NCBI GenBank assembly: GCA_964647995.1
Contig: CAZYNP010000032.1
Span: forward strand, 1 to 52,488
From: an uncultured Cytophagia bacterium
Lineage (GTDB): Bacteria; Zhuqueibacterota; Zhuqueibacteria; Thermofontimicrobiales; Thermofontimicrobiaceae
Direction: 5' to 3'
Length of the DNA: 52,488 nucleotides
Shown: piece after piece, positions 1 through 52,488 of the stretch
Numbering within the stretch: the first letter of the stretch is position 1
Layout of the letters: the number at the start of each line of letters is the position of its first letter
Notes under the pieces: generated by a model
The model's input: the letters and a program-made list of their open reading frames with translations, nothing else
What the model was told of the DNA's origin: nothing
Database searches by the model: none
Translations under genes and position numbers: made by a program

Positions 1-493
1 TCATAATTTGCCCTCGGTCGGTGCGATTTCTTTTCTTATTATTTTATCGGCGATGACACCGGGACTCTGGAGCAACCATGCTTCAACAGCGTTAGAGTGG
101 TCGAGAATAACTGGGTTCATTGGTTGTTGACCGCCTCCAACAGCTCCAATCGCTTTTTAACATTGGTTAGTATTTCAATGGTTGCTGCCTATTCAATAAA
201 ATCCATGTCATCAATAAGTTATTTCTGGTTGATGGCGGATGGATTGCGCGAGCTTTTCGGATCTAATTCAATCATCCCATGGATGAAATACCAGGTCTGC
301 GCCGATCATCCGACTGCTGCTAATCGACAGCAAGCCATCCCATAAAAAACGCTTGCTTGTCTCTGGAATATTTGCTATTATTCAGGTAGCAGGAAAGATC
401 GCTCGCGCCTGGCAGGCGTGCTTCGGACAACACAATCAGGGCCTGCCTGGGCATCTTTGCCGGGGACTCGATGGAAAAAGCTGAGAACATGAT

Positions 494-2191
494 ATGTTAA
501 CTGAAAAACAAAAACGCTATCTGATCTACCTATTGGCAGCAAGCCTGCTGGTCATGGTTGCGGTATTTATCACGATGCAAACTCACGAACCCACATTGAC
601 CGAAAGGCTCTCCGATCTTTTGGAACAACAGTTTGACCGGGCGCAATTGAATATGACCGGCTACCTGGCGGGTGAGCTGCTGCATGCCGATACCCTGCTC
701 CACCGTTTCTATCAGCAACGAGAATTTCAGCCGGCCTGGTTCGATGATTATGGACCCCGGGATATTGCCGATAGCCTGGCCCTGGCCTTGCGAGAGGCCG
801 ATCTCGACGGTTTGAATCCGAACGATTATCACTCCCGGGTACTGGATTCGCTCCTTACCAAAGCGAGAACCGATTTGAAAATGCGGTTGCCCGTGCCGCC
901 AACGCATTGGTTCAATATCGAAGTATTATTAACCGATGCCTTTTTGGTTTACAGCAATCACCTGCTGGCCGGCCGTCTGGACCCCGAAACCATTGCGCCC
1001 GAATGGCTCTCGCCACAGCCGGAGCACGATTTGATCGCTTTGCTGAACCAAGCCATTGTTTCCCAACGCATCCAGGGCACGCTAAGAAGCCTTTTGCCGA
1101 ATTTCCCTTGCTATGCAAAGCTACGTAGCGAAATGGCACTTTATAAATCAATTGCCCCCAAAGATCGCAGTACCCGAATACCGCCGGGTGAAAAAATGAA
1201 ACCAGGAGATCGTGGTCAACGGGTGGCTGCGCTGAGTGAGCGACTCATTCTTTATGGTGATTTGACTGAACGGCCAACAACTTTCAAATATGTATACGAT
1301 GACACGCTGGCCATAGCGGTGCGTCGCTTTCAGGAGCGGAGCGGCCTGAAGATCGACGGCGAAGTCGGTGCTGGCACCCTGGCTGCCCTCAATATGTCCG
1401 CGGCAGAGCAAATTCGCAAGATCGCCGTGAATATGGAACGCTGGCGCTGGTTGCCCCAGCAGCTCGGTGACCGTTACCTTCTGGTCAACATTGCGGCTTT
1501 CAATCTGGATGTTGTCGAACATGGCCAGACCATTTTGAGCATGCCTGTGGTCGTGGGCAAAGATTATCGGCAGACGCCGGTTTTTAGTTCCCGCATGACC
1601 TATCTGGTTTTCAATCCGTTCTGGCATGTGCCGCCAACCATTGCTACTGAGGACATCTTGCCGGAAGCCAAAAAGAATCCACAATATTTGGTCAAGCGAA
1701 AAATCGAGGTTCTGCGCAGTTGGAACGACCAGACCGTGCTGGATCCGTTTTCCATCAATTGGGCGGCATATAGCAAAGACAACTTGCCCTTTGTATTTCG
1801 TCAGCCGCCGGGTCGTGATAATGCACTGGGCCGCATCAAATTTATGTTTCCCAATAAATACGATGTCTACATTCACGACACGCCTCAGCGTTCCCACTTT
1901 AGTCTGCCGCAACGGGCGTATAGCTCCGGCTGCATTCGAGTGGAATCACCCCTTGATCTGGCGACGTACGTGTTGAAAGACGACCCCCAATGGACCAGGG
2001 AAGCGATCATTGCCGCACTGGACACCACCAGGGATTTTGTCGTTAAACTGCCCCATCCGATTCAGGTGCATATTTTCTATTGCACCTCCTATGTCGATGA
2101 GCGCGGTTGGTTACATTTTCGGGAGGATATTTATCAACGGGACGCAGTGGTGGCACAGGGATTGCAATCAGCCGGAGTGCTGCTGGAATAA
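494..2191 (+). CDS. L,D-transpeptidase, YcbB/LdtD family (N-terminal TM segment, PG_binding_1 domain, YkuD catalytic domain)
   Basis: 565-aa ORF. The peptidoglycan-binding motif 'AVRRFQERSGLKIDGEVGAGTLAALN' and the YkuD catalytic motif 'HDTPQRSHFSLPQRAYSSGCIRVE' (catalytic Cys) match the YcbB family architecture. A hydrophobic N-terminus is present. Ends TAA at 2191. Confidence 0.85.
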   Translation: MLTEKQKRYLIYLLAASLLVMVAVFITMQTHEPTLTERLSDLLEQQFDRAQLNMTGYLAGELLHADTLLHRFYQQREFQPAWFDDYGPRDIADSLALALREADLDGLNPNDYHSRVLDSLLTKARTDLKMRLPVPPTHWFNIEVLLTDAFLVYSNHLLAGRLDPETIAPEWLSPQPEHDLIALLNQAIVSQRIQGTLRSLLPNFPCYAKLRSEMALYKSIAPKDRSTRIPPGEKMKPGDRGQRVAALSERLILYGDLTERPTTFKYVYDDTLAIAVRRFQERSGLKIDGEVGAGTLAALNMSAAEQIRKIAVNMERWRWLPQQLGDRYLLVNIAAFNLDVVEHGQTILSMPVVVGKDYRQTPVFSSRMTYLVFNPFWHVPPTIATEDILPEAKKNPQYLVKRKIEVLRSWNDQTVLDPFSINWAAYSKDNLPFVFRQPPGRDNALGRIKFMFPNKYDVYIHDTPQRSHFSLPQRAYSSGCIRVESPLDLATYVLKDDPQWTREAIIAALDTTRDFVVKLPHPIQVHIFYCTSYVDERGWLHFREDIYQRDAVVAQGLQSAGVLLE

Positions 2192-2196
2192 TCTTG

Positions 2197-3195
2197 ATGA
2201 TGGGAATTACCGTTATGATTCGTTCGATTCGACATTCGGGGCAATTGATTGGTAGTGTTGCCTGGAGTTGGTTATTGGTGGCGATGGTTCAATTTTCCAC
2301 CTTCGCAACGGAAAAAATCAATCCCAACAAAACGAGCTTCGCCATTAAATTTAAAAATGAGACGTCCTTTTATCGGATCATGACCGTTTTTCTTCTTCCC
2401 AATGAAAGGATAGAACTGCAAACGTGGACCAATAATCTACCGCATCAGTTTCATTTCATGCCCGGTCAGGGCAAACTTAGCTCCGAAAAACACAGCCAGT
2501 GGCTCTGGGAAGCGCCGACGATGCCGGGGATCTACCCCATTTCAATCGTCGATCCCGCAGCTCAGGACACCATGCGGCTGAACATGGTAGTGCTGATTCC
2601 ATTTGATCAATTGAAACAGGGCCAGCTCAACGGCTGTTACATTGGCGACTACCCTGAAATTCCTGCCAAATATGCCGACAAATACGAGCCGCCGGCGGGG
2701 TTTGTGGAAATCACCGAGCAAAACCAGAACATCTGGCTCACCCCCCATTTCCAATTGAAGCAATTTATCTGCAAGCAGAGCGGTAGCTTCCCCAAGTACA
2801 CCGTTTTGCAAGAGCGATTGCTATTGAAATTGGAACTGATTCTCGAGACACTCAATCTCAGGGGCCTCCGATGCCAGACTCTGGCCATCATGAGCGGCTA
2901 TCGAACGCCGTATTACAATAAAGCTATTGGCAATGTTCCTTTCAGTCGCCACATTTTCGGTGCGGCTGCCGATTTCTATATCGATGAAGCACCGCAGGAT
3001 GGCCAGATGGATGATCTGAACCACGATGGAAAAATTGATATTGAAGATGCGCGCGTGATTTTTAATCATATCGAATGGCTGAGTCAGCAACCATTTTATC
3101 AGCCGTTTGAAGGAGGCCTGGCAGTCTATAAAAAAACCGCGTCGCATGGACCGTTTGTGCATGTGGATGTGCGAGGATTTCGGGCGAGATGGTGA
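2197..3195 (+). CDS. DUF882 / peptidase M15A-family protein (MepK/YcbK-like murein L,D-endopeptidase) with N-terminal membrane segment
   Basis: In-frame ATG at 2197 (and 2200), 6 nt after the upstream stop. The reported ORF 2107.. starts inside the previous gene. The DUF882 signature 'YRTPYYNKAIGNVPFSRHIFGAAADFYID' and the C-terminal 'HVDVRG' are present. Same ycbB-ycbK synteny as E. coli. Confidence 0.75.
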   Translation: MMGITVMIRSIRHSGQLIGSVAWSWLLVAMVQFSTFATEKINPNKTSFAIKFKNETSFYRIMTVFLLPNERIELQTWTNNLPHQFHFMPGQGKLSSEKHSQWLWEAPTMPGIYPISIVDPAAQDTMRLNMVVLIPFDQLKQGQLNGCYIGDYPEIPAKYADKYEPPAGFVEITEQNQNIWLTPHFQLKQFICKQSGSFPKYTVLQERLLLKLELILETLNLRGLRCQTLAIMSGYRTPYYNKAIGNVPFSRHIFGAAADFYIDEAPQDGQMDDLNHDGKIDIEDARVIFNHIEWLSQQPFYQPFEGGLAVYKKTASHGPFVHVDVRGFRARW

Positions 3196-3296
3196 CTATT
3201 ACTTTCAACTATCTACCAACCTGACCCATAAAAGGGGCGTTTTTCCTGGCGAGGCTGGTGAACCAGGAATCAAACGACCGCGAATTCAATGCGGCC

Positions 3297-3686
3297 TCAG
3301 TGGGCGGCCAATTTTCGAATCAATTCAAAAGCGGTTTTTGGATTGGATTCCTTTTCCAGCAGATCTTCGGTACGACACTGAATGCGGTCGACCAGTTGGT
3401 CATAATCATAACGAATCTGAAATTCTTCGAACACGGCTCTGGCCAGACGGCTCAACATACTGGCATGAACATTTTTTATTCCCAAATACACCTGAATCAA
3501 TGCCGCAGCTTTGCCGACAATTTTATCTTTTACAAACAGCCGTTCTGAATCGTAATGTTGCACCACCAAAAAATCATGCAGCTCCAGCAATGGCTGCAGC
3601 CATTTGCCATCGCTAAAAAAAATGAGCTGATCGTCCCGATAAACTTCTAATGAATGATTCATGGAAAATCCTACGTTGCTATTCAT
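3297..3686 (-). CDS. small conserved hypothetical protein (about 120-129 aa)
   Basis: 129-aa ORF with no recognisable motif. The internal Met at 3662 has a better AGGA spacing than the first ATG at 3686. Confidence 0.4.
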   Translation of the reverse strand: MNSNVGFSMNHSLEVYRDDQLIFFSDGKWLQPLLELHDFLVVQHYDSERLFVKDKIVGKAAALIQVYLGIKNVHASMLSRLARAVFEEFQIRYDYDQLVDRIQCRTEDLLEKESNPKTAFELIRKLAAH

Positions 3687-3749
3687 TTGAGATCATACCA
3701 CAATAGCCAGCCACTCGTTCACTTTTCCCCCCGCAACATTCCCACGCAA

Positions 3750-4478
3750 TTATATTGGCAAGGAAAATCCCCGGGCCCGTTGCAACCGCTGCCAGAATGG
3801 CTTATTCAGAAAGCTTTTCTGATCCAGCCGACAAAGTCGCTCGAACATCGGCCGGGTGGCCGTAAACGCGAGGACGTCCGGCGATAGAAACTGTCGCATG
3901 GCGATATCCGTCGCGCCGACTATCGCCTGAGGAATTTTCAAATCTTGAAACAACGGCACCAATTGCATACAGCCCGAGCCGAATGGTATAATCGCTGGCA
4001 GCGGATCGGTTGGCGAGCTTTCATACTGCGCCCCAATCAACAGCAGACTGAGCTGATCCGGATTGACATAAAAAGTGACGCTCTTGAGGTACGGATACTG
4101 CGACCGTTTCAATGGGCCGACAAAAATATGCTCGTGCTCCGGCTGATAGGGCGGCGTGGCATCGATCCATTGGTTCATCAGTTCGGCAGACGCTTTCAAC
4201 CCTTCGTCCTCAACCAAAAAGTTCACAAAATCTTCCCGCGAGCGCGTTTGGACACCAAATAGACAACGGCCAGCACCGCCACAACCGAAGTTTTCTTTGG
4301 TTAATTGCAGCGTTTTTCCTTCCAACCATTGTTTATAAAATGCAAAGATACAAACTCTGTTCCCAGCCTGAGGGGCGACAATCGGTTCAAAGGCTGTGGT
4401 CGCCGGTGCATCATAAAATCCGATCAATGGCGTCCGAAGACCGAGTTTTGCCAGCAATGGTTTGGGGTCTGGTTGCAT
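3750..4478 (-). CDS. DUF169-like uncharacterised protein
   Basis: 242-aa ORF. Length and the 'GCGGAGR' region resemble the DUF169/COG2043 family; this comes from family memory, not a search. Confidence 0.45.
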   Translation of the reverse strand: MQPDPKPLLAKLGLRTPLIGFYDAPATTAFEPIVAPQAGNRVCIFAFYKQWLEGKTLQLTKENFGCGGAGRCLFGVQTRSREDFVNFLVEDEGLKASAELMNQWIDATPPYQPEHEHIFVGPLKRSQYPYLKSVTFYVNPDQLSLLLIGAQYESSPTDPLPAIIPFGSGCMQLVPLFQDLKIPQAIVGATDIAMRQFLSPDVLAFTATRPMFERLCRLDQKSFLNKPFWQRLQRARGFSLPI

Positions 4479-5113
4479 AGAGGTCTCCTATTCACAAATT
4501 TGGTCTCAATCTCTGATGAACATCGATTGCCTGCCGTACCGTACCAACCGGGCACCTTAGCTGCCCTAATTGAATCACTCGCAGAGCAAAACGATTGGCC
4601 TAAACATACAAATTTCCCGGACGAATGTCAATGAAAAAGTTAAGCAGTCTCGGTCAGTTTCATCGCGGCGCGGTGGACGCGGCAGGGCATCACTGCTCAA
4701 AATATTTTTTCGTCAAATTATAAAAATGCAAAATTTTCTATTGACAATCAATTTTTTTTGTTATATTTGTGACATAGCAAAATGAAAATCAATTTTGCTG
4801 AAATCAACGGAAGCAGAAAGACCTCCTGCCTGCCAACCCGTCTGGATACGCCTGCTTCCTGACCCTCGCTATCAGAACCGTATGTTACCTCCCAAAAGAT
4901 ACCGATTAGGGAGATCGTTTTTTAACATTCAACTATTGAGTGCACTTTACAAAGCGTTGCTTCAAGAAATTAGTCTGATTTCGCCGGTTAGAATTTTAAC
5001 CCATCAATTGCTCCAACTTATCGAAATTCATGGTCAAAGGCTTGTTAGCGCGAACTCTTTAATTATTGGTCTCTATTTCTAACATTCCACTTCTATTTCC
5101 AGGAGATCAGGAT

Positions 5114-6043
5114 ATGGATATTATTATCGACTGTTCATGCGGGCATCGTCTGAAAGCTACCACGGAGCAAAGAGGAAAGAAGGCCCGCTGCCCGTGCTGC
5201 AACAAAATAATTACCATTCCATTGGCCTTGGATGACGACATTCCGGTGCTGCAAGAGTGCGGCGATCGACCAAAATTGACCCCGCAGGAGCTGTTTGAAA
5301 AAGTCAAAGAAGCTGTGGTAGGTATCGCCCATCAGAAAGGCTATGGCAGTGGTTTTTTTATTTCAGATGAAGGACTTATCATTACCAACCGACATGTGAT
5401 CTATGGTCAAAATAAGGTCGTCGTTCGATTGTTATCGGGCGAAGAATGTCCTGGAAAAGTGATCTGCTCCTACCCTGAGGATGACCTGGCATTCATCAAG
5501 GTCGAATGCTCGCCGCCGGTTGTTACTCGAATTGCGAACGCCGATCAGATAGTTGTCGGTCAACCGGTCTATGCGATTGGGAATCCGCGGGGACTGGCGC
5601 ATACCCTGACGCAGGGGCTGATTAGCGCAGTGGGTCGCCAGTTTAATAATCGACCCTATATTCAAACTGACGCTCCCATCAATCCCGGCAATAGCGGCGG
5701 GCCTTTATTCAATGAATATGGGGAAGTCGTTGGCGTTAACACCATGGTCATGATCGATGCGCAGGGATTGGGCTTTGCCATTCCGGCGCCTATCATTCAA
5801 GACCGCATTCAAACTGTGCGACAAAACCTATCCAGCCTCCTATTAAAAGAATTCTGCTTTGTCTGCGAAAAAAGCTCGGATACCACAGATTATTGCAGTC
5901 AATGCGGCGCCTATATTGGCTCAGCCTCGACAACCACTGACAGCGTAAAAACCACCAGCCAGAGTACCGTGAAATGCAGTAGCTGCAAAAATGATGTGAC
6001 CACTAATTCACCCTATTGTCCTATCTGCGGCGCTAAACTTTAA
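5114..6043 (+). CDS. trypsin-like (S1/HtrA-type fold) serine protease without signal peptide, flanked by an N-terminal zinc ribbon and a C-terminal double zinc ribbon
   Basis: ATG at 5114 preceded by 'CCAGGAGATCAGG'. The N-terminal 'CSCGHRLK...CPCCNK' is a zinc ribbon. The catalytic triad context is 'TNRHV' (His), 'DDLAFIKV' (Asp) and 'GNSGGPLF' (Ser). The C-terminal 'CFVCEK...CSQCG...CSSCK...CPICG' forms a double zinc ribbon. No hydrophobic leader. Confidence 0.75.
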   Translation: MDIIIDCSCGHRLKATTEQRGKKARCPCCNKIITIPLALDDDIPVLQECGDRPKLTPQELFEKVKEAVVGIAHQKGYGSGFFISDEGLIITNRHVIYGQNKVVVRLLSGEECPGKVICSYPEDDLAFIKVECSPPVVTRIANADQIVVGQPVYAIGNPRGLAHTLTQGLISAVGRQFNNRPYIQTDAPINPGNSGGPLFNEYGEVVGVNTMVMIDAQGLGFAIPAPIIQDRIQTVRQNLSSLLLKEFCFVCEKSSDTTDYCSQCGAYIGSASTTTDSVKTTSQSTVKCSSCKNDVTTNSPYCPICGAKL

Positions 6044-6060
6044 AAATGAAGGAGACACCT

Positions 6061-6534
6061 ATGAGCATTTTCGGAACCAAAGACGTTAAAACACGAACGA
6101 TTCAGGAATGCACCAAATTTGTCGAGGACTTCTTTCGCAAAATCGGTTTAAATCCAGCGGCGCAACAGCTACGGGGTCAGGGGGTACTGGGCTGGTTTGC
6201 GCAACGGGGGTCGGCTTTTATCTATATATTCTTGAGTGAATTTAAGGATTTGAGCACGATCCGATTGGTATCGCCCATACTGTTCCTGCCAAAAGAAAAC
6301 CTGCTGCCTTTTTATCGGCGTTTATTGGAAATCAATATCAGTTTGCTAAATTGTGCGCTGGCAATTGACAAGGACGTGGTAGTGCTGGTAAGCGAGCGCT
6401 CATTGGTGGGCCTCGATCCCGAAGAGCTGGATCAAAATCTCAATACCTTCGCCGCGTATGCCGATCTCCTGGATAACGAATTGGCCAATCAATTCGGCGC
6501 CAAGATTTATTCGGAACGACAAATTGCCTTTTAG
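6061..6534 (+). CDS. YbjN-domain protein (putative bacterial sensory-transduction regulator / T3SS-chaperone-like fold)
   Basis: ATG at 6061 follows 'AAGGAGACACCT'. The ~158-aa product has the YbjN-like pattern (N-terminal basic region, central hydrophobic beta-rich core, acidic C-terminus). Ends TAG at 6534. Confidence 0.5.
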   Translation: MSIFGTKDVKTRTIQECTKFVEDFFRKIGLNPAAQQLRGQGVLGWFAQRGSAFIYIFLSEFKDLSTIRLVSPILFLPKENLLPFYRRLLEINISLLNCALAIDKDVVVLVSERSLVGLDPEELDQNLNTFAAYADLLDNELANQFGAKIYSERQIAF

Positions 6535-6568
6535 GGATCAACGCCAGGATTCAGCGCCAATTCCCAAG

Positions 6569-6616
6569 AAGAATTCATGTCGGAATGAAACGATTTGATT
6601 TCCGACATGAATTCTT
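6569..6616. terminator. perfect 17-bp inverted repeat (AAGAATTCATGTCGGAA / TTCCGACATGAATTCTT) with 14-nt loop between convergent genes; putative bidirectional terminator
   Basis: Arms 6569-6585 and 6600-6616 are exact reverse complements. It sits between the stop of the 6061..6534 gene and the stop of the 6632..7081 (minus) gene. There is no strong U-tract, so the terminator role is uncertain. Confidence 0.4.
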
Positions 6617-6631
6617 AATGATCACATTCGC

Positions 6632-7081
6632 TCAATCTTCTGTTTCCAATTTATTAAAAATCCGCTGCAGCATCTGCTTTTCCTCGCCAGTAATCTTCTC
6701 TCCTAACAGCGGCCCCGAGGCATCAGCCACCGCCACGCACAGTTGATAGATGCGTTCGCGAATAGCCTGAGCCCGCTCCGGGCTTACGGTGGCCAGACGC
6801 GCGTTGATCGCGGTGGCCAATAAATCGAGATCACTGGGCAGGGTCTTGTGTTCAAATTTTGTGACCATTTGCTCCAAAAAGAGATTAAAATCCTCACTGT
6901 TCTCTTCCTGCGCGGTCACCAGGCCCAGCTTCACCGAATTATAGCCGATGGACATCACCTCTTTCATTTGAATTTTGCCATCGGCCTTGGCCACAAAAAA
7001 TGCTGGCAACAGAAATAAAAAATTGGGACGATGCGGCGGCACCCCAAAAGTCGTCATGGCTTTTTGTACGATTGCTTCCAT
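6632..7081 (-). CDS. TerB-like (tellurite-resistance TerB / DjlA-N-like) domain protein
   Basis: 149-aa all-helical ORF with a GGGAGGG ribosome-binding site upstream of ATG 7081. The hydrophobic and acidic pattern is typical of TerB-fold proteins; the assignment is by resemblance only. Confidence 0.4.
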   Translation of the reverse strand: MEAIVQKAMTTFGVPPHRPNFLFLLPAFFVAKADGKIQMKEVMSIGYNSVKLGLVTAQEENSEDFNLFLEQMVTKFEHKTLPSDLDLLATAINARLATVSPERAQAIRERIYQLCVAVADASGPLLGEKITGEEKQMLQRIFNKLETED

Positions 7082-7214
7082 CGATACGCCCTCCCTCTGA
7101 AATTTTTCACCAATATCCAGTCAGCATACGAGATTTTGTCGCTCAAAAGAACCACAACACATTCCGGGCACGAGCGGTCGCGGAATCCATCCAGGTCCCC
7201 ATTCCCTTGAGCGA

Positions 7215-8852
7215 TTAATGACTGCCGGTTTCTCCAGGCAGTTTTTTCATCTTCAATTGATCGCCGGTGTCTCTGGCAATGATGCGATACCACGATGCTG
7301 GATAGCCCGGATGCTTGACATTGCCCAACTCATCCTTGACATTGCCATCCATGAATTTATAAAGCAGGAATTCACCTAATTTTTTCCAACGAGCCACTGT
7401 TGCGTTGCCAGTCTCAACCGAATAGTTCGTGAGATAATCCGTAGCCAGCCGCGGAGCAGTATTATACAACGCCAGCGCGGCTTTATCGATTTCGGGCTGA
7501 TCCGCTAAAAATCTTCCTTCCAGCTCTCGCTGCACTTTTTGAACCTCTTTAATCATATCGCAGTAACGCAGATAGCTAAAATTGGCCACAAAATTGAACA
7601 CCCAGAACGCCGATTCCCAGGTGAATTCATGGAACGAACCAGTGCCAACGGCATAGCTATGAGGGACTTTGGTGATGCCACAATACATGGGAACATAAAC
7701 GGTACTGTAGGTGTCATCCACACCAAACCAGAGGACGCCGCCGATTGGATCGGGCAGCCAGGATCGTGCCTGGGCGACAAATGAAAAGCCGGTCTGCTGC
7801 GTCGAGGTGGCCCGCTCGTTGAGATACTGAACGGTATCCACTTTCCAGGTCAGTGGTCGCCAGCGGTAGGGCAATTGAAATGGGCCGGCGCCAACATCCT
7901 TGGTCATGTCGAATTCAGTGCCCTCCAGATGATCGCGCATCAGTTCCATCACATCATGAACCGATAGCTTTTGGTCCGGCTTGATCCATAGCGGCAGCGG
8001 CTCAGCACCGGGCACGGCCTTGATATAATCCGAGGATAGATTGAGCGATGGTGCCGCTCGACGGTACATCGCCCATACGCGAATATCGCAAAACCGGATG
8101 GCACCATAGTCCAGCGGGGCATAGACATCGGCAAAACTGAAATCTTTGTCGGCGCCATTGAAATAGCCCTTCTCACGGGCGGAGGAAATCACATCTTTGG
8201 CATAAAGGCAGTTCTCTTTATCATTCAAAGGGAACTGTCGCACCCGCGGGTGATTGGCATGACCGCAGATGTAACCATCAGGGACTTTGCGAGCCACCCA
8301 AACCGCACCCTTATTGTTCGGTCCTTTGCCGATCATTTCCATGATCCAGACTTCATTGGGATCGGCGATGGAAAACGTTTCCCCGGAGCTATAATAGCCG
8401 TATTCTGCCACCAGGTCGGTCATCACCTGAATGGCTTCCCGAGCCGTGCGGCCGCGCTGCAAGGCAATGTACATCAAACTGCCATAATCCATGACTGCCT
8501 GGGGATCTTTTAACTCCTCCCGGCCGCCCCAGGTCGTCTCGCCGATGGAGACCTGATGCTCATTCATGTTACCGACGACGGCGTAGGTGTGAGCGACCTG
8601 TTTGATCTGGCCCAAAAACTTGCCGCTATCCCATTCATAGATATCCAACATTTCGCCCGGCTGATGATCGGCCGCAGCCGTATAGTACAGTTCACCGTAA
8701 AGCACATGCGAATCCGCAGCATAGGTGATCATCGTAGAACCGTCTTTGGATGCACCCCTGGTAATGAGGAAATTGGTACATGCGGATAAGTAACTCGTAG
8801 TCAAAAATAACGCCAAATAACCGGTCAGGAAGAACAAGAAAATTTTTCTCAT
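7215..8852 (-). CDS. peptidase family C69 dipeptidase (Ntn-hydrolase), secreted
   Basis: 545 aa. A signal peptide is followed by 'LSACTNFLITRGASKDGSTMITYAADSH', the N-terminal nucleophile Cys signature of C69 dipeptidases. Length is typical for the family. Confidence 0.85.
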   Translation of the reverse strand: MRKIFLFFLTGYLALFLTTSYLSACTNFLITRGASKDGSTMITYAADSHVLYGELYYTAAADHQPGEMLDIYEWDSGKFLGQIKQVAHTYAVVGNMNEHQVSIGETTWGGREELKDPQAVMDYGSLMYIALQRGRTAREAIQVMTDLVAEYGYYSSGETFSIADPNEVWIMEMIGKGPNNKGAVWVARKVPDGYICGHANHPRVRQFPLNDKENCLYAKDVISSAREKGYFNGADKDFSFADVYAPLDYGAIRFCDIRVWAMYRRAAPSLNLSSDYIKAVPGAEPLPLWIKPDQKLSVHDVMELMRDHLEGTEFDMTKDVGAGPFQLPYRWRPLTWKVDTVQYLNERATSTQQTGFSFVAQARSWLPDPIGGVLWFGVDDTYSTVYVPMYCGITKVPHSYAVGTGSFHEFTWESAFWVFNFVANFSYLRYCDMIKEVQKVQRELEGRFLADQPEIDKAALALYNTAPRLATDYLTNYSVETGNATVARWKKLGEFLLYKFMDGNVKDELGNVKHPGYPASWYRIIARDTGDQLKMKKLPGETGSH

Positions 8853-8943
8853 AAGCCGATTGAGCCTCCATTGTTGAAAAATGATGTTGGTTAATAAGAG
8901 TTGTATGATTCAACGGTTCGAGGGATAATGAGTTCCTTCGATT

Positions 8944-10092
8944 TCACTCTGAGAGCTGCCCGGAGCTTCCAGCCGTCCGTTTCAAAATTATTAACGATAA
9001 GTCATCAAAGCGTCGCGCCCGGGCTATGAAACCTTCTACTTCGGCCAGGAGTCGTTGCCCCAGTTCCAGCGGCGACAGATCCGGCGCCAGTTGCAAAAAC
9101 TGCAGCAGGCGTTGCTCGCCATAAAATTCTCCGGCCTCATTGCGCGCTTCAGTCAGACCATCGGAATAAATCAATAGGATGTCACCCGGCTGCAACGCAA
9201 TTCGCTGTTCATGGAACAGCGAATTTGGCTGAAGCCCCAGCGCAGGCGAACCCTGGGGCATAATTTCCATTTTGCTGGCGCTAAGGATAATCGGTGGCAA
9301 ATGGCCGGCATTCAGCAAGCGCACCCGATCCGAATTGGATTCCAGCTCCAGATACACCAGCGAGGCGAATCGATTGGGGAGGCCATCACGACAAAGGATC
9401 TCATTAACCTGTGTGGCCAACTCGGCCAGCGAACGGAAATTAGGCGCTACCGCCCGCAGGGTTGCTTGCAATTTCGACATGAGTAGGGCTGCGCCCAGAC
9501 CCTTGCCTGCAACGTCGGCGAGTGCCAGGTGCAGCCGATGTTCGTTGAGCCGCAGATAATCCACCAGATCGCCCCCAACTTCATTGGCCGGCTGGGTATA
9601 GAGCCAGATATCCCAACCGGCGATCTGGGGACTGGTTGCGGGAATGAATGCCCGCTGTACCGCTCGCCCCAGCTCCAGCTCGTCCTGAGCCAGAAGTTTA
9701 TCCTTCAGTTCCAGCATCAAGACCAACAACACCACCAAAAAACCGAAATGGCTAAAGTTGCTCGAGAATCGGAGGTCGGGCGTGATGGTAATATCGCTGT
9801 TGCCCAACAGAAACAGGGCGAGTGCAGCAACCAATAGCAGCCGCCGCATCGGATTGAGCTTTAGAATCAAGTTTTTGACCAGCCAGATCGCCACATAAAT
9901 GCCCTGACGGATGCGGCCCATGTGCGATAGTCGCCGTTTGGTCTCCTGGTCCAAATAAAAGTGATAGATCTCTTTCAGATCCTGCCAGAGCGTGCCGGGG
10001 ATTCCGCCCTGGCGCAAATCTTCCAGCAGTACCTGACGGATTTTTGGGGATCGCGACGCGGTTGATCCCCGCGATTTTTGATTTGATTTCAT
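8944..10092 (-). CDS. membrane-anchored PP2C-type (SpoIIE/RsbU-like) serine/threonine phosphatase
   Basis: Two hydrophobic segments are followed by a PPM domain with 'GGDLVDYL', 'ALADVAGKGLGAALLMS' and 'LLNAGHLPP'. Confidence 0.8.
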   Translation of the reverse strand: MKSNQKSRGSTASRSPKIRQVLLEDLRQGGIPGTLWQDLKEIYHFYLDQETKRRLSHMGRIRQGIYVAIWLVKNLILKLNPMRRLLLVAALALFLLGNSDITITPDLRFSSNFSHFGFLVVLLVLMLELKDKLLAQDELELGRAVQRAFIPATSPQIAGWDIWLYTQPANEVGGDLVDYLRLNEHRLHLALADVAGKGLGAALLMSKLQATLRAVAPNFRSLAELATQVNEILCRDGLPNRFASLVYLELESNSDRVRLLNAGHLPPIILSASKMEIMPQGSPALGLQPNSLFHEQRIALQPGDILLIYSDGLTEARNEAGEFYGEQRLLQFLQLAPDLSPLELGQRLLAEVEGFIARARRFDDLSLIILKRTAGSSGQLSE

Positions 10093-10122
10093 GATCGCTC
10101 GGTTTCCAAAGCCATGGCCTGG

Positions 10123-11001
10123 CTATTTCAAAATATTCAATTCGCCGCTGCGGTCAATCGGCAAACTCACTGCCCCCAGCAATGGCAATGAGGACTTTAA
10201 ATCCAGGTTGCCCAGAAGCTTATAATTCAGTTTCTGATTGCCACTGATCATTTGATAAATTGCCGAACCCATTTCTAAAAAATTGAGCGAAATAGGAATC
10301 GCGATCGTGCTCTCCCCCTTTTCCTTCACCTGCATCGCATTCTGGGTCAATCCCTTCACCCAGCTTTTGCCATTAACGGCAAAATCGTAGTTCAACTTGC
10401 TCAAGAGAAAATTGAAGGTATTGGGATTGACGACATTTAACTTCAATTCCAGATCGGCTCCAGAAAATGATAATTTATTGAGCTTCAGAGCGCCGATCTT
10501 CACCTCAGGTAACTTGAGATTGGGGAGTTTCCCGGATTTGCTAATGGGAAGGCGGGTTGCGCCCAGCACCGGCAGATTGAAGGACAGTCCCCCCAGCAAT
10601 TTATAGGCGGAACTATCTTCATTTTTCAGAGCCTGGAAAGTGCTGTACAAATCTTTGAAGGTCAGCGTCAGCGGAATTTGTACGGCGCTTTCACCCATGG
10701 CCTGAATCGCAATGGGTTGATTCTGTTGCCCCTTTAAAAATGACGCGTCATTGATCTGAAAGTCATAGTCGAAACCAGCCAGGTTGATGGCCAGGGGGTT
10801 TGGATTTTTAATTTTGATATCGAATGCCAGATCGAGCGTCTCGAAGCTCATGCCGGTGAAACGAACATTTTCCACGTCCACTTGGGGTTGCTGAATGTTG
10901 GCCAGTTGCTGCAGGGTAGCACAACCCAATAGATGCAGGAGAACCAGCATCAGGCCGATGGTAATGAGCTTCCCTTTTTGGTTTGCCAGGTCGGTTTTCA
11001 T
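10123..11001 (-). CDS. lipoprotein with two tandem LEA_2 (LEA14/WHy-like) domains
   Basis: ATG at 11001 preceded by GAGGAG. The upstream part of the listed ORF (to 11082) has no ribosome-binding site. A lipobox 'LLGCAT' is present. There are two ~130-aa repeats with the LEA_2 pattern 'NPNP..I...G..Y...IN'. Confidence 0.7.
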   Translation of the reverse strand: MKTDLANQKGKLITIGLMLVLLHLLGCATLQQLANIQQPQVDVENVRFTGMSFETLDLAFDIKIKNPNPLAINLAGFDYDFQINDASFLKGQQNQPIAIQAMGESAVQIPLTLTFKDLYSTFQALKNEDSSAYKLLGGLSFNLPVLGATRLPISKSGKLPNLKLPEVKIGALKLNKLSFSGADLELKLNVVNPNTFNFLLSKLNYDFAVNGKSWVKGLTQNAMQVKEKGESTIAIPISLNFLEMGSAIYQMISGNQKLNYKLLGNLDLKSSLPLLGAVSLPIDRSGELNILK

Positions 11002-11372
11002 TTGAACTTCTCCTCTCATTGATTTATGGGACATCTTGAAAATGCCTACTTTTGAGTCAGTGCAAGGCCCTACCTCCGCCAATTGGCTATTGGCGGCAAC
11101 TCATGTCCGGTCACTGCCACCAGCGCTCGAAGGCACGAGGGAATTAGATCCGATGTTAGAAAATAGGCCTACCAGGCATAATTTTCCTTTCAAATTTTTG
11201 TACCGTCGCTTCGTTTTCAATGACAATTGGTTCCAAGTACTTCATGTATTTATGCCGCGGTGCCTCGGTGAGTTTGTGCCGTTGCGGCCAATCGAATCTC
11301 CGCTTGACGATGACGGTCAGTTGGTGGACGCATCGCAATGATAGGTTGCCGTAATTTGCCGAGCGCAACAAT

Positions 11373-12137
11373 TCAGAGGTCCAGGTAATGGCTGGCCCAG
11401 GCAACGATTAATTGGCCAGCATATTTTCCATATCGTTCATCAGATACCAGATGATCCGCCCGATCCAACGATATCAGGCTCTTGGGCTGTTTCGCGGCAG
11501 CGAACAGCGCTTCGGCCTCAGCAAACGGCACCAGCTCATCGCCAGCCGAATGGCAGATCAGCAAGGGTCGATGAAGAGCGGCCAGTGATTTTTTCAAGTC
11601 ATAGCGCTCCAGGTCATCCAGAAATTGTTTTTGGATCACAAACGGCCGGCCCGAAATGACATATTCTGCTTCGCCATTTCGTTCCAACTCTGCTTTGCGG
11701 CTTAGGAGCAAACTGCGAATGGAATCGAAGCTGGCCGGTGTAGCAATGGTGACCACCGCGCGACAGGACGATAGTTTCATCGCAGCGAAGATGGCGGCAG
11801 AACCGCCGAATGAATGGCCGATCACTATCTGGGGGGCATCAAAATTCAGTTCTAAAAAACTGGCCGCTGCCAGAATATCGCCTACGTTCGATGAAAAATT
11901 GGTACTGCCAAATTGGCCCTGGCTTGCGCCCAGGCCAGTGAAATCGAAGCGCAATATGGCCAGTCGATTTGCAGTCAATACCTGATTGATATAATTCAAA
12001 ATTTTATAATTCTTATTGCAGGTGAAACAGTGGGCAAAAATTCCAAAACTCTTCGGCTCTCCCTCATCGGGCAGATCGAGCAGCGCGCTCAATTTGTATC
12101 CCAAATTTCCAGTAAATTGCAGGCGTTTGGATTTCAT
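11373..12137 (-). CDS. alpha/beta-hydrolase fold esterase (GxSxG = GHSFGG)
   Basis: 254 aa. The nucleophile elbow 'IGHSFGGSAA' is present, with Asp and His candidates downstream ('GDELV', 'ADHL'). Confidence 0.75.
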   Translation of the reverse strand: MKSKRLQFTGNLGYKLSALLDLPDEGEPKSFGIFAHCFTCNKNYKILNYINQVLTANRLAILRFDFTGLGASQGQFGSTNFSSNVGDILAAASFLELNFDAPQIVIGHSFGGSAAIFAAMKLSSCRAVVTIATPASFDSIRSLLLSRKAELERNGEAEYVISGRPFVIQKQFLDDLERYDLKKSLAALHRPLLICHSAGDELVPFAEAEALFAAAKQPKSLISLDRADHLVSDERYGKYAGQLIVAWASHYLDL

Positions 12138-12308
12138 GAAAAGTTACTGATTAAATAATTAGCAAAATAATTGGGGAGCAATTTATTCTAAATCATCGTG
12201 CAATGGAAAATCATTGTTAGTTGCTCATTACCATTCCATTCTCCAGGTCAATCGGCTATCATACGATTTCCCCCAGCTCTCAATTCGTCCGTCACCCAAT
12301 TGCCAAAG

Positions 12309-13325
12309 CTAATCGATCACCGCTTCGGCCATAGCCCGAACATTTTCCGGCGGCACATTCGGCAACAGCGCCTCGTGGCTGGGGCTGACCACCAGACAGG
12401 GGCCGAGCAATTGTTTCACCCGGCGCACTTCGGCCCTCACTTCATCGGGGGTGGCGTGAACCAGAATTTGCTGCGTGTCGATGCCGCCAATAAATGCGAC
12501 CTGGCCCTTGAACTCACGCGCCAGGATCGCAGCATCCATATTGCTGGCTCGGGCTTGCAACGGATGTAGCGCCTCCACGCCCAGGTCAATCAACCGTGGA
12601 ATGACTTTGTAAATCGAGCCGCAGGAGTGCAAAATAACCTGCAAACCATACTGATGTCCCTGGTCGGTCAATTCTTTGAAATAGGGAAACACAAATTCCT
12701 CGAACAGTTCCGGGCTGATCAGTAGATCGAGCTGGGTGCCAAAGTCATTGCCAAAAAAGAAACCATCGATCAGGTCGCCCGCCTGCTCGAAAAATCGGCG
12801 ATTGGCCTCCAGATAAAAGTCGATCATGTGTCGGGTCACCGCATGCACCACCTCGGGATGGGTGTACATTTTCACAAAATAATTTTCCATGCCAAAAAAA
12901 TCGGCAATCTCGTGGAAGAACGGACACCAGAAGCCACTGGCACGATATACATCACCTGCATTTTGCAACTCATGCAACGTTTCGGAAAAATCGAGATAAT
13001 CTGGATTGGGCCAATCGAAATCATGCACCTGCTGGACATCGGTGCAGTCGGCAAAAACTCCCTCCGCCGCCAGTTCCTTGCCCCGGCGCTGATTATCCCA
13101 GATGGGCTTTCCCAGGGGGTGTTTGTACGAAATCCATTGCGGATTGAACCAGCGAAAATCGTCATGCAGCAGTTGTCGTACGGCCTCCAGATCCGGCTGC
13201 CCAAAGGCGGCTAAATAGATCGGCTCGGTATCGGGGTGGGGCTTGCCCAACCAGAAGCCCACCCGGTCGGCAGCCCGGCCGCTGATAATAGTGCGTATGC
13301 GATCGCGATGCGTCATCGATTCCAT
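12309..13325 (-). CDS. uroporphyrinogen decarboxylase (URO-D) family protein, MtaA/CmuA-like methyltransferase subgroup
   Basis: 338 aa with a TIM-barrel-like pattern. The URO-D-family C-terminal region is 'VVSPSHEALLPNVPPENVRAMAEAV'. Co-oriented immediately downstream of the Nudix and molybdoenzyme genes. Confidence 0.6.
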   Translation of the reverse strand: MESMTHRDRIRTIISGRAADRVGFWLGKPHPDTEPIYLAAFGQPDLEAVRQLLHDDFRWFNPQWISYKHPLGKPIWDNQRRGKELAAEGVFADCTDVQQVHDFDWPNPDYLDFSETLHELQNAGDVYRASGFWCPFFHEIADFFGMENYFVKMYTHPEVVHAVTRHMIDFYLEANRRFFEQAGDLIDGFFFGNDFGTQLDLLISPELFEEFVFPYFKELTDQGHQYGLQVILHSCGSIYKVIPRLIDLGVEALHPLQARASNMDAAILAREFKGQVAFIGGIDTQQILVHATPDEVRAEVRRVKQLLGPCLVVSPSHEALLPNVPPENVRAMAEAVID

Positions 13326-13389
13326 TACCTTTCCTATTCCATTCCAGAAGCAATAGGTTGCAGAGTCGTCTTGTTCCAGAACGAATAAT

Positions 13390-13800
13390 TCACCATGCGC
13401 TCACATTCTTTTGTACCAGTTCCTGTTCATCCACATAAGTCAGTCGTTGAATCGCATCCATGGGCTGCAGCCATTGCAACCGATCAACCTCTGCATTTGG
13501 CTGAAAATGGCTTACGGCAATCACGCGCATATTCCAATAAAGCACAATTTTGGGCCGTAATTGCAAAACATAACCAACGCAACCGGCAAAATTGATGATC
13601 TCTGCCCGGCAACCGGTCTCCTCCTCAACTTCGCGCAACGCCGCTTCCTGCCAGCTCTCGCCGGCATTTAATTGACCCTTGGGCAATGTCCAATCGTCGT
13701 ACCTTAGCCGATAGATGAGCGCCAGTTCTCGGCTGCCGGCTATTTCCCGCCACAACAATCCACCAGCCGATTGAATCACCTCCACTCTGTTCGTAGCCAT
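13390..13800 (-). CDS. Nudix hydrolase
   Basis: The Nudix box 'GQLNAGESWQEAALREVEEETGC' is present. The start is taken at ATG 13800 (MATNRVEV), 3 nt after the upstream stop, which indicates translational coupling. The longer listed ORF has an Arg/Gly-rich non-protein-like N-terminus. Confidence 0.8.
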   Translation of the reverse strand: MATNRVEVIQSAGGLLWREIAGSRELALIYRLRYDDWTLPKGQLNAGESWQEAALREVEEETGCRAEIINFAGCVGYVLQLRPKIVLYWNMRVIAVSHFQPNAEVDRLQWLQPMDAIQRLTYVDEQELVQKNVSAW

Positions 13801-13802
13801 TG

Positions 13803-14780
13803 TCAAGCGGTGATCCTGAGCAGTAATTTTTTGGTTATGTTTTGCGCCAGCGGAACTTTGTAAGCATTTTGCTCCAGCGGCTCGGCGTCGGCCAATGCTC
13901 GCCGGGAGAGCGCTTCGACATGGTCGGGTGTAAGCTTCAGGCCGGCCAACTGTGCGCTCACATTTTTCTCGATCCAGGGTATGGGTGCCACGCCGCCCAG
14001 TACCAGTGTGCCCGACTGCACCGAAGTATCGAATTGCTGGACTACAGCGGCCAGACTCACCAGGGCAAAATCCCACGCACCTCGCTCCTTTACCTTCAAG
14101 TAACCGCTGCGGGTATTCCGAGGCAGGTCCGGCACCAGAATATGGGTTAGAATTTCTCCAGGCTGCAACATATTTTCTCGCCTAACATTCTGTTCCGGCA
14201 GCACAAAAAAATTCTGAATCGGCAGGGTGCGGGATTTTTTGCCAGCAAAAATCACCACCTGAGCCGACAGTGCAGTCAGCGCTACCGCCGTATCTGAGGG
14301 ATGAACAATAAAACATGGGCCGCCGCCGATGACGCAATGGAATTTATTCCGACCATCCACAGCATAGCAAAGGTCGCCTCCCTTGCGCAGACAGCGGAAC
14401 TCCCCGCGAAAATACCAGCAGCGTGGTCGCTGGCATAAATTGCCGCCAATGGTGCCCACATTTCTGAGTTGCGGCGAAGCCACCTCGTGCGCCGCCTCGG
14501 CCAGAACGGTATACTTTTCTCTGATGATCGGATGCTCGGCGATCTCGGCTACTGTTACCAGCGCACCCACCGACAGTCCCTTGCCTGGTTGATAAACTAT
14601 CTGGTTCAAACCGGGTATCGCTTTCAGATTGATCAGCTTGCTGGGGGACTCGATATGATCTTTCATCAGGCCCAGCAGATCCGTGCCTCCAGCAAAAGGA
14701 AGCGCAGTCTGCCAATCTTTTCCCAGCAATTGACTGGCCTCGTTGAGAGTTTTTGGCTGAATATAGTCGAAGTTGTTCAT
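13803..14780 (-). CDS. FAD-binding subunit of xanthine dehydrogenase-family molybdoenzyme (CoxM/PaoB-like)
   Basis: Start at ATG 14780 (MNNFDYIQPKTLNEA) with a GGAG ribosome-binding site. FAD_binding_5 motifs 'LPFAGGTDLLGLMK' and 'AIPGL' are present, followed by the CO-dehydrogenase flavoprotein C-terminal region. Confidence 0.85.
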   Translation of the reverse strand: MNNFDYIQPKTLNEASQLLGKDWQTALPFAGGTDLLGLMKDHIESPSKLINLKAIPGLNQIVYQPGKGLSVGALVTVAEIAEHPIIREKYTVLAEAAHEVASPQLRNVGTIGGNLCQRPRCWYFRGEFRCLRKGGDLCYAVDGRNKFHCVIGGGPCFIVHPSDTAVALTALSAQVVIFAGKKSRTLPIQNFFVLPEQNVRRENMLQPGEILTHILVPDLPRNTRSGYLKVKERGAWDFALVSLAAVVQQFDTSVQSGTLVLGGVAPIPWIEKNVSAQLAGLKLTPDHVEALSRRALADAEPLEQNAYKVPLAQNITKKLLLRITA

Positions 14781-14922
14781 TTGTCGCTCCAATTTTAAAA
14801 TCCACTCTGCCACTGATTCTGGATGCTTTACGATTGGCGAAAGCGCCCGCACGGCGCAAACAGGTCATTGACCTGTTTGGCCATCGCCATCGCGGTTCTC
14901 GCCATCGAGCAGTTGGATGATA

Positions 14923-17217
14923 CTAACCATTCAACGCCATCAAAACCTTATCCGGCGTTATCGGCAGATTTTTGATACGCACACCAATGGCATTATAAAT
15001 GGCATTGGCAATAGCCCCGGCCGTGGGAATGATCGCCGGCTCGCCCACCCCTTTGACACCGGTGCTGCTCAGCAACGGGTCGAAATCGCTGACAATGATC
15101 ACTTCGATCTCAGGGGTGTCCAAAATGGTTGGCAATTTATAATCGTGCATATTGGTCGTCAGAACTTTGCCGGTGTATTCATCCATCACCCGCTCTTCCA
15201 TCAATGCAAAGCTCAGTCCCTGCATAATTCCGCCATGCATCTGATTGGCCATGGTTTTCGGATTCAACACGCGACCAATGTCGTGCGCGGCGACAATTTT
15301 AATGACGCGCACCCGGCCGGTATCGGTATCCACTTCGACTTCGGCAAATTGCGCCCCGAAGGTGTTGGTGGTGTAGCCTTTGGGATTGGCAGCCCTGGCG
15401 CCGGTGGTAACCAGCACCTGTTCGCGTAGGCCCCGCACGATTTCAGAAATGGTCAGGCGTTTTTGCGCATCCTTGCGCGAAGCAATCACCCCTCCAGCAT
15501 AGGCCAGATCAGCCTCTGGCGTCTGCCAGATTGCGGCCGCCCCCGAGAGCAATTTGGCTTTCATCTGCTCCGCTGCCTCGCGCACTGCTGGCGAAATCGA
15601 GGCCGCCGTAACGCTGCCGCCGCTGGCAGGTGCGTAGGGACAGGTAGCCGTATCGCCCAGGATTACCTGAATGTGGGCGATAGGAATTTCCAGCACTTCC
15701 GCTGCTACCTGAGCAATCAAGGTATAGGTGCCAGTTCCCAGATCCTGACTACCGCATAGCACCGTGGCGCTGCCATCGCGGTTCAGTTTGAGCGTGGCGT
15801 AAGCCGGTGGTCCGCCACCTCCCCACCAGATTTGTGTGGCCATGCCTATACCGCGCTTGATAGGCCCCGGCTGCGAACCGGGCGTCCGGTTACGTCGCTG
15901 CCAGCCAATAGCAGCCGCACCCTGTTCGTAGGCTTCGCGCAGGCGTTTGCTGGTATAGGGCACATTAAACACCTGGTCGATAGTGGCGTAATTCTTCAGT
16001 CGAAACTCCAGTGGGTCCATGCCGATTTTTTCAGCCAATTCATCGATGATGGAATCCATGGCAAAGGTACCCTGCACATGTCCAGGCGCGCGCATGGGGC
16101 GCTCGGGGCAGGCATTGGTCATGATGGAATACTCTTCGGAACGAACGTTAGGGCAGTTATAAACGGTTCGGAACGGCCAGCTACAACCACCACCACCAGG
16201 ATAGGCCCCAACCGCGGCCACCGAGTAATGGCTCATGGCGGTGAGTGTGCCGTCCTTTTTCGCACCGACTTTCAACTTTTGAATGGAATCGGGACGATTG
16301 CCCACCGCCAGGTTCATTTCCTTCCGATCCAATGCGATTTTAACCGGTCGTCCAATCTGTTTCGCCAGCAGTGCCGCCATCACGGTATATTTCCCTGCCT
16401 CCAATTTGCTGCCAAACCCACCACCCATGTATTTTTTGATGACCCGCACATGACTGGCCGGCAAACCCAGGACGTCAGCCATTTCAGTCCGAACATCAAA
16501 GACCGCCTGGGTAGAAGTCCAGACTGTCAGATGATCTCCCTCCCAATTGACCACGCTACAGTGGACTTCGGTTGGATTATGCAGCGCAATTTGCGTGGTA
16601 AACGTATCCTCGACGATAGCATCGGCTTCAGCAAAGCCTTTTTCGAGATCACCCCGCTGGTAGATAGCGGGCTTGCCGCCACTGATATTGCCGTCGTCAT
16701 GAATTTTGGGCGAGTCCGGCTGCATGGCCTGTTCCGCCTCGATTACAAACGGCAAAGCCTCATAATCCACCTCAATGAGTTGCACAGCTTGCGCTGCAAT
16801 TTTCTCGGTCTCAGCCACTACGCAAGCCACCTCATCTCCTTCAAATCGCACGTGTGGATCAAACAGATAACTGCCGCTGTACCAGGCGATTTTCGGTGCG
16901 TTTTCATGGGTTTGAATGGCCAGCACTCCCGGCAGTTGCTGCGCCCTGGTGGTGTCGATCTTTTTGATAATTGCATGAGGAAGCGAACTGCGTAGGGTTT
17001 TCGCAAATGCCATTTTGGGCAAAATAATATCGAACGTATATTCCGCGGTGCCACTTACTTTGTCATACCCGTCGATGCGAGGGGTGGGTTTTCCTACCCG
17101 GCTGAGTTTGGCCGCGGCCGACCACGGCGGGACCTCTTCCGTCGCCACCTCCGCCAGCGTTTCGACCAGGTCGGTCTCAAAAAAATGAGCTGTTTTGATA
17201 ATTTTTCGGGCTGGCAT
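14923..17217 (-). CDS. molybdopterin-binding large subunit of xanthine dehydrogenase/aldehyde oxidase family (CoxL/PaoC-like)
   Basis: Start at ATG 17217 with a GGAGG ribosome-binding site 4 nt upstream. The product begins 'MPARKI...VGKPTPRIDGYDKVSGTAEYTFDI', the typical N-terminus of the family. Ald_Xan_dh_C and C2 domains follow. About 764 aa. Confidence 0.85.
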   Translation of the reverse strand: MPARKIIKTAHFFETDLVETLAEVATEEVPPWSAAAKLSRVGKPTPRIDGYDKVSGTAEYTFDIILPKMAFAKTLRSSLPHAIIKKIDTTRAQQLPGVLAIQTHENAPKIAWYSGSYLFDPHVRFEGDEVACVVAETEKIAAQAVQLIEVDYEALPFVIEAEQAMQPDSPKIHDDGNISGGKPAIYQRGDLEKGFAEADAIVEDTFTTQIALHNPTEVHCSVVNWEGDHLTVWTSTQAVFDVRTEMADVLGLPASHVRVIKKYMGGGFGSKLEAGKYTVMAALLAKQIGRPVKIALDRKEMNLAVGNRPDSIQKLKVGAKKDGTLTAMSHYSVAAVGAYPGGGGCSWPFRTVYNCPNVRSEEYSIMTNACPERPMRAPGHVQGTFAMDSIIDELAEKIGMDPLEFRLKNYATIDQVFNVPYTSKRLREAYEQGAAAIGWQRRNRTPGSQPGPIKRGIGMATQIWWGGGGPPAYATLKLNRDGSATVLCGSQDLGTGTYTLIAQVAAEVLEIPIAHIQVILGDTATCPYAPASGGSVTAASISPAVREAAEQMKAKLLSGAAAIWQTPEADLAYAGGVIASRKDAQKRLTISEIVRGLREQVLVTTGARAANPKGYTTNTFGAQFAEVEVDTDTGRVRVIKIVAAHDIGRVLNPKTMANQMHGGIMQGLSFALMEERVMDEYTGKVLTTNMHDYKLPTILDTPEIEVIIVSDFDPLLSSTGVKGVGEPAIIPTAGAIANAIYNAIGVRIKNLPITPDKVLMALNG

Positions 17218-17452
17218 AATGCCTCCAAAAATAAGACCAGGATTATTAAAATTCAATAGCTGCGCTTTTGTTTCCACCATCACGTTGACCATCAAGCTCC
17301 CGCATTGGCGCACGGCGAAGCCGCAGTAATGATTTGCCGTCGCGATGGGCAACAGGCGCAGTTCCAAGCTCAAATCGATAATTCGATTGCTTTATTCCTC
17401 CCGCTCTTCACTGTTAGGCGAAAAGCGTTGGCGTGCCATCCAGGCGGATCAG

Positions 17453-18064
17453 TTACTGCTTTTCCGCTGCGGCTAATACCGATTCGATAATATTCGGGTA
17501 AGCGCCGCATCGACACAGATTGCCGGCCATTCCTTGTTTTACTTGCTCCCGAGTTGGATGGGGATGCTCACGCAACAGGGCATGAGCGGCCATAATCTGC
17601 CCAGGCGTGCAAAAACCGCATTGCAGTCCATCATGATCGATAAATGCTTGTTGCAAAGGATGCAGTTGTTCGCCGTTCATGAGTCCCTCGATCGTGATCA
17701 CCTCTTTTCCCGCCGCATCCAGCGCCAGCAGATGACAGGAATAGACTGCTTTGCCATCCAGCAGCACAGTACAGCCGCCACACTCGCCCTGGTTGCAAAC
17801 CACCTTGGTGCCAGTTAAATGCAGTTCATCCCGAATAACCTCGGCCAGTGTCATCCGCGGCTCCACCAGCAGTTGGACCGGCTTGCCATTGATAGTAAAT
17901 GCCAGTACGACCTTACCATCGTGCTGCGACTGGTTCAATGCCGCCTCGGCATCCGATAACGCTGGCAAAGTCTGCAATAATACGGTACTGCCTACGACGC
18001 CACTACTAACCCCTTTGAGAAACTTGCGCCGCGTCATGCCTTTGGAATTCTTTGGTTGACTCAT
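17453..18064 (-). CDS. (2Fe-2S)-binding small subunit with twin-arginine (Tat) signal peptide (PaoA/CoxS-like)
   Basis: 'MTRRKFLKGVSSGVVGS' is a Tat motif. The ferredoxin-type 'CNQGECGGCTV' and the second cluster 'CGFCTPGQ...CRCGAY' are present. Confidence 0.9.
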   Translation of the reverse strand: MSQPKNSKGMTRRKFLKGVSSGVVGSTVLLQTLPALSDAEAALNQSQHDGKVVLAFTINGKPVQLLVEPRMTLAEVIRDELHLTGTKVVCNQGECGGCTVLLDGKAVYSCHLLALDAAGKEVITIEGLMNGEQLHPLQQAFIDHDGLQCGFCTPGQIMAAHALLREHPHPTREQVKQGMAGNLCRCGAYPNIIESVLAAAEKQ

Positions 18065-18725
18065 GGGACATTTCCTTCTATTATTTTACCTAACTTTCTA
18101 AAATGAACCACGATGATTGAAAATAATCGCTCCTGGCCCAAGAAATAGGACACGAAATTTGAAAGATTAAAAACGCTGTCCATGTATTTGGTGGGCATTT
18201 TTGATAGTCATTTCTATTTTGGATTTTCAGGTGTTATATGAAAGCCGATACAGTTTGCTTTCCCCTAACCGGTTTTTCCACAGATCACCCCATGATCGCC
18301 AACGCTCATTTCGGCTAACCGATAGCTATGGGGAGCGGTATCTTTTTGCCACCGCTCGACCGGATTTATGATAAACAAATATTATTAAAAAGTCAAGGAT
18401 TTTTCATAGAAATCTTTTCGGCAACTTGCATCGGTTGCCTCTATTGAATTAGCCAATTCAGCCGTCAGGATGCTGTATAATGATTGAAGCGTCGGCATCC
18501 CGCGTCGCTCGCTGAATTGGAATTTGATGGAATCCACCGGCTTACCTGGATCAAAATCTTTGGGTGACCGCAAATTCGTTTACCACCAAACGGCACGCGA
18601 ATCGTCACCGGGAAAATTATCAAAAAAATTTAAAAAATGTGCTTGCAATTTTGAATCAAGATGTTTATCTTTAGCACAATTCAACTCATACGATATTAAC
18701 GATCCAAGTCGAAAGGCAGTGGTTC

Positions 18726-19055
18726 ATGAGCCAGTTATTAGCCATCACCGAAGCAAATTTTGAAACCGAAGTATTGAAATCTGATCTCCCGGTGCTCATC
18801 GATTTCTGGGCGGTCTGGTGCGGACCGTGCAAAATGATTGCCCCTATCGTTGAAGAACTCGCTACGGAATATGCTGGCAAAATCAAAGTGGCTAAATGCG
18901 ATGTCGACTCCGAGCAGGCATTGGCCATTAAATATGGCATTCGGAGCATTCCAACGATTCTTATTTTTAAACAAGGGGCAGTTACCGAGCAGATCGTTGG
19001 CGCGTTTCCCAAGCAACACCTGAAAGCTAAAATTGAAAAGGCGATCGCCGGCTAA
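18726..19055 (+). CDS. trxA: thioredoxin
   Basis: 109 aa with the 'WAVWCGPCKMIAP' active site and the canonical thioredoxin length. Confidence 0.95.
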   Translation: MSQLLAITEANFETEVLKSDLPVLIDFWAVWCGPCKMIAPIVEELATEYAGKIKVAKCDVDSEQALAIKYGIRSIPTILIFKQGAVTEQIVGAFPKQHLKAKIEKAIAG

Positions 19056-19296
19056 AAATCCCTCAGCGCCTGGCGCAATCGTTTTTTGCCGGCCGACCAT
19101 CCGGTGGCTTTTGCCTGATGTTAGTTACAGGAAATTGTTTCGTTGCTGCGGGATAGGCATGATAGTGGGCGAAAAAACTGGTCTCAGCATAAACAAAGTT
19201 TTTGGCAATTCATAATAGTTCATGTTAACGTCAGTTGATTTTCAAATGGATTTGGTGGATAAAGATCTTTTTATTTTCTTAGCAGGAAAGCGAATC

Positions 19297-19368
19297 ATGA
19301 TATTCATGGGCATCGATTTTCGTTGGTGCTGGTGGTGGCGCATGTTATTTGGTAGTGGGGTAGATTAA
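19297..19368 (+). CDS. putative 23-codon Trp-rich leader peptide (MIFMGIDFRWCWWWRMLFGSGVD) of a trp-type attenuator
   Basis: ATG at 19297 lies 8 nt after AGGAAAG. It contains 4 Trp codons including TGG TGG TGG in tandem (19330-19338). Stop TAA at 19366-19368. Confidence 0.45.
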   Translation: MIFMGIDFRWCWWWRMLFGSGVD

Positions 19369-19437
19369 GAAGACCTCTAATTTCATTAGATAAAAATTTC
19401 GCTTAAATCTAACCCACTTTCGCCAGTGGGTTTTTTT
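19354..19437 (+). promoter_or_regulatory. putative transcription attenuator: alternative antiterminator (19354-19367 pairing with 19405-19418) versus terminator hairpin (19413-19418 / 19425-19430 followed by T7 run)
   Basis: AGTGGG occurs twice (19354-19359 and 19425-19430), and both copies are complementary to CCCACT at 19413-19418. The extended complementarity AGTGGGGTAGATTA / AAATCTAACCCACT overlaps the leader stop codon. The terminator CCCACT-TTCGCC-AGTGGG-TTTTTTT lies 29 nt upstream of the GTG start of the next gene. Confidence 0.45.
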
Positions 19438-19465
19438 ATTTTATGTGTAATTCATAGGAGGTGCT

Positions 19466-20320
19466 GTGATTCCAGTTAATGATAAGCAACTTAAGATCGG
19501 CGAATTGCCCCAATTGCGAATTGTCCCTCTATCAGAGATCATTTTTCATGAAGATCCGGATTTAGAACGTTCTGCCAAGCTCACCGACAGCATCCGCAAG
19601 GAAAATAAACTCAAAAATCCGCCGGTTGTCGCCACCCATCCCGGCAGTCAGAAATTTATGCTATTGGACGGGGCCAATCGGCTCACTGCACTGCAGAATC
19701 TCGGTATCCCCGACGTGCTGGTTCAGCATATCGATCTGTTCGATCCCGGCCTCGTTTTCCTGCATTGGCACCACGCCGTTGAAAAATTCACCAAAGCGTC
19801 CTTTTTAGACAAGCTAACCAATATTCCCGACATCTCCATCCGTCAAAACGAATGCCAGACCCTCTCGCAAAATGAGAACGGAGACTTGCTTTGTCAGATC
19901 CTATTTGGCGACGGCAGTATCTATGCCGTTCATGCCCACGCCGATCTATTCCAGCGAGTAAGGGACCTCAGAAATATCACCGAGATTTACAAGGGCTTTC
20001 AATACATGGATCGCGTGAGCTATACCAATTTAGAGCATTTGAAGAAAAACTACGCCCAATTCTGTGCGGTGATTGTCTTCCGCAAATTAACCAAAGAAGA
20101 GCTCATCGAGGTTACCAATCACGACCTGCGCATCCCCAGCGGCATCACCCGCATCATTCTTCCCAAGCGCGCGTTGCGAATCAATGTCCCGCTGGATATT
20201 CTGCGCTTTGATGTCTCGGTAGAACAGAAAAATTACTGGCTTCAAAAAAGGATCACTGAACAAATTAAGGACAAATCGATTCGGTTTTATCATGAACCCA
20301 CGTTTCTTTTTGATGAATAA
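19466..20320 (+). CDS. ParB/sulfiredoxin-fold (ParB-like N-terminal nuclease domain) protein, function unknown
   Basis: GTG start with a GGAGG ribosome-binding site. The ParB-NTD-like motif is 'NPPVVATHPGSQKFMLLDGANRLTALQNLG' (DGxxR). Confidence 0.55.
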   Translation: MIPVNDKQLKIGELPQLRIVPLSEIIFHEDPDLERSAKLTDSIRKENKLKNPPVVATHPGSQKFMLLDGANRLTALQNLGIPDVLVQHIDLFDPGLVFLHWHHAVEKFTKASFLDKLTNIPDISIRQNECQTLSQNENGDLLCQILFGDGSIYAVHAHADLFQRVRDLRNITEIYKGFQYMDRVSYTNLEHLKKNYAQFCAVIVFRKLTKEELIEVTNHDLRIPSGITRIILPKRALRINVPLDILRFDVSVEQKNYWLQKRITEQIKDKSIRFYHEPTFLFDE

Positions 20321-20392
20321 GCCGATGGCTCGCTGCATTCGGCAACAATTAACTCGTTCAAACCATTAATCATCAACCCAAAGGAGCCCAAT

Positions 20393-21757
20393 ATGGAAAA
20401 CACCAAAATCATACTGGTCGAAAATGACATCCCCCGACAATGGTATAATATCCAGGCCGATCTTCCCAAGCCATTGCCGCCAGTGTTGCATCCCGGCACC
20501 AAGCAACCGGTAGGGCCACAGGATCTGGCGCCACTGTTCCCTATGGAGCTGATCAAACAGGAAGTCAGCACCGAGCGCTGGATCGACATCCCCGATGAAG
20601 TGCTGGATATCTATCGCTTGTGGCGGCCATCGCCGGTGTATCGCGCCAAACGGCTGGAGAAAGTGCTGAACACACCCGCTAAAATTTATTATAAATATGA
20701 GGGAGTCAGCCCGGCTGGCAGCCATAAGCCGAACACGGCAATTGCGCAAGCATACTACAATAAGCAAGAGGGTGTCAAGCGCATCACCACCGAAACCGGT
20801 GCCGGACAATGGGGCAGCGCGCTAAGTCTCGCCTGCAACTTCTTCGGTCTGGAATGCAAAGTTTACATGGTCAAAGTCAGTTACTTCCAGAAGCCCTATC
20901 GTCGCGTGATGATCGAAACCTGGGGGGCTACGGTCGTCCCCAGTCCCAGTCCCGACACCAATGCCGGTCGTATGATCCTGCAACAGGATCCCGATTCACC
21001 GGGCAGCCTTGGGGTGGCCATCAGCGAGGCGGTGGAAGATGCCGCGCTGCGCGAGGATACCAAATATTCATTGGGCAGCGTGTTGAACCATGTGATTTTG
21101 CATCAAACTGTCGTTGGACTGGAAGCCAAAAAGCAGATGGAAATGGCTGGCGATTACCCCGATATTGTGATCGGCTGCGTAGGGGGAGGTAGCAATTTCG
21201 CTGGCTTTGCGTTTCCATTCCTGGCCGATAAATTCAAAGGCCAAGCGCTTCGGGCAATTGCCGTGGAACCGGCATCGTGTCCGACTTTGACTCGTGGGCC
21301 GTATGCGTACGATTTTGGCGATGTTGCCGAGATGACGCCACTGCTGGCCATGCACACGTTGGGCCACAAATTCATTCCGCCGGCAATTCATGCGGGTGGC
21401 CTTCGCTATCACGGCATGGCGCCGCTGGTCAGCCATTTGGTCAAAGAGAACTACATCGAGGCGCAGGCCTATAAGCAGGTAGAGGTTTTTGAAGCGGCAC
21501 GGCTGTTTGCTCGGGCCGAAGGGATTCTACCAGCACCCGAGTCATCCCATGCCATTCGCGCTACCATTGTCGAGGCCGAGCGGGCAAAACAGGAGGGCAA
21601 ATCCAAAGTGATCCTGTTCAATCTGAGTGGCCATGGCCATTTCGACATGGGCGCCTATGAGGCCTTTTTAGCCGGTAAACTAATCGATCATGAACTGCCC
21701 ACGGGCGAAATCAGCAAAGCATTGGATCTAATCAAAGATTACCCAACGATTCAATAG
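20393..21757 (+). CDS. trpB: tryptophan synthase beta chain, TrpB2-type (long, about 450 aa)
   Basis: 454 aa. PLP-enzyme motifs '[12 protein letters not shown]' (Lys) and '[11 protein letters not shown]' (glycine-rich loop) are present. Length and N-terminal extension are characteristic of the TrpB2 clade. AAGGAG ribosome-binding site. Confidence 0.85.
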
Positions 21758-21767
21758 CCCATACTAA

Positions 21768-21807
21768 CCGGAATCGCTGACGGGAAGTTGGCGATTCCGG
21801 GATTTTA
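21768..21807 (+). terminator. rho-independent terminator after trpB2 (CCGGAATCG ... CGATTCCGG + GATTTTA)
   Basis: 9-bp perfect stem (21768-21776 / 21792-21800) with a 15-nt loop, followed by a T-rich tract. Confidence 0.5.
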
Positions 21808-22150
21808 GTCACGAATTTTCCTCTTATTTCACATTCCACCAATCTTCCCTGATCGACGATCCATAGAATTTTTTATTTGTATCAGTTACTATTTTTAGAA
21901 TAAATCAAATGCTAAAGGATCATTAATTTTTTTATTGCTTTCAGCTTTTATAGATTTATTACTTGACTTTTTAAATTAATTTCATTATTTTACAATTACG
22001 GCTTGAGCAGATTTATCATACCTGCTGCAACAGCTCTCGATTTTTTATACAAAACATTTCAATCCTATACTTTTATTCTATTTGTTCCCTCTATTTTCTT
22101 TTTATCAGTTCGTTTCAATTTTATTATTACGCTCATTCCCAAGGCAAAAA

Positions 22151-22648
22151 ATGTCAATTAAAAATTTCACCCAACTTTATTGCTCTCATTATTCTGAAAT
22201 TTTTAGATATTGTTATCGACTAACTAAGAGCCGTGAAGACGCAGAAGATGTAACGGAAAGAGCTTTTATCAAAGCATATTATCACTTCGATCCCAATAAG
22301 AAAGCCTCTTTTCGCACCTTCATTTACCTGATTGCTACCAACATGTGCAAGGATTTTATTAAAAGTCGCCAGTTCCAACAGCGAGCGAAAAATATACAGA
22401 TTGACGATCCTAATTTCTCAGAACCACTTCAGGAAAACGATTTCAAGGCGAATGATCACGAGATTCTAATATCGATGCATAATTGCCTTGATCGTTTGTC
22501 ATTTGAAGAAAGACTATCAATTCGCTTGTATTACATCGAAGGTTTTAATTTGCAGGAGATTGCCGATATTCTTGGCAAAGCTCCGAATACCGCCAAAAAA
22601 CGGATCGAAACAGGAATTAAAAAATTGAAGGCTTGCCTGGAGCAATAG
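22151..22648 (+). CDS. RNA polymerase sigma-70 factor, ECF subfamily
   Basis: Region 2 is 'YRYCYRLTKSREDAEDVTERAFIKAY'. The region 4 helix-turn-helix is 'LQEIADILGKAPNTAKKRIETGIKKL'. Start taken at ATG 22151. Confidence 0.85.
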   Translation: MSIKNFTQLYCSHYSEIFRYCYRLTKSREDAEDVTERAFIKAYYHFDPNKKASFRTFIYLIATNMCKDFIKSRQFQQRAKNIQIDDPNFSEPLQENDFKANDHEILISMHNCLDRLSFEERLSIRLYYIEGFNLQEIADILGKAPNTAKKRIETGIKKLKACLEQ

Positions 22649-22717
22649 CAAATCAGTCTGCAAATATTTTGCAAATTTGCAAAGCAAAATCGTAAACAAG
22701 ATTAGAGAGAGATTACA

Positions 22718-23554
22718 ATGGATGATAAAGAGTTTGAGCAAATCATGGGAAAATGGAAACAAGCTGAGCAAAAAGCTCTCAATAAATTTGCTCTCCGCAG
22801 AAGCAATGCCTGTCTCAGCTTTGAGCAATTTGAAAAATATGCTCATGGCAATTTCACGGAAGTAGAAAGACAACATGTATCGAGCTGCGACTATTGCCAA
22901 AAAATGATCAAATTGTTTCACCAAAATGCTCCGCTATCAATAGCACGATTGTGGGTTCGGTGGGTGCAATGGATCAAACAGTGGCGGCATGATCGGCCCG
23001 CGGAAGACCGTTCTATCCCAGAATTCTTACCTTTTCCGCATCCAACCTACAATACGCTCAAACTGGTTTTACCAATCCTGGTCATCACTATCATGCTGTC
23101 AGTCCTGGTGTTTCGTAATGAAAAAGGAGTCGCACCTATAGCGCAGATTGAGCCTGCTCCATATCTTCCGCTTATATTGCGGGGAAATTTGAAGACGACA
23201 GAAGAGATTAAACTATTTCAAGAGGGAATGTCTTTTTATTCTCAACAAAATTATCCTCAAGCAATCGACAAATTATCCCAGGCAGTTAAATTGGACTCAA
23301 CCTGGGCCGCTGGATTTTTTTATTTGGGGGTGTCTCAGTTGTTGAACAATCAACCCCTTCTGGCCATTCCTTCGTTGCAAAAAGCAATCGCATTAGGCGA
23401 TAGTTTCCTCATTGAGAAGAGCTATTGGTATTTGGGAAATACCTATTTGCTGGTAGATCAAGGTTCACGAGCGCGGCAGGCTTTTGAAAAAGTGACGGAG
23501 ATGGGGGGTGATTATGCTAAACCGGCCAGTCAGATGCTCCAGCGACTTGAATAA
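22718..23554 (+). CDS. anti-sigma factor, zf-HC2 domain, single TM segment, periplasmic TPR repeats
   Basis: 'HVSSCDYCQKM' is the H-x3-C-x2-C zinc finger. A hydrophobic helix 'LVLPILVITIMLSVLVF' is followed by TPR-like repeats. It sits directly downstream of the ECF sigma gene. Confidence 0.7.
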   Translation: MDDKEFEQIMGKWKQAEQKALNKFALRRSNACLSFEQFEKYAHGNFTEVERQHVSSCDYCQKMIKLFHQNAPLSIARLWVRWVQWIKQWRHDRPAEDRSIPEFLPFPHPTYNTLKLVLPILVITIMLSVLVFRNEKGVAPIAQIEPAPYLPLILRGNLKTTEEIKLFQEGMSFYSQQNYPQAIDKLSQAVKLDSTWAAGFFYLGVSQLLNNQPLLAIPSLQKAIALGDSFLIEKSYWYLGNTYLLVDQGSRARQAFEKVTEMGGDYAKPASQMLQRLE

Positions 23555-23629
23555 TTGCGACTGTGAATGAATTCGCTAATAGTTGAGTTAATAAACTAAC
23601 GTATCCACAAAACAAAGGAGTAGATCGCC

Positions 23630-26600
23630 ATGAGAAAAACTATCAACAATCACTGGCAATTTTTCTGGCTAGCAATTGGAATGTCTATCCTCTTATCGAG
23701 TTCCGCTATCAAGCCCCAGACAGGTGATCGCATCTTGCCTTGGATGGCCCAAACCAAATCTCAAATTTCCCCCCAAGCCTGGCAAAAAATGACAGTTGAT
23801 GTGCGTATGTTGATTGGCGCTCCGACTGACTTTTTGAACCTGAAGGCCAACGTGATGGAAGTGAGCCAAATTGAAACGGCTGAGCCTGAAGTGGGTGTGC
23901 TGGTAAAATCGACCGGCCATCGCGAAGAATTGGAGGCGCTGGGAGCAAAGGTAGGCTCACAAATAGGTGATATTTTCACTATCCGCATCCCAATCGCTAA
24001 ATTGCCCGAACTGGCCAACAATCCCAGCGTCATGAGTATTGCACCATCGCTAAAACGCAGGGCAACCCTGGACGCCAGTGTGGTCGAGAACAAGGCAAAA
24101 CAGGTTCACCAGGGCCAGTATACGACTACTCCGCCAACTTATTCCGGCTACACTGGCAAGGGCGTGATTGTAGCCGATATTAGCACTGGCATCGACTGGC
24201 GCCATAGTGATTTCATTAACGATAGCAATAATACTTCGCGCATTCTGTCGATCTGGGATCAAACGCTTATTCCGCAAAGCGGCGAGAAAGGTCCGGCTGG
24301 TTTTTCATACGGAGTGGAATACACCCAAGCTGATATCAATAATGAGCTTGATGGTACACCCACTGGATACGTGCGCTCGAAAGATTTGGACGGGCATGGC
24401 ACCCATGTGATGGGCATTATTGCCGGCGATGGCTCAGCCACCGGGGGTGGGTTGCCTGGCTACACCTATGTGGGCATGGCGCCCCAGGCCGACATTATCG
24501 TTATCAAATCTTTACTGTATGATAGCCAGATTCTCGATGCGGTAAGCTATGCTATGAATAAAGCGGATCAATTTGGCAAACCGGTGGCTTTCAATATGAG
24601 TTTTGGCGGCCATTTTGGCGCCCATGATGGCACCAGTTTGTTGGAACAGGGAATTGACCTGGCTGTCAATCGCGGTAAAATCGTGATTGCCGTGTCCGCT
24701 GGCAATGAGGGCACCGATGCCGCTCACGGTGCATACATACACGCTGAAGGCACGGTGGCTACGGGATCAACCAACACCACCACATTTGTAATTCCAAGCT
24801 ACACTCCAAACAGCAGCGCCGGTAATGATTTTCTTGAATTCAATCTGTGGTACCAGGGTAATGATAATATCAATGTCAAAGTGACCACGCCGAATGGCTA
24901 TACCTGGAATGCATCAACAGGGTATGATAATAATGCCGGCGCAACCGCAACGTCGGATGGAGCAATCTACATCGACAATGCTTCTACCGGCAGAGATTTC
25001 AATAACAATGATCGCATGTGCTATATTCTGATCTGGGATTATTATTCATCACAGCCGCCTCGGGCAGGCACGTGGACGATCACGGTTACTGGAAATAACA
25101 TCACCGAAGGTGGACACTACGATGCGTGGCTTGATTTCAGCCAACTGGGGACCAATCAGGCATATTTTTCCGCAAGTTCTGGTTCGAACAAAGAACTGAT
25201 TGGCATTCCAGGCACAGCGGACAAAGTTATTACCGTGGCCGCGCATTCTACCAAAACATCCTGGGTCGATTATAGCGGCGCCACACGGACCGTTTCTGGT
25301 GCGGCACTGAATGATTTGGCCTATTTTAGTAGTCCTGGGCCCACCCGCGATGACCCTGGTCACATAGTCGGGCGGCAAAAGCCCGATATTAGCGCTTCTG
25401 GGTTCGGTGTCGTAGCCGCCCGCTCCGCCGATGCCTCGTGGTCGACCTCCAGCATGAATCGTAATAAAGATGGCGTTCATTTGATGATCTGGGGCACCAG
25501 CATGTCAGCGCCGCATATTGTCGGTGCTGCGGCATTGATGTTAGAGAAAAATCCAACGCTGACCGCGCAGGAGATCAAATCGTTGCTTACTGCCAATGCC
25601 CATGCTGATGCCTACACCGGGTCCGTTCCCAATTTGCGCTGGGGCTATGGCAAGCTGGACATCGCAGCGGTCATGCAGCAAGTGACGCCTCGTCAACAAG
25701 CCGTAGATCTATTTCCATCGTTCCAGGCAGATGATGGCCTATCTGGCACAACGGTTTCATTCAAGGCACGAGTTCAAAATAGCGGCGCAACCAACGACAG
25801 CTACAATTTAACCGTGTCCAGCCACTCCTGGCCCACCACCATCTGGAACGCCGCGGGCACCAGTCAGATCAGCAGTACCGGTGTCATCAACGCCCGGTCC
25901 CAACTGGAAATTTTGATCAAAGTGCAGATACCGGCCGGCACCCAGCCGAGCCGATGGGATACAGCGGTGATTCGAGCTACATCTGCCAGCAATGCCGCCA
26001 TTGCCGATCAAATTTCGGTAGTCACCCGAACCCCGGCCTCGCTGCCTTGGTCGGATAATTTCCCAAGCACCAAATTAGATACCATTAAATGGAATTTCAA
26101 CGGTGGTCCCGCCGAACTAAATTCGTTAGGAACCAACGAACCCAGCTCCCCTTATTCGCTAAATCTCAATGGCAACGAGCGTGGCGGAGATGAAGTTCAG
26201 TCCCAGGCCATTGATCTTTCAGGCAAAGCATACGTGATGTTGAGTTTCTATTATCAACGAACCGGTGGCGGGAATGCACCGGAATCTGGCGACGATCTCT
26301 GGGTCGATTACTATGATAACTCTGGCAACTGGGTGAATTTGAAGCAGTACTTAGGCAGCGGTAGCAGTATGAGTTCCTATATGCAAGAACAAATCCTTTT
26401 GCCAGCGACGGCCATGCATGCTCGCTTCAAAATTCGATTCCGCAACGTGGGAACTCCGGGACCCAATGACGATTGGTTTATCGATAATGTCGCGATCGCT
26501 GAGATGCTTCCAGCGACGATACCCTGGACCGATAATTTTCCGACCACTACTTTGGATGCCAACAAGTGGCCCGTAAACATCGGTCCGGCTGTTGTAAACT

Positions 26601-29600
26601 CCAACGGCTTAAATGAGCCAAGTGCACCCTATTCGCTGGATTTGAACGGCACCGATGAGGTCCAATCGCAACCAATTGATTTAGCCGGAAAGAACAATGT
26701 CGCCCTGCTGTACTATTACCAAAAGAAAGGTGGCGGCGACTCACCCGAATCCGGCAATGATCTGTACATCGATTATTACAATTCATCTGGTAATTGGGTT
26801 AATTTGAAGCAGCATCTGGGTAGTAGTCCCGATATGACCGCTTACCAATTGGAATATGTACCGCTACCAACTGCCGCTTACTATAACGGTTTCCGCATTC
26901 GATTTCGTACCACTGGCGATGCGAATTCTGATGATTGGTTTGTGGATGATGTGAAAATTCAAATCTTGCTACCGCCCAATATTACCTGGACACCCCAAAG
27001 TATCTCAGTTGCTTTATCGCCAACAGCTACCACCTCTCGTTTTCTCACTATCGGTAATACTGGCCAAGGAGATTTGTTTTTCGATCTCTTCGTTGCCATT
27101 CCTATGGGTGCTAAAGCAAACCTGCTAAATTTCGAACCCGCAACAAGAGATTATCCTGATAATTATTTTAGCTGCAATTTCTTGAAGGACGAAAGTGATT
27201 TCCGTCACGGGGCGCCGGTGCTGCTACGTCGTGGCGGTCCTGACAGCTACGGCCATTTTTGGAGAGATAGTGATGAACCCGGTGGACCAAGTTTCAATTG
27301 GGTTGAGATTTCAACCTCTGGTACACCAATTACCGGATTGGGCGATGATACAAATGTAGGACCATTCGATATCGGTTTTTCTTTTCCATTCTTTGGGAAT
27401 AATTTCTCTTCTTTCCGATTTTGCACTAATGGCTTTATAAGTTTTTCCAGCACCTCAACCAGCTACCAAAACAATCCAATTCCGAATAACTCTGTTTACA
27501 ACCTTGTCGCTCCATTCTGGGACGACCTGGATTTTCGAACCAGCGGCAGCGCTTTTTATAAATTTGACGGCGAAAAACTTATTGTCGAATACAAAGATGT
27601 TCCGCTTCGTTCCAACGCCGGCGGCCCTTACACATTTGAAATTTTGCTTTATCGTGATGGTCGCATTAAATTTCAATATTTAACTATGGGATCTCCCGTC
27701 AATAGTTGCACTGTAGGCATCCAGAACGCCAATGGCACCGATGGGTTAGAGATAGCTTTTAATACAAGTTATCTTCATAATAACATGGCCATACTGATTT
27801 ATGCCTACGCGACCAATTGGTTGTCATTTAAACCGACCTCGGGACACATTCCGCCAGGAGGAAATCTAGTTGACACCTTATCATTCAATACAACAGGGCT
27901 CACACCGGATTCCACTTATCAGGTCAATCTTGTTATTCGGAGCAACGACGAAATCAATGACACAGTGCAAGTTCCAATAGAACTAAAAATTAATAGTCCC
28001 GATATTAGTTCAACGCCATCGGCCATAAATGTTGCGCTATCGAAACCAGATAGCATCCGACAAGCCATAATGTTGACTAATAATGGCACTGGCAACTTGC
28101 AATATCAACTTGGTGTTATAGGCGCGCTAACATCATCGAGCATGGGAGGGGTTGGGATTGTTGCCAATTATATCGATCGCACTTTACATACGATTGACCT
28201 GAAGTCGAACACAATCAGAGGCCCCTTCTTAAGTGGGAGTTTGGGTTCTTCGAATTTGCTGGATGTTGCTATTACGCCGGATAATAAAACCGCTTTAATT
28301 TCAAATGGTGCCGGTAACCAGGTTTATTTCGTCAACATAGATAATCCAGCAGCGCCTACAATTCAGGGTAAAGTTGATCTTGGTTTTTTTGCTGAAGATA
28401 TAGCTATTACACCGGACGGCAGGTTCGCTTTGGTTTCGGATGGTGCAAATGATACAAAAATAGCCGTTGTGGGAATAACCAGCCGTACTTTATCAACGAG
28501 CATTAATCTCACTCCTCGTCGGGTGCAATCAATAGCCATTGCTGCCGATGGTCAAACCGTGCTGGCAGCAGATTATAATAATGCTCGCGTCCACGTACTT
28601 AGACTGAATCCAATAACTGGAACTATAATCGACCTCAATCTAGCGCTGGTTGTTGGCGATGGGCCAATCAATGTCAGCGTAAGCCCAGATGGTCAAACCG
28701 CATTAGTTGCCAATTATTCTGGATCTTCGATCAGCGTCCTTCGCATCACGGCGCCGGGCGAGGTCAGTGTCGTGGCATCTATTCCCAATCTCAGCTATCC
28801 CCAGTCCATCGCTTTTAGCCCGGATGGGATCAGTGCCTATGTCCTTGAAACTGGTACAAGTCCGGATCGTCTCGCGGCTTTAACTATCAGCGGCGCGGGC
28901 CAAGTTACCGACACTGGCCAACGAGCGACCTTAATTGCCAATGCGACTGGTGGCTTTTATGGAATCGATGTCATAGCTATTTCTGCTAACGGCTCCCGCG
29001 CTTATGTAGGGAATTCATCATCATCAGGAACTTCAACAAATAAAGTAGCTGTTGTGGAACTCAATACGATGACGATGGCCAATAGTCTATCCGCGGGTAA
29101 TTATCCGGTTGCTGTGGCCCTAAGCAACAGTAGTTCATGGTTATCTGTTGCTCCTCCAGCAAACGGCGAGATTCTTCCCAACGGCACTAAAAGCATTGAA
29201 CTTATCATCCACTCGAAAGATCTGGCACCCGATTCGACCTATCATGGCAAAGTGCTGATTTCGAGCAATGACCCCGATGAATCCCTTGTAACTATTCCGG
29301 TGAAATTAACCGTTACCAGCGGGCCTCACGCTCCCAAGCATTTCGTCTTTCGCGCCAATACTGAGGTTAGCTACAGCATTATTATCGATGCGGCCACGTT
29401 GGATCAACTGCCGTTGCAAGTGGGCGATGAAATTGGCGTTTTTACGCCGGCGGGCTTATGTGTCGGCGCCTCAGTATGGACCAGCGCGCTTCCACTACCT
29501 CTAGTCGCCTGGATGGATGACAATCAAACCTCGGTTGTGGACGGCTATCGCGTTGGCGAGAAAATGTTCTTCCGCATCTGGGATGCCAGTGGCGGCGCGA

Positions 29601-29932
29601 CAGCGGAATACCCTGCAATCCCCACTTATACTGCTGGCAATGGTAACTTCGGCGATGGCCCGTTTGCCAGGATTGCCAAATTGGAAGCTCTCACTTCAGC
29701 GAAGCAAACTATCTATCTGACCAGAGGCTGGAATTGGATTTCTACTAATGTTGAACCTGAGACTCTAAACGTGGCCGCGGTCACTCGCAAAGTGCTGAAT
29801 TTAGTCATTATGGTCAACGGTAATGGGCAATTTTATATTCCCGGAGTAGTCAATGCAATTGGAAATTATAACGTTCGGGAAGGTTACAAAGTCTACGTCA
29901 GCGCCAACGATTCCTTGGTCATTTTGGGCTAG
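23630..29932 (+). CDS. giant secreted subtilisin-like (S8) serine peptidase with multiple C-terminal modules (two lectin/MAM-like jelly-roll repeats, 7-bladed YVTN/lactonase-type beta-propeller, a ~115-aa domain shared with the 31057 gene, tandem ~70-aa modules); native C-terminus continues past an in-frame TAG
   Basis: AAGGAG ribosome-binding site and a signal peptide. The S8 triad context is 'VIVADISTGID' (Asp), 'DGHGTHVMG' (His), 'AGNEG' (Asn) and 'GTSMSAPHIVGAAALM' (Ser). A duplicated ~150-aa 'ESGDDLWVDYYDNSGNWVNLKQ' module is present. Beta-propeller repeats are 'ITPDG..A.V.N'. About 2100 aa up to TAG 29930-29932. Confidence 0.8.
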   Translation: MRKTINNHWQFFWLAIGMSILLSSSAIKPQTGDRILPWMAQTKSQISPQAWQKMTVDVRMLIGAPTDFLNLKANVMEVSQIETAEPEVGVLVKSTGHREELEALGAKVGSQIGDIFTIRIPIAKLPELANNPSVMSIAPSLKRRATLDASVVENKAKQVHQGQYTTTPPTYSGYTGKGVIVADISTGIDWRHSDFINDSNNTSRILSIWDQTLIPQSGEKGPAGFSYGVEYTQADINNELDGTPTGYVRSKDLDGHGTHVMGIIAGDGSATGGGLPGYTYVGMAPQADIIVIKSLLYDSQILDAVSYAMNKADQFGKPVAFNMSFGGHFGAHDGTSLLEQGIDLAVNRGKIVIAVSAGNEGTDAAHGAYIHAEGTVATGSTNTTTFVIPSYTPNSSAGNDFLEFNLWYQGNDNINVKVTTPNGYTWNASTGYDNNAGATATSDGAIYIDNASTGRDFNNNDRMCYILIWDYYSSQPPRAGTWTITVTGNNITEGGHYDAWLDFSQLGTNQAYFSASSGSNKELIGIPGTADKVITVAAHSTKTSWVDYSGATRTVSGAALNDLAYFSSPGPTRDDPGHIVGRQKPDISASGFGVVAARSADASWSTSSMNRNKDGVHLMIWGTSMSAPHIVGAAALMLEKNPTLTAQEIKSLLTANAHADAYTGSVPNLRWGYGKLDIAAVMQQVTPRQQAVDLFPSFQADDGLSGTTVSFKARVQNSGATNDSYNLTVSSHSWPTTIWNAAGTSQISSTGVINARSQLEILIKVQIPAGTQPSRWDTAVIRATSASNAAIADQISVVTRTPASLPWSDNFPSTKLDTIKWNFNGGPAELNSLGTNEPSSPYSLNLNGNERGGDEVQSQAIDLSGKAYVMLSFYYQRTGGGNAPESGDDLWVDYYDNSGNWVNLKQYLGSGSSMSSYMQEQILLPATAMHARFKIRFRNVGTPGPNDDWFIDNVAIAEMLPATIPWTDNFPTTTLDANKWPVNIGPAVVNSNGLNEPSAPYSLDLNGTDEVQSQPIDLAGKNNVALLYYYQKKGGGDSPESGNDLYIDYYNSSGNWVNLKQHLGSSPDMTAYQLEYVPLPTAAYYNGFRIRFRTTGDANSDDWFVDDVKIQILLPPNITWTPQSISVALSPTATTSRFLTIGNTGQGDLFFDLFVAIPMGAKANLLNFEPATRDYPDNYFSCNFLKDESDFRHGAPVLLRRGGPDSYGHFWRDSDEPGGPSFNWVEISTSGTPITGLGDDTNVGPFDIGFSFPFFGNNFSSFRFCTNGFISFSSTSTSYQNNPIPNNSVYNLVAPFWDDLDFRTSGSAFYKFDGEKLIVEYKDVPLRSNAGGPYTFEILLYRDGRIKFQYLTMGSPVNSCTVGIQNANGTDGLEIAFNTSYLHNNMAILIYAYATNWLSFKPTSGHIPPGGNLVDTLSFNTTGLTPDSTYQVNLVIRSNDEINDTVQVPIELKINSPDISSTPSAINVALSKPDSIRQAIMLTNNGTGNLQYQLGVIGALTSSSMGGVGIVANYIDRTLHTIDLKSNTIRGPFLSGSLGSSNLLDVAITPDNKTALISNGAGNQVYFVNIDNPAAPTIQGKVDLGFFAEDIAITPDGRFALVSDGANDTKIAVVGITSRTLSTSINLTPRRVQSIAIAADGQTVLAADYNNARVHVLRLNPITGTIIDLNLALVVGDGPINVSVSPDGQTALVANYSGSSISVLRITAPGEVSVVASIPNLSYPQSIAFSPDGISAYVLETGTSPDRLAALTISGAGQVTDTGQRATLIANATGGFYGIDVIAISANGSRAYVGNSSSSGTSTNKVAVVELNTMTMANSLSAGNYPVAVALSNSSSWLSVAPPANGEILPNGTKSIELIIHSKDLAPDSTYHGKVLISSNDPDESLVTIPVKLTVTSGPHAPKHFVFRANTEVSYSIIIDAATLDQLPLQVGDEIGVFTPAGLCVGASVWTSALPLPLVAWMDDNQTSVVDGYRVGEKMFFRIWDASGGATAEYPAIPTYTAGNGNFGDGPFARIAKLEALTSAKQTIYLTRGWNWISTNVEPETLNVAAVTRKVLNLVIMVNGNGQFYIPGVVNAIGNYNVREGYKVYVSANDSLVILG

Positions 29933-30864
29933 CCTGTTCCGGTCTCAACCCCGATTACGTTAAAAACCGGCTGGAATCTGGTGAGCTATCTGCCACATCA
30001 ACCACTGAATGCAGAAGTAGCCCTGGCTCATATTCACGCGAATCTGGCGATCGCCAAAAACGACATTGGCGGTTTTTTCATCCCCGGAGTGGTTAATACT
30101 TTGGGCAATATGGTGCCGGGAGAGGGTTATTTGCTGTATGTTAATAAATTAGACACACTGATATATCCTTCTGGTCCGAACTTAGCTAAGATTGCCGACC
30201 CATTGGTAGTAACTCATTGTTCTAAACCCGCCCACTTTCAGGTTGTGCCCCCACAGGCGACAATTATTGCGTTGTCGTCACTTCGGTTAAAATCGACGGA
30301 CAACTGCCCACGCCCGGCACTGAGATTGGTGTATTTACTGAGAGTGGTCTTTGTGTTGGCGGCGGTGTCTGGATGAATCAAGAAATTCTGGCAATTACTG
30401 CCTGGCAGGATAATGGTCAGACACCCGAGATTGATGGTTACCTTCCCGGTGAAAAGATGCTCTTTAAAATTTGGTGCAACGACAACGACCGGGAGATCGA
30501 CCCGTTAGCATCATTCAAAAATGGCGATGGCAGCTTCGGCAATGACAGCTATGCCCAGGTGGAATTAGAAACCATCATGTTGCCAACCAGCTATGCCCTG
30601 GAACAGAATTATCCGAATCCGTTTAATCCAGAAACAACAATTAAATATCAGCTCCCCCGGCCGGGAAAAGTGACATTGATAATTTATAATTTGCTAGGGC
30701 AGGAGATCAAAAGGCTGGTTGATGATTATCAATTAGCAGGATACCATACTGCCCTCTGGGATGGGACGGATTCTCAAGGACGATCACTGACAAGTGGGAT
30801 CTATGTCTGTCGAATTCAGACCGAAGAATTTTTCGATAGCAAAAAACTTATAATGTTAAAATAG
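29933..30864 (+). pseudogene. disrupted 3' continuation of the S8 gene: same-frame segment after the TAG, -1 frameshift in a C5 run (30248-30252), then a third copy of the shared domain and a T9SS type-A C-terminal sorting domain
   Basis: Frame-2 translation after the TAG repeats the preceding ~70-aa module (GWNLVSYLP...FFIPGVVNTLGN). If the C5 run is read as C6, the translation becomes 'HFQVVPPTGDNYCVVVTSVKIDGQ', which aligns with 'HFKFTANTGESYSIVIDAATIDNQ' of the downstream gene. The region ends with the sorting-domain sequence 'NYPNPFNPETTIKYQLP...IYNLLGQEI'. Confidence 0.6.
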
Positions 30865-31056
30865 GCTGCGAGAGTTCTCTATCTTTTATTTTGAACTCAA
30901 TCAATCATCCTTTTTCTATAGCCAGGCAACTGCTTTCTCTGGGCTTGAGTTCTCCTTAATTATCGCCTGCTAACATTTGGTGATACTGATGTTCAAGAAC
31001 AGGCCTGGGACCATCCGCATCAAGCGGATAGTCCCAGGCAACTTAATTAATTTAGA

Positions 31057-34000
31057 ATGGAGCTAATGAAGATGAACACCAAAACTCTTAGCAAAAAAAC
31101 ATACCCGTTTTTTTTCCTAGCGACCATTATTTTAATTTTGATACTAGCGAAAATTTGTGAAGCAAGAAATGCACCCAAAATTGAAACCATTTGGGACAAT
31201 CAAATTAAAAAATATAAAATTAGAATGACATTTGACGTGCCTGCCACAAAAGAAAGCGATCCCATCAATCATTCATCCAACCTCCCCCCACTGGCGACAG
31301 CGACACTTGATGTTCCCAAATTCTCAGGTCTTTTTTTAGCAGCAGTTTCCGATGATAAAACACGAGTACTAATCCGTGATCAGCATGCGCCTAGAGCAGA
31401 GGTTAGTTCGTTGGAACTCAATTTGCAAGGTACCGTCAAAAATATCTGCACAATAGATAGAAATATACCGCCCCATTTTGAATCCGATAAAATAACAACC
31501 GACAAGTCAATTTCAGGAGCAAGCGAATCTAACTCTCAGGTTATCCTTATACCCGCAACACAAATAGATACAAAGTCATTACGAACCGCGCCCGTATTTA
31601 AATCCCATGTTGATACAACCAAGGTTTCAATAGCATTCACACCCATATCCATGTCTGCTGCATCAATGCAAGATAATGTCATCAGCAGTACGCCTGCTCT
31701 CAAAGAGATGAATCTTGCATTCGATCTCATAGCAAAAAAAACTTATCTAAAAGACAGCGCTGGCAATGAAATTTCGAGTCCTTCATCTGGTCAAGCAGTT
31801 TATTTCTATGGCGATTGGGATTGTATCGGTTCAGGAACCACGCCCTCTTTCAGGCGCGAATTCAGGCTTGACGGCTCATTATATTCTTATCTTGACGCAA
31901 CAGCCGTGGCAGGATATAGTTATACCACTCATGCTTCGGTAGCTTGGACTGCCACTGCTGGTTCGCACACCCTCGAATTCATTTTAGATTCTAATAACAC
32001 TATTGCCGAAACCAGCGAAACCAACAATACCTCAGTAAAGCAATGCACCACTGCTGGCGTATCGTTAGATCTCGTGGCAGAAAGAGTTTATTTAAAGGAT
32101 AGCAATGGGAATGAAATAGGTGTGCCAGCGGTTGGTCAATCAGTCTATTTTTATGCCGATTGGCGCTGCGATGGCTCAGGCACTACCCCTGTCTTTCGAG
32201 CTGAGTTCAGGCTTGATGGTTCTCTCTGGTCTTATGGGGAAGGAACCGCCACAGGTGGATACGGCTATACTAGCAATTCCAATATTCCATGGACGGCAAC
32301 GGCTGGCACCCACACGTTAGAACGAATTCTGGATGTTAATAATACTGTAACCGAAAACAGCGAGATTAATAACGTCGCCAGCAAGACCTGGAACTCAACA
32401 GGCTGGGATCTGGTAGCCGACAGAGTCTATCTAAAGGATAGCGCTGGTATTGAAGTTGGGACCCCAGCGCTTGGGCAAACCATATATTTCTATTCTGATT
32501 GGCACTGTGATGGCTCTGGCACTTCGGCCAGTTTCCGAGCTGAATTTAAACTTGATGGCTCGCTGTATGCCTACTGGACAGGTACTGCTGATGGAGGCCA
32601 TCATTACATCAGCAATGCGAATTCGCCATGGACGGCCACCAGCGGCAGTCACACTCTGGAGTGGATTTTGGACACCAATGCCAATATCTCTGAAAGCAAC
32701 GAAAATAATAACCTAGCAACCAAAAGCTCGACCACCACGGGTTGGGATCTGGTGGCCGATCGAGTCTATTTACTGGATGGCGCAGGTAATGAAGTTACAA
32801 CTCCCTCGGTTGGGGAATCGATCTATTTCTATTCGGATTGGCACTGCAACGGCTCTGGCACCACGTCGAGTTTTCGATCTGAATTTCGCCTGGACGCGTC
32901 TTTATATGCCTTTATTGATGGCACAGCCATCGGCGGCCATAGTTACAGTACTTATACTGGCCCATGGACGGCTTCCTATGGAAGCCATACATTAGAGTGG
33001 GTAGTCGATAGTAATGATGCGGTTTTAGAGGCCGATGAAAACAATAATAATTCTTCAATGACATGGAACACCGCGGGCATAACAGTCATATCGCCTAATG
33101 GTGGAGAGGTTTGGCCTGTCGGAGCAACCGAAACGCTAACCTGGTCTTCGGGTGGCACCAGCGGCAGTGTTAAAATTGAATATTCTACCAATGGTGGTGC
33201 CAATTGGTCAACTATCATCTCCAGTACGATCGATTATGGCTCATACATTTGGACAATTCCAAACACGCCGTCATCAGCGTGCCTTGTCAGGATTTCGGAC
33301 GTTGACGGAAATCCTTCTGATCAAAGTGACCATCCATTTACGATCATGAATGCAGCTATCACCTTAACAAAGCCCAATGCCGGCGAAAAGTGGACTGCGG
33401 GCTCATCACAAGAGATTACCTGGACCTCGAGCGGAACCAGCGGTAATGTGAAGATCGAATATTCTGCGAATGGTGGCTCCAATTGGTCAACAATTATCAC
33501 CAGTACTCCTGATGACGGTGCATACTCCTGGACAATACCAAATACGCCTTCGACAAATTGTCTGGTCAAAATTGCCGACACCGATGGCACTCCTTCCGAT
33601 CAAAGCGATAATCCATTTGCGATCCAAAGTGCATATATTACTGTAAACCAACCCAACGGAGGCGAAATCTGGACAGCCGGAACAACACAAAGTATAACCT
33701 GGAATTCCTTCGGCACTAGTGGGACCGTAAAGATAGAATACTCTGCGAATAATGGTTCAAGCTGGTCAACAATCATCTCAAGCGCCCCCGATAATGGGAT
33801 ATTTTCATGGAGCATTCCGGATATTTCATCAACAACATGCTTGCTAAGAATTTCCGACATTGATGGAAACCCATCCGACCAAAGCGACGCCCCTTTCACC
33901 ATCCAGAAGGCATATCTTACTGTTGTTAGACCCAATGGGGGCGAGTTATTCACTGTTGGAACAACTGAACAAATCACCTGGACGTCAGCAGCCACCAGCG

Positions 34001-36459
34001 GTAACGTTAAAATTGAATACTCCGCCAACAATGGAAATAGTTGGGCATCCGTCATTTCCAGCGGTCCTGACGATGGTGCTCACCCCTGGACAATTCCCAG
34101 CACTCCTTCGACCAATTGCCTGGTAAAAATCTCAGATGTCGACGGCAATCCTTCAGATCAAAGTGATGCTATTTTTACAATTTGTAATAATTATATTGTC
34201 GTGATTTCACCTAATGGAAATGAAGTATGGGAGGTTGGATCGATTAGAGACATTGTCTGGACTTCCAATGGTAATAGCGGCAATGTAGCAATCGAATATT
34301 CAACAAATGGCGGCATTGACTGGACAGTCGTTAGCTCCAGTACACCGGATGATGGATCATATTCCTGGGTAATTCCGAATACATCGTCAACAAACTGTCT
34401 GTTAAAAATTGCAGATATTGATGGCTATCCTGTCGATCAAAGTGATGGCTTTTTTACTATCCAGTCCTCTCATTTTAAATTCACCGCCAACACCGGTGAG
34501 AGCTATAGCATTGTTATTGATGCGGCCACTATTGATAACCAGTCATTGCTGCCTGGAGACGAAATTGGGGTCTTTACGTCGGCCGGTTTGTGCGTGGGAG
34601 CAACCACCTGGACCGGCACAACACCGTTGTCCTTAACCGCGTGGGCAGATGATAGCCAAACACCAGCAATTGATGGCTACCAAACTGGCGAAATGATGTT
34701 TTTCCGCATCTGGTCGCTAAGTTCCATAACGGAATACCGAACAGTTGCCACCTATTCAGTGGGCAATGGTAAATTCGGCGACGGCGCATACGCCAGAGTA
34801 TCCCGACTGGAGGCGCTAATTACCGAACAATTAACCGTTTCGATCTCGGACACAACCGGTGCGATCAGCAGCATTATTGACATCCCCATTATGATAACCG
34901 ATGTATCAGGCAAAGGAATTATCTCAGTTGCAATGACCATTCAGACCGACACGACCGTCCTGATTCCTATTAGCGCAAGCAATGCTGGCACGCTTACTGC
35001 AGGCTGGGGCATGCCAACTTACAATACGTTAAATGGGCAAATAACCGTAGGCATTTCTGGTACTGCACCACTCAGTGGCAAGGGGAAATTGTGCTTTATC
35101 CGGTGTCAGGTCAATCCAAGGATAGCCGCTGGCAACAGCACGATAGTCCATTTTGTCAAAGTAATGCTGAATGAAGGAAACCCGCCAGCCATAACCCGTG
35201 ATGGCTTATTTAGGGTCAGCAGTGGCTTTCGTGTGGCTGGCAACATAACTTATTATAGCTCAAATTCTGCTATTAGAGATGCGGTGGTTTCCTTAACCGG
35301 TTTCGCACGGCTGGAAAAAACGACTAATATGGCAGGACAATATGAATTCCTGAATGTTGTTGCTGGCAACTATACCGCCCGCCCAGGAAAGGCAAGAGCA
35401 CAAGGAGATGCGATTACCCCATACGATGCCGCCTTGACTTTGCAGTATATCGTCGGCCAACGATTGTTTACGCCCTATCAAATGATCGCAGCGGATGTTT
35501 CAGGCAATGGTCAGGTTTCTTCCTATGACGCATCGCTTATTCTCAAATATTATGTTCAGCTCATCCGCCAATTCCCCGTTATGTCGGATTCGATTCACTT
35601 CTGGACATTTGTGCCCAATAATTATCCCATCAGCTCAGTCAACTGGTCGCTGGCGCCAGATAGTCTCCGCTATGAACCGCTTAATACCGATCAATTGGAC
35701 CAGAATTATCTGGCAATTGTCTATGGCGATCCAAGCGGAAATTGGAGTCCGTCGGGGATGTTGGCAGGAGCCAGCAAAACAGGGGAAGTCCAGGTCACGC
35801 TCGGCTTGGGGAAATTACATTCGCTGCCAGACAACCGTTTGATGGTTCCAATAATGGTGTCTGGGGCCAATGCCCTCGTTTCTGCTGGGCTGATGGTGAA
35901 TTATGATCCTGCTGCCGTCAAGATAGTTGCAGTAACAACAACAGAATTGACCTCCGATTTTATCATTGCGCATCATGTTGACGCCAATCGACTCACCATT
36001 GGGCTAGCAGGCGCTGCGGCGATCAATCAAGATGGTGCCATAGCCACAATCATCTTTGAGAGCTCGCTTTCGAGTAACGAAATGACCGATATCCTTACGT
36101 TAAGCCAGGCGGATGTGAACGAGCAACCGGTTGCGGTTAAAGTTCAGCCAACCGCTCAAATACCAACGACCTCTATCCCGCAGCAATTCGTTCTGTTTCA
36201 GAACCATCCAAATCCGTTTAATCCGAGCACGTTGATTCGCTATCATCTGCCGGTGTTAGCTACGGTTAAATTGGAAATCTATAATTCAAGGGGAGAGTTG
36301 GTTAGAACCTTGGTGAATGAGACGCAACGCGCTGGAGATTATTCCGCCTCCTGGGATGGACGGAACGAGAGCGGCCACCCGGTGGCCAATGGAATGTATA
36401 TCTATTACCTTCGGTCGGGAGATGTGGTGTTAGCTCGGAAAATGGTTCTTCTTCGATAG
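31057..36459 (+). CDS. giant T9SS-sorted surface protein: 6x ~115-aa CARDB-like repeats, 9x ~83-aa beta-sandwich repeats, shared ~115-aa domain, cohesin-like and dockerin-like modules, T9SS type-A CTD
   Basis: N-terminal hydrophobic anchor. The start may be ATG 31066 or 31072. Repeats follow 'WDLVADRVYLKDSAGNE...YFY.DW.C.GSGT...WTA..GSHTLE' and 'ITVISPNGGEVW..G....TW.S.GTSG.VKIEYS.NGG..WS'. The dockerin-like repeats are 'ITPYDAALTLQYIVG' and 'AADVSGNGQVSSYDASLILKYYV'. Cohesin-like segments are present. The C-terminus is 'NHPNPFNPSTLIRYHLP...IYNSRGELV'. Confidence 0.8.
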   Translation: MELMKMNTKTLSKKTYPFFFLATIILILILAKICEARNAPKIETIWDNQIKKYKIRMTFDVPATKESDPINHSSNLPPLATATLDVPKFSGLFLAAVSDDKTRVLIRDQHAPRAEVSSLELNLQGTVKNICTIDRNIPPHFESDKITTDKSISGASESNSQVILIPATQIDTKSLRTAPVFKSHVDTTKVSIAFTPISMSAASMQDNVISSTPALKEMNLAFDLIAKKTYLKDSAGNEISSPSSGQAVYFYGDWDCIGSGTTPSFRREFRLDGSLYSYLDATAVAGYSYTTHASVAWTATAGSHTLEFILDSNNTIAETSETNNTSVKQCTTAGVSLDLVAERVYLKDSNGNEIGVPAVGQSVYFYADWRCDGSGTTPVFRAEFRLDGSLWSYGEGTATGGYGYTSNSNIPWTATAGTHTLERILDVNNTVTENSEINNVASKTWNSTGWDLVADRVYLKDSAGIEVGTPALGQTIYFYSDWHCDGSGTSASFRAEFKLDGSLYAYWTGTADGGHHYISNANSPWTATSGSHTLEWILDTNANISESNENNNLATKSSTTTGWDLVADRVYLLDGAGNEVTTPSVGESIYFYSDWHCNGSGTTSSFRSEFRLDASLYAFIDGTAIGGHSYSTYTGPWTASYGSHTLEWVVDSNDAVLEADENNNNSSMTWNTAGITVISPNGGEVWPVGATETLTWSSGGTSGSVKIEYSTNGGANWSTIISSTIDYGSYIWTIPNTPSSACLVRISDVDGNPSDQSDHPFTIMNAAITLTKPNAGEKWTAGSSQEITWTSSGTSGNVKIEYSANGGSNWSTIITSTPDDGAYSWTIPNTPSTNCLVKIADTDGTPSDQSDNPFAIQSAYITVNQPNGGEIWTAGTTQSITWNSFGTSGTVKIEYSANNGSSWSTIISSAPDNGIFSWSIPDISSTTCLLRISDIDGNPSDQSDAPFTIQKAYLTVVRPNGGELFTVGTTEQITWTSAATSGNVKIEYSANNGNSWASVISSGPDDGAHPWTIPSTPSTNCLVKISDVDGNPSDQSDAIFTICNNYIVVISPNGNEVWEVGSIRDIVWTSNGNSGNVAIEYSTNGGIDWTVVSSSTPDDGSYSWVIPNTSSTNCLLKIADIDGYPVDQSDGFFTIQSSHFKFTANTGESYSIVIDAATIDNQSLLPGDEIGVFTSAGLCVGATTWTGTTPLSLTAWADDSQTPAIDGYQTGEMMFFRIWSLSSITEYRTVATYSVGNGKFGDGAYARVSRLEALITEQLTVSISDTTGAISSIIDIPIMITDVSGKGIISVAMTIQTDTTVLIPISASNAGTLTAGWGMPTYNTLNGQITVGISGTAPLSGKGKLCFIRCQVNPRIAAGNSTIVHFVKVMLNEGNPPAITRDGLFRVSSGFRVAGNITYYSSNSAIRDAVVSLTGFARLEKTTNMAGQYEFLNVVAGNYTARPGKARAQGDAITPYDAALTLQYIVGQRLFTPYQMIAADVSGNGQVSSYDASLILKYYVQLIRQFPVMSDSIHFWTFVPNNYPISSVNWSLAPDSLRYEPLNTDQLDQNYLAIVYGDPSGNWSPSGMLAGASKTGEVQVTLGLGKLHSLPDNRLMVPIMVSGANALVSAGLMVNYDPAAVKIVAVTTTELTSDFIIAHHVDANRLTIGLAGAAAINQDGAIATIIFESSLSSNEMTDILTLSQADVNEQPVAVKVQPTAQIPTTSIPQQFVLFQNHPNPFNPSTLIRYHLPVLATVKLEIYNSRGELVRTLVNETQRAGDYSASWDGRNESGHPVANGMYIYYLRSGDVVLARKMVLLR

Positions 36460-36523
36460 CCGCATTCGCCAAATGGGGTGATGATATTTTAGATTTAGCA
36501 TCTCAATTCTTAATGAGAAAAAA

Positions 36524-36580
36524 CCTCCTGCCAGTGGGGTCTATGTTCTATTGCCACTGACGGGAGGTTCAACATTTTTT
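36524..36580 (+). terminator. rho-independent terminator after the 31057 gene (CCTCC-TG-CCAGTGG ... CCACTG-ACG-GGAGG followed by TTCAACATTTTTT)
   Basis: Long imperfect hairpin at 36524-36567 followed by a T6 run. Confidence 0.5.
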
Positions 36581-36602
36581 GGCATGAAAGGAGTGCATAC
36601 GT

Positions 36603-39600
36603 ATGAATAAATCTAACTTGCTTGCCGCAATTGTGTTTGGTATTGGCCTATCCCTTCTACTACTGGTAGATTACATCTGGGCGCAGCAATCCCTCTCGCA
36701 ACAGGACTTTGAAAACCAGATAATGAGAACATTGGAGAAGCAGGATTCAACCAAATTAAATATTTTGGTCCGTGATCATCCCTTCAAACTCTTCCCGATT
36801 ATCACAAAACTATTGGATAACTACATTAGCGAAATCCTAGGGGGTCAAGTCGACAAGGCGCAGCAGCATCTCCGGAAGGCCGAGACAATTGCGCGATTAT
36901 ATCAAAAAATGTACAAGCAGGATGCCTTCACCGATCGTTTGGAAAGATATCAGGGATGGTCGCGGGAACAAATGGAAAAAAAGGTATTCGTCGATACCTT
37001 GCTCAGCCAGGGTCGCGGCGCAGCTCTACAGAGCGAATTTGAAGTAGCTCAAAAAGCTTTTAAAGAGGCGCTGGTCATCAGTCAGCAGATCGGATATTTG
37101 GAAGGCGAATGCCGAGCGATGGGGAATATCGGCAATGTTTTTGACGAGATCGGCCGACATGATTCCGCCTTGGTTTACATCCAGAGCAGCCTGCAATTAG
37201 ACCAGAAACTCGCTGATAAGCCTGGAGAGGCTAAAAGCTTGTCCAATTTAGCCACTCGTTTTTGGGTTTTGCATCAATTTGCCGATGCGATTCGAACTTT
37301 TAAAGAAGCATTGGCCCTGGCACGAGAGGTAGGAGATCGCTATCAAGAAGGTATTGTGCTTGGAAACATGGGAGCAACCTACTTGACTATGGGAAATCTG
37401 GACAGCGCAGTTACGCTTCTGGAGCAATCACTCCTTTTGGCTCACGAAACAAAGAATCAAATCGATGTTGGGGTCCGGCTCGGCAACCTGGGGAATCTTT
37501 ACTATAAGAAAGGCGATCCTGAGAAAGCGTTAGAATATTGGGAACAGGCGTTAGCCATACATAAAAAAATGAACAATCAAAAAGACATGGTGATCGTCAA
37601 AGTCAATATTGGGATCATGAACGAACAGTTTGGTCGCATCGATCAGGCGATTAAATATTTAAAAGAGGCGGCCGAAACTGCCCGGCACATCAAAGTGTTT
37701 GCATTGGAGGTGAGCGCTCTCCGCCGCATCGTCCGCCTGCAGCGACTGATAGGTGAACATGAAAAATGTCTGGCCACCCTCTCGCAAATCTTAGAAATTC
37801 AAGTTGCCAATGGCGACAGCGTGGGGGTCTGCGGCACCCTGCTATCTTTGGGCATCACCCATAGTGAAATCAGCAACTACAACGAAGCTGAGGCGTGTTA
37901 CAATCGCGCCCTGAATATAGCAAAAACAGTCGATGATCCCGAACCGCTCTTGAGCTGTCACATCAACCTTGGCTCGTTGTATCATGCTAGGAGTGATCAT
38001 GCCCGAGCGTTAGATGCTGACTTTAAAGCGCTCAAAATTGCTCGTGTCAGCAAAACAGTTGATGCCGAGATAACTTGTTATAACAACATCGGCGTGGTTT
38101 ATAGTGATCTCGGAGATATCGAAAAATCCATTTATTATCATCAGCAAGCGCTGGCTTTGAATGAGAAAATAAAAAATAAACAAGGGATCGCCGACAGCAA
38201 ACTAAATCTCGGTGCAAATTATCTGAATTGGGATCGGCTTTCTAAAGCAGATCAATTGCAAAAATCCAGGCAATGTTTTGAAGAGGCTTTGGTCCTATGT
38301 CGCCAAACTGGCAATAAGCGAGTAGCTGCAATGTGCTTGATGAATCTGGCTACCATTTATAAATTAACTGGCAACTCTTCAAAAGCGCTGGAGTTGCTTC
38401 ATCAAGCTATAGCTATTCAAGATACGCTCCAGGACAGGTCTTATCAGGGAGTTAGCTTTTATCTCCTCGCTGGCATATTTCAACAATTAAAAAATGATTC
38501 AGCCGCATTTGATAATTATCAAAAATCCCTAACTAAGGCACAGCAACTTGGAATTCCGGGAGATATCTGGCAGCCGCAATACCAGATTGGTCTGATATTA
38601 GAAAAACAAGGGCGGGAAAATCAAGCACTAACTTATTACACCAATGCCATAAATACGATCGAATCCATTCGGTCACGACTGCAACTTGAGTCATTCAAAG
38701 TCGGTTTTATGGAAAATAAAATCGGGGTCTATGAGTCGATCATTAAGTTGCTGGTTAAGCAAGGTCGCTATCAGGACGCGTTCGCTTACTCCGAAAAAGC
38801 CAAAGCCAGAGCATTGTTAGATGCACTGGATCGGAGTAACCGGGATATTACCCGTGGTATCTCCGCAGAACTGCGCCAGCAAAAAAAACACCTGGAACAA
38901 AAGATCATCAGTATTCAAGAAGCGCTATTCTCCGAACGAACCCAAAACCAGACAGCACCAGATTACAAGAAACTGGCTATGCTTGAAAAGCGATTGCTCA
39001 AAATCCGAAATCAATATCAGGCGCTTTTACAGGAGATACAAATTCATCATCCGCAGTATGGTCAAATAATGGGCTTTCGTGCTCCCCTGCGCATTCAGGA
39101 AGTGCAACAGCGAATACTTTCACCCAAGACCGCACTTATAGAATACTTCGTTGCTAAAGATCAAATCATTGTCTGGACATTACGCCCCGATGGCAGTCAT
39201 TGTGAGTCATTACCTATAACAAGCGCAGAATTGAAGTTGTTGGTTGATAGCCTGCGCCAACCTTTTCGTTCAATTAAAGAGGGCAAGATTCTGGAACTGT
39301 CAGAAGTTAACTTCGATTTGGCATTGGCGCGAAAATTATATGACCAACTGATTCGCCCTATTGAAAAGCAACTGGTTTCAGCCAGCGAATTGATCATTGT
39401 TCCCGATGGCGTCCTGCATTATTTGCCATTTGAGGCATTAATTACTGAATTGAAAACCGCCGAATCCAGTCAAAGCGTGTTATTTTCACAATTCGAGCAA
39501 GCCCATTTTTTCATTGAGGACTATGCCATTTCTTATGCGCCATCTGCCAGTGTTCTGGATTCCAGGTTGCGCCGAAAGAAGAAAACATCTCCAATGAAGG

Positions 39601-40298
39601 GCCAGCTACTGGCGCTGGGAAATCCACATTTCGGCAAATTCAGCGGGCGGGAAATGCGCGCAGTCAGCGACACCTCTGCCGAAAGTATACGCATACACTT
39701 AGCAACGGGAGGAGTTCTGGCAGCGCTACTGCACCCATTACCTCAATCAGAAGTGGAAGTCGATAGCATCGCCAAACTACTGCAGCCTTCTTTGGTTTAT
39801 AAAGGAGCGGATGCAAAAGAAGAATATTTCAAACATAATGCCGCTGCCTATCAATTCATTCATATCGCATCGCATGGCTTTGCCGATGAACAGCAACCGC
39901 TTTATTCGCATGTCATCCTGGCACAAGATGACGACCCTACCGAAGACGGATTCCTCTATGCCCATGAAGTTTTCAATATTTCGCTCAATGCTGAGTTGGT
40001 GACGCTTAGTGCTTGTGAAACCGGGCTGGGAAAATTTGTCTGCGGTGAAGGATTGACCGGCTTAACGCAAGCCTTTCTATATGCGGGCGCTCCATCATTG
40101 CTGGTCAGTTTATGGAGCGTGGACGAATCCACTTCTCTCATCATGAAAGAGTTTTATAAAAATTTGAAAGATGGTATGTCCAAAACTGCAGCACTGCGAC
40201 AAGCAAAATTGAAATTAATTCGCACACGGGAATCTAGATTTTCATTTGCCCATCCCTTCTTATGGGCACCGTTCGTGTTAGTTGGAGAATGGAAATAG
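36603..40298 (+). CDS. TPR-repeat + CHAT-domain (caspase-like peptidase) protein with N-terminal signal/anchor
   Basis: AAAGGAG ribosome-binding site. The N-terminus is 'LLAAIVFGIGLSLLLLV'. More than 12 TPR-like repeats are present ('EGECRAMGNIGNVF', 'AKSLSNLATRF' and others). The C-terminal CHAT domain has a His/Cys dyad context 'FIHIASHGF' and 'LVTLSACETGLG'. Confidence 0.8.
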   Translation: MNKSNLLAAIVFGIGLSLLLLVDYIWAQQSLSQQDFENQIMRTLEKQDSTKLNILVRDHPFKLFPIITKLLDNYISEILGGQVDKAQQHLRKAETIARLYQKMYKQDAFTDRLERYQGWSREQMEKKVFVDTLLSQGRGAALQSEFEVAQKAFKEALVISQQIGYLEGECRAMGNIGNVFDEIGRHDSALVYIQSSLQLDQKLADKPGEAKSLSNLATRFWVLHQFADAIRTFKEALALAREVGDRYQEGIVLGNMGATYLTMGNLDSAVTLLEQSLLLAHETKNQIDVGVRLGNLGNLYYKKGDPEKALEYWEQALAIHKKMNNQKDMVIVKVNIGIMNEQFGRIDQAIKYLKEAAETARHIKVFALEVSALRRIVRLQRLIGEHEKCLATLSQILEIQVANGDSVGVCGTLLSLGITHSEISNYNEAEACYNRALNIAKTVDDPEPLLSCHINLGSLYHARSDHARALDADFKALKIARVSKTVDAEITCYNNIGVVYSDLGDIEKSIYYHQQALALNEKIKNKQGIADSKLNLGANYLNWDRLSKADQLQKSRQCFEEALVLCRQTGNKRVAAMCLMNLATIYKLTGNSSKALELLHQAIAIQDTLQDRSYQGVSFYLLAGIFQQLKNDSAAFDNYQKSLTKAQQLGIPGDIWQPQYQIGLILEKQGRENQALTYYTNAINTIESIRSRLQLESFKVGFMENKIGVYESIIKLLVKQGRYQDAFAYSEKAKARALLDALDRSNRDITRGISAELRQQKKHLEQKIISIQEALFSERTQNQTAPDYKKLAMLEKRLLKIRNQYQALLQEIQIHHPQYGQIMGFRAPLRIQEVQQRILSPKTALIEYFVAKDQIIVWTLRPDGSHCESLPITSAELKLLVDSLRQPFRSIKEGKILELSEVNFDLALARKLYDQLIRPIEKQLVSASELIIVPDGVLHYLPFEALITELKTAESSQSVLFSQFEQAHFFIEDYAISYAPSASVLDSRLRRKKKTSPMKGQLLALGNPHFGKFSGREMRAVSDTSAESIRIHLATGGVLAALLHPLPQSEVEVDSIAKLLQPSLVYKGADAKEEYFKHNAAAYQFIHIASHGFADEQQPLYSHVILAQDDDPTEDGFLYAHEVFNISLNAELVTLSACETGLGKFVCGEGLTGLTQAFLYAGAPSLLVSLWSVDESTSLIMKEFYKNLKDGMSKTAALRQAKLKLIRTRESRFSFAHPFLWAPFVLVGEWK

Positions 40299-40451
40299 CA
40301 TAACAAGGCCTATGGTTCACAATTTGACTTTGGCTATAGCGTTCTTTGGATTTAGTCCATAACCTGGTAGCTGCTTCATTGATGCTATTAGCAATTTTAG
40401 CAACCCAATAGCAGGATCAACATATAATTAATTTGCCATTTTCACTTTCCT

Positions 40452-40480
40452 ATTGACATTGTCCCAAAAGTGCCTTATCT
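40452..40480 (+). promoter_or_regulatory. sigma-70-like promoter candidate for the SPFH gene (TTGACA-17 nt-TATCTT)
   Basis: -35 TTGACA at 40452-40457, -10 TATCTT at 40475-40480, about 80 nt upstream of the start. This assumes the organism uses a sigma-70-type consensus. Confidence 0.3.
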
Positions 40481-40562
40481 TTGCAGGCGGTGAAATCGCG
40501 TAACCAAAAAAATGATAGCTCAAAGAAAGCTAATTAGTAACCTGCCAAGTGAAGGAGGCGTT

Positions 40563-41513
40563 ATGTTCGGCTATATCATTGCATTTTTATTCGGGGTGGT
40601 TATTATTCTGTCGTTCTTGAACCAACGAGCGCGCATGAGCGGTTCTAACCTGCGAGATTTTTTGGGCGGCAAAGGCAAGCTGATTGTGGCAGGCATTTTA
40701 TTGTTGCTGGTAATTATATTGCTGTCGCAATCGATTATGGTCATCCAGGCGGGCACTGTCGGCGTGGTGAAGCGTCTGGGAGCCGTGCAGGCTGAGCTGG
40801 CACCGGGATTGCATTTCATCCTGCCGCTGATAGACCAGGTGGTGCTTTATCCCACCATTAAAAAAACGTATGAAGCCTCTGACGATCCTCAAGTTAGTCG
40901 AGCCGACTTTCCCGACATCATCATCACGGCGCTCACTTCGGACGGCCAGCAGATTCGAGTTGGCATCACTGCACGGTTCATGATTCAACCGGGCAAAGCG
41001 GCCTGGATTCTGCAGAACCTGGGCACTGAGGATGAGTACGTCGAAAAAGTGGTCAAAACCGAAATCCGGGGTTCGGGCCGTCGCGTGCCTACCAGATTCG
41101 CGGCCTACGACCTCTACACCAAGAAAAGCTACGAAGCACAACAGACGCTTTTCGATGAGGTCGCTCCCAAATTTGAAAAAAATGGACTCGTCCTGGACGA
41201 ACTGGTTTTGAGGAATATTACCTTTACTGCTGAATATGCCAAAACGCTGGAAGAAAAGCAGATCGCGCTGGAGAATATCACCACGGAAAAAAATAAGTTA
41301 GAGCAGGAAAAAATTCGCAAGGAGCAAAAGATCGTGGCCGCTGAGGGCGACGCGAAAAGCATCGAAATTCGTCAGGCTGCCTTAACGAAAAACCCAACCA
41401 TCATCCAATGGGAGTTCGTGCAAAAACTGGCACCCAATATTCAATGGGGTGTATTACCGCAAAATATGATCCCCATGATCAACTTGCAGGGCATGACCGC
41501 AGCGCCCAGATAG
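40563..41513 (+). CDS. SPFH/Band-7 (stomatin/prohibitin-like) membrane protein
   Basis: Start ATG 40563 with a GAAGGAGG ribosome-binding site. An N-terminal TM helix is followed by the SPFH domain ('GTVGVVKRLGAVQ...LTSDGQQIRV') and a C-terminal coiled coil. Confidence 0.8.
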   Translation: MFGYIIAFLFGVVIILSFLNQRARMSGSNLRDFLGGKGKLIVAGILLLLVIILLSQSIMVIQAGTVGVVKRLGAVQAELAPGLHFILPLIDQVVLYPTIKKTYEASDDPQVSRADFPDIIITALTSDGQQIRVGITARFMIQPGKAAWILQNLGTEDEYVEKVVKTEIRGSGRRVPTRFAAYDLYTKKSYEAQQTLFDEVAPKFEKNGLVLDELVLRNITFTAEYAKTLEEKQIALENITTEKNKLEQEKIRKEQKIVAAEGDAKSIEIRQAALTKNPTIIQWEFVQKLAPNIQWGVLPQNMIPMINLQGMTAAPR

Positions 41514-41675
41514 TGCTTTTCACGGCAGCGGCGCATAGGGGCAAATTGCTCGAGCAAAAATAAGCAACTGGCACTGCCACGGTTTCCGGCAAGCCGGATC
41601 ATGATCGCAATTGCTCTTGTGTGATCCTGGCCGCCATTGACGAGTCCGTTTGGGAAAAAGAGTCGGAAAACAAAG

Positions 41676-41715
41676 AAGGCGAAGTTGGAATGCGATAATT
41701 TTTCGACTTCGCCTT
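41676..41715. terminator. bidirectional terminator hairpin (AAGGCGAAGT ... ACTTCGCCTT) between convergent genes
   Basis: 10-bp perfect stem. T-rich sequence follows on the plus strand and 'CTTTGTTTTCC' follows on the minus strand. Confidence 0.45.
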
Positions 41716-41773
41716 TTCAGTTACAGCAAGTAAAACGATAATAAGCAGATCAGCCGTCACCTGTTAATTTCTC

Positions 41774-42700
41774 CTATGCCTCCGCAAGTTCGGGCAGGCC
41801 CATCAAATCCTGCTGCACTTTCAATCGCTTATGTAATTTTTCCTCATCTATTTCAAAAGCGTATTGATCAAACGCAGCGGCGACGCGATCGATATATTCT
41901 TGAGATTCGAAATATTTTTCCAGCTTGTTGCCAACGAAGAGCACCTGTTCATCGGTGAACCACTGCCACGGCCGACCGGAATTTTTTTCGATGACGCACT
42001 GCAATTCGACGGCCCAGGTCGCCTTGTACAACCCGGCCATGCGCAAATCGCGCTGCAAAGCCTGGAATTGGCCTTCCGAGAACGGATTAAAATATTTAAA
42101 TTGCCGGGAATAAAAGACGGCATTATGATAATGTTCAGGGATATTTAGCAGGCCATCGGTTTTTAGCCGCAGCGCCATATTCACGAAGATGCCCACAATT
42201 TGCCGGCCGATTTTCAAGCCGGGATAAATTTGCCCGGGCAGTGGCGGCCGGCGAGCCGTGAATTTGGCAGTGGGATCCTGCAGCGTCAACCATTCGATCA
42301 CGATCATGCTAAATTTTTGGCCGGCGATCGCGGTGGGAAAGACCGGCTTGGCAATGAAAAACTTCTTCCGCACGTACAATTCACCCAGCAGGTGGTCATT
42401 GTCCTCCTTTTCGAAATAAGCTTTCAGGGTATGGCGATACGGGTCCCGGGCATTCACCCGAATGATAAAATTGTGAAAGCCGCGGCGGTTGAGATCCTTG
42501 AAAATTCCATACTCCTCCAGCGCCTTTTTGATACCTGCCTCCGAATAGAAATTGAGGAACAAATGCGGCCGCTCTTTATCCTTCAAATCCGCTAAAATAT
42601 CCTCGGAGGAGATCAGCTTATCTGCTTCCGTAGTTCGCTGCAACTCGAAATTGGTGAGCTGCTCGTAGATGCGGCGATATTTCTTGGGTGGTTGCACCAT
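41774..42700 (-). CDS. conserved hypothetical protein (308 aa; possible acyl-CoA N-acyltransferase-like core)
   Basis: A long ORF with normal composition. 'PGLKIGRQIV' weakly resembles GNAT motif A. No confident family assignment. Confidence 0.45.
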   Translation of the reverse strand: MVQPPKKYRRIYEQLTNFELQRTTEADKLISSEDILADLKDKERPHLFLNFYSEAGIKKALEEYGIFKDLNRRGFHNFIIRVNARDPYRHTLKAYFEKEDNDHLLGELYVRKKFFIAKPVFPTAIAGQKFSMIVIEWLTLQDPTAKFTARRPPLPGQIYPGLKIGRQIVGIFVNMALRLKTDGLLNIPEHYHNAVFYSRQFKYFNPFSEGQFQALQRDLRMAGLYKATWAVELQCVIEKNSGRPWQWFTDEQVLFVGNKLEKYFESQEYIDRVAAAFDQYAFEIDEEKLHKRLKVQQDLMGLPELAEA

Positions 42701-42898
42701 AGGTCACTTCACTTGGTTTTTGAAAAAAATTATAATCTGGATTTCGACACTTCACGGTAAATTGCAATGCTTGCTGCGCAAGAACCAGGTGCAATTTTCA
42801 TTGATTCCGCGAGAGATTGAGAAATCTACTCTTAAAAGCCTTTGACTGTCCGCCGATTGGCGAGCATACCCAGAAATCGCTGGTGGTTCGAGGGCACT

Positions 42899-42922
42899 CA
42901 TAAATAAAAGGCTTATGCCTTA
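42899..42922 (-). terminator. rho-independent terminator after the AGCS transporter gene (AAGGC-ATAA-GCCTT then TTATTTA on the minus strand)
   Basis: Hairpin at 42908-42921. The downstream minus-strand tract is U-rich. Confidence 0.4.
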
Positions 42923-43027
42923 ATCCTCACTGAAATCAATGTATCAAATGGAATTGATCCCTCCCTGTGGCAGTTAGGCATCAAGATTTTTATGGTGCAG
43001 GCAGTCGACAATTACAATTGCCATATC

Positions 43028-44560
43028 TCATTTAAAAAAATTTTTCCACCGCTTTCCCTTATTTTTTTGGAAGGTCTCAGCGGTGACCCGAGAAACCACC
43101 CCGGCCAGCAAAATCAATCCGATGAGATTGGGAATGGCCATAATCGAATTAAAAATATCCCCCACATTCCAGACAATGTCCAGATATTTTCCGGTCATCA
43201 AGGCGCCGAAGAACAGCAGCGTGATAAAGACAATTCGATACGGGAGATGGGATTTTATCCCCCAAATATAACCGATGCATTGCTCGCCATAATAGGCCCA
43301 ACCCAGGAGCGTGGTATAGCCAAAGAAAAAAGAAGCCACGGCAATAATAATACCACCATAGGGGATGACCGTGTTAAATGCCTGCACGGTGAGCGCGGTG
43401 CTGGACAGGCCACCAGCAGTCAAATCATATCCCACCTGCTGCGCCATGTCGTAGACCTGTGGCGACAGCGCACCGATCTTCTCGGCCGAAAATGTCGTTC
43501 CATCTTTGATTAAATCCAGGCCACAAGCAGGCGTTAGCTTCCAGACGCCGGTGACCACCACCGTCAGGGTGGTCATGGTATTCACCAATAAGGTATCAAT
43601 AAACACACCGGTCATGCCCAGGAGACCATTGAAGGTCGGGTCTGGTGATTTGGCTGCGCTCTGGGCAATGGCTGCCGAGCCCAGCCCCGCCTCATTCGAA
43701 AGAACCCCGCGTCTAACGCCAAGGCTGATCGCTTTTTGAACCGATGTTCCTATCAGCGCTCCGCCAGCCGCCTGGATTGAAAATGCGGACTGAAAAATAA
43801 TCCTGAACGCGTCATCGAGTTGGGTAAATTTGGCCATGAGAATAAAAAGACAGCCGCCGATATAAAATAAGATCATCGTGGGCACCAACTTTTCAGAGAC
43901 AGCGCCGATCCGCTTGATCCCACCAATAATCACCAGCCCTACCAGCACAGTAATAACAACGGCACTGACGATGGTGGGCACATGAAATTGGCTTTTCCAG
44001 GCCAGAGCCATAGAGTTGGATTGCATCATGTTGCCGGTACCCAACAGCGCGGTCACTCCGCCGCAGACAGCAAAAATCATCCCCAAAGATTTGGCAATGG
44101 TTTGATTTTTGATTCCGTAACGGCAATAGTACATCGGGCCGCCGGCCATGGAGCCATCTTCAGCGACTTTGCGGAATTTCACGCCCAAGAAACATTCGGC
44201 ATATTTAGTGGCCATGCCAAACAGCGCCGAAATCCACATCCAGAACGGCGCCCCCGGACCGCCTGTGGCGATTGCTGCCGCCACGCCGGCAATATTTCCG
44301 TTACCGACCGTCGCGGCCAATGCCGTCATCAACGCCGCGAACGGGGAGATATCTCCCTGCGTGTCTTTCAAAACCTTGCTTTTCTTGCCGCCCTGAAAAA
44401 GATACTTTAGCGATAGAAAGAACTTTCGAATCTGAATGAAATTAGTCATGAGCGATAATAGGATGCCTGTGCCAACCAGCAACATGATCATCCAATTACC
44501 CCACATGAAAGTGACAACTCGGTTCGAGAGTGACAGTAATCCTTCCAAAAACTCAGTCAT
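43028..44560 (-). CDS. alanine/glycine:cation symporter (AGCS family, TC 2.A.25)
   Basis: 510 aa, polytopic. The AGCS signature region is 'GPMYYCRYGIKNQ...' with a GGPGA-type motif 'ATGGPGAPFWMWISALFG'. GGAGG ribosome-binding site. Confidence 0.85.
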   Translation of the reverse strand: MTEFLEGLLSLSNRVVTFMWGNWMIMLLVGTGILLSLMTNFIQIRKFFLSLKYLFQGGKKSKVLKDTQGDISPFAALMTALAATVGNGNIAGVAAAIATGGPGAPFWMWISALFGMATKYAECFLGVKFRKVAEDGSMAGGPMYYCRYGIKNQTIAKSLGMIFAVCGGVTALLGTGNMMQSNSMALAWKSQFHVPTIVSAVVITVLVGLVIIGGIKRIGAVSEKLVPTMILFYIGGCLFILMAKFTQLDDAFRIIFQSAFSIQAAGGALIGTSVQKAISLGVRRGVLSNEAGLGSAAIAQSAAKSPDPTFNGLLGMTGVFIDTLLVNTMTTLTVVVTGVWKLTPACGLDLIKDGTTFSAEKIGALSPQVYDMAQQVGYDLTAGGLSSTALTVQAFNTVIPYGGIIIAVASFFFGYTTLLGWAYYGEQCIGYIWGIKSHLPYRIVFITLLFFGALMTGKYLDIVWNVGDIFNSIMAIPNLIGLILLAGVVSRVTAETFQKNKGKRWKNFFK

Positions 44561-44599
44561 TCATGCCTCCTGCTCCATAAGCTGCTCCTCGTTCTCACA

Positions 44600-44770
44600 C
44601 AATATGACGGCGACCGCGGCAATTCAAGTCGCCATCTATGAAACCATCGCCGACCAACTGGCAGGTCGGACACCACGGCAATCCTTCATTCTGAAACCAT
44701 GACCATTCAGGTTCTGTTGCTCCAAATCTGTTCGCAGCATTGCTGCTGCAAACTCTCCGGGCCGGTCACA
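44600..44770 (-). promoter_or_regulatory. candidate glycine riboswitch (single aptamer) in the 5' leader of the AGCS symporter gene
   Basis: The minus-strand RNA reads CCGGAGAG-UUU-GCAGCAGCAAUGCUGC (P2-like hairpin with a GCAA loop), then GAUUUGGAGCAAC and GGUUUCAGAAUGAAGGAUUG. This resembles the GGAGAG ... GAAGGAGCAA ... CUCAGGCAAAAGGAC core of glycine aptamers. AGCS transporters are a classic glycine-riboswitch target. Confidence 0.35.
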
Positions 44771-45124
44771 AAAAAACCAAAATTGCAGCCACGAACACGC
44801 ACAAAAACCCCTTGCTGGCGCCGGCCGGCGATATTTACTATCGGCATTGATCCAGACAATTTTTCAAGCGCCATAATCGTCTGACTTGAAATCGCCAGCG
44901 CCCAAAAGAAGCATTCAATTTCATCCTGTCAGCGAAAGCTGAAAATTAAGCAACTCCATCGAGAGCGATGCCATTGGCCAGCCGCAGCGCGATTGGGCAG
45001 TGAGTCCCGCCTCAACCAATGCGGCGGTCGATGGCAACGGAAAGTCAGCTCAAATCATCGTCTCTCAGTCCGCCGGGCGCTAATCATGGATTCCTAAAAC
45101 GAAGTGGGGCTGCTCGGAACCCAT

Positions 45125-45862
45125 TCAAAACTTAGCTCGCTGCCTACGGGCTTCGCAAAAAATCAACGCCGCAGCCACGGAAGCGTTCAAAGAATTGACC
45201 CGACCGAACATGGGAATCCGAACCAGAAAATCACAGGTCTCTTTCACCAGCCGCCGCAATCCCCGGCCCTCACTGCCGATTACGATGCCCAATGGCCGGT
45301 TTAGATCGGTCTCGAAGACAGTGACGTTCGCCTCCTGGGCTGCGCCAGCCAACCAGATATTTTGGGCTTTTAGATCCTGCAGTGTTTGAACCAGATTGGT
45401 GACGCGCACAATGGGCAGATGCGCCACCGCACCGGCTGAGGTTTTGGCAACGACATCCGTTAAGCCAACGGAATGATTTTTGGTAATAATGATCCCATGA
45501 AAGCCAAACGCCTCGGCCGAGCGAATAATTGCGCCCAAATTATGCGGATCCTGAATCTCATCCAATAATGCAATCAGCGGGGATTCGTTTTTTTGCTGCG
45601 CGACCCGAAAGATATCCACCATTTCCTGGTAAGGCTGGCTGGTAAGCAAGGCGACGACACCCTGCGTTTCAGCGTGCCCCGCTAATGCGGCCAGCTTCCG
45701 CCGATCCGCTTCCCGAACAGGGATGCCTCGCTGGCGGGCAAGTTGCACGATCTTGTTATCCGCCGCATGGCTGGTGCCCGAAGCGATGAAAATCTTGTTG
45801 ATGGGTTGCCCCGCAGTTAGCGCTTCGAGCACCGGGTTTTTCCCATAAATAATATGCGCCAT
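45125..45862 (-). CDS. rlmB: 23S rRNA (guanosine-2'-O-)-methyltransferase, SpoU/TrmH family with N-terminal L30e-like substrate-binding domain (RlmB-like)
   Basis: Start at ATG 45862 (MAHIIYGKNPVLEAL). The listed longer ORF has an Arg-rich non-protein-like extension. SpoU motifs 'LDEIQDPHNLGAIIRSAEAFG' and 'VIGSEGRGL...NVSVAAALIF' are present. Confidence 0.7.
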   Translation of the reverse strand: MAHIIYGKNPVLEALTAGQPINKIFIASGTSHAADNKIVQLARQRGIPVREADRRKLAALAGHAETQGVVALLTSQPYQEMVDIFRVAQQKNESPLIALLDEIQDPHNLGAIIRSAEAFGFHGIIITKNHSVGLTDVVAKTSAGAVAHLPIVRVTNLVQTLQDLKAQNIWLAGAAQEANVTVFETDLNRPLGIVIGSEGRGLRRLVKETCDFLVRIPMFGRVNSLNASVAAALIFCEARRQRAKF

Positions 45863-46085
45863 TTTCAGAATCGAGCAGTTCGTATCAAAATAATGCGGTG
45901 AGGCTGCGGCGCGGCCAGACCCATTGAGCCAACGACCGCGCCGCAATTAAAACCGCAGATGGCCCCATTGCTCTGTAGCCAATAATTTAACCTGCCCCCG
46001 AAGAACCAGAGTCTACTTCCAATGATGTCGGCCACAATTGGGACGTTGATTGGTAATCGGGCGAATGAGTCAATACCGCTCCCGA

Positions 46086-46553
46086 TCAGCCGACTTGCTC
46101 CACCAAATAGTTCTGAATGCCCATCTGTTTGATCTGATCCTGTTGCGCTTCCAACCAATCGATATGGTTTTCTTCATCTTTGAGGATAGATTGCAGCAGT
46201 TCGCGCGTTCCATTATCCCCGACTTCGACTGCCAGGGCGATCCCGGCGTTATAGGAGAGGATGGCCTCATTTTCCGACGCCCAATCGTTTTTGTGCTGAG
46301 CCTCGACGTCGGCGCCAATGTTGATCTTTTTCAATTGGCTGACGATGGGCCTGCCTTCCAGGAACAAAATGCGCGCAATCAGCTTTTCGGCATGTTTCAT
46401 CTCGTCGATGGCACGCTTCTCATCGGCTTTATGCAACTTTTCGTAGCCCCAATTATCACACATCTCTGAGTGAACCATGTACTGGTTAATTGCAGTTAGC
46501 TCGTCCGCTAACAGGTCGTTCAACTTGTCCAGAATTTTGGCGTTGCCCTTCAT
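46086..46553 (-). CDS. bfr: bacterioferritin
   Basis: 155 aa. Ferroxidase-centre residues are present in 'ELTAINQYMVHSEM', 'EMKHAEKLI' (Met haem ligand) and 'EENHIDWLE'. Confidence 0.9.
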   Translation of the reverse strand: MKGNAKILDKLNDLLADELTAINQYMVHSEMCDNWGYEKLHKADEKRAIDEMKHAEKLIARILFLEGRPIVSQLKKINIGADVEAQHKNDWASENEAILSYNAGIALAVEVGDNGTRELLQSILKDEENHIDWLEAQQDQIKQMGIQNYLVEQVG

Positions 46554-46949
46554 TGTTATCTCCTTCTCATTTCCAGGTCAATTTTTTAGTTCAAATAGTG
46601 GTCCGCAAACTGGCATGAGATCGCCGCCATCGGCGGATCTCGCCTTCGGACTATCAAAATTGCAATTGCCGAAATATACCAAAAGTTTCATTAGAAAACA
46701 ACAGATAATTTTCCTCCGTTTGATTTTTTAGCCGCCAAACTGCTTCAGGCAACGGGAGCGACGCGCTCCCAACGCTCGCTACGCAGTTATCGGTCAGGAT
46801 CAGTGGCATGGATGAATCGCTCCGCTGGAATCAATTTTTCCTTTTACAGTTTTTTAATTAGATATTTTCCCCTGAATTTTGTAAATTGCTGGAACAATCA
46901 CCCCAGAAGTGCAGTCATAACCAGACAAACGAAAGGAATGATCAATTAC

Positions 46950-47879
46950 ATGAAACGAAAAATCATTGCTGACTTGCATAATCATACCACGGCCTCGGAT
47001 GGCGAATACAGTCCGACCGCACTGGTGGAAAAAGCGAAGGAATTGGAGCTTGAGGCAATTGGCGTCACCGATCATGACACCATCGAAGGAGTGGCCGAAG
47101 CTATTGAAGCCGGTGAGCAGTTACAAGTTCGAGTAGTCCCGGGAGTGGAAGTTTCATTGGCGTTTCGCCGGCCTTATTTTGTGGGGACCTTGCATTTGTT
47201 GCTTTATTTCTCGAAGGCCAGGTTGAATGACGAGAAATTTACCGGGATGCTCAACGAAATTTTAAGTCAGGGCCGGGGACTATCTTTGATCCAGGCCCGA
47301 GTTGAAGCCATCAATGAAGAATTTGGCCCCGAGGGCCATCATCCCATGTTGCGCCGACCGCTGCAGGTCGCTGAGCTTACGTCATACAGTCCCAATGTCA
47401 CCCGGCGGCATTTTGCCCTGGCGCTCAGCGAAAAACACGGCATTCAGCAGAAAGACCAAATCAATCAGATCATCGGCAATAATAGCCCGGCCTATATTCC
47501 CTCAGGGATCGACATTTCAAAAATAGCCCCGTTTCTGGCGCGCTATCCGGTGTTCCGCGTTCTGGCCCATCCCGCGGCCGGTTCTTTTCCAGGCGAAACC
47601 CAATACAAAGAAGTGAACCCGCCCATCGAGGTGGTGGAAAAAATGCTACCGGAATTTCTTGATCGGCAGATGGCAGGCATCGATGGCATTGAAGTTTTCT
47701 ATCCCGGCCATACGCATGAGCATCGTTTGCTGTTGCTGCAATGGGCCGAAAAATTTCGATTGATCACCACCGGCGGTTCCGACTGTCATGACCCCATCCA
47801 GCGTCCCCTCGGCATTGATGGTCTGACGCGCGATGAGCTGGAGGTGGTACTGCAAAAATTAGATCAGCAGGTGGCTTGA
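46950..47879 (+). CDS. PHP-domain phosphoesterase (YciV/TrpH-like, RNase AM family)
   Basis: Start ATG 46950 (MKRKIIADLHNHTTASDG...). The PHP motifs 'DLHNHTTASDG' and 'GVTDHDT' are present, with His-rich metal sites further on. Confidence 0.75.
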   Translation: MKRKIIADLHNHTTASDGEYSPTALVEKAKELELEAIGVTDHDTIEGVAEAIEAGEQLQVRVVPGVEVSLAFRRPYFVGTLHLLLYFSKARLNDEKFTGMLNEILSQGRGLSLIQARVEAINEEFGPEGHHPMLRRPLQVAELTSYSPNVTRRHFALALSEKHGIQQKDQINQIIGNNSPAYIPSGIDISKIAPFLARYPVFRVLAHPAAGSFPGETQYKEVNPPIEVVEKMLPEFLDRQMAGIDGIEVFYPGHTHEHRLLLLQWAEKFRLITTGGSDCHDPIQRPLGIDGLTRDELEVVLQKLDQQVA

Positions 47880-47944
47880 AGCGGGCCGTTCTGGTGCTAT
47901 CAGCGGCGCATTGACAGAATGATTGCACATGACTGATTTTTATA

Positions 47945-47966
47945 GCCTGCCAGCAGGCAATTTTTC
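47945..47966 (+). terminator. rho-independent terminator after the PHP gene (GCCTGC-CA-GCAGGC + AATTTTT)
   Basis: Short GC hairpin at 47945-47958 followed by a T5 run. Confidence 0.4.
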
Positions 47967-48061
47967 AATATCCGGAATTTCAGTTGCGATCCGAATGGAT
48001 TGGATTGCCGGGGAAAGCATGACTAACGTGGTCTGCAACTGACAAATAAATATTCTGTTCA

Positions 48062-48170
48062 GGTAAAAGATCAGTTATAGGTGGACTGACCGGTCGCTTA
48101 AAAATGAATTGCTTCCAGAATTTCAAAAAGCTTAGCGACCGGTCATTTGCTCTGTCCACTCACAAGTGAT
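48062..48170. repeat. copy A of a ~109-bp hairpin-forming interspersed repeat (contains GACCGGTC palindrome)
   Basis: About 85% identical to the two tandem copies at 52290..52488. The arms GTGGAC..TGACCGGTCGCT and AGCGACCGGTCA..GTCCAC are complementary. Intergenic, between the PHP gene and the beta-lactamase-like gene. Confidence 0.7.
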
Positions 48171-48502
48171 GTTTTACCTGTTCGGGCAAATAATCCTTGC
48201 TTTTCTGAAATTCGATGATTATATTCTTTTCCCAATCTCCAACTTCGGGGGACGATTTACTTGCAAAAGATCTCCGAAACTTTTCCCAAATAGGTCGCTG
48301 GCAGGTGATCCATCGGCCGGTGCCATCACAAATAGATATCCTTTGGAGATGGGCCACAAGATAACATAAAAATTGGACCCGATGACAGCCAGGCGTTCAG
48401 GTTGAATGAGGCTCCATCGGCCAAAGCGCAATTCATCTGGTTCCGACAACAGAACAGTGATGATAGCCTGGACAACGGATAACTTTACGGTCTGAACTGA
48501 TA

Positions 48503-49696
48503 ATGCACTCAAAACGATTGTTACAATTTTTATTTTTAGCAATTATATCAGCCAATCCGATTTTCAAACCATACGGCGAGCTTCATGCTCAAAGTCTGGA
48601 GGGACAACCGAACCTGGTAGAGGTGGTAGCCCAGTTCGAAAAATTTGTTCAGGACACCATGTTGCAGGTCAACGCGCCGGGGGCTGCGGTCGCCGTGGTG
48701 AAAGATGACCGAATTATCTATTTGAAAGGCTTCGGCGTTCGTGAAATTGGCAAAGCAGAAGCCGTGGATATCCATACGGTGTTCCGCCTGGGTTCGGTAT
48801 CCAAGGGTTTTGCCGCAGTGCTAACCGGTGTTCTGGTCCAGGACGGCATTTTGAATTGGGATGACAAGATCATCGACTACTGTCCCGATTTCTCACTGAA
48901 AAGCACCCAGAGCACCCAGAATTTGACCATTCGTCACATTCTCAGCCATACCACGGGCCTGCCCCAGCACACCTTTACCGATCGTGTCGAAGCGCAGATC
49001 CCTTTTGATGAGATCGTGAGAGAACTCCGCAATGTTCAGCCCATCAGTCCGGTGGGCAAAGTGTACGCATATCAGAATGTGGCTTATAGTTTGATCGGAA
49101 ATGTGGTTTATGCGGCTACCGGCGAGACCTATCAGACGCTCGTCGAACAGCGAATTTTCGAGCCATTAGGAATGACCGATGCCTCACTGGGCCGAGAAGC
49201 CTTTCTGGCCGCCGACAACCGCGCTCTGCCGCACGTGCATCGCGCCTCAGGCTGGACGGTTACTGAAGTTAAAAATGCCTACTATTCCATTCCACCTGCC
49301 GCCGGCATCAACGCCAGCATTCTCGACATGGCCAAATGGCTGCGCGCAATTATGGGGGGAGCGCCGCAGGTGATTTCCCAGACAACCCTGCGCGCCATCA
49401 CGGAGCCGGTGGTCAGAACGCCTCAGGAGCGGCGCCGCCATCGATGGGGCGAACTGTTGAACGAGGCCTATTATGGCCTGGGTTGGCGGGTGTACGATTA
49501 TGGTGGCAAAAAATTGGTGTATCACGGTGGGTGGGTATCCGGTTATCGCTCAGAGATCGGCTTCCTCCAAGAAGACCGCATCGGGGTCGTGGTGCTGATG
49601 AATTTTGAAAATGCCATCTCCAGCTATTTTCTGCCCAAATTTTTTGAGCTCTATTCCAATTTGATTAGCGCCGAGCCTTATCATAGCAGTTATTGA
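48503..49696 (+). CDS. serine hydrolase, class C beta-lactamase / PBP4-like family, secreted
   Basis: Signal peptide present. 'FRLGSVSKGF' is the SxxK motif, 'YAYQNVAY' the YxN motif and 'YHGGWVSGY' the KTG-like HGG motif. Confidence 0.8.
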   Translation: MHSKRLLQFLFLAIISANPIFKPYGELHAQSLEGQPNLVEVVAQFEKFVQDTMLQVNAPGAAVAVVKDDRIIYLKGFGVREIGKAEAVDIHTVFRLGSVSKGFAAVLTGVLVQDGILNWDDKIIDYCPDFSLKSTQSTQNLTIRHILSHTTGLPQHTFTDRVEAQIPFDEIVRELRNVQPISPVGKVYAYQNVAYSLIGNVVYAATGETYQTLVEQRIFEPLGMTDASLGREAFLAADNRALPHVHRASGWTVTEVKNAYYSIPPAAGINASILDMAKWLRAIMGGAPQVISQTTLRAITEPVVRTPQERRRHRWGELLNEAYYGLGWRVYDYGGKKLVYHGGWVSGYRSEIGFLQEDRIGVVVLMNFENAISSYFLPKFFELYSNLISAEPYHSSY

Positions 49697-50040
49697 TCAC
49701 TGCCGCCGAGCAACATAACACCTATCGGCGGCAGCAATCGTCGTCCTCAGTAACCTTACCAATGATCTCCTGACGGGCTCGCCCCAACCGCAGTTGGTCG
49801 TTACATCAATTAGCCGCTAAATTGCAGGCTATTGATGGCGGTATGGGGAAAGCAATTTATTGGCCACCAAGACACCAGAGAACCAGCTCGGTCTGGCGTA
49901 GCTTGCAATATAGTGACGAAAATGAATTCAACAGCAGCCGATCCAGATCGTTTTTGCCTGCTCATCTTGATGGTTGCGTGCTTTCGTGGCTAATGTGCCG
50001 GCATAATCGGAAAGATCTGCCGAGCCATATCACGTTAAAG

Positions 50041-51519
50041 TTAGAAACGACCCAATGTTTCGAGTGCCCGTTCAGCCTCTTCAACGTCATTGAACCGAAT
50101 GGTTCGGTCTTTCAAGGTCTGCGTGGTTTCATGCCCTTTGCCTAACAGCATCACCACATCCCCTGGCTCGGCTTGATGAATTGCTTGCTCAATGGCTGCG
50201 CGGCGATCGATTATTTTCTCATACCGAAAACCATTCATCCCCGCAGCGATTTCAGCAATGATTTGCTCCGGTTTCTCATTTCGTGGATTGTCCGCCGTCA
50301 GGATAATGGCATCGCTGTAGCGCGCAGCCACAGCTCCCATAATCGGCCGCTTTTCCTTGTCCCGATCACCGCCGCAGCCAAAGACTGTAATGATGCGATG
50401 CGGCCGGAGACTTCTCGCCAGTTGCAATACCTTTTCCATGCCATCGGGTGTATGAGCATAATCCACCACTACGGAAAAAGGTTGTCCCTTATCCACCAGT
50501 TCCATCCGACCAGCCACGCGAATTTTCTTTTCCAGACCCGCCTTGATGTTCGCCAGGTCCAGCCCCTGAGAAACGGCCACTGCCACAGCACCCAGGCTAT
50601 TGTAGACATTAAACAAGCCGATCAATGACTGGTGAATATCGATCTCCCCCATAGGAGTGATCAGTCGATATCGGGTGCCTTTCAGCGATAAATCCACATT
50701 GATGGCCATCACATCGGCCGACCTGTTGATGCCATACGTCAGGGGATGCGCTTTCGTTGCTGTTAGAAACCGAGATGCGTGGTCATCGTCCACATTGACA
50801 ATGGCAAAATCGTTCGGTTCGAGCCAGGCGAACAGTTTCTGCTTGGTCTGCAGATAATTTTCCATCGTTTTATGATAATCCAGGTGGTCCTGCGTCAGGT
50901 TCGTGAACAGGGCCACATGATAGTGCACATCATGCACGCGATAGAAATCAATGCCATGGGAGGAAACTTCCATCACGCAATAGGCCACCTGCTGCTGGAC
51001 CATCTGCTGAAAGATCTCTTGCAAATCCGGCGGCTCAGGGGTAGTATCTTTGGATTGATGGATTTGGCCGTTGATTTTGTAATAGAGCGTGCCGATCAAT
51101 CCGACCCGATAGTGTTCCGCCAGGATACTTTCGATGATATGCGTGGTAGTGGTTTTGCCATTAGTACCGGTCACTCCGATCATCTTCATGTGACGGGAGG
51201 GAAAGCCATAAAATTGATGCGCCATCAATGCCAGGGCATAGCGAGAATTGGGTACAATCACTTTAACGATATGGCCCGGCACCGGCAGGTCACGCTGCAG
51301 CACGACGACAGTTGCGCCCGCCTGAACCGCGTTATGCACCTGATCATGTCCCTCCGGGATTTCAATTTTATCCAATTGAGTATACATATTGATGGCAACG
51401 AACATGTAGCCCGGCCGCACTCGCAACGGATCATAAACGATCCCGTTCACATTCACCTCATCTGGATTTCCATACACTTGCTTTTCCGGCAACGCTTCCA
51501 ACAAAGTAGTCAGTTTCAT
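50041..51519 (-). CDS. murE: UDP-N-acetylmuramoyl-L-alanyl-D-glutamate--2,6-diaminopimelate ligase (MurE), DAP-type
   Basis: 492 aa. The P-loop is 'GVTGTNGKTTTTHII'. 'VVDYAHTPDGMEKVL' and the DAP-specific 'TADNPRNE' (DNPR motif) are present. Confidence 0.8.
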   Translation of the reverse strand: MKLTTLLEALPEKQVYGNPDEVNVNGIVYDPLRVRPGYMFVAINMYTQLDKIEIPEGHDQVHNAVQAGATVVVLQRDLPVPGHIVKVIVPNSRYALALMAHQFYGFPSRHMKMIGVTGTNGKTTTTHIIESILAEHYRVGLIGTLYYKINGQIHQSKDTTPEPPDLQEIFQQMVQQQVAYCVMEVSSHGIDFYRVHDVHYHVALFTNLTQDHLDYHKTMENYLQTKQKLFAWLEPNDFAIVNVDDDHASRFLTATKAHPLTYGINRSADVMAINVDLSLKGTRYRLITPMGEIDIHQSLIGLFNVYNSLGAVAVAVSQGLDLANIKAGLEKKIRVAGRMELVDKGQPFSVVVDYAHTPDGMEKVLQLARSLRPHRIITVFGCGGDRDKEKRPIMGAVAARYSDAIILTADNPRNEKPEQIIAEIAAGMNGFRYEKIIDRRAAIEQAIHQAEPGDVVMLLGKGHETTQTLKDRTIRFNDVEEAERALETLGRF

Positions 51520-51540
51520 TTCATCCTCATTCAGTTTGAT

Positions 51541-51975
51541 TCATAATTGATAACTTGATATACATATTTTAGAAAACTCGATATAGTCCTTGCGCAAATC
51601 AAAGTCAGTCAAACGCTTTTGGGCGACAAATTCGCACAACAGGGCTTCGCCTTTCTGCCAGGCGTCAGTTTCAAATTGAACTTTCGCTTCGCCTTTATCC
51701 AACTCCATCTGCTGCGTGAACTCCTGCTCGCGGTCGTCGGCAGCCATTTCCAGCCATTGCAACAGATGCCCCGCCTCATGAAACAGCAAAAAAAGTGGCC
51801 GAGAAAAATCCGTTGTATTCGGATCATAAAAGAGCTGAATGGTCAACCGATCCTGTGCCGGCGGATAAAAGAAGGCCACCGCCGCTGATACTGGAATCAA
51901 TTGAATTGCCAGATTGGGAAATTTTTCCCAGCACAAAAAGGCCTTGGCCTCAAATAGCAGCGATCGATCAACCAT
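51541..51975 (-). CDS. small hypothetical protein with HExxH zinc-metallopeptidase-like motif
   Basis: 144 aa containing 'LFHEAGHLLQWLE'. No signal peptide. Immediately upstream of murE. Confidence 0.4.
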   Translation of the reverse strand: MVDRSLLFEAKAFLCWEKFPNLAIQLIPVSAAVAFFYPPAQDRLTIQLFYDPNTTDFSRPLFLLFHEAGHLLQWLEMAADDREQEFTQQMELDKGEAKVQFETDAWQKGEALLCEFVAQKRLTDFDLRKDYIEFSKICISSYQL

Positions 51976-52289
51976 GGTTTGGTCAATAAAAAGGATCCTG
52001 GATCAACTATCAAATCTGGCAGCACTCGGGAACAATCCGCCACCAGCGCAGTCAAAAGTTGGTACATCGTATCGAATTTAAAACGCCAAATTTAAGCAAT
52101 CGAAGTTTGGAAGTCAAGGTTTTTATTTGCCAACAGGAGAAATCGCAGCTATCGGCTATCGGCGACGGCCCTTCCGAATCCGAGTTAATGGACTCCCGCG
52201 GATCAATTTCCGCCAGGAAGTGAGCTCTCCGGTGGTACCTAAAATTTCAAAGAATTCGGCGACTTCCAATAACCGGTGACTTTAGTGAT

Positions 52290-52399
52290 GGTAAAAGATC
52301 AGTTATAGCTGGACTGACCGGTCGCTTAAAAATGGAGTGCTTCCAAAATCTCAAAAAGTTAAGCTACCGGTTAGTAGCTCTGTCCAGTCATAAGTGTGG
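52290..52399. repeat. copy B of the ~110-bp hairpin-forming repeat (tandem with copy C)
   Basis: Head-to-tail with the next copy. The arms are CTGGACTGACCGGTCGCTTAA and TTAAGCTACCGGTTAGTAGCTCTGTCCAG. Confidence 0.7.
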
Positions 52400-52488
52400 C
52401 AAAAGATCAAGTATAGCTGGACTGACCGGTCGTTTAAAAATGGAGTGCTTCCAAAATCTCAAAAAGTTAAGCTACCGGTTAGTAGCTC
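52400..52488. repeat. copy C of the ~110-bp repeat, truncated by the window edge
   Basis: Near-identical to copy B (3 substitutions over 89 bp). Confidence 0.7.

Follow-up and report, generated by a model that had tools for sequence, protein, structure and literature searches.

A tryptophan-codon leader with alternative terminator and antiterminator pairings precedes a serine kinase homologue and trpB2 in a Zhuqueibacterota genome

The closest described systems on the RNA side are the trp attenuators. In the Escherichia coli trpL leader (Rfam RF00513), a short open reading frame (ORF) carries tandem UGG codons and then CGC, the terminator is a CCCRC...GYGGG hairpin ending in a U-run, and the 5′ arm of this hairpin doubles as one strand of the antiterminator. 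The leader described below has all three features. In Actinobacteria and Proteobacteria, attenuators have been predicted (Seliverstov et al. 2005, PMC1262725, and Vitreschak et al. 2004 as cited therein) that encode two or three UGG codons in the leader peptide, have terminators rich in GC, and share conserved "complementary triples" between antiterminator and terminator. Some of them precede operons without trpE, trpB2A and trpS2 among them; in the available text of the 2005 study, none is described before a serine kinase. In the Bacteroidetes, a related phylum of the FCB group, trp genes are associated with another cis-regulatory element, the Bacteroid-trp motif RF01692 (Weinberg et al. 2010, PMC2864571). 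Among proteins, SbnI of Staphylococcus and SerK of Thermococcus (PMC5120207) are free L-serine kinases with a two-domain fold, a catalytic Glu, and a DGxxR motif, and the gene adjoining them encodes an O-phosphoserine-using PLP enzyme or ligase. TrpB2 enzymes are O-phosphoserine-dependent, a preference known since 2014 (Busch et al. 2014, cited by PMC11917138).

The window analyzed here, a stretch of 52,488 nucleotides from an uncultured bacterium of the KSB1/Zhuqueibacterota lineage, combines these themes: an attenuator-like leader precedes a serine kinase/trpB2 gene pair in a KSB1-type host, whereas E. coli trpL precedes trpEDCBA. We document the anatomy of this leader, its conservation, covariation, and spacing across relatives, and the homology and linkage of the two genes that follow it; from the sequences, we infer ribosome stalling and Trp-dependent read-through at the leader. 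A ribosome-mediated Trp attenuator controlling a starvation-induced kinase/TrpB2 operon is, in our judgment, the best explanation of the locus, with a probability of roughly 0.8. The leader contains the following elements.

19284–19289, + strand: Shine-Dalgarno-like AGGAAA, 7 nt 5′ of the leader ATG (sequence reading)
19297–19368, + strand: leader ORF of 23 codons plus stop, peptide MIFMGIDFRWCWWWRMLFGSGVD (sequence reading)
19306–19333, + strand: 5′ hairpin GGCAUCGAU/GUUGGUGCU, overlapping the first Trp codons (minimum free energy [MFE] folds)
19324–19338, + strand: putative regulatory Trp codons, W-C-W-W-W, with TGG at 19324–19326 and TGGTGGTGG at 19330–19338 (sequence and Trp runs in relatives)
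19353–19370, + strand: region 2, 5′ strand of the antiterminator, UAGUGGGGUAGAUUAAGA, overlapping the leader stop at 19366–19368 (RNAduplex, columns 36–50 of alignment A2)
19376–19390, + strand: small apical hairpin UCUAAU-UUC-AUUAGA within the antiterminator loop, its stem kept in relative L001 (sequence, folds)
19401–19418, + strand: region 3, the shared strand, GCUUAAAUCUAACCCACU, partner of either region 2 or region 4 (RNAduplex, alignment)
19411–19439, + strand: predicted intrinsic terminator AACCCACU-UUCGCC-AGUGGGUU followed by a U-run (terminator scan, 35-sequence alignment)

The ORF, which reads from ATG 19297 to TAA 19366–19368 and has other in-frame ATGs at 19222 and 19306, had been picked out by an earlier sequence-only reading as a 23-codon frame with its own ribosome-binding site and four Trp codons, three of them consecutive, and its coordinates were confirmed, with AGGAAA 7 nt upstream. 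The alternating structures proposed there were equally borne out by the sequence and by RNAduplex: AGTGGG occurs at 19354–19359 and again at 19425–19430, the complementary CCCACT lies at 19413–19418, and the antiterminator and terminator are mutually exclusive. The terminator, AACCCACT-TTCGCC-AGTGGGTT with an 8-bp stem and a T-run (T7, 19431–19437), was recovered independently by a terminator scan. The duplex of 19353–19370 with 19401–19418, which contains one G/A mismatch, was predicted at −17.0 kcal/mol versus −10.3 kcal/mol for the terminator hairpin. Region 2 begins 14 nt 3′ of the last Trp codon, and the stop codon falls within it, whereas in E. coli trpL the stop lies before region 2.

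The same reading had called this geometry classical, which our results support with one refinement. The best region 1:2 duplex in the window, the candidate anti-antiterminator, reached −5.5 kcal/mol (z = +1.8) and is not convincing, which points to a three-strand switch operated by direct ribosome occlusion rather than to the four-region layout of E. coli; region 1:2 pairing over 35 related loci was not significant overall (median z of −1.0). The window thus has the tandem-Trp leader ORF, intrinsic terminator, exclusive antiterminator, and stall/stop spacing of the attenuator class and lacks the region 1:2 anti-antiterminator of the E. coli layout. The 5′ hairpin at 19306–19333 does not involve region 2 and is identical in sequence in L001, the closest relative; its role is uncertain, and it may be a pause hairpin.

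As a working mechanism, the switch would be a ribosome-mediated transcription attenuator sensing charged tRNA-Trp. RNA polymerase would transcribe the leader for the 23-residue peptide with four Trp codons, and, when Trp is scarce, the translating ribosome would stall at 19324–19338. A ribosome covers about 12–13 nt 3′ of its A site, and the footprint of the stalled ribosome would end near 19349, so that region 2 (19353–19370) would stay free and would pair with region 3 (19401–19418) as soon as the latter emerges; no terminator would then form, and transcription would proceed into the operon. With plentiful Trp, the ribosome would reach the UAA at 19366 and cover region 2, region 3 would pair with region 4 (19425–19432), and the hairpin followed by U7 would end transcription, 27 nt short of the first gene.

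Within the window, TGGTGGTGG occurs 4 times versus 0.3 expected, and the leader fold has a z-score of only −1.8. The upstream thioredoxin gene ends 240 nt before the leader, with its own terminator-like site directly after it (19086–19107). A scan of the window found no consensus sigma-70 promoter between this gene and the leader; the promoter-like sequence TTGACA-17-TATATT is present in relatives L002 and L005, and its equivalent was not found in the window. The window alone is statistically not compelling, and the case against chance therefore rests on comparison with other genomes. The low fold score, the lack of a recognizable promoter, and the nearby end of the thioredoxin gene would all suit an incidental arrangement, in which a constitutive terminator, for instance that of the thioredoxin gene, happens to lie next to a chance W-rich ORF. 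Such a coincidence is extremely improbable, given that the thioredoxin gene has a separate terminator-like site, that the ORF, terminator, and alternative pairing recur before the same gene in several phyla, and that the TGG runs are strongly enriched, keep their frame, and are accompanied by covarying helices, as detailed below.

The comparison set consisted of 80 related loci from other genomes, 74 of which had enough upstream sequence. About 46 of the 74 informative upstream regions contain a leader ORF with a Trp run and, 3′ of it, an intrinsic terminator; they span KSB1/Zhuqueibacterota, Gemmatimonadota, Eisenbacteria, Krumholzibacteria, and other phyla. Across the 80 loci, 35 of the 50 runs of at least 3 TGG codons fall within the leader zone (−320 to −60), which accounts for 2% of the sequence, a 109-fold enrichment. 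Every break in the Trp run spans exactly one codon (WCWWW, WRWWWW, WWFWWW, WAWWW), so the TGG frame is kept, and each of 35 related leaders has an in-frame start codon, preceded by a Shine-Dalgarno-like motif in 22 cases versus 5 of 45 out-of-frame starts. A copy of CCCGC or CCCCAC lies near the ORF start in a few Gemmatimonadota and KSB1 leaders.

Single relatives show how the leader varies. In L001, whose serine-kinase protein is 93% identical to that of the window, the frame is kept, the leader encodes MSFCIDFRWCWWWRIFFSSGID, and the terminator carries a compensatory A-U to G-C change; in L002, another close relative (78% identical), a single Trp codon remains. Leader codon content tracks operon content, the clearest case being L014, in which the leader reads HHWFWYWYYH and the operon has gained a chorismate mutase gene. 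Most loci from Ignavibacteria and Zixibacteria contain the gene pair without a leader. Kinase homologues in Chloroflexota lack both a TrpB2 neighbor and a leader, and their neighborhoods revealed no informative partner.

Structural conservation was assessed on 35 class I loci (alignment A2), with partner strands slid relative to each other as the control. For the antiterminator, 68.8% of cells were paired versus 36% to 54% in the slid controls, with a covariation score of 0.211 versus at most 0.112; for the terminator, the corresponding values were 86.7% versus 32% to 49% and 0.385 versus at most 0.137. Column 107, in region 3, covaries with columns 40 and 128 alike, the combinations at columns 40/107/128 being U/A/U (n = 15), C/G/C (n = 13), and U/G/C (n = 4), with the first two largely reflecting a split between two clades and hence few independent events. 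In most of the 35 loci, 12–14 nt separate region 2 from the last Trp codon (range 6–18 nt). The conserved leader and terminator, the covarying shared strand, and this fitting spacing uphold the attenuation geometry recognized in the window alone, and the conserved W-rich peptide and covarying stems are those that the sequence-only reading had suggested looking for in relatives.

Folding with the leader masked, another of its suggestions, gave a divided result. The window itself switches, forming the antiterminator with the ribosome stalled and the terminator with the ribosome at the stop codon, but in 32 of 35 relatives, equilibrium folds of the full-length RNA from which the ribosome-covered part was omitted yielded the terminator in both ribosome states, even under the "stalled" mask; with the ribosome at the stop codon, the terminator formed in 34 of 35 loci. 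The switch would therefore have to be kinetic, which we assume here; the E. coli trp attenuator switch is kinetic as well. In nascent-RNA folding, with the ribosome at the last Trp codon and the 3′ arm of the terminator not yet made, at least 60% of the terminator 5′ arm paired with region 2 in 29 of 35 loci, a result in favor of the switch. The antiterminator still formed in untranslated nascent RNA in 21 of 35 loci, which suggests that the default state without leader translation may be read-through.

The hairpin itself bears on whether the leader might control translation of the first gene, or whether the leader RNA or peptide might act mainly in trans, as in the rnTrpL/peTrpL system of Sinorhizobium; products of trp attenuators are known to act in trans (PMC6614838, PMC7298713). 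Here, the canonical GC-rich hairpin with U7 is conserved, the AGGAGG of the gene lies about 20 nt 3′ of the hairpin and is unsequestered in every predicted fold, and a trans role would supplement attenuation in cis rather than replace it, so that we consider either version very unlikely as the main function.

Structural alternation alone is silent on what flips the switch, and with the region 1:2 pairing of the E. coli model missing, the Trp codons could be incidental and a trans-acting factor, such as a TRAP-like protein, an uncharged tRNA bound by a T-box, or a small ligand, could set it. Searches against Rfam returned no T-box or riboswitch match, either at gathering score or at E ≤ 10, and the leader contains only 3 or 4 (G/U)AG triplets, compared with about 11 required by TRAP according to the available text of PMC3064811. 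A sensor of that kind would also leave unexplained a TGG run conserved in frame with start and stop, insertions that are codon-sized, the change to a W/F/Y run where chorismate mutase joins the operon, and a distance from the last Trp codon to region 2 that matches a ribosome footprint in most loci. We regard it as very improbable and favor the ribosome as the sensor.

Neither the window nor 20 related loci gave an Rfam match at gathering score. The only hit, a sub-threshold one to RF00513 (Trp_leader), reached 20.7 bits in the window, below its gathering score of 41, with E = 0.03–0.06 and a full-length alignment in which Trp codons align to Trp codons and terminator to terminator, while the 1:2 stem of the model finds no counterpart. 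RF01692 (Bacteroid-trp) gave no match in 19150–19480 up to E = 10 and no gathering-score match in 20 related or similar loci. Compared with the predicted attenuators of Actinobacteria and Proteobacteria, the phyla differ, and so does the motif, which is gGCC-rGCy-GGCC there and AGYGGG-CCCRCU-AGYGGG here. We also searched metagenome contigs with the pattern TGGTGGTGG-N55-85-CCCRCT-N4-18-RGYGGNNTTTT, and the matches with a plausible leader ORF comprised 50 before trpE, 11 before trpB2 alone, and 5 before serine kinase plus trpB2. The trpE leaders share the attenuator design of the window but control a different operon, and many of the metagenome leaders encode a common ...SSG... peptide stretch, the translation of region 2.

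The genes downstream of the leader are organized as follows.

19466–20320, + strand: homologue of the free L-serine kinases SbnI/SerK, 284 aa, with the Shine-Dalgarno sequence AGGAGG at 19456–19461 (profiles, predicted fold)
20393–21757, + strand: TrpB2, a stand-alone TrpB-like PLP enzyme of 454 aa (curated family hidden Markov models [HMMs], Protein Data Bank [PDB] matches)
21768–21800, + strand: terminator-like 14-bp hairpin closing the two-gene operon (terminator scan)

By both profiles and predicted fold, the first gene product is homologous to SbnI and SerK, which phosphorylate free L-serine. NCBIfam matches were to SbnI (7e-20) and SerK (1e-14), with scores of 71.4 bits against a cut-off of 350 for SbnI (NF033589) and 53.8 against 380 for SerK (NF053625), so that the protein is a homologue and not an equivalog. 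In a PDB profile search, only SbnI (1e-20) and SerK/PF0380 matched, over residues 16–281. The AlphaFold2 model (pLDDT of 85.9) has the two-domain fold, with a ParB/Srx-like N-domain and a kinase-specific C-domain, and its top 9 Foldseek matches were all serine kinases aligned over the full length (E of 1e-16 to 1e-13; TM-scores of 0.73–0.81, normalized by target length). E29 aligns with the catalytic Glu (SerK E30, SbnI E20) and is invariant among 26 homologues, as is D68 of D68-G69-x-N71-R72, which aligns with the DGxxR motif (SbnI D58). SbnI E20 and D58 were reportedly found to be essential by Verstraete et al. in 2018, and SerK mutants E30A and E30Q are present in the PDB (entries 5x0e and 5x0j). 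Identity of the window protein to SbnI and SerK is only 17–22%, and its partner is TrpB2 rather than SbnA or CysK.

A ParB partition or nuclease identity was considered and rejected: the protein has no Pfam match, ParB models reach only E = 0.03–0.06, and the ParB, Noc, and Srx fold matches found by Foldseek cover only about 80 of the 284 residues. The sequence-only reading had named a ParB/sulfiredoxin-fold protein; more specifically, it is an SbnI/SerK serine kinase homologue.

Alternatively, the ParB-fold protein might regulate trpB2 by binding DNA or a nucleotide, or act as a CTP/ATP switch, rather than make O-phosphoserine, and TrpB2 might use ordinary L-serine. The NCBI name for SbnI is bifunctional transcriptional regulator, SbnI has been described as DNA-binding, one SerK-like protein reportedly binds CTP and not ATP (PMC12704722), and the kinase scores lie far under the equivalog cut-offs. 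Against this stand the full-length two-domain match to serine kinases only, with ParB, Noc, and Srx restricted to the N-terminal ~80 residues at E-values about 10 orders of magnitude weaker, and the invariance of the catalytic Glu and the DGxxR motif. The family also has O-phosphoserine-using neighbors in three independent settings, namely, TrpB2, the archaeal locus L062, in which a member lies between sepS and SepCysS, both O-phosphoserine users, and SbnA, the neighbor of SbnI, which we take to use O-phosphoserine. We thus consider a regulatory role unlikely and think that the 284-aa protein would phosphorylate free L-serine to O-phospho-L-serine, by analogy with SbnI and SerK.

The second gene had been designated a stand-alone TrpB2, an assignment that passes the curated HMM cut-offs: the protein scored 766.5 bits with NF009057 (cut-off 366) and 681.3 bits with TIGR01415 (518.85), whereas the canonical trpB model TIGR00263 gave 154, under its cut-off of 392. 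Its best PDB matches were Sulfolobus-type TrpB2 chains (1e-125 to 1e-138), compared with about 1e-41 for TrpB1. In 65 of the 76 loci that were informative, from several phyla, the kinase homologue is followed by a co-oriented TrpB2 gene. Characterized TrpB2 enzymes are not known to be linked to a dedicated O-phosphoserine source or to a Trp attenuator, whereas that of the window lies beside a kinase homologue.

Homology of the first gene to SbnI/SerK supplies a rationale for this odd operon, namely, provision of O-phosphoserine to TrpB2. The kinase would make O-phospho-L-serine from L-serine and a nucleotide serving as phosphate donor, and TrpB2, which by analogy with characterized members would use this substrate in vivo, would condense it with indole to give tryptophan. 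Given the O-phosphoserine dependence of TrpB2 enzymes, the operon is most likely induced by Trp starvation to make tryptophan from serine, ATP, and indole, as a form of indole salvage via O-phosphoserine. No report linking TrpB2 or tryptophan synthase to a serine kinase, SbnI, or SerK was found in the searchable literature, and the pairing of kinase and TrpB2 looks unreported; the attenuator itself is of an ordinary, known kind.

The attenuator serves as a natural label that marks the genes downstream as Trp-starvation-induced, and the kinase/TrpB2 gene pair it labels is conserved across several poorly studied phyla. On balance, we lean toward the view that an unrecognized, dedicated route formed by an SbnI/SerK-type kinase and TrpB2, induced on Trp starvation through an attenuator, is widespread in KSB1, Gemmatimonadota, and neighboring phyla. 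If true, the physiological origin of the O-phosphoserine used by TrpB2, so far missing, would be identified, and TrpB2 would be established as an enzyme of indole salvage induced by starvation. The known roles of free-serine kinases so far lie in a siderophore pathway and in cysteine synthesis in archaea. Should the link between kinase and TrpB2 hold, serine and indole would be converted to tryptophan by a simple route, testable with two recombinant proteins, and the reach of free-serine kinases would extend to amino-acid salvage in many bacteria.

The sequence-only reading had placed a short Trp-rich leader ORF and two alternative RNA structures upstream of two unusual genes, and its coordinates for the leader and its repeats were recovered in the window as follows, together with the flanking features.

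19297-19368 (+): 23-codon leader ORF, MIFMGIDFRWCWWWRMLFGSGVD, from ATG at 19297 to TAA at 19366-19368
19324-19326 and 19330-19338 (+): leader Trp codons (TGG)
19353-19370 (+): region 2, antiterminator 5' strand, with AGTGGG at 19354
19401-19418 (+): region 3, shared strand, with CCCACT at 19413-19418
19425 and 19431 (+): second AGTGGG and start of the T7 run
19466-20320 (+): first gene, SbnI/SerK homologue
21768-21800: strong hairpin closing the operon

The claimed ribosome-binding site corresponds to AGGAAA, 7 nt 5' of the leader ATG; further in-frame ATGs lie at 19222 and 19306. A terminator scan independently recovered AACCCACT-TTCGCC-AGTGGGTT and its T-run. The terminator hairpin was computed at -10.3 kcal/mol and the antiterminator (19353-19370 with 19401-19418; RNAduplex) at -17.0 kcal/mol. 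With a fold z-score of -1.8 and 4 occurrences of TGGTGGTGG (0.3 expected), the window by itself is only suggestive of an attenuator, and a promoter scan of the window found none 5' of the leader, a point against the interpretation.

Comparison across genomes carries the case. The protein of the first gene has hundreds of homologues, and a scan limited to one genome per species yielded 80 loci from KSB1/Zhuqueibacterota, Gemmatimonadota, Zixibacteria, Ignavibacteria, Eisenbacteria, Krumholzibacteria, Marinimicrobia, Chloroflexota, and one archaeon, the closest (L001, 93% identity) being a KSB1 bacterium, which places the window in that lineage. Upstream sequence is long enough at 74 loci, and approximately 46 of these have a short ORF carrying a Trp run and, after it, an intrinsic terminator, with leader peptides such as MSFCIDFRWCWWWRIFFSSGID (L001), ...NVLVWWWWWYNS... 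(L010), and MVSRSQIRWWWWRSRPSSGRNVNPS (L025). Counting both strands, 35 of 50 runs of at least 3 TGG fall on the coding strand 60-320 nt 5' of the gene, a zone comprising 2% of the sequence (109-fold enrichment). Interruptions of the Trp run are always exactly one codon long (WCWWW, WRWWWW, WWFWWW, WAWWW, WPWWW), which argues for constraint on codons rather than on RNA pairing. All 35 aligned leaders have an in-frame ATG or GTG, preceded by a Shine-Dalgarno-like motif in 22 of the 35, compared with 5 of 45 out-of-frame starts. Two further observations count against this interpretation: the kinase-trpB2 pair lacks a leader at most loci from Ignavibacteria and Zixibacteria, and a close relative (L002:2821-2980) retains a single Trp codon in its leader. 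The latter locus encodes a kinase homologue 78% identical, has the same thioredoxin gene upstream, and keeps region 2 and the terminator (leader ..KLNWCRHLPLGRICS); it may represent a decaying sensor, a relaxed sensor, or an assembly error.

The alternative pairing recurs in related genomes along with the Trp codons. We aligned 35 loci from 6 nt 5' of the Trp run to 8 nt 3' of the terminator (alignment A2); the elements, 116-132 nt long, align well. Terminator columns 102-113/122-133 are paired in 86.7% of cells versus 32-49% when the partners are slid, with a covariation score of 0.385 versus at most 0.137, and antiterminator columns 34-50/97-113 are paired in 68.8% versus 36-54%, with a score of 0.211 versus at most 0.112; the antiterminator core (columns 36-43/104-111) is paired almost always. 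The shared strand covaries with both partners, columns 40/107/128 reading U/A/U (n = 15), C/G/C (n = 13), or U/G/C (n = 4), and the triple is AGUGGG/CCCACU/AGUGGG in KSB1 and GCAGCGGG/CCCGCUGC/GCAGCGGG in Gemmatimonadota. Since this split largely follows clades, few independent events underlie the triple covariation. Inside clades, the inner stem varies (CUGCA, CUAUG, CUAA) and region 2 changes to match, and one terminator base pair is A-U in the window but G-C in L001, a compensatory difference. Because region 2 is read as codons, the peptides share a conserved "SG" or "SSGR" stretch. Within the leader ORF, region 2 (window 19353-19365; A2 columns 41-48) also contains a conserved purine-rich, Shine-Dalgarno-like stretch, GGGAGGA / GGGGAGGA (GGGGUAG in the window), that pairs with a UCCYC stretch 5' of the terminator arm.

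The spacing fits a translating ribosome, the 3' edge of which lies approximately 12-13 nt beyond the A-site codon. Across the 35 class I loci the gap between the last Trp codon and region 2 is mostly 12-14 nt (6-18 nt overall; 14 nt in the window), so that region 2 starts just past the edge of a ribosome with the Trp codon in its A site. The window stop codon falls within region 2, which would therefore be covered by a terminating ribosome. In folds of nascent RNA that still lacked the terminator 3' arm and had a ribosome on the last Trp codon, region 2 paired with at least 60% of the terminator 5' arm at 29 of 35 loci (88% in the window). In RNA folded with the ribosome on the stop codon instead, the terminator formed in 34 of 35. 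At equilibrium, the complete RNA of 32 of 35 loci favors the terminator regardless of mask; the switch must therefore be kinetic, as it is in the E. coli trp attenuator. No convincing 1:2 anti-antiterminator was found (z = +1.8 in the window, median -1.0 across the 35 loci), which makes the window element a three-strand switch using direct ribosome occlusion. Folding suggests that an untranslated leader may default to read-through.

The conserved leader, covarying helices, and ribosome spacing support classical attenuation, which we consider very probable from the comparative evidence. The closest curated family, the E. coli-type Trp_leader (RF00513), aligns end to end with the window element, Trp codons on Trp codons (UGGUGGCGCA common to both) and terminator on terminator, but reaches only 20.7 bits where the threshold is 41, with its 1:2 stem unmatched; Bacteroid-trp (RF01692; PMC2864571) has no match in the element. 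The attenuator is without Rfam coverage, and we found no earlier description for the phyla concerned. In Actinobacteria and Proteobacteria, conserved "complementary triples" common to antiterminator and terminator, and attenuators before non-trpE genes, have been described (PMC1262725). A metagenome scan with TGGTGGTGG-N55-85-CCCRCT-N4-18-RGYGGNNTTTT returned at least 120 loci; among the plausible-leader matches listed, at least 50 precede trpE (two Pfam-confirmed), at least 11 trpB2 alone, and at least 5 the kinase-trpB2 pair. The design is therefore that of the common Trp attenuator, and the window contains a new example of it on an unusual operon.

Relatives carry variants of the leader. 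At L014:2302-2981 (kinase homologue 51% identical), a leader mixing Trp, Phe, and Tyr codons (...HHWFWYWYYHISGGRN) is separated from the kinase-trpB2 pair by a gene for chorismate mutase (Pfam CM_2, 1e-25), and leader codon content there tracks operon content. Two full leader-terminator units (L005:2420-2572 and 2716-2905; MHRSEFTISTKIITTTNWWWWRMSYSGTDSQY and ...ISTISKWWWWRVNSGVADLRKFDV) stand in tandem before one kinase-trpB2 operon, with a promoter-like TTGACA-N17-TATATT between them; in the first, ACCACCACCA lies immediately 5' of TGGTGGTGGTGG, and the two could pair. A second leader type, in Krumholzibacteria/Eisenbacteria-like loci (L056, L058, L059, L061, L067, L068, L071), lies approximately 120-260 nt 5' of the kinase-homologue gene and consists of very short ORFs ending ...NWWRTSL, ...NWWRTSS, or ...YWWCTYS, followed by three hairpins, two of them terminator-like; it has no Rfam match at E ≤ 1, and its ORF ends resemble that of E. 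coli TrpL (...GWWRTS).

The first gene had been called a ParB/sulfiredoxin-fold protein, a description that holds for one domain but is too general for the full-length protein: Foldseek matches to ParB, Noc, and sulfiredoxin are confined to the N-terminal 80 residues (approximately 7e-4). There is no Pfam match; NCBIfam hits are the free L-serine kinases SbnI (7e-20) and SerK (1e-14), although the scores are far under the equivalog cut-offs, which counts against a kinase assignment. A profile of 26 homologues retrieved only SbnI (1e-20) and SerK/PF0380 from the PDB, at full length, and the top nine Foldseek hits of an AlphaFold2 model (pLDDT 85.9) are all serine kinases (E 1e-16 to 1e-13, TM-scores 0.73-0.81). 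Invariant E29, D68-G69, and N71-R72 align with the catalytic Glu and DGxxR motif. The identification of the second gene as TrpB2 was borne out by curated cut-offs and by TrpB2 chains as the closest solved structures, and TrpB2 follows the kinase homologue on the same strand at 65 of 76 informative loci. Chloroflexota homologues (L063-L065, L069, L070, L072-L074; 31-36% identical) have neither a TrpB2 neighbor nor a Trp leader, and no partner enzyme is apparent among their flanking genes. The DNA 3' of the window operon encodes an ECF-type sigma-70 factor (22082-22648) and a TPR protein (22718-23554) and contains three very large ORFs at 23630-29932 (2100 aa), 31057-36459 (1800 aa), and 36603-40298 (1231 aa).

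SbnI supplies O-phosphoserine to SbnA. In the simplest reading, the kinase homologue would likewise make O-phosphoserine, which TrpB2 would condense with indole. In a Woesearchaeota genome (L062:1406-4946), a same-family homologue lies between sepS (O-phosphoserine-tRNA ligase) and SepCysS, both above cut-offs; the products of both genes consume O-phosphoserine, which suggests that phosphorylation of free serine feeds tRNA-dependent cysteine synthesis in this reduced archaeon. TrpB2 enzymes are O-phosphoserine-dependent tryptophan synthases according to Busch et al. 2014, as cited in PMC11917138. We found no report of a kinase-TrpB2 link in the searchable open-access literature. The O-phosphoserine pathway is somewhat favored, and to the overall explanation, a Trp attenuator governing a kinase-to-TrpB2 O-phosphoserine route, we assign a probability of roughly 0.8.

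At least 11 metagenome contigs (L089, L095, L100, L112, L121, L158, L164, L171, L187, L191, L194) carry a comparable Trp leader and terminator immediately 5' of a stand-alone trpB2 (61-71% identical) without the kinase gene, so that control of trpB2 by attenuation extends beyond its pairing with the kinase. Where the two genes are paired behind a Trp attenuator, kinase homologue and TrpB2 would be made when charged tRNA-Trp runs low.

What the first reader, a model, noticed from the sequence alone, without database searches (positions are those of the whole stretch)
21758..40298. ECF sigma / anti-sigma + giant T9SS S8 protease + cohesin-dockerin T9SS giant protein + secreted TPR-CHAT: candidate uncharacterised cell-surface proteolytic module
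Five co-oriented genes sit after a very AT-rich ~390-bp region (21811-22150). They encode an ECF sigma factor, a zf-HC2 anti-sigma factor with periplasmic TPRs, a 2100+-aa S8 subtilase with lectin-like and beta-propeller modules and a T9SS tail, a 1800-aa protein with CARDB repeats plus cohesin and dockerin modules and a T9SS tail, and a signal-peptide TPR-CHAT caspase-like protein. By eye the block is AT-richer than the flanking trpB2 and SPFH genes, which hints at an accessory island, although no integrase or tRNA is present. The two giant proteins share a private ~115-aa domain. A dedicated ECF/anti-sigma pair controlling T9SS cargo made of two different protease classes and a cohesin-dockerin scaffold is not a described system as far as I know.
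Basis: partly seen in the sequence, partly recalled or inferred. Interest (0 to 1): 0.7.

Follow-up and report, generated by a model that had tools for sequence, protein, structure and literature searches.

The report
Sigma/anti-sigma module with periplasmic caspase-like protease
The five genes are real and stay together in relatives, but the conserved core is an ECF sigma factor, its membrane anti-sigma factor and a periplasmic caspase-like (TPR-CHAT) protease, probably a signalling switch, while the two giant secreted proteins are interchangeable passengers, one of them broken here.

Summary
The gene block exists as described. Nearly all domain calls pass curated thresholds: ECF sigma, TPR, S8, CARDB, cohesin, dockerin, T9SS tail and CHAT.

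Three corrections:
- The S8 gene is interrupted by a TAG codon (29930-32) and a 1-nt deletion (C-run 30248-52). Its T9SS tail is therefore out of frame. An intact 2411-aa allele exists in a sister genome.
- The "private" domain has more than 4600 representatives in public data.
- The TPR-CHAT protein has a signal peptide but no T9SS tail, so it should stay in the periplasm.

The full five-gene order recurs in a sister genome. A looser order (sigma, anti-sigma, varied T9SS cargo, TPR-CHAT) recurs in distant metagenomic loci. Across 79 diverse TPR-CHAT loci, ECF sigma genes are 6.7-fold enriched next to the CHAT gene (P about 6e-10).

The best reading is a split version of Myxococcus DdvA, which is a fused anti-sigma/TPR-CHAT protein. 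Here the protease would sense a signal and cut the anti-sigma, releasing sigma to switch on neighbouring cargo genes. That mechanism is inferred, not shown.

The block has low GC3 but no mobility marks. The sigma/anti-sigma N-terminal cassette is a recombined divergent allele.

The parts
21768..21800 (+). Intrinsic terminator of the upstream trpB2 gene; left boundary of the block
   Evidence: 14-bp stem followed by a T-run. Folding energy -25.9 kcal/mol, z -5.75.
21811..22150 (+). AT-rich intergenic region holding a housekeeping-type promoter-like site (TTGACT-N17-TATTTT, 21963-21991)
   Evidence: GC 27.6%. Promoter scan. Relatives have TTGACA-N17-CATCTT upstream of their sigma genes.
22151..22648 (+). 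ECF (group 4) sigma factor, 165 aa
   Evidence: Sigma70_r2 56.5 bits, r4_2 38 bits, TIGR02937 101.6 bits against a cut-off of 42.9. It is only 64-66% identical to the orthologues in otherwise 95-98% identical relatives.
22669..22696 (+). Candidate ECF-type promoter TTGCAA-N16-CGTAAA in the sigma/anti-sigma gap
   Evidence: It is the only TGCAA-N15-17-CGTAA match in the window, where 0.34 are expected by chance. It is conserved at the same place in L124, L002 and L003 although the surrounding patch is only 60-70% identical. This is weak evidence.
22718..23554 (+). Single-pass anti-sigma factor, 278 aa: cytoplasmic HxxxCxxC domain, TM helix (residues 114-132), conserved juxtamembrane EPAPYLPLxLRG motif, small periplasmic TPR domain
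   Evidence: H53, C57, C60, Y149 and R155 are invariant in family alignment A2. Hydropathy maximum of 2.67 at residues 114-132. TPR_2 38.3 bits. The family has about 80 clusters, and the named ones are candidate division KSB1 zf-HC2 proteins.
23630..29932 (+). Giant S8 subtilase ORF, 2100 aa, with signal peptide, ended by a premature TAG at 29930-29932
   Evidence: Peptidase_S8 105 bits, 2x Reelin_subrepeat-B, NIDO, Lactonase propeller. Triad motifs. Allele P0133 has Gln at the TAG position.
29933..30864 (+). Disabled 3' part of the S8 gene: same-frame continuation, 1-nt deletion in the C-run 30248-30252, then the T9SS C-terminal domain (30610-30852) in the -1 frame
   Evidence: Three-frame translation and sequence. 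Adding one C gives a 2411-aa protein that is colinear with intact P0133 (VVPPTGDNY) and with the L002 orthologue. TIGR04183 36.5 bits.
31003..31039 (+). Very stable conserved hairpin between the S8 gene and the 1800-aa gene
   Evidence: -30.7 kcal/mol, z -7.9. L124 keeps the stem through two compensatory pair changes.
31057..36459 (+). 1800-aa T9SS cargo protein: 4 CARDB repeats, 5 tandem 93-aa Ig-like repeats, the shared un-modelled domain, 2 cohesin modules, dockerin, T9SS C-terminal domain
   Evidence: Pfam and NCBIfam results. 5 x 279-nt tandem repeat. L124 has one extra CARDB repeat, 1908 aa.
36522..36582 (+). Terminator-like hairpin plus U6, 20 nt before the CHAT start codon
   Evidence: -25.1 kcal/mol, z -2.9. 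Conserved in L124.
36603..40298 (+). Sec-exported TPR-CHAT caspase-like protease, 1231 aa, with no T9SS tail
   Evidence: CHAT 229 bits, TPR_12 232 bits. His1091 (IHIASHGF motif at 1086) and Cys1138 (LSACETG motif at 1135) are invariant in 34 homologues. N-terminal hydrophobic signal. The AF2 model (pLDDT 85.7) matches Csx29 (E 2e-17), DdvA (E 4e-12) and separase.

Best explanation
The block is a conserved envelope-signalling module with variable passengers.

Core (three proteins):
- an ECF sigma factor;
- a zinc-motif, single-pass anti-sigma factor with a small periplasmic TPR domain;
- a Sec-exported TPR-CHAT (separase/caspase-like) protease that stays in the periplasm and keeps an intact His-Cys dyad.

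This is the split-gene counterpart of Myxococcus DdvA, where the anti-sigma domain, TM helix and periplasmic TPR-CHAT form one polypeptide.

Proposed mechanism (inferred):
1. The anti-sigma factor holds sigma at the membrane.
2. A periplasmic cue sensed by the TPR arrays activates the CHAT protease.
3. The protease cuts the anti-sigma ectodomain. The invariant juxtamembrane ...YLPLxLRG motif is a candidate site.
4. An RseP-type site-2 protease then frees sigma.
5. Sigma transcribes the adjacent T9SS cargo genes, and perhaps the anti-sigma gene from TTGCAA-N16-CGTAAA.

The two giant T9SS proteins (S8 subtilase, CARDB/cohesin/dockerin protein) are lineage-specific outputs, not defining parts. 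In this genome the S8 gene has lost its T9SS tail through a nonsense mutation and a frameshift.

Shown here: gene content, domains, fold, synteny, statistical linkage, gene lesions, recombination mosaic.
Inferred: the proteolytic cascade, the nature of the signal, and which genes belong to the regulon.
For: 1. Domains and motifs.

2. Periplasmic location of the CHAT proteins. Those of the window, L124, L126, L095, L094 and L108 all begin with signal-like hydrophobic segments, and none has a T9SS tail.

3. Synteny.
- Full five genes in L124. First four in L002, in the same chromosomal context.
- Sigma-like / anti-sigma / T9SS cargo / TPR-CHAT in L095, L094 and L126.
- Sigma / anti-sigma / CHAT directly adjacent in L105. 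Anti-sigma / CHAT adjacent in L108.
- The closest reference-genome CHAT (L007, 39% identity) sits next to a window-type anti-sigma (E 2e-16).

4. Linkage statistics across 79 diverse TPR-CHAT loci. ECF sigma genes number 18 within about 2 kb of the CHAT gene, against 2.7 expected from their density farther away in the same loci. That is a 6.7-fold enrichment, Poisson P 6e-10. Most have a HxxxCxxC + TM protein beside them.

5. Rosetta-stone precedent. DdvA fuses both functions, and its authors propose CHAT-mediated site-1 cleavage (PMC11506125). The fold search places the window protein with Csx29, DdvA and separase.

6. Cis-element in relatives. A conserved 24-25-nt element, TGCAAGGATTT-N6-7-YGTGCAA, sits between the anti-sigma and the first cargo gene (L090, L092, L094, L095, L126). 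It also sits upstream of sigma (L092, L093). It occurs nowhere else in 1.75 Mb of fetched loci. This is the pattern expected of a sigma-dependent, autoregulated promoter.

7. Allele pattern against the sister genome. The sigma gene, anti-sigma residues 1-190 and a patch of the CHAT TPR region (37.2-37.8 kb) are old divergent alleles (pS 0.46-0.69). The background pS is 0.07-0.15. pN/pS stays below 0.5, so these are functional, recombined cassettes.
Against: - No experiment or expression data are available.
- In the window, no shared promoter motif was found upstream of the S8, 1800-aa and CHAT genes. The relatives' 24-nt element is present only as a degenerate copy, in the sigma/anti-sigma gap.
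- Stable hairpins, one followed by a U6 run, lie before the 1800-aa and CHAT genes. Co-transcription is therefore doubtful.
- About three quarters of TPR-CHAT loci have no sigma nearby.
- A sister subfamily of the anti-sigma factor (L125, L128-L130, L099, L100) has no CHAT neighbour.
- Even for DdvA, CHAT cleavage of the anti-sigma is a hypothesis, not a demonstrated activity.
- Linkage alone cannot tell a regulator from a regulated target.
Confidence: 0.5

Rival explanations
1. The TPR-CHAT protease is an output of the sigma factor, not its activator. It would be a sigma-induced periplasmic protease that processes or clears T9SS cargo or other envelope proteins, as DegP does under sigma-E. 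Some other protease would act as the site-1 protease.
For: - It lies downstream of the cargo genes on the same strand in the window, L094, L095 and L126.
- Adjacency statistics fit a target as well as a regulator.
- Casas-Pastor et al. note that regulators and targets cannot be told apart from gene neighbourhood.
Against: - In many loci the CHAT gene is convergent with, or upstream of, the sigma/anti-sigma pair (L007, L008, L016, L021, L026, L040, L060).
- The linkage holds where there is no cargo at all (L105, L108).
- The DdvA fusion ties CHAT physically to the anti-sigma factor.
Confidence: 0.25
2. This is a cell-surface proteolytic machine. A cohesin-dockerin scaffold protein assembles the S8 and CHAT proteases on the outer surface after T9SS export, under a dedicated sigma/anti-sigma pair.
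For: - Cohesin (56.6 bits) and dockerin (24.0 bits) modules and T9SS tails are present.
- The S8 and 1800-aa proteins share a domain.
- The five-gene order is kept in L124.
Against: - The CHAT protein has no T9SS tail, cohesin or dockerin.
- The S8 protein has no dockerin or cohesin.
- S8 has lost its tail in this genome.
- In relatives the cargo is of unrelated kinds or absent.
- The shared domain is a common module of thousands of large proteins.
Confidence: 0.1
3. The adjacency has no functional meaning. The sigma/anti-sigma pair, the two cargo genes and the CHAT gene are independent accessory genes gathered in a variable, recombination-prone region.
For: - Hairpins between the genes.
- A mosaic of recombined patches.
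- Low GC3, typical of accessory genes.
- No shared promoter found in the window.
Against: - 6.7-fold enrichment of sigma genes beside TPR-CHAT genes, P 6e-10.
- The same architecture recurs in loci whose proteins are only 30-45% identical.
- The DdvA fusion.
Confidence: 0.1
4. It is an anti-phage defence regulator like DdvS/DdvA, with the neighbouring genes acting in defence.
For: DdvS/DdvA control a CBASS/CRISPR island. CHAT proteases act in type III CRISPR systems.
Against: - A PADLOC scan gives only generic subtilase and TPR matches.
- The neighbours are T9SS cargo and housekeeping genes.
- There are no cas, CBASS or nuclease genes in the block.
Confidence: 0.04

Closest known systems
[quoted passage not shown]
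   Same: - ECF sigma factor.
- Cytoplasmic zinc-motif anti-sigma domain and a single TM helix.
- A periplasmic TPR-CHAT with a His-Cys dyad.
- By fold search the window CHAT matches DdvA at E 4e-12.
   Different: - Here the TPR-CHAT is a separate secreted protein, and the anti-sigma carries only a small TPR ectodomain.
- The neighbouring genes are T9SS cargo, not CBASS/CRISPR.
- The lineage is different (FCB-type, probably KSB1).
- By fold, the CHAT is nearer to Csx29 than to DdvA.
ECF54 group (Actinobacteria), reported with carboxypeptidase, subtilase and CHAT proteins in its gene neighbourhood (PMC8999054, citing Huang 2015 and Casas-Pastor 2021)
   Same: An ECF sigma encoded next to a subtilase and a CHAT-domain protein. 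Proteolytic control of the sigma factor has been proposed.
   Different: - ECF54 is described as lacking an anti-sigma factor. Here a ZAS-type anti-sigma is present and conserved.
- The phylum is different.
- Group membership could not be tested because no ECF-group models were available.
Sigma-E/RseA/DegS-RseP and similar regulated-intramembrane-proteolysis pathways
   Same: A membrane anti-sigma factor, and a periplasmic protease with a peptide-binding sensor domain acting as the proposed site-1 protease.
   Different: - The protease class is clan CD CHAT rather than an S1 serine protease.
- The sensor is a TPR array rather than a PDZ domain.
- No site-2 protease gene is in the window.
PorXY-SigP control of T9SS in Porphyromonas gingivalis (PMC7712824)
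   Same: An ECF sigma factor tied to type IX secretion.
   Different: - SigP acts with a two-component system and controls genes of the secretion machinery.
- It has no anti-sigma/CHAT pair.
- Here the neighbours are cargo genes.
SigI/RsgI of Clostridium thermocellum (PMC10328401)
   Same: Multiple sigma/anti-sigma pairs that control genes for cohesin-dockerin proteins. The anti-sigma factor is cleaved in its ectodomain.
   Different: - RsgI cuts itself and senses polysaccharide.
- It is Gram-positive and has no CHAT protease.
- Here the cohesin and dockerin modules are not conserved parts of the module.
Csx29 (Craspase TPR-CHAT) and separase
   Same: These are the best structural matches to the C-terminal 581 aa (Csx29 E 2e-17, TMq 0.59; separase E about 1e-11). 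They are TPR-regulated CHAT proteases with allosteric activation.
   Different: Both are cytoplasmic or nuclear and are bound to Cas7-11 or securin. The window protein is secreted and linked to a sigma/anti-sigma pair.

Membership tests
ECF (group 4) sigma-70 factors | [quoted passage not shown] | tested here: met
   Sigma70_r2 56.5 bits, r4_2 38 bits, TIGR02937 101.6 bits against a cut-off of 42.9.
ZAS-type (zf-HC2) transmembrane anti-sigma factors | N-terminal HxxxCxxC zinc motif | tested here: met
   H53-x3-C57-x2-C60, invariant in 7 family members.
ZAS-type (zf-HC2) transmembrane anti-sigma factors | Match to Pfam zf-HC2 (PF13490) at threshold | tested here: not met
   No hit at E<=0.01 for the window protein. 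Many family relatives carry PF13490 in precomputed annotation.
ZAS-type (zf-HC2) transmembrane anti-sigma factors | Single TM helix, encoded directly downstream of the sigma gene | tested here: met
   Hydropathy peak at residues 114-132. 69-nt gap after the sigma gene.
DdvA-type anti-sigma factors | Anti-sigma domain, TM helix and periplasmic TPR-CHAT in one polypeptide | tested here: not met
   The anti-sigma is 278 aa with only a TPR ectodomain. TPR-CHAT is a separate gene 13 kb downstream.
DdvA-type anti-sigma factors | CHAT-mediated cleavage of the anti-sigma linker | not testable with these tools
   This is only a hypothesis for DdvA itself.
CHAT (clan CD, separase/caspase-like) proteases | CHAT domain with catalytic His and Cys; TPR-CHAT fold | tested here: met
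   PF12770 229 bits. His and Cys invariant in 34 homologues. Fold matches to Csx29, DdvA and separase.
T9SS type A cargo | C-terminal sorting domain (TIGR04183 / PF18962) at the end of a protein that has a signal peptide | tested here: met
   1800-aa protein: TIGR04183 34.1 bits against a cut-off of 23, with a hydrophobic N-terminus.
T9SS type A cargo | The same feature, for the S8 protease of this window | tested here: not met
   The tail (36.5 bits) lies behind a TAG codon and a frameshift. It is met in alleles P0133 and L002.
Peptidase S8 (subtilases) | Asp-His-Ser triad in subtilase order and a Pfam match | tested here: met
   PF00082 105 bits. Motifs VIVADISTGID, DGHGTHV, SAGNEG and GTSMSAPH.
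Cohesin-dockerin systems | Cohesin and dockerin modules above Pfam thresholds | tested here: met
   Cohesin 56.6 bits (cut-off 24.1), two stretches. Dockerin_1 24.0 bits (cut-off 22.9), a marginal pass.
Cohesin-dockerin systems | A partner protein carrying the complementary module | tested here: not met
   The S8 and CHAT proteins have neither module. Both modules sit in the same protein.
ECF54 group | No anti-sigma factor; membership by the group's own model | tested here: not met
   An anti-sigma factor is present and conserved. The group model was not available, so that half of the test was not done.
Genomic island | Integrase, tRNA target or flanking direct repeats | tested here: not met
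   No tRNA and no flanking repeats. The position after trpB2 is the same in L002.
Genomic island | Deviant composition | tested here: met
   GC3 0.38-0.49 against 0.52-0.62 in the flanks.

The most novel reading that the evidence does not exclude
A widespread, so far undescribed three-component envelope signalling system found in several phyla (Acidobacteriota, Aminicenantes, Bacteroidota, KSB1-like lineages). A free periplasmic TPR-CHAT caspase-like protease would be the signal-sensing site-1 protease for a small ZAS-type anti-sigma factor. In T9SS-bearing lineages the module would switch on adjacent T9SS cargo genes, possibly in response to the state of the cargo or of the secretion system.
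Probability: 0.35. Interest if true: 0.75.

Novelty: new variant of a known kind. Interest (0 to 1): 0.6.

Why it matters
- ECF sigma/anti-sigma pairs are among the commonest bacterial signalling devices, yet the trigger is unknown for most of them.
- A separate periplasmic caspase-like protease as the trigger would add a new protease class to regulated proteolysis of anti-sigma factors.
- It would give an easier test of the DdvA hypothesis, because protease and substrate are two proteins that can be mixed in vitro.
- It would give a function to part of the very large, uncharacterised family of bacterial TPR-CHAT proteins (more than 2300 close homologues).
- It would point to cargo-specific transcriptional control of type IX secretion in uncultured FCB-group bacteria.
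- The strain-level swap of the sigma / anti-sigma N-terminal cassette shows how such modules diversify as matched pairs.

Tried and rejected
- Enumerating two-block motifs shared by the regions upstream of the sigma, S8, 1800-aa and CHAT genes found nothing credible.
- The relatives' 24-25-nt element gave zero and one (3-mismatch) matches in the window.
- Rfam at gathering thresholds gave no RNA family. There are no tRNA genes and no island-type repeats.
- PADLOC gave only generic subtilase and TPR hits, so the defence-system reading was dropped.
- A sequence search of the PDB with the CHAT domain alone found nothing. With the whole protein it found only TPR proteins. The fold search was needed.
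- Contigs of the closer CHAT homologues (P0007, P0009, P0013) end at or near the 5' end of the CHAT gene and say nothing about upstream genes.
- A first phmmer screen with the window sigma alone missed most sigma genes near CHAT genes, finding them in 2 of 80 loci. An HMM built from 15 sigma factors corrected this.
- TAG read-through or recoding in S8 was considered and rejected. An intact allele has CAG at that codon, and a second lesion (a frameshift) lies 320 nt downstream.
- The supplementary files of the ECF reclassification paper are not held, so its group descriptions could not be searched for CHAT.

Full report
ANATOMY

The + strand carries, after the trpB2 terminator (21768-21800) and a 27.6%-GC spacer, the following genes:
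- An ECF sigma factor, 22151-22648.
- A 278-aa anti-sigma factor, 22718-23554.
- An S8 subtilase ORF, 23630-29932.
- A 1800-aa CARDB/cohesin/dockerin protein, 31057-36459.
- A 1231-aa TPR-CHAT protein, 36603-40298.

The anti-sigma factor has four recognisable parts:
- an HxxxCxxC motif;
- one TM helix (residues 114-132);
- a conserved juxtamembrane EPAPYLPLxLRG motif;
- a small TPR ectodomain.

Pfam Por_Secre_tail fails in the 1800-aa protein, but the NCBIfam T9SS model passes. The S8 protein has the Asp/His/Asn/Ser motifs. The CHAT protein has the His/Cys dyad, invariant in 34 homologues.

THE S8 GENE IS BROKEN HERE

The ORF ends at a TAG (29930-32). The same frame stays coding-like, and the frame then shifts at a C5 run (30248-52). 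The T9SS tail sits in a separate 163-aa ORF.

Reading the TAG as an unknown residue and adding one C gives a 2411-aa protein. An intact 2411-aa allele, P0133, exists on NCBI contig JBRCYU010000137.1. It has Gln at the TAG position and VVPPTGDNY across the C-run. The L002 orthologue (1954 aa) is also intact and carries its tail.

The truncated 2100-aa and 163-aa products are each recorded from both an NCBI and a Logan assembly. The lesions are therefore probably real. Read-level confirmation is still needed.

THE "PRIVATE" DOMAIN IS NOT PRIVATE

The domain shared by the two giant proteins has no Pfam model. It matches 4653 representative proteins at E<=1e-3, with up to 15 copies per protein.

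SYNTENY IN CLOSE RELATIVES, AND THE MOSAIC

- L124 carries all five genes.
- L002 carries the same left flank (thioredoxin, a 284-aa gene, trpB2), then sigma, anti-sigma, S8 and the start of the CARDB gene.

Nucleotide identity to both is 94-98%, except in sharply bounded patches:
- 21.65-23.3 kb: promoter region, sigma, anti-sigma residues 1-190. Identity 61-73%.
- 30.6-31.8 kb: end of the S8 tail, the spacer, and the N-terminus of the 1800-aa protein.
- 37.2-37.8 kb: part of the CHAT TPR array. Identity 78-86%.

L124 and L002 share one sigma/anti-sigma allele (89-91% aa identity). The window has another (64-69%). Synonymous divergence in the patches is 0.46-0.69, against 0.07-0.15 around them. 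pN/pS stays below 0.5. These are old, functional alleles brought in by recombination, not fast-evolving or decaying genes.

L002 also replaces the NIDO + propeller middle of S8 with a shorter segment. L124 has one extra CARDB repeat.

COMPOSITION

GC3 is 0.38-0.49 in block genes and 0.52-0.62 in twelve flanking genes. There is no tRNA, integrase or flanking repeat, and the position is conserved. I read this as accessory-gene character, not as a recent island.

WHAT IS CONSERVED FARTHER AWAY

The anti-sigma family has about 80 clusters of 260-285 aa. All the named ones come from candidate division KSB1. A metagenome scan anchored on the anti-sigma factor, followed by gene look-ups, gave these loci:

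| Locus | Gene order |
|---|---|
| L095 | sigma-like, anti-sigma, BNR-propeller T9SS cargo, TPR-CHAT, two more T9SS cargo genes |
| L094 | sigma-like, anti-sigma, two small genes, CARDB-like T9SS cargo, TPR-CHAT |
| L126 | sigma-like, anti-sigma, 1524-aa T9SS cargo, TPR-CHAT |
| L105 | sigma, anti-sigma, TPR-CHAT, back to back |
| L108 | anti-sigma, CHAT |

A sister subfamily (L125, L128-L130, L099, L100) has no CHAT neighbour. The constant elements are therefore sigma, anti-sigma and TPR-CHAT. The cargo varies, and S8, cohesin and dockerin are particular to the window's lineage.

LINKAGE SEEN FROM THE CHAT SIDE

TPR-CHAT proteins of this kind are very common, with more than 2300 hits at E<=1e-10. 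I fetched 80 loci from species-representative genomes (28-39% identity).

- 19 loci have an ECF sigma within three genes of the CHAT gene.
- Most of these have a HxxxCxxC + TM protein beside the sigma gene, in several gene orders.
- Sigma density is 5.5 per 100 kb within about 2 kb of the CHAT gene, against 0.82 per 100 kb farther away in the same loci. Eighteen were observed and 2.7 expected, Poisson P 6e-10.
- The closest reference CHAT (L007) abuts a window-type anti-sigma factor.

LOCATION AND FOLD OF THE CHAT PROTEIN

The sigma-linked CHAT proteins begin with signal-like hydrophobic segments and lack T9SS tails. An AlphaFold model of residues 651-1231 (pLDDT 85.7) matches these solved structures:
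- Csx29 of Craspase, E 2e-17;
- DdvA, E 4e-12;
- separase, E about 1e-11.

MECHANISM

DdvA of M. xanthus is a single protein with a zinc-bound anti-sigma domain, a TM helix and a periplasmic TPR-CHAT. Its authors propose signal-induced CHAT cleavage of its own linker as the site-1 step before RseP acts. They found the fused form only in Myxococcota and one Comamonas (PMC11506125).

The window encodes the same parts as two proteins. By the gene-fusion argument, together with the linkage statistics, the most likely role of the TPR-CHAT protein is sensor and site-1 protease for the anti-sigma factor. The adjacent T9SS cargo genes would be the outputs. The invariant Tyr149/Arg155 motif just outside the membrane is a candidate cleavage site, since separase and metacaspases cut after Arg (general knowledge of those families). 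All of this is inference.

The main rival is that CHAT is a regulated target.

CIS ELEMENTS

In relatives, a 24-25-nt element (TGCAAGGATTT-N6-7-YGTGCAA, with a T-run upstream and ATATAGAAC downstream) occurs in three kinds of position:
- between the anti-sigma gene and the first cargo gene (L090, L092, L094, L095, L126);
- upstream of sigma (L092, L093);
- after a CHAT gene (L089).

It occurs nowhere else in 1.75 Mb of fetched loci. This is what a sigma-dependent, autoregulated promoter would look like, although its block spacing is not canonical.

The window has only a degenerate copy. It also has a TTGCAA-N16-CGTAAA site in the sigma/anti-sigma gap, conserved in L124 and L002.

Stable hairpins precede the 1800-aa gene (z -7.9, with compensatory changes in L124) and the CHAT gene (followed by U6). 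The five genes are unlikely to be a simple operon.

COMPARISON WITH WHAT IS KNOWN

- Closest in logic and parts: DdvS/DdvA. Membership fails on the defining fusion.
- ECF54 has reported subtilase and CHAT neighbours but no anti-sigma factor (PMC8999054; PMC7826278).
- PorXY-SigP links an ECF sigma to T9SS machinery genes (PMC7712824).
- SigI/RsgI control cohesin-dockerin genes in clostridia (PMC10328401).
- Full-text searches found no paper describing a separate periplasmic TPR-CHAT protein partnered with a sigma/anti-sigma pair. The library searched is incomplete, so this absence is not proof.

VERDICT

The "surface proteolytic machine" interpretation is only partly supported. The more interesting and better supported finding is a split, DdvA-like sigma / anti-sigma / TPR-CHAT module that recurs across phyla. 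I rate it a new variant of a known kind. The mechanism is inferred.

Noticed in passing
window 21650-23300, compared with L002 and L124: The promoter region, the sigma gene and anti-sigma residues 1-190 are 61-73% identical to two relatives that are 94-98% identical everywhere around. pS is 0.58-0.69 against about 0.07, and pN/pS is below 0.5. A matched sigma/anti-sigma cassette has been swapped by recombination. The periplasmic TPR end of the anti-sigma factor was not swapped.
   Followed up: yes
window 37200-37800 (CHAT residues about 200-400): A second divergent patch (78-86% nt identity, pS 0.46) lies inside the TPR array of the CHAT protein, in the same genome that carries the divergent anti-sigma allele. 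It may reflect co-adaptation of the two proteins, or it may be unrelated recombination.
   Followed up: partly
window 29339-29923, 30230-30600 and 34471-35049: The roughly 115-aa domain, with an adjacent roughly 80-aa domain, that the two giant proteins share has no Pfam model. It matches 4653 representative proteins (2030 at E<=1e-10). It is often present in three stretches just before the C-terminus, and up to 15 copies occur per protein. It is a large un-modelled domain family.
   Followed up: partly
L090 6521, L092 2089 and 3402, L093 7624, L094 2334, L095 10575, L126 10864, L089 4297; window 22659-22682 (degenerate copy): A conserved 24-25-nt element, TGCAAGGATTT-N6-7-YGTGCAA, has a T-run upstream and ATATAGAAC about 6 nt downstream. 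It is found only in loci of this module family among 1.75 Mb of fetched DNA. It may be a promoter or an operator. The spacing of its blocks is not that of a canonical ECF promoter.
   Followed up: partly
L125 9153-9999, L128 9132-9999, L130 9138-9978, L099 8847-9693, L100 8796-9642: In a sister subfamily the anti-sigma gene is preceded by two overlapping ORFs of about 142 and 145 aa instead of one sigma gene. The second ORF matches Sigma70_r4_2. This may be an ECF sigma factor split into separate sigma-2 and sigma-4 genes.
   Followed up: no
window 31003-31039 and 36522-36582: Very stable hairpins lie immediately before the start codons of the 1800-aa gene (z -7.9; two compensatory pair changes in L124) and of the CHAT gene (followed by U6). 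They could be terminators, attenuators or mRNA-stabilising structures.
   Followed up: partly
window 33250-34460; L124 around 10000-10900: Five tandem 279-nt (93-aa) repeats at 64-74% identity lie in the 1800-aa gene. The CARDB repeat number differs between strains: 4 here and 5 in L124, a 339-nt indel.
   Followed up: partly
window 27080-29130 (S8 residues 1152-1834), compared with L002: The NIDO + 7-bladed propeller middle part of the S8 protein is replaced by a much shorter unrelated segment in L002. The N-terminal 1151 residues are 93.7% identical. This is a domain-cassette exchange inside a giant gene.
   Followed up: partly
window 40453-40481; L095, L126, L094, L004 and L090 upstream of their sigma genes: TTGACA-N17-(T/C)ATCTT recurs upstream of unrelated genes, including the SPFH gene here and the sigma genes in relatives. 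It may be the housekeeping promoter consensus of this uncultured lineage.
   Followed up: no

Follow-up and report, generated by a model that had tools for sequence, protein, structure and literature searches.

A predicted exported TPR-CHAT protein at the end of a conserved ECF sigma/anti-sigma and T9SS-cargo cassette

The window, which is the whole stretch of 52,488 nucleotides analysed here, carries on its forward strand a same-strand run of genes flanked by housekeeping genes. The first gene of the run (22082–22648) encodes an ECF-type sigma factor with Pfam matches to Sigma70_r2 (2.4e-15) and Sigma70_r4_2 (1.3e-9); its probable start is the ATG at 22151 (MSIKNF...), and L100/L101 contains an orthologue whose annotation likewise gives Sigma70_r2/r4_2. 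It is followed by an anti-sigma factor gene (22718–23554, forward strand), whose product has a zinc-finger motif of the H-x3-C-x2-C type (HVSSCDYC) in its N-terminal part, a single TM helix (approximately residues 114–133) and a predicted periplasmic TPR domain of 160 residues (TPR_2, TPR_1 and TPR_11 matches).

The next two genes of the run, both on the forward strand, encode the two secreted giants recognized in the preliminary description, and each has a T9SS C-terminal sorting domain (CTD). The first is a giant S8 subtilase/beta-propeller gene (23630–29932; Peptidase_S8, Lactonase, NIDO and Reelin_subrepeat-B matches) that is cut off by a TAG at 29930–29932, where the related locus L001 reads CAG. 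Its C-terminus is detached (29981–30864) and is found as two ORF fragments (29981–30376 and 30373–30864), the latter containing the Por_Secre_tail/FlgD_ig sorting domain; within this piece a 1-nt deletion with respect to L001 could be seen in a C-run near 30247. The L001 counterpart is a single ORF of 2411 aa with the T9SS CTD at its end. The second giant (31057–36459; 1800 aa) is a CARDB/cohesin/dockerin protein (CARDB 1.2e-26, Cohesin 4e-15, Dockerin_1) that ends in a sorting domain of the same type (FlgD_ig, TIGR04183 Por_Secre_tail), and a terminator-like scan placed a hairpin with a 16-bp stem (31003–31039, forward strand) 18 nt upstream of its start.

A further hairpin with a T-run (36522–36580, forward strand; dG −26 kcal/mol, fold z-score −3.1) ends 22 nt before the start codon of the CHAT gene. 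The spacer in which it lies (36440–36620) is 95% identical in L001 and L002, the stem pairing being preserved via G-U pairs and restoring changes, and a search of Rfam with the hairpin gave no match. It is likely an intra-operon attenuator or terminator, or else an mRNA-end stabilizer. Given its position directly 5' of the CHAT gene, it may dampen CHAT expression by attenuation or make it independent of the genes upstream; the sigma/anti-sigma pair lies 13 kb upstream. No ECF-type promoter motif, and hence not the ECF promoter presumed earlier, was identified in, or found to be common to, the upstream regions.

The leader-TPR-CHAT gene (36603–40298, forward strand) encodes a protein of 1231 aa and starts with an ATG that has a GGAG-type Shine-Dalgarno sequence 8 nt upstream. 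Upstream of it an in-frame stop is reached before any other possible start, and an N-terminal extension is therefore ruled out. The protein contains a TPR/helical-repeat array (residues ~121–744; 36963–38834, forward strand), in which Pfam TPR_12 matches seven stretches (232 bits) and TPR_MalT is also found, and a CHAT caspase-fold peptidase domain (residues 907–1229; 39321–40289, forward strand) that matches PF12770 with 229.2 bits (cut-off 24) and covers positions 2–289 of the 289 of the profile. In the AlphaFold2 model (pLDDT 83) approximately 13 TPR-like helical hairpins precede the alpha/beta CHAT domain, and Foldseek matches it to separase, DdvA and Csx29 with E values of 1e-15 to 1e-11, which places it in the caspase-hemoglobinase fold. 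The motifs HIASHGF (39861–39881) and LSACETG (40005–40025) contain the catalytic-dyad residues His1091 (39873–39875) and Cys1138 (40014–40016). Both residues (SHG and SACETG, respectively) are invariant in three family alignments, one of them of 18 sequences, and profile alignment places them on the catalytic motifs 'CHG' and 'GACET' of the Craspase TPR-CHAT protein (8d9f, E 6e-10). The at least 12 TPRs and the C-terminal CHAT domain with intact His and Cys that had been read from the DNA at the outset are in agreement with these results. No match to a T9SS C-terminal sorting domain (Por_Secre_tail/TIGR04183) was obtained in this protein, the CHAT domain reaching residue 1229 of 1231, and it has neither a lipobox nor a cytoplasmic domain.

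The product is predicted to be a TPR-CHAT caspase-fold cysteine protease, its catalytic activity being deduced from the dyad. The protein could instead be a non-catalytic scaffold, exported to serve large T9SS substrates as a TPR-based adaptor or chaperone, with CHAT as a binding module, since long TPR arrays are protein-binding scaffolds and dyad mutants of DdvA, a TPR-CHAT protein of Myxococcus, have no phenotype in unperturbed cells (PMC11506125). We regard this as quite improbable, because the invariance of His and Cys across the family, within conserved motifs, argues for retained catalysis.

Residues 1–27 (36603–36683, forward strand) form an N-terminal leader, either a Sec signal peptide or a signal anchor. 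Its sequence, MNKSNLLAAIVFGIGLSLLLLVDYIWA, followed by QQ, comprises a Lys-bearing n-region (K3), a hydrophobic core of 17 residues and an I-W-A small-residue site, cleavage being judged by rule of thumb; it contains neither Cys nor RR, and with them lacks a lipobox and a twin-Arg motif. The Kyte-Doolittle maximum over 13 residues is 2.89, and values above 2.0 were reached in none of 120 cytoplasmic controls. A leader was found in 77 of 120 homologues (0/120 in the cytoplasmic MurE control set), in 91 of the 111 best cluster representatives, in 63 of the 84 5'-complete ORFs of fetched TPR-CHAT loci and in all three orthologues, which corresponds overall to 64–82% of homologues. Some homologues (9/120 and 20/111) also have a C-terminal TM helix with a basic tail, a topology that is sensible only with the body of the protein outside the cytoplasm. 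In the window's protein the hydrophobic segment is preceded by MNKSN only, and with five residues including a Lys ahead of the core the positive-inside rule places the body on the same side.

Judging from the leader statistics, the TPR-CHAT protein is almost certainly exported to the periplasm. The same prediction applied to the family indicates that export is normal for it, leader-bearing members being the majority of the clade. The preliminary description was right about the hydrophobic leader, but its view that an exported CHAT protein would be unusual does not hold, given the frequency of leaders among homologues (77/120 and 91/111) and the structurally solved periplasmic TPR-CHAT module of DdvA (PMC11506125; PDB 8rot). 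One could still hold that the leader results from misannotation or is an anchor facing the cytoplasm, and that the protein is a cytoplasmic, Csx29-like TPR-CHAT, and an h-region of 17 residues is indeed long for a cleaved signal peptide. This seems highly improbable, as there is no upstream alternative start, the start at 36603 has a good Shine-Dalgarno sequence, the orthologues and most homologues share the leader and the cytoplasmic controls lack it, and the charge distribution ahead of the core points outwards.

A conserved cassette ends with the TPR-CHAT gene. Four divergent relatives (40–55% identity) keep its order, which runs from the ECF sigma through the zinc-finger/TM/TPR anti-sigma and one or more variable T9SS cargo genes to leader-TPR-CHAT, and a relative at 79% preserves the full gene order of the window. 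In the P0256 locus a sigma gene, the gene for a TPR protein of 290 aa and two unrelated genes for T9SS cargo precede a TPR-CHAT gene. In L098 a 194-aa sigma-like protein (local HMM 1e-12) is followed by a zf-HC2/TPR anti-sigma (39% identity to the TM and TPR part of the window's, E 4e-38), a T9SS cargo gene, a TPR-CHAT gene (40% identity to the window's over 909 aa) and two more cargo genes. L099 encodes an anti-sigma of the window's family (40% identity over the last 42 aa), cargo and, further on, a TPR-CHAT protein and another cargo protein; in L097 a T9SS cargo gene lies immediately 5' of the CHAT gene. In L017 the CHAT gene is accompanied by a convergent anti-sigma (31% identity over the TM and TPR part, E 3e-19) and a sigma gene, with no cargo. 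Within the close subfamily, T9SS cargo genes flank CHAT in every informative member; the cargo domains differ and a closely similar FlgD_ig-type CTD is common to all. The place of the gene at the end of such a cassette makes the protein probably a part of an envelope signalling switch.

In the wider family, ECF sigma genes cluster strongly beside TPR-CHAT genes. Across 90 more distant loci, 40 ECF-type sigma ORFs were located at less than 3 kb from the CHAT ORF (371 kb scanned) and one farther away (334 kb scanned), 80 metagenome loci having been picked by patterns from a chosen alignment and hence not being a random sample. A sigma gene lies within 3 kb in 25 of the 38 loci that have at least 1.5 kb on both flanks, and is absent from this distance in 52 of the 90, many of the 52 being short-flanked. 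The sigma HMM was seeded with CHAT-adjacent sigmas, which is offset only in part by a Pfam control that found Sigma70_r4_2 in 25 and Sigma70_r2 in 21 of the 41 sigma ORFs and a sigma-domain match in at most 2 of 89 sigma-sized far-zone ORFs. Sigma-linked members occur in 18 of 38 CHAT clusters (50% identity). The remaining near-zone ORFs belong most often to the zf-HC2 family, and a tight operon of CHAT, sigma and zf-HC2 anti-sigma is present in 15 loci. T9SS cargo near the CHAT gene was seen only in L082 and L083 of the 90, the former with CHAT, a 176-aa ORF and then a T9SS giant of 2172 aa (M10/Big_5/propeller). Nearby T9SS cargo is lacking from the majority of sigma-linked TPR-CHAT loci (acidobacterial type, L017, Prolixibacteraceae), so that the common denominator is the sigma/anti-sigma pair. 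As for the functional link to its neighbours suggested in the preliminary description, the adjacency to cargo stands, with conserved order and variable cargo in four relatives, but on the wider scale the more general partner is the ECF sigma/anti-sigma pair; direct action of the TPR-CHAT protein on the S8 or cohesin proteins is possible. The leader-bearing family amounts to tens of thousands of cluster representatives, and the great majority of bacterial TPR-CHAT proteins are uncharacterized.

DdvA combines a zinc anti-sigma domain, a TM helix and a periplasmic TPR-CHAT module in one polypeptide, for which self-cleavage as a site-1 protease has been proposed (PMC11506125); proteolysis by its CHAT domain is a proposal only. 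DdvA and the window's protein have in common an extracytoplasmic TPR-CHAT module (predicted in our case), the His/Cys dyad and a genetic association with an ECF sigma. The CHAT profile of the window matches chain 8rot_B with an E value of 4e-9, and the full-length model matches 8rot_A with an E value of 4e-14 and a target TM-score of 0.49. The cognate sigma is encoded alongside, as for DdvA, in the same gene run (22082–22648), and this is also the case in P0256, L098 and L017. Unlike DdvA, the window's TPR-CHAT is a separate protein with only five residues ahead of its leader. A DdvA-type zinc anti-sigma domain was not found on this polypeptide; the zinc-finger motif belongs to the product of 22718–23554, which has its own gene and its own small periplasmic TPR domain. 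The regulon differs as well, with CBASS/CRISPR genes for DdvA and T9SS cargo genes in the window's cassette. Outside Myxococcota, only a single Comamonas species is reported to have fused proteins of the DdvA type (PMC11506125).

By analogy, the TPR-CHAT protein may correspond to the sensor/protease module of DdvA in a free periplasmic form; it would act on the sigma/anti-sigma switch, whose output would be the T9SS cargo genes, and we give this an even chance of being correct. In this scenario the TPR array would recognize a protein cue in the periplasm, upon which the His/Cys site would cut the periplasmic part of the anti-sigma (site-1-type) or the protein would modulate the anti-sigma otherwise, and the ECF sigma set free would drive the cargo genes located between anti-sigma and CHAT. 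We infer both the substrate and the direction of control in the cassette; by gene neighbourhood a regulator of the sigma/anti-sigma pair is indistinguishable from a target of the switch. Further points against this reading are the 13-kb distance of the pair from the CHAT gene, the hairpin and T-run ahead of that gene, the negative outcome of the search for an ECF-type promoter motif and the 52 of 90 loci with no sigma gene within 3 kb, many of them short-flanked. A serious rival, possible rather than probable in our estimate, takes the protein as an output of the switch, a sigma-controlled periplasmic effector protease that would process, mature or degrade T9SS cargo (S8, CARDB/cohesin giants) or other envelope proteins in transit. 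The flanking of CHAT by cargo genes in all informative members of the close subfamily and the T9SS giant near the L082 CHAT gene fit with it, the similar FlgD_ig-type CTD of the cargo proteins could be a common recognition element, and in the three-gene CHAT-sigma-anti-sigma operons CHAT is the sole non-regulatory gene and could be the output of the regulon. The scarcity of cargo in sigma-linked loci (only L082 and L083 of 90) speaks against it, as does the signalling role of DdvA, the closest solved exported TPR-CHAT protein; moreover, the T9SS CTD is removed at the surface by the PorU sortase, whose job this is. The preliminary description had come close to this effector reading, which has an analogue in sigma-E-controlled DegP.

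The proposed regulatory system would resemble DegS/RseA/sigma-E, where an ECF sigma is freed when a periplasmic protease, equipped with a sensor domain that binds peptides, cuts the periplasmic part of a single-pass anti-sigma. This is a functional analogy only, the protease fold there (trypsin-like serine protease plus PDZ) being unrelated to the caspase fold plus TPRs seen here. Should the free periplasmic protein be the protease that opens the anti-sigma switch, a function would be at hand for a very large orphan family, DdvA would become a special case of a general design and the FCB group would have a dedicated regulator of T9SS cargo expression. A bolder version, which we consider unlikely, would have leader-bearing TPR-CHATs in general act in trans as periplasmic site-1 proteases or sensors for zinc-finger anti-sigmas, with DdvA as a rare fused form; in FCB-group bacteria T9SS cargo would be monitored in the periplasm (e.g. 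through a FlgD_ig-type CTD bound by the TPR array) and its transcription tuned, in a surveillance loop like that of DegS/RseA but with a caspase-fold protease.

Links between CHAT proteases and ECF sigma/anti-sigma pairs have recently emerged in three defence contexts, namely Craspase, type III-B SAVED-CHAT cascades and DdvA; the first two act on such pairs (PMC10028731; bioRxiv 10.1101/2023.06.23.546230), and Csx30, the substrate of the Craspase protease Csx29, also feeds into an ECF-type sigma (PMC10028731). Csx29 (type III-E CRISPR; PDB 8d9f, 7y9x, 8eey) has the same TPR-plus-CHAT architecture as the window's protein, with aligned catalytic motifs and a target TM-score of 0.5–0.6 (Foldseek), but it is cytoplasmic, RNA-activated and bound to Cas7-11. 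Identity with Csx29 was rejected (NCBIfam NF041237, 28.4 bits against a cut-off of 300; only generic TPR in PADLOC). The window's protein might nevertheless be a periplasmic conflict or defence sensor that detects a phage or competitor protein and turns on a defensive regulon, as proposed for DdvA, which controls a CBASS/CRISPR island (PMC11506125). Conflict systems often use CHAT as an effector or a sensor (PMC10907252), and TPR-CHAT genes are expanded as tandem paralogues in L003, which is typical of diversifying sensors. This appears improbable, as PADLOC matches were only generic (TPR, subtilase), no CRISPR array, cas or CBASS genes were found in the window, the flanking genes are housekeeping and those from anti-sigma to CHAT encode secreted giants of hydrolase/adhesin type.

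A comparable neighbourhood is known from ECF54 sigma factors of Actinobacteria, where subtilase, carboxypeptidase and CHAT genes are described and the proteases are proposed to control the sigma (PMC8999054). In both cases the gene neighbourhood of an ECF sigma includes S8 subtilase (23630–29932 in the window) and CHAT (36603–40298) genes; the ECF54 loci are described without an anti-sigma, whereas in the window the zinc-finger/TM/TPR anti-sigma directly follows the sigma. The two also differ in phylum (KSB1/FCB for the window, Actinobacteria for ECF54). To our knowledge, T9SS sorting domains are absent from Actinobacteria.

Over the whole model, the top Foldseek matches are to separase (E 2e-15), which is likewise composed of N-terminal helical repeats and a C-terminal caspase-fold domain. 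Separase is a eukaryotic, nuclear/cytoplasmic and securin-regulated protein that cleaves cohesin, unlike the protein described here, and the sequence similarity between the two is marginal (E ~0.03).

The leader-TPR-CHAT gene (36603–40298, + strand) is a single open reading frame of 1231 codons, whose ATG is the earliest start possible downstream of an in-frame stop and is preceded, 8 nt 5' of position 36603, by a GGAG Shine-Dalgarno sequence. In Pfam, the 1231-aa protein matches TPR_12 in seven stretches (232 bits), and residues 907–1229 make up a complete CHAT domain, scoring 229 bits where the cut-off is 24. The motifs HIASHGF (39861–39881, +) and LSACETG (40005–40025, +), quoted in the preliminary description, are located in this frame, and His1091 and Cys1138 are invariant in three alignments comprising 18, 8 and 52 homologues. 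With the CHAT region as a single query, phmmer matched nothing among PDB sequences; a profile search was required, which retrieved the Craspase TPR-CHAT protein (8d9f, E 6e-10) and a chain of DdvA, a Myxococcus anti-sigma factor (8rot_B, E 4e-9). In the profile alignment the 'tHG' and 'SACeTG' positions fall on 'CHG' and 'GACET' of Craspase. In the AlphaFold2 model of residues 28–1227 (mean pLDDT 83, pTM 0.76), about 13 TPR-like hairpins lead through a helical linker region into an alpha/beta CHAT domain; the PDB structures that match it best are those of separase, DdvA (8rot_A, E 4e-14) and Csx29/TPR-CHAT. The leader, the TPRs, the full CHAT domain and the His and Cys motifs described earlier are thus all present, and the protein is a genuine CHAT family member with the TPR-CHAT architecture of separase, craspase and DdvA. 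It is not a Csx29 (model score of 28 bits versus 300, and no cas genes in the window), and it differs from the DdvA-type anti-sigma factors in having no cytoplasmic zinc domain.

The N-terminus, MNKSNLLAAIVFGIGLSLLLLVDYIWA/QQ (cut point before QQ), is built like a Sec signal peptide, with neither a lipobox nor a twin-arginine motif. The leader is therefore predicted to be of the Sec type, acting either as a cleaved signal peptide or as an anchor. Domain searches of the 1231-aa protein revealed no T9SS sorting domain downstream of the CHAT domain; lacking this CTD, the protein is not itself a T9SS cargo.

Export of a TPR-CHAT protein had been regarded as unusual, a view that the wider family does not bear out. 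A hydrophobic N-terminal leader, called heuristically as an N-terminal 13-residue window with a Kyte-Doolittle mean above 2.0, is present in 77 of the 120 best homologues from a search of 5.8 billion proteins, versus none of 120 homologues of MurE, taken as a cytoplasmic control. Searched index-free with only the CHAT domain as query, the cluster representatives gave 82,645 matches at E ≤ 1e-10; of the best 149, 111 reach a length of 850 aa or more, and a leader is present in 91 of these (82%). The same was seen in 63 of 84 5'-complete CHAT ORFs from the fetched loci and in 31 of 37 sigma-linked CHAT ORFs. A TM helix followed by a basic, Arg/Lys-rich tail closes the C-terminus in 9/120 homologues (P0013, P0015, P0016, P0020, P0030, P0037, P0052, P0070 and P0106) and in 20/111 cluster representatives, and resembles a C-terminal anchor or sorting signal. 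Together with the leader, this element gives a topology that is sensible only with the body of the protein outside the cytoplasm. A periplasmic TPR-CHAT structure has already been solved, that of the anti-sigma factor DdvA from Myxococcus xanthus (PMC11506125). Being exported is thus ordinary for a TPR-CHAT protein.

The CHAT gene closes a same-strand run that starts with an ECF-type sigma gene (22082–22648, +) and continues with a gene for a 278-aa classical membrane anti-sigma factor (22718–23554, +), in which a single TM helix separates an HxxxCxxC zinc-finger motif from a periplasmic TPR domain. The third gene encodes a giant S8 subtilase (23630–29932, with fragments at 29981–30376 and 30373–30864, +), and between the S8 and CHAT genes the + strand encodes a second giant, of CARDB/cohesin/dockerin type, that bears a T9SS sorting domain. 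Two breaks divide the S8 gene into three ORFs and detach its T9SS sorting domain: a TAG at 29930–29932, where the 94% relative has CAG, and the loss of 1 nt from a C homopolymer at about 30247. In relatives it is an intact single ORF of 2411 or 1954 aa; the broken gene is either real, as a pseudogene or the source of a truncated protein trapped in the periplasm, or a sequencing error. The SPFH/Band_7 gene that follows the CHAT gene (40512–41513) was considered as a further member of the module and dropped, as no relative other than the 79% one keeps it and a sigma-70-like promoter match of its own lies at 40453–40481.

A strong hairpin with a T-run (36522–36580; −26 kcal/mol, z −3.1) lies 5' of the CHAT gene, its end 22 nt from the start codon, and the stem keeps pairing in relatives. 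In the relatives with protein identities of 94% and 79%, the surrounding spacer (36440–36620) shows 95% identity. This hairpin was initially thought to establish the CHAT gene as a separate transcription unit, a reading that was abandoned because only 22 nt, including the Shine-Dalgarno sequence, lie between it and the ATG, so that any CHAT promoter must sit 5' of the hairpin. The CARDB/cohesin gene is also preceded by a comparable hairpin (31003–31039, 18 nt 5' of its start codon), which counts against a separate unit as well. Since there is no room for a promoter past the hairpin, the CHAT gene is probably either co-transcribed with attenuation or expressed from a promoter 5' of the hairpin; the two hairpins may be intercistronic attenuators or processing sites. 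The presumptive ECF promoter of the preliminary description did not materialize: the generic pattern GAAC-N14-19-CGT showed no enrichment and is missing from the relevant spacers, and bipartite words common to the five upstream regions yielded nothing usable. No Rfam match was found in the whole window or in the spacer.

The sample of the wider family comprised 10 genome loci and 80 metagenome loci, plus four fetched by exact look-up. The genome loci are distant Bacteroidota from a single-protein scan of genome contigs, with no close relative among them; the 18-sequence alignment A1 was too diverse to retrieve loci, and the metagenome loci come from patterns of a chosen alignment and are a non-random set. 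Many of the contigs are short. With an iteratively built HMM, 40 ECF-type sigma ORFs were detected within 3 kb of the CHAT ORF (371 kb) versus one farther away (334 kb). A sigma ORF lies within 3 kb in 38/90 loci, and in 25/38 of those with at least 1.5 kb on each flank. The linkage is independently supported by Pfam, which finds Sigma70_r4_2 in 25 and Sigma70_r2 in 21 of the 41 sigma ORFs, while in the far zone no more than 2 of 89 ORFs of sigma size match any sigma domain. The commonest family in the remaining 149 near-zone ORFs is zf-HC2. Sigma-linked members occur in 18 of 38 CHAT clusters at 50% identity, so the signal does not stem from redundancy. In 15 loci (L014, L015, L041, L043, L044, L045, L049, L053, L055, L060, L064, L072, L078, L081 and L083) the TPR-CHAT gene forms a tight same-strand operon with genes for a divergent ECF-like sigma factor (about 190 aa, barely detected by Pfam) and a zf-HC2 anti-sigma factor (a TM protein of about 300 aa). 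This operon recurs in soil and sediment metagenomes, with one member named as Pyrinomonadaceae, and its sigma factors appear to constitute an uncharacterised family dedicated to CHAT proteins. In Prolixibacteraceae loci the TPR-CHAT gene is followed by convergent genes for a TPR protein and a sigma factor. The common denominator of leader-TPR-CHAT genes is the ECF sigma/anti-sigma pair. Two further arrangements were seen: five tandem TPR-CHAT/CHAT paralogues on one strand, most with leaders (L003 6645–24395, GCA_022842065.1), and, in a Thermoanaerobaculia MAG (L016 565–12287), an operon of CHAT, a 341-aa unknown, a caspase/metacaspase-like Peptidase_C14, TPR-CHAT, VWA and a 199-aa unknown, adjoining a divergently transcribed ECF sigma gene.

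The closest relatives share synteny with the window, which proves little. A representative search found a subfamily with 45–64% identity in the CHAT domain whose contexts are informative. The locus of P0256 encodes a sigma factor (182 aa), a TPR protein (290 aa), two T9SS cargo proteins (1141 aa, propeller/beta-helix, and 1216 aa) and TPR-CHAT, in the order of the window and with unrelated cargo. L098 has a sigma-like gene (194 aa), an anti-sigma gene (39% identity to that of the window, E 4e-38), a T9SS cargo gene, TPR-CHAT (40% identity over 909 residues) and two further cargo genes. L099 runs from the C-terminus of an anti-sigma factor of the window's family (E 5e-12) through T9SS cargo genes and TPR-CHAT to one more cargo gene, and in L097 a T9SS cargo gene lies immediately 5' of the CHAT gene; P0243/L102 is too short to inform on gene context. 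Beyond this subfamily, the best metagenomic match (L017, 33% identity) has CHAT followed by convergent genes for a zinc-finger/TM/TPR anti-sigma factor (31% identity, E 3e-19) and a sigma factor, without cargo. A word-index search returned only six anti-sigma homologues, and the reciprocal neighbourhood test from them consists of the 69% relative only. The proposed link of the CHAT gene to its neighbours is therefore real, as a conserved cassette, and wider than suggested, the shared element being the ECF sigma/anti-sigma pair, from which the CHAT gene is separated by inserted T9SS cargo genes in the KSB1-type subfamily. T9SS cargo near CHAT is rare beyond the close subfamily (only L082 and L083). 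L082 (1–8438) has a TPR-CHAT gene with 36% identity in the CHAT domain, then an ORF of 176 aa and a 2172-aa T9SS giant with Fib_succ_major, a matrixin-type M10 protease, Big_5 and a lactonase-type propeller, a second arrangement tying CHAT to a giant secreted protease.

The common sigma/anti-sigma pair and the precedent of DdvA favour a regulatory role, which is the best-supported reading. In DdvA a single polypeptide runs from a zinc anti-sigma domain through a TM helix to a periplasmic TPR-CHAT part, with the CHAT site directed at the juxtamembrane linker of its partner (PMC11506125). In the window, the TPR array of the exported protein would sense a periplasmic protein cue and the putative caspase-like site would cut or modulate the anti-sigma ectodomain; RseP-type intramembrane cleavage would then free the sigma factor, the cargo genes being the output of the switch. 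Every step beyond an exported protease genetically linked to a sigma/anti-sigma pair is one that we infer, and gene neighbourhood carries no information on the direction of control. The main rival, put forward in the preliminary description, makes the protease itself an output of the switch, acting on the cargo. The conserved adjacency of cargo and CHAT genes and the CTD type shared by the cargo proteins agree with it, but cargo is absent at most sigma-linked loci. The chief interest lies in the strong coupling of exported TPR-CHAT proteins to ECF sigma/anti-sigma pairs, which has been little noted before. Subtilase and CHAT genes were noted at ECF54 loci of Actinobacteria (PMC8999054), which, unlike the window cassette, have neither an anti-sigma factor nor T9SS, and no paper joining type IX secretion with a CHAT domain was found in the literature searched. 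What appears to be new is the split cassette and its T9SS-cargo version, not export. A defence role resembling that of DdvA is not supported by the gene content of the window, where PADLOC gave no defence-specific match. Among named sequences, those closest to the MurE of the window belong to candidate division KSB1 (Zhuqueibacterota). The genes flanking the cassette region are ordinary chromosomal genes, and a 108-bp tandem repeat (52284–52488; 1.9 copies, 94% match) reaches the end of the window.
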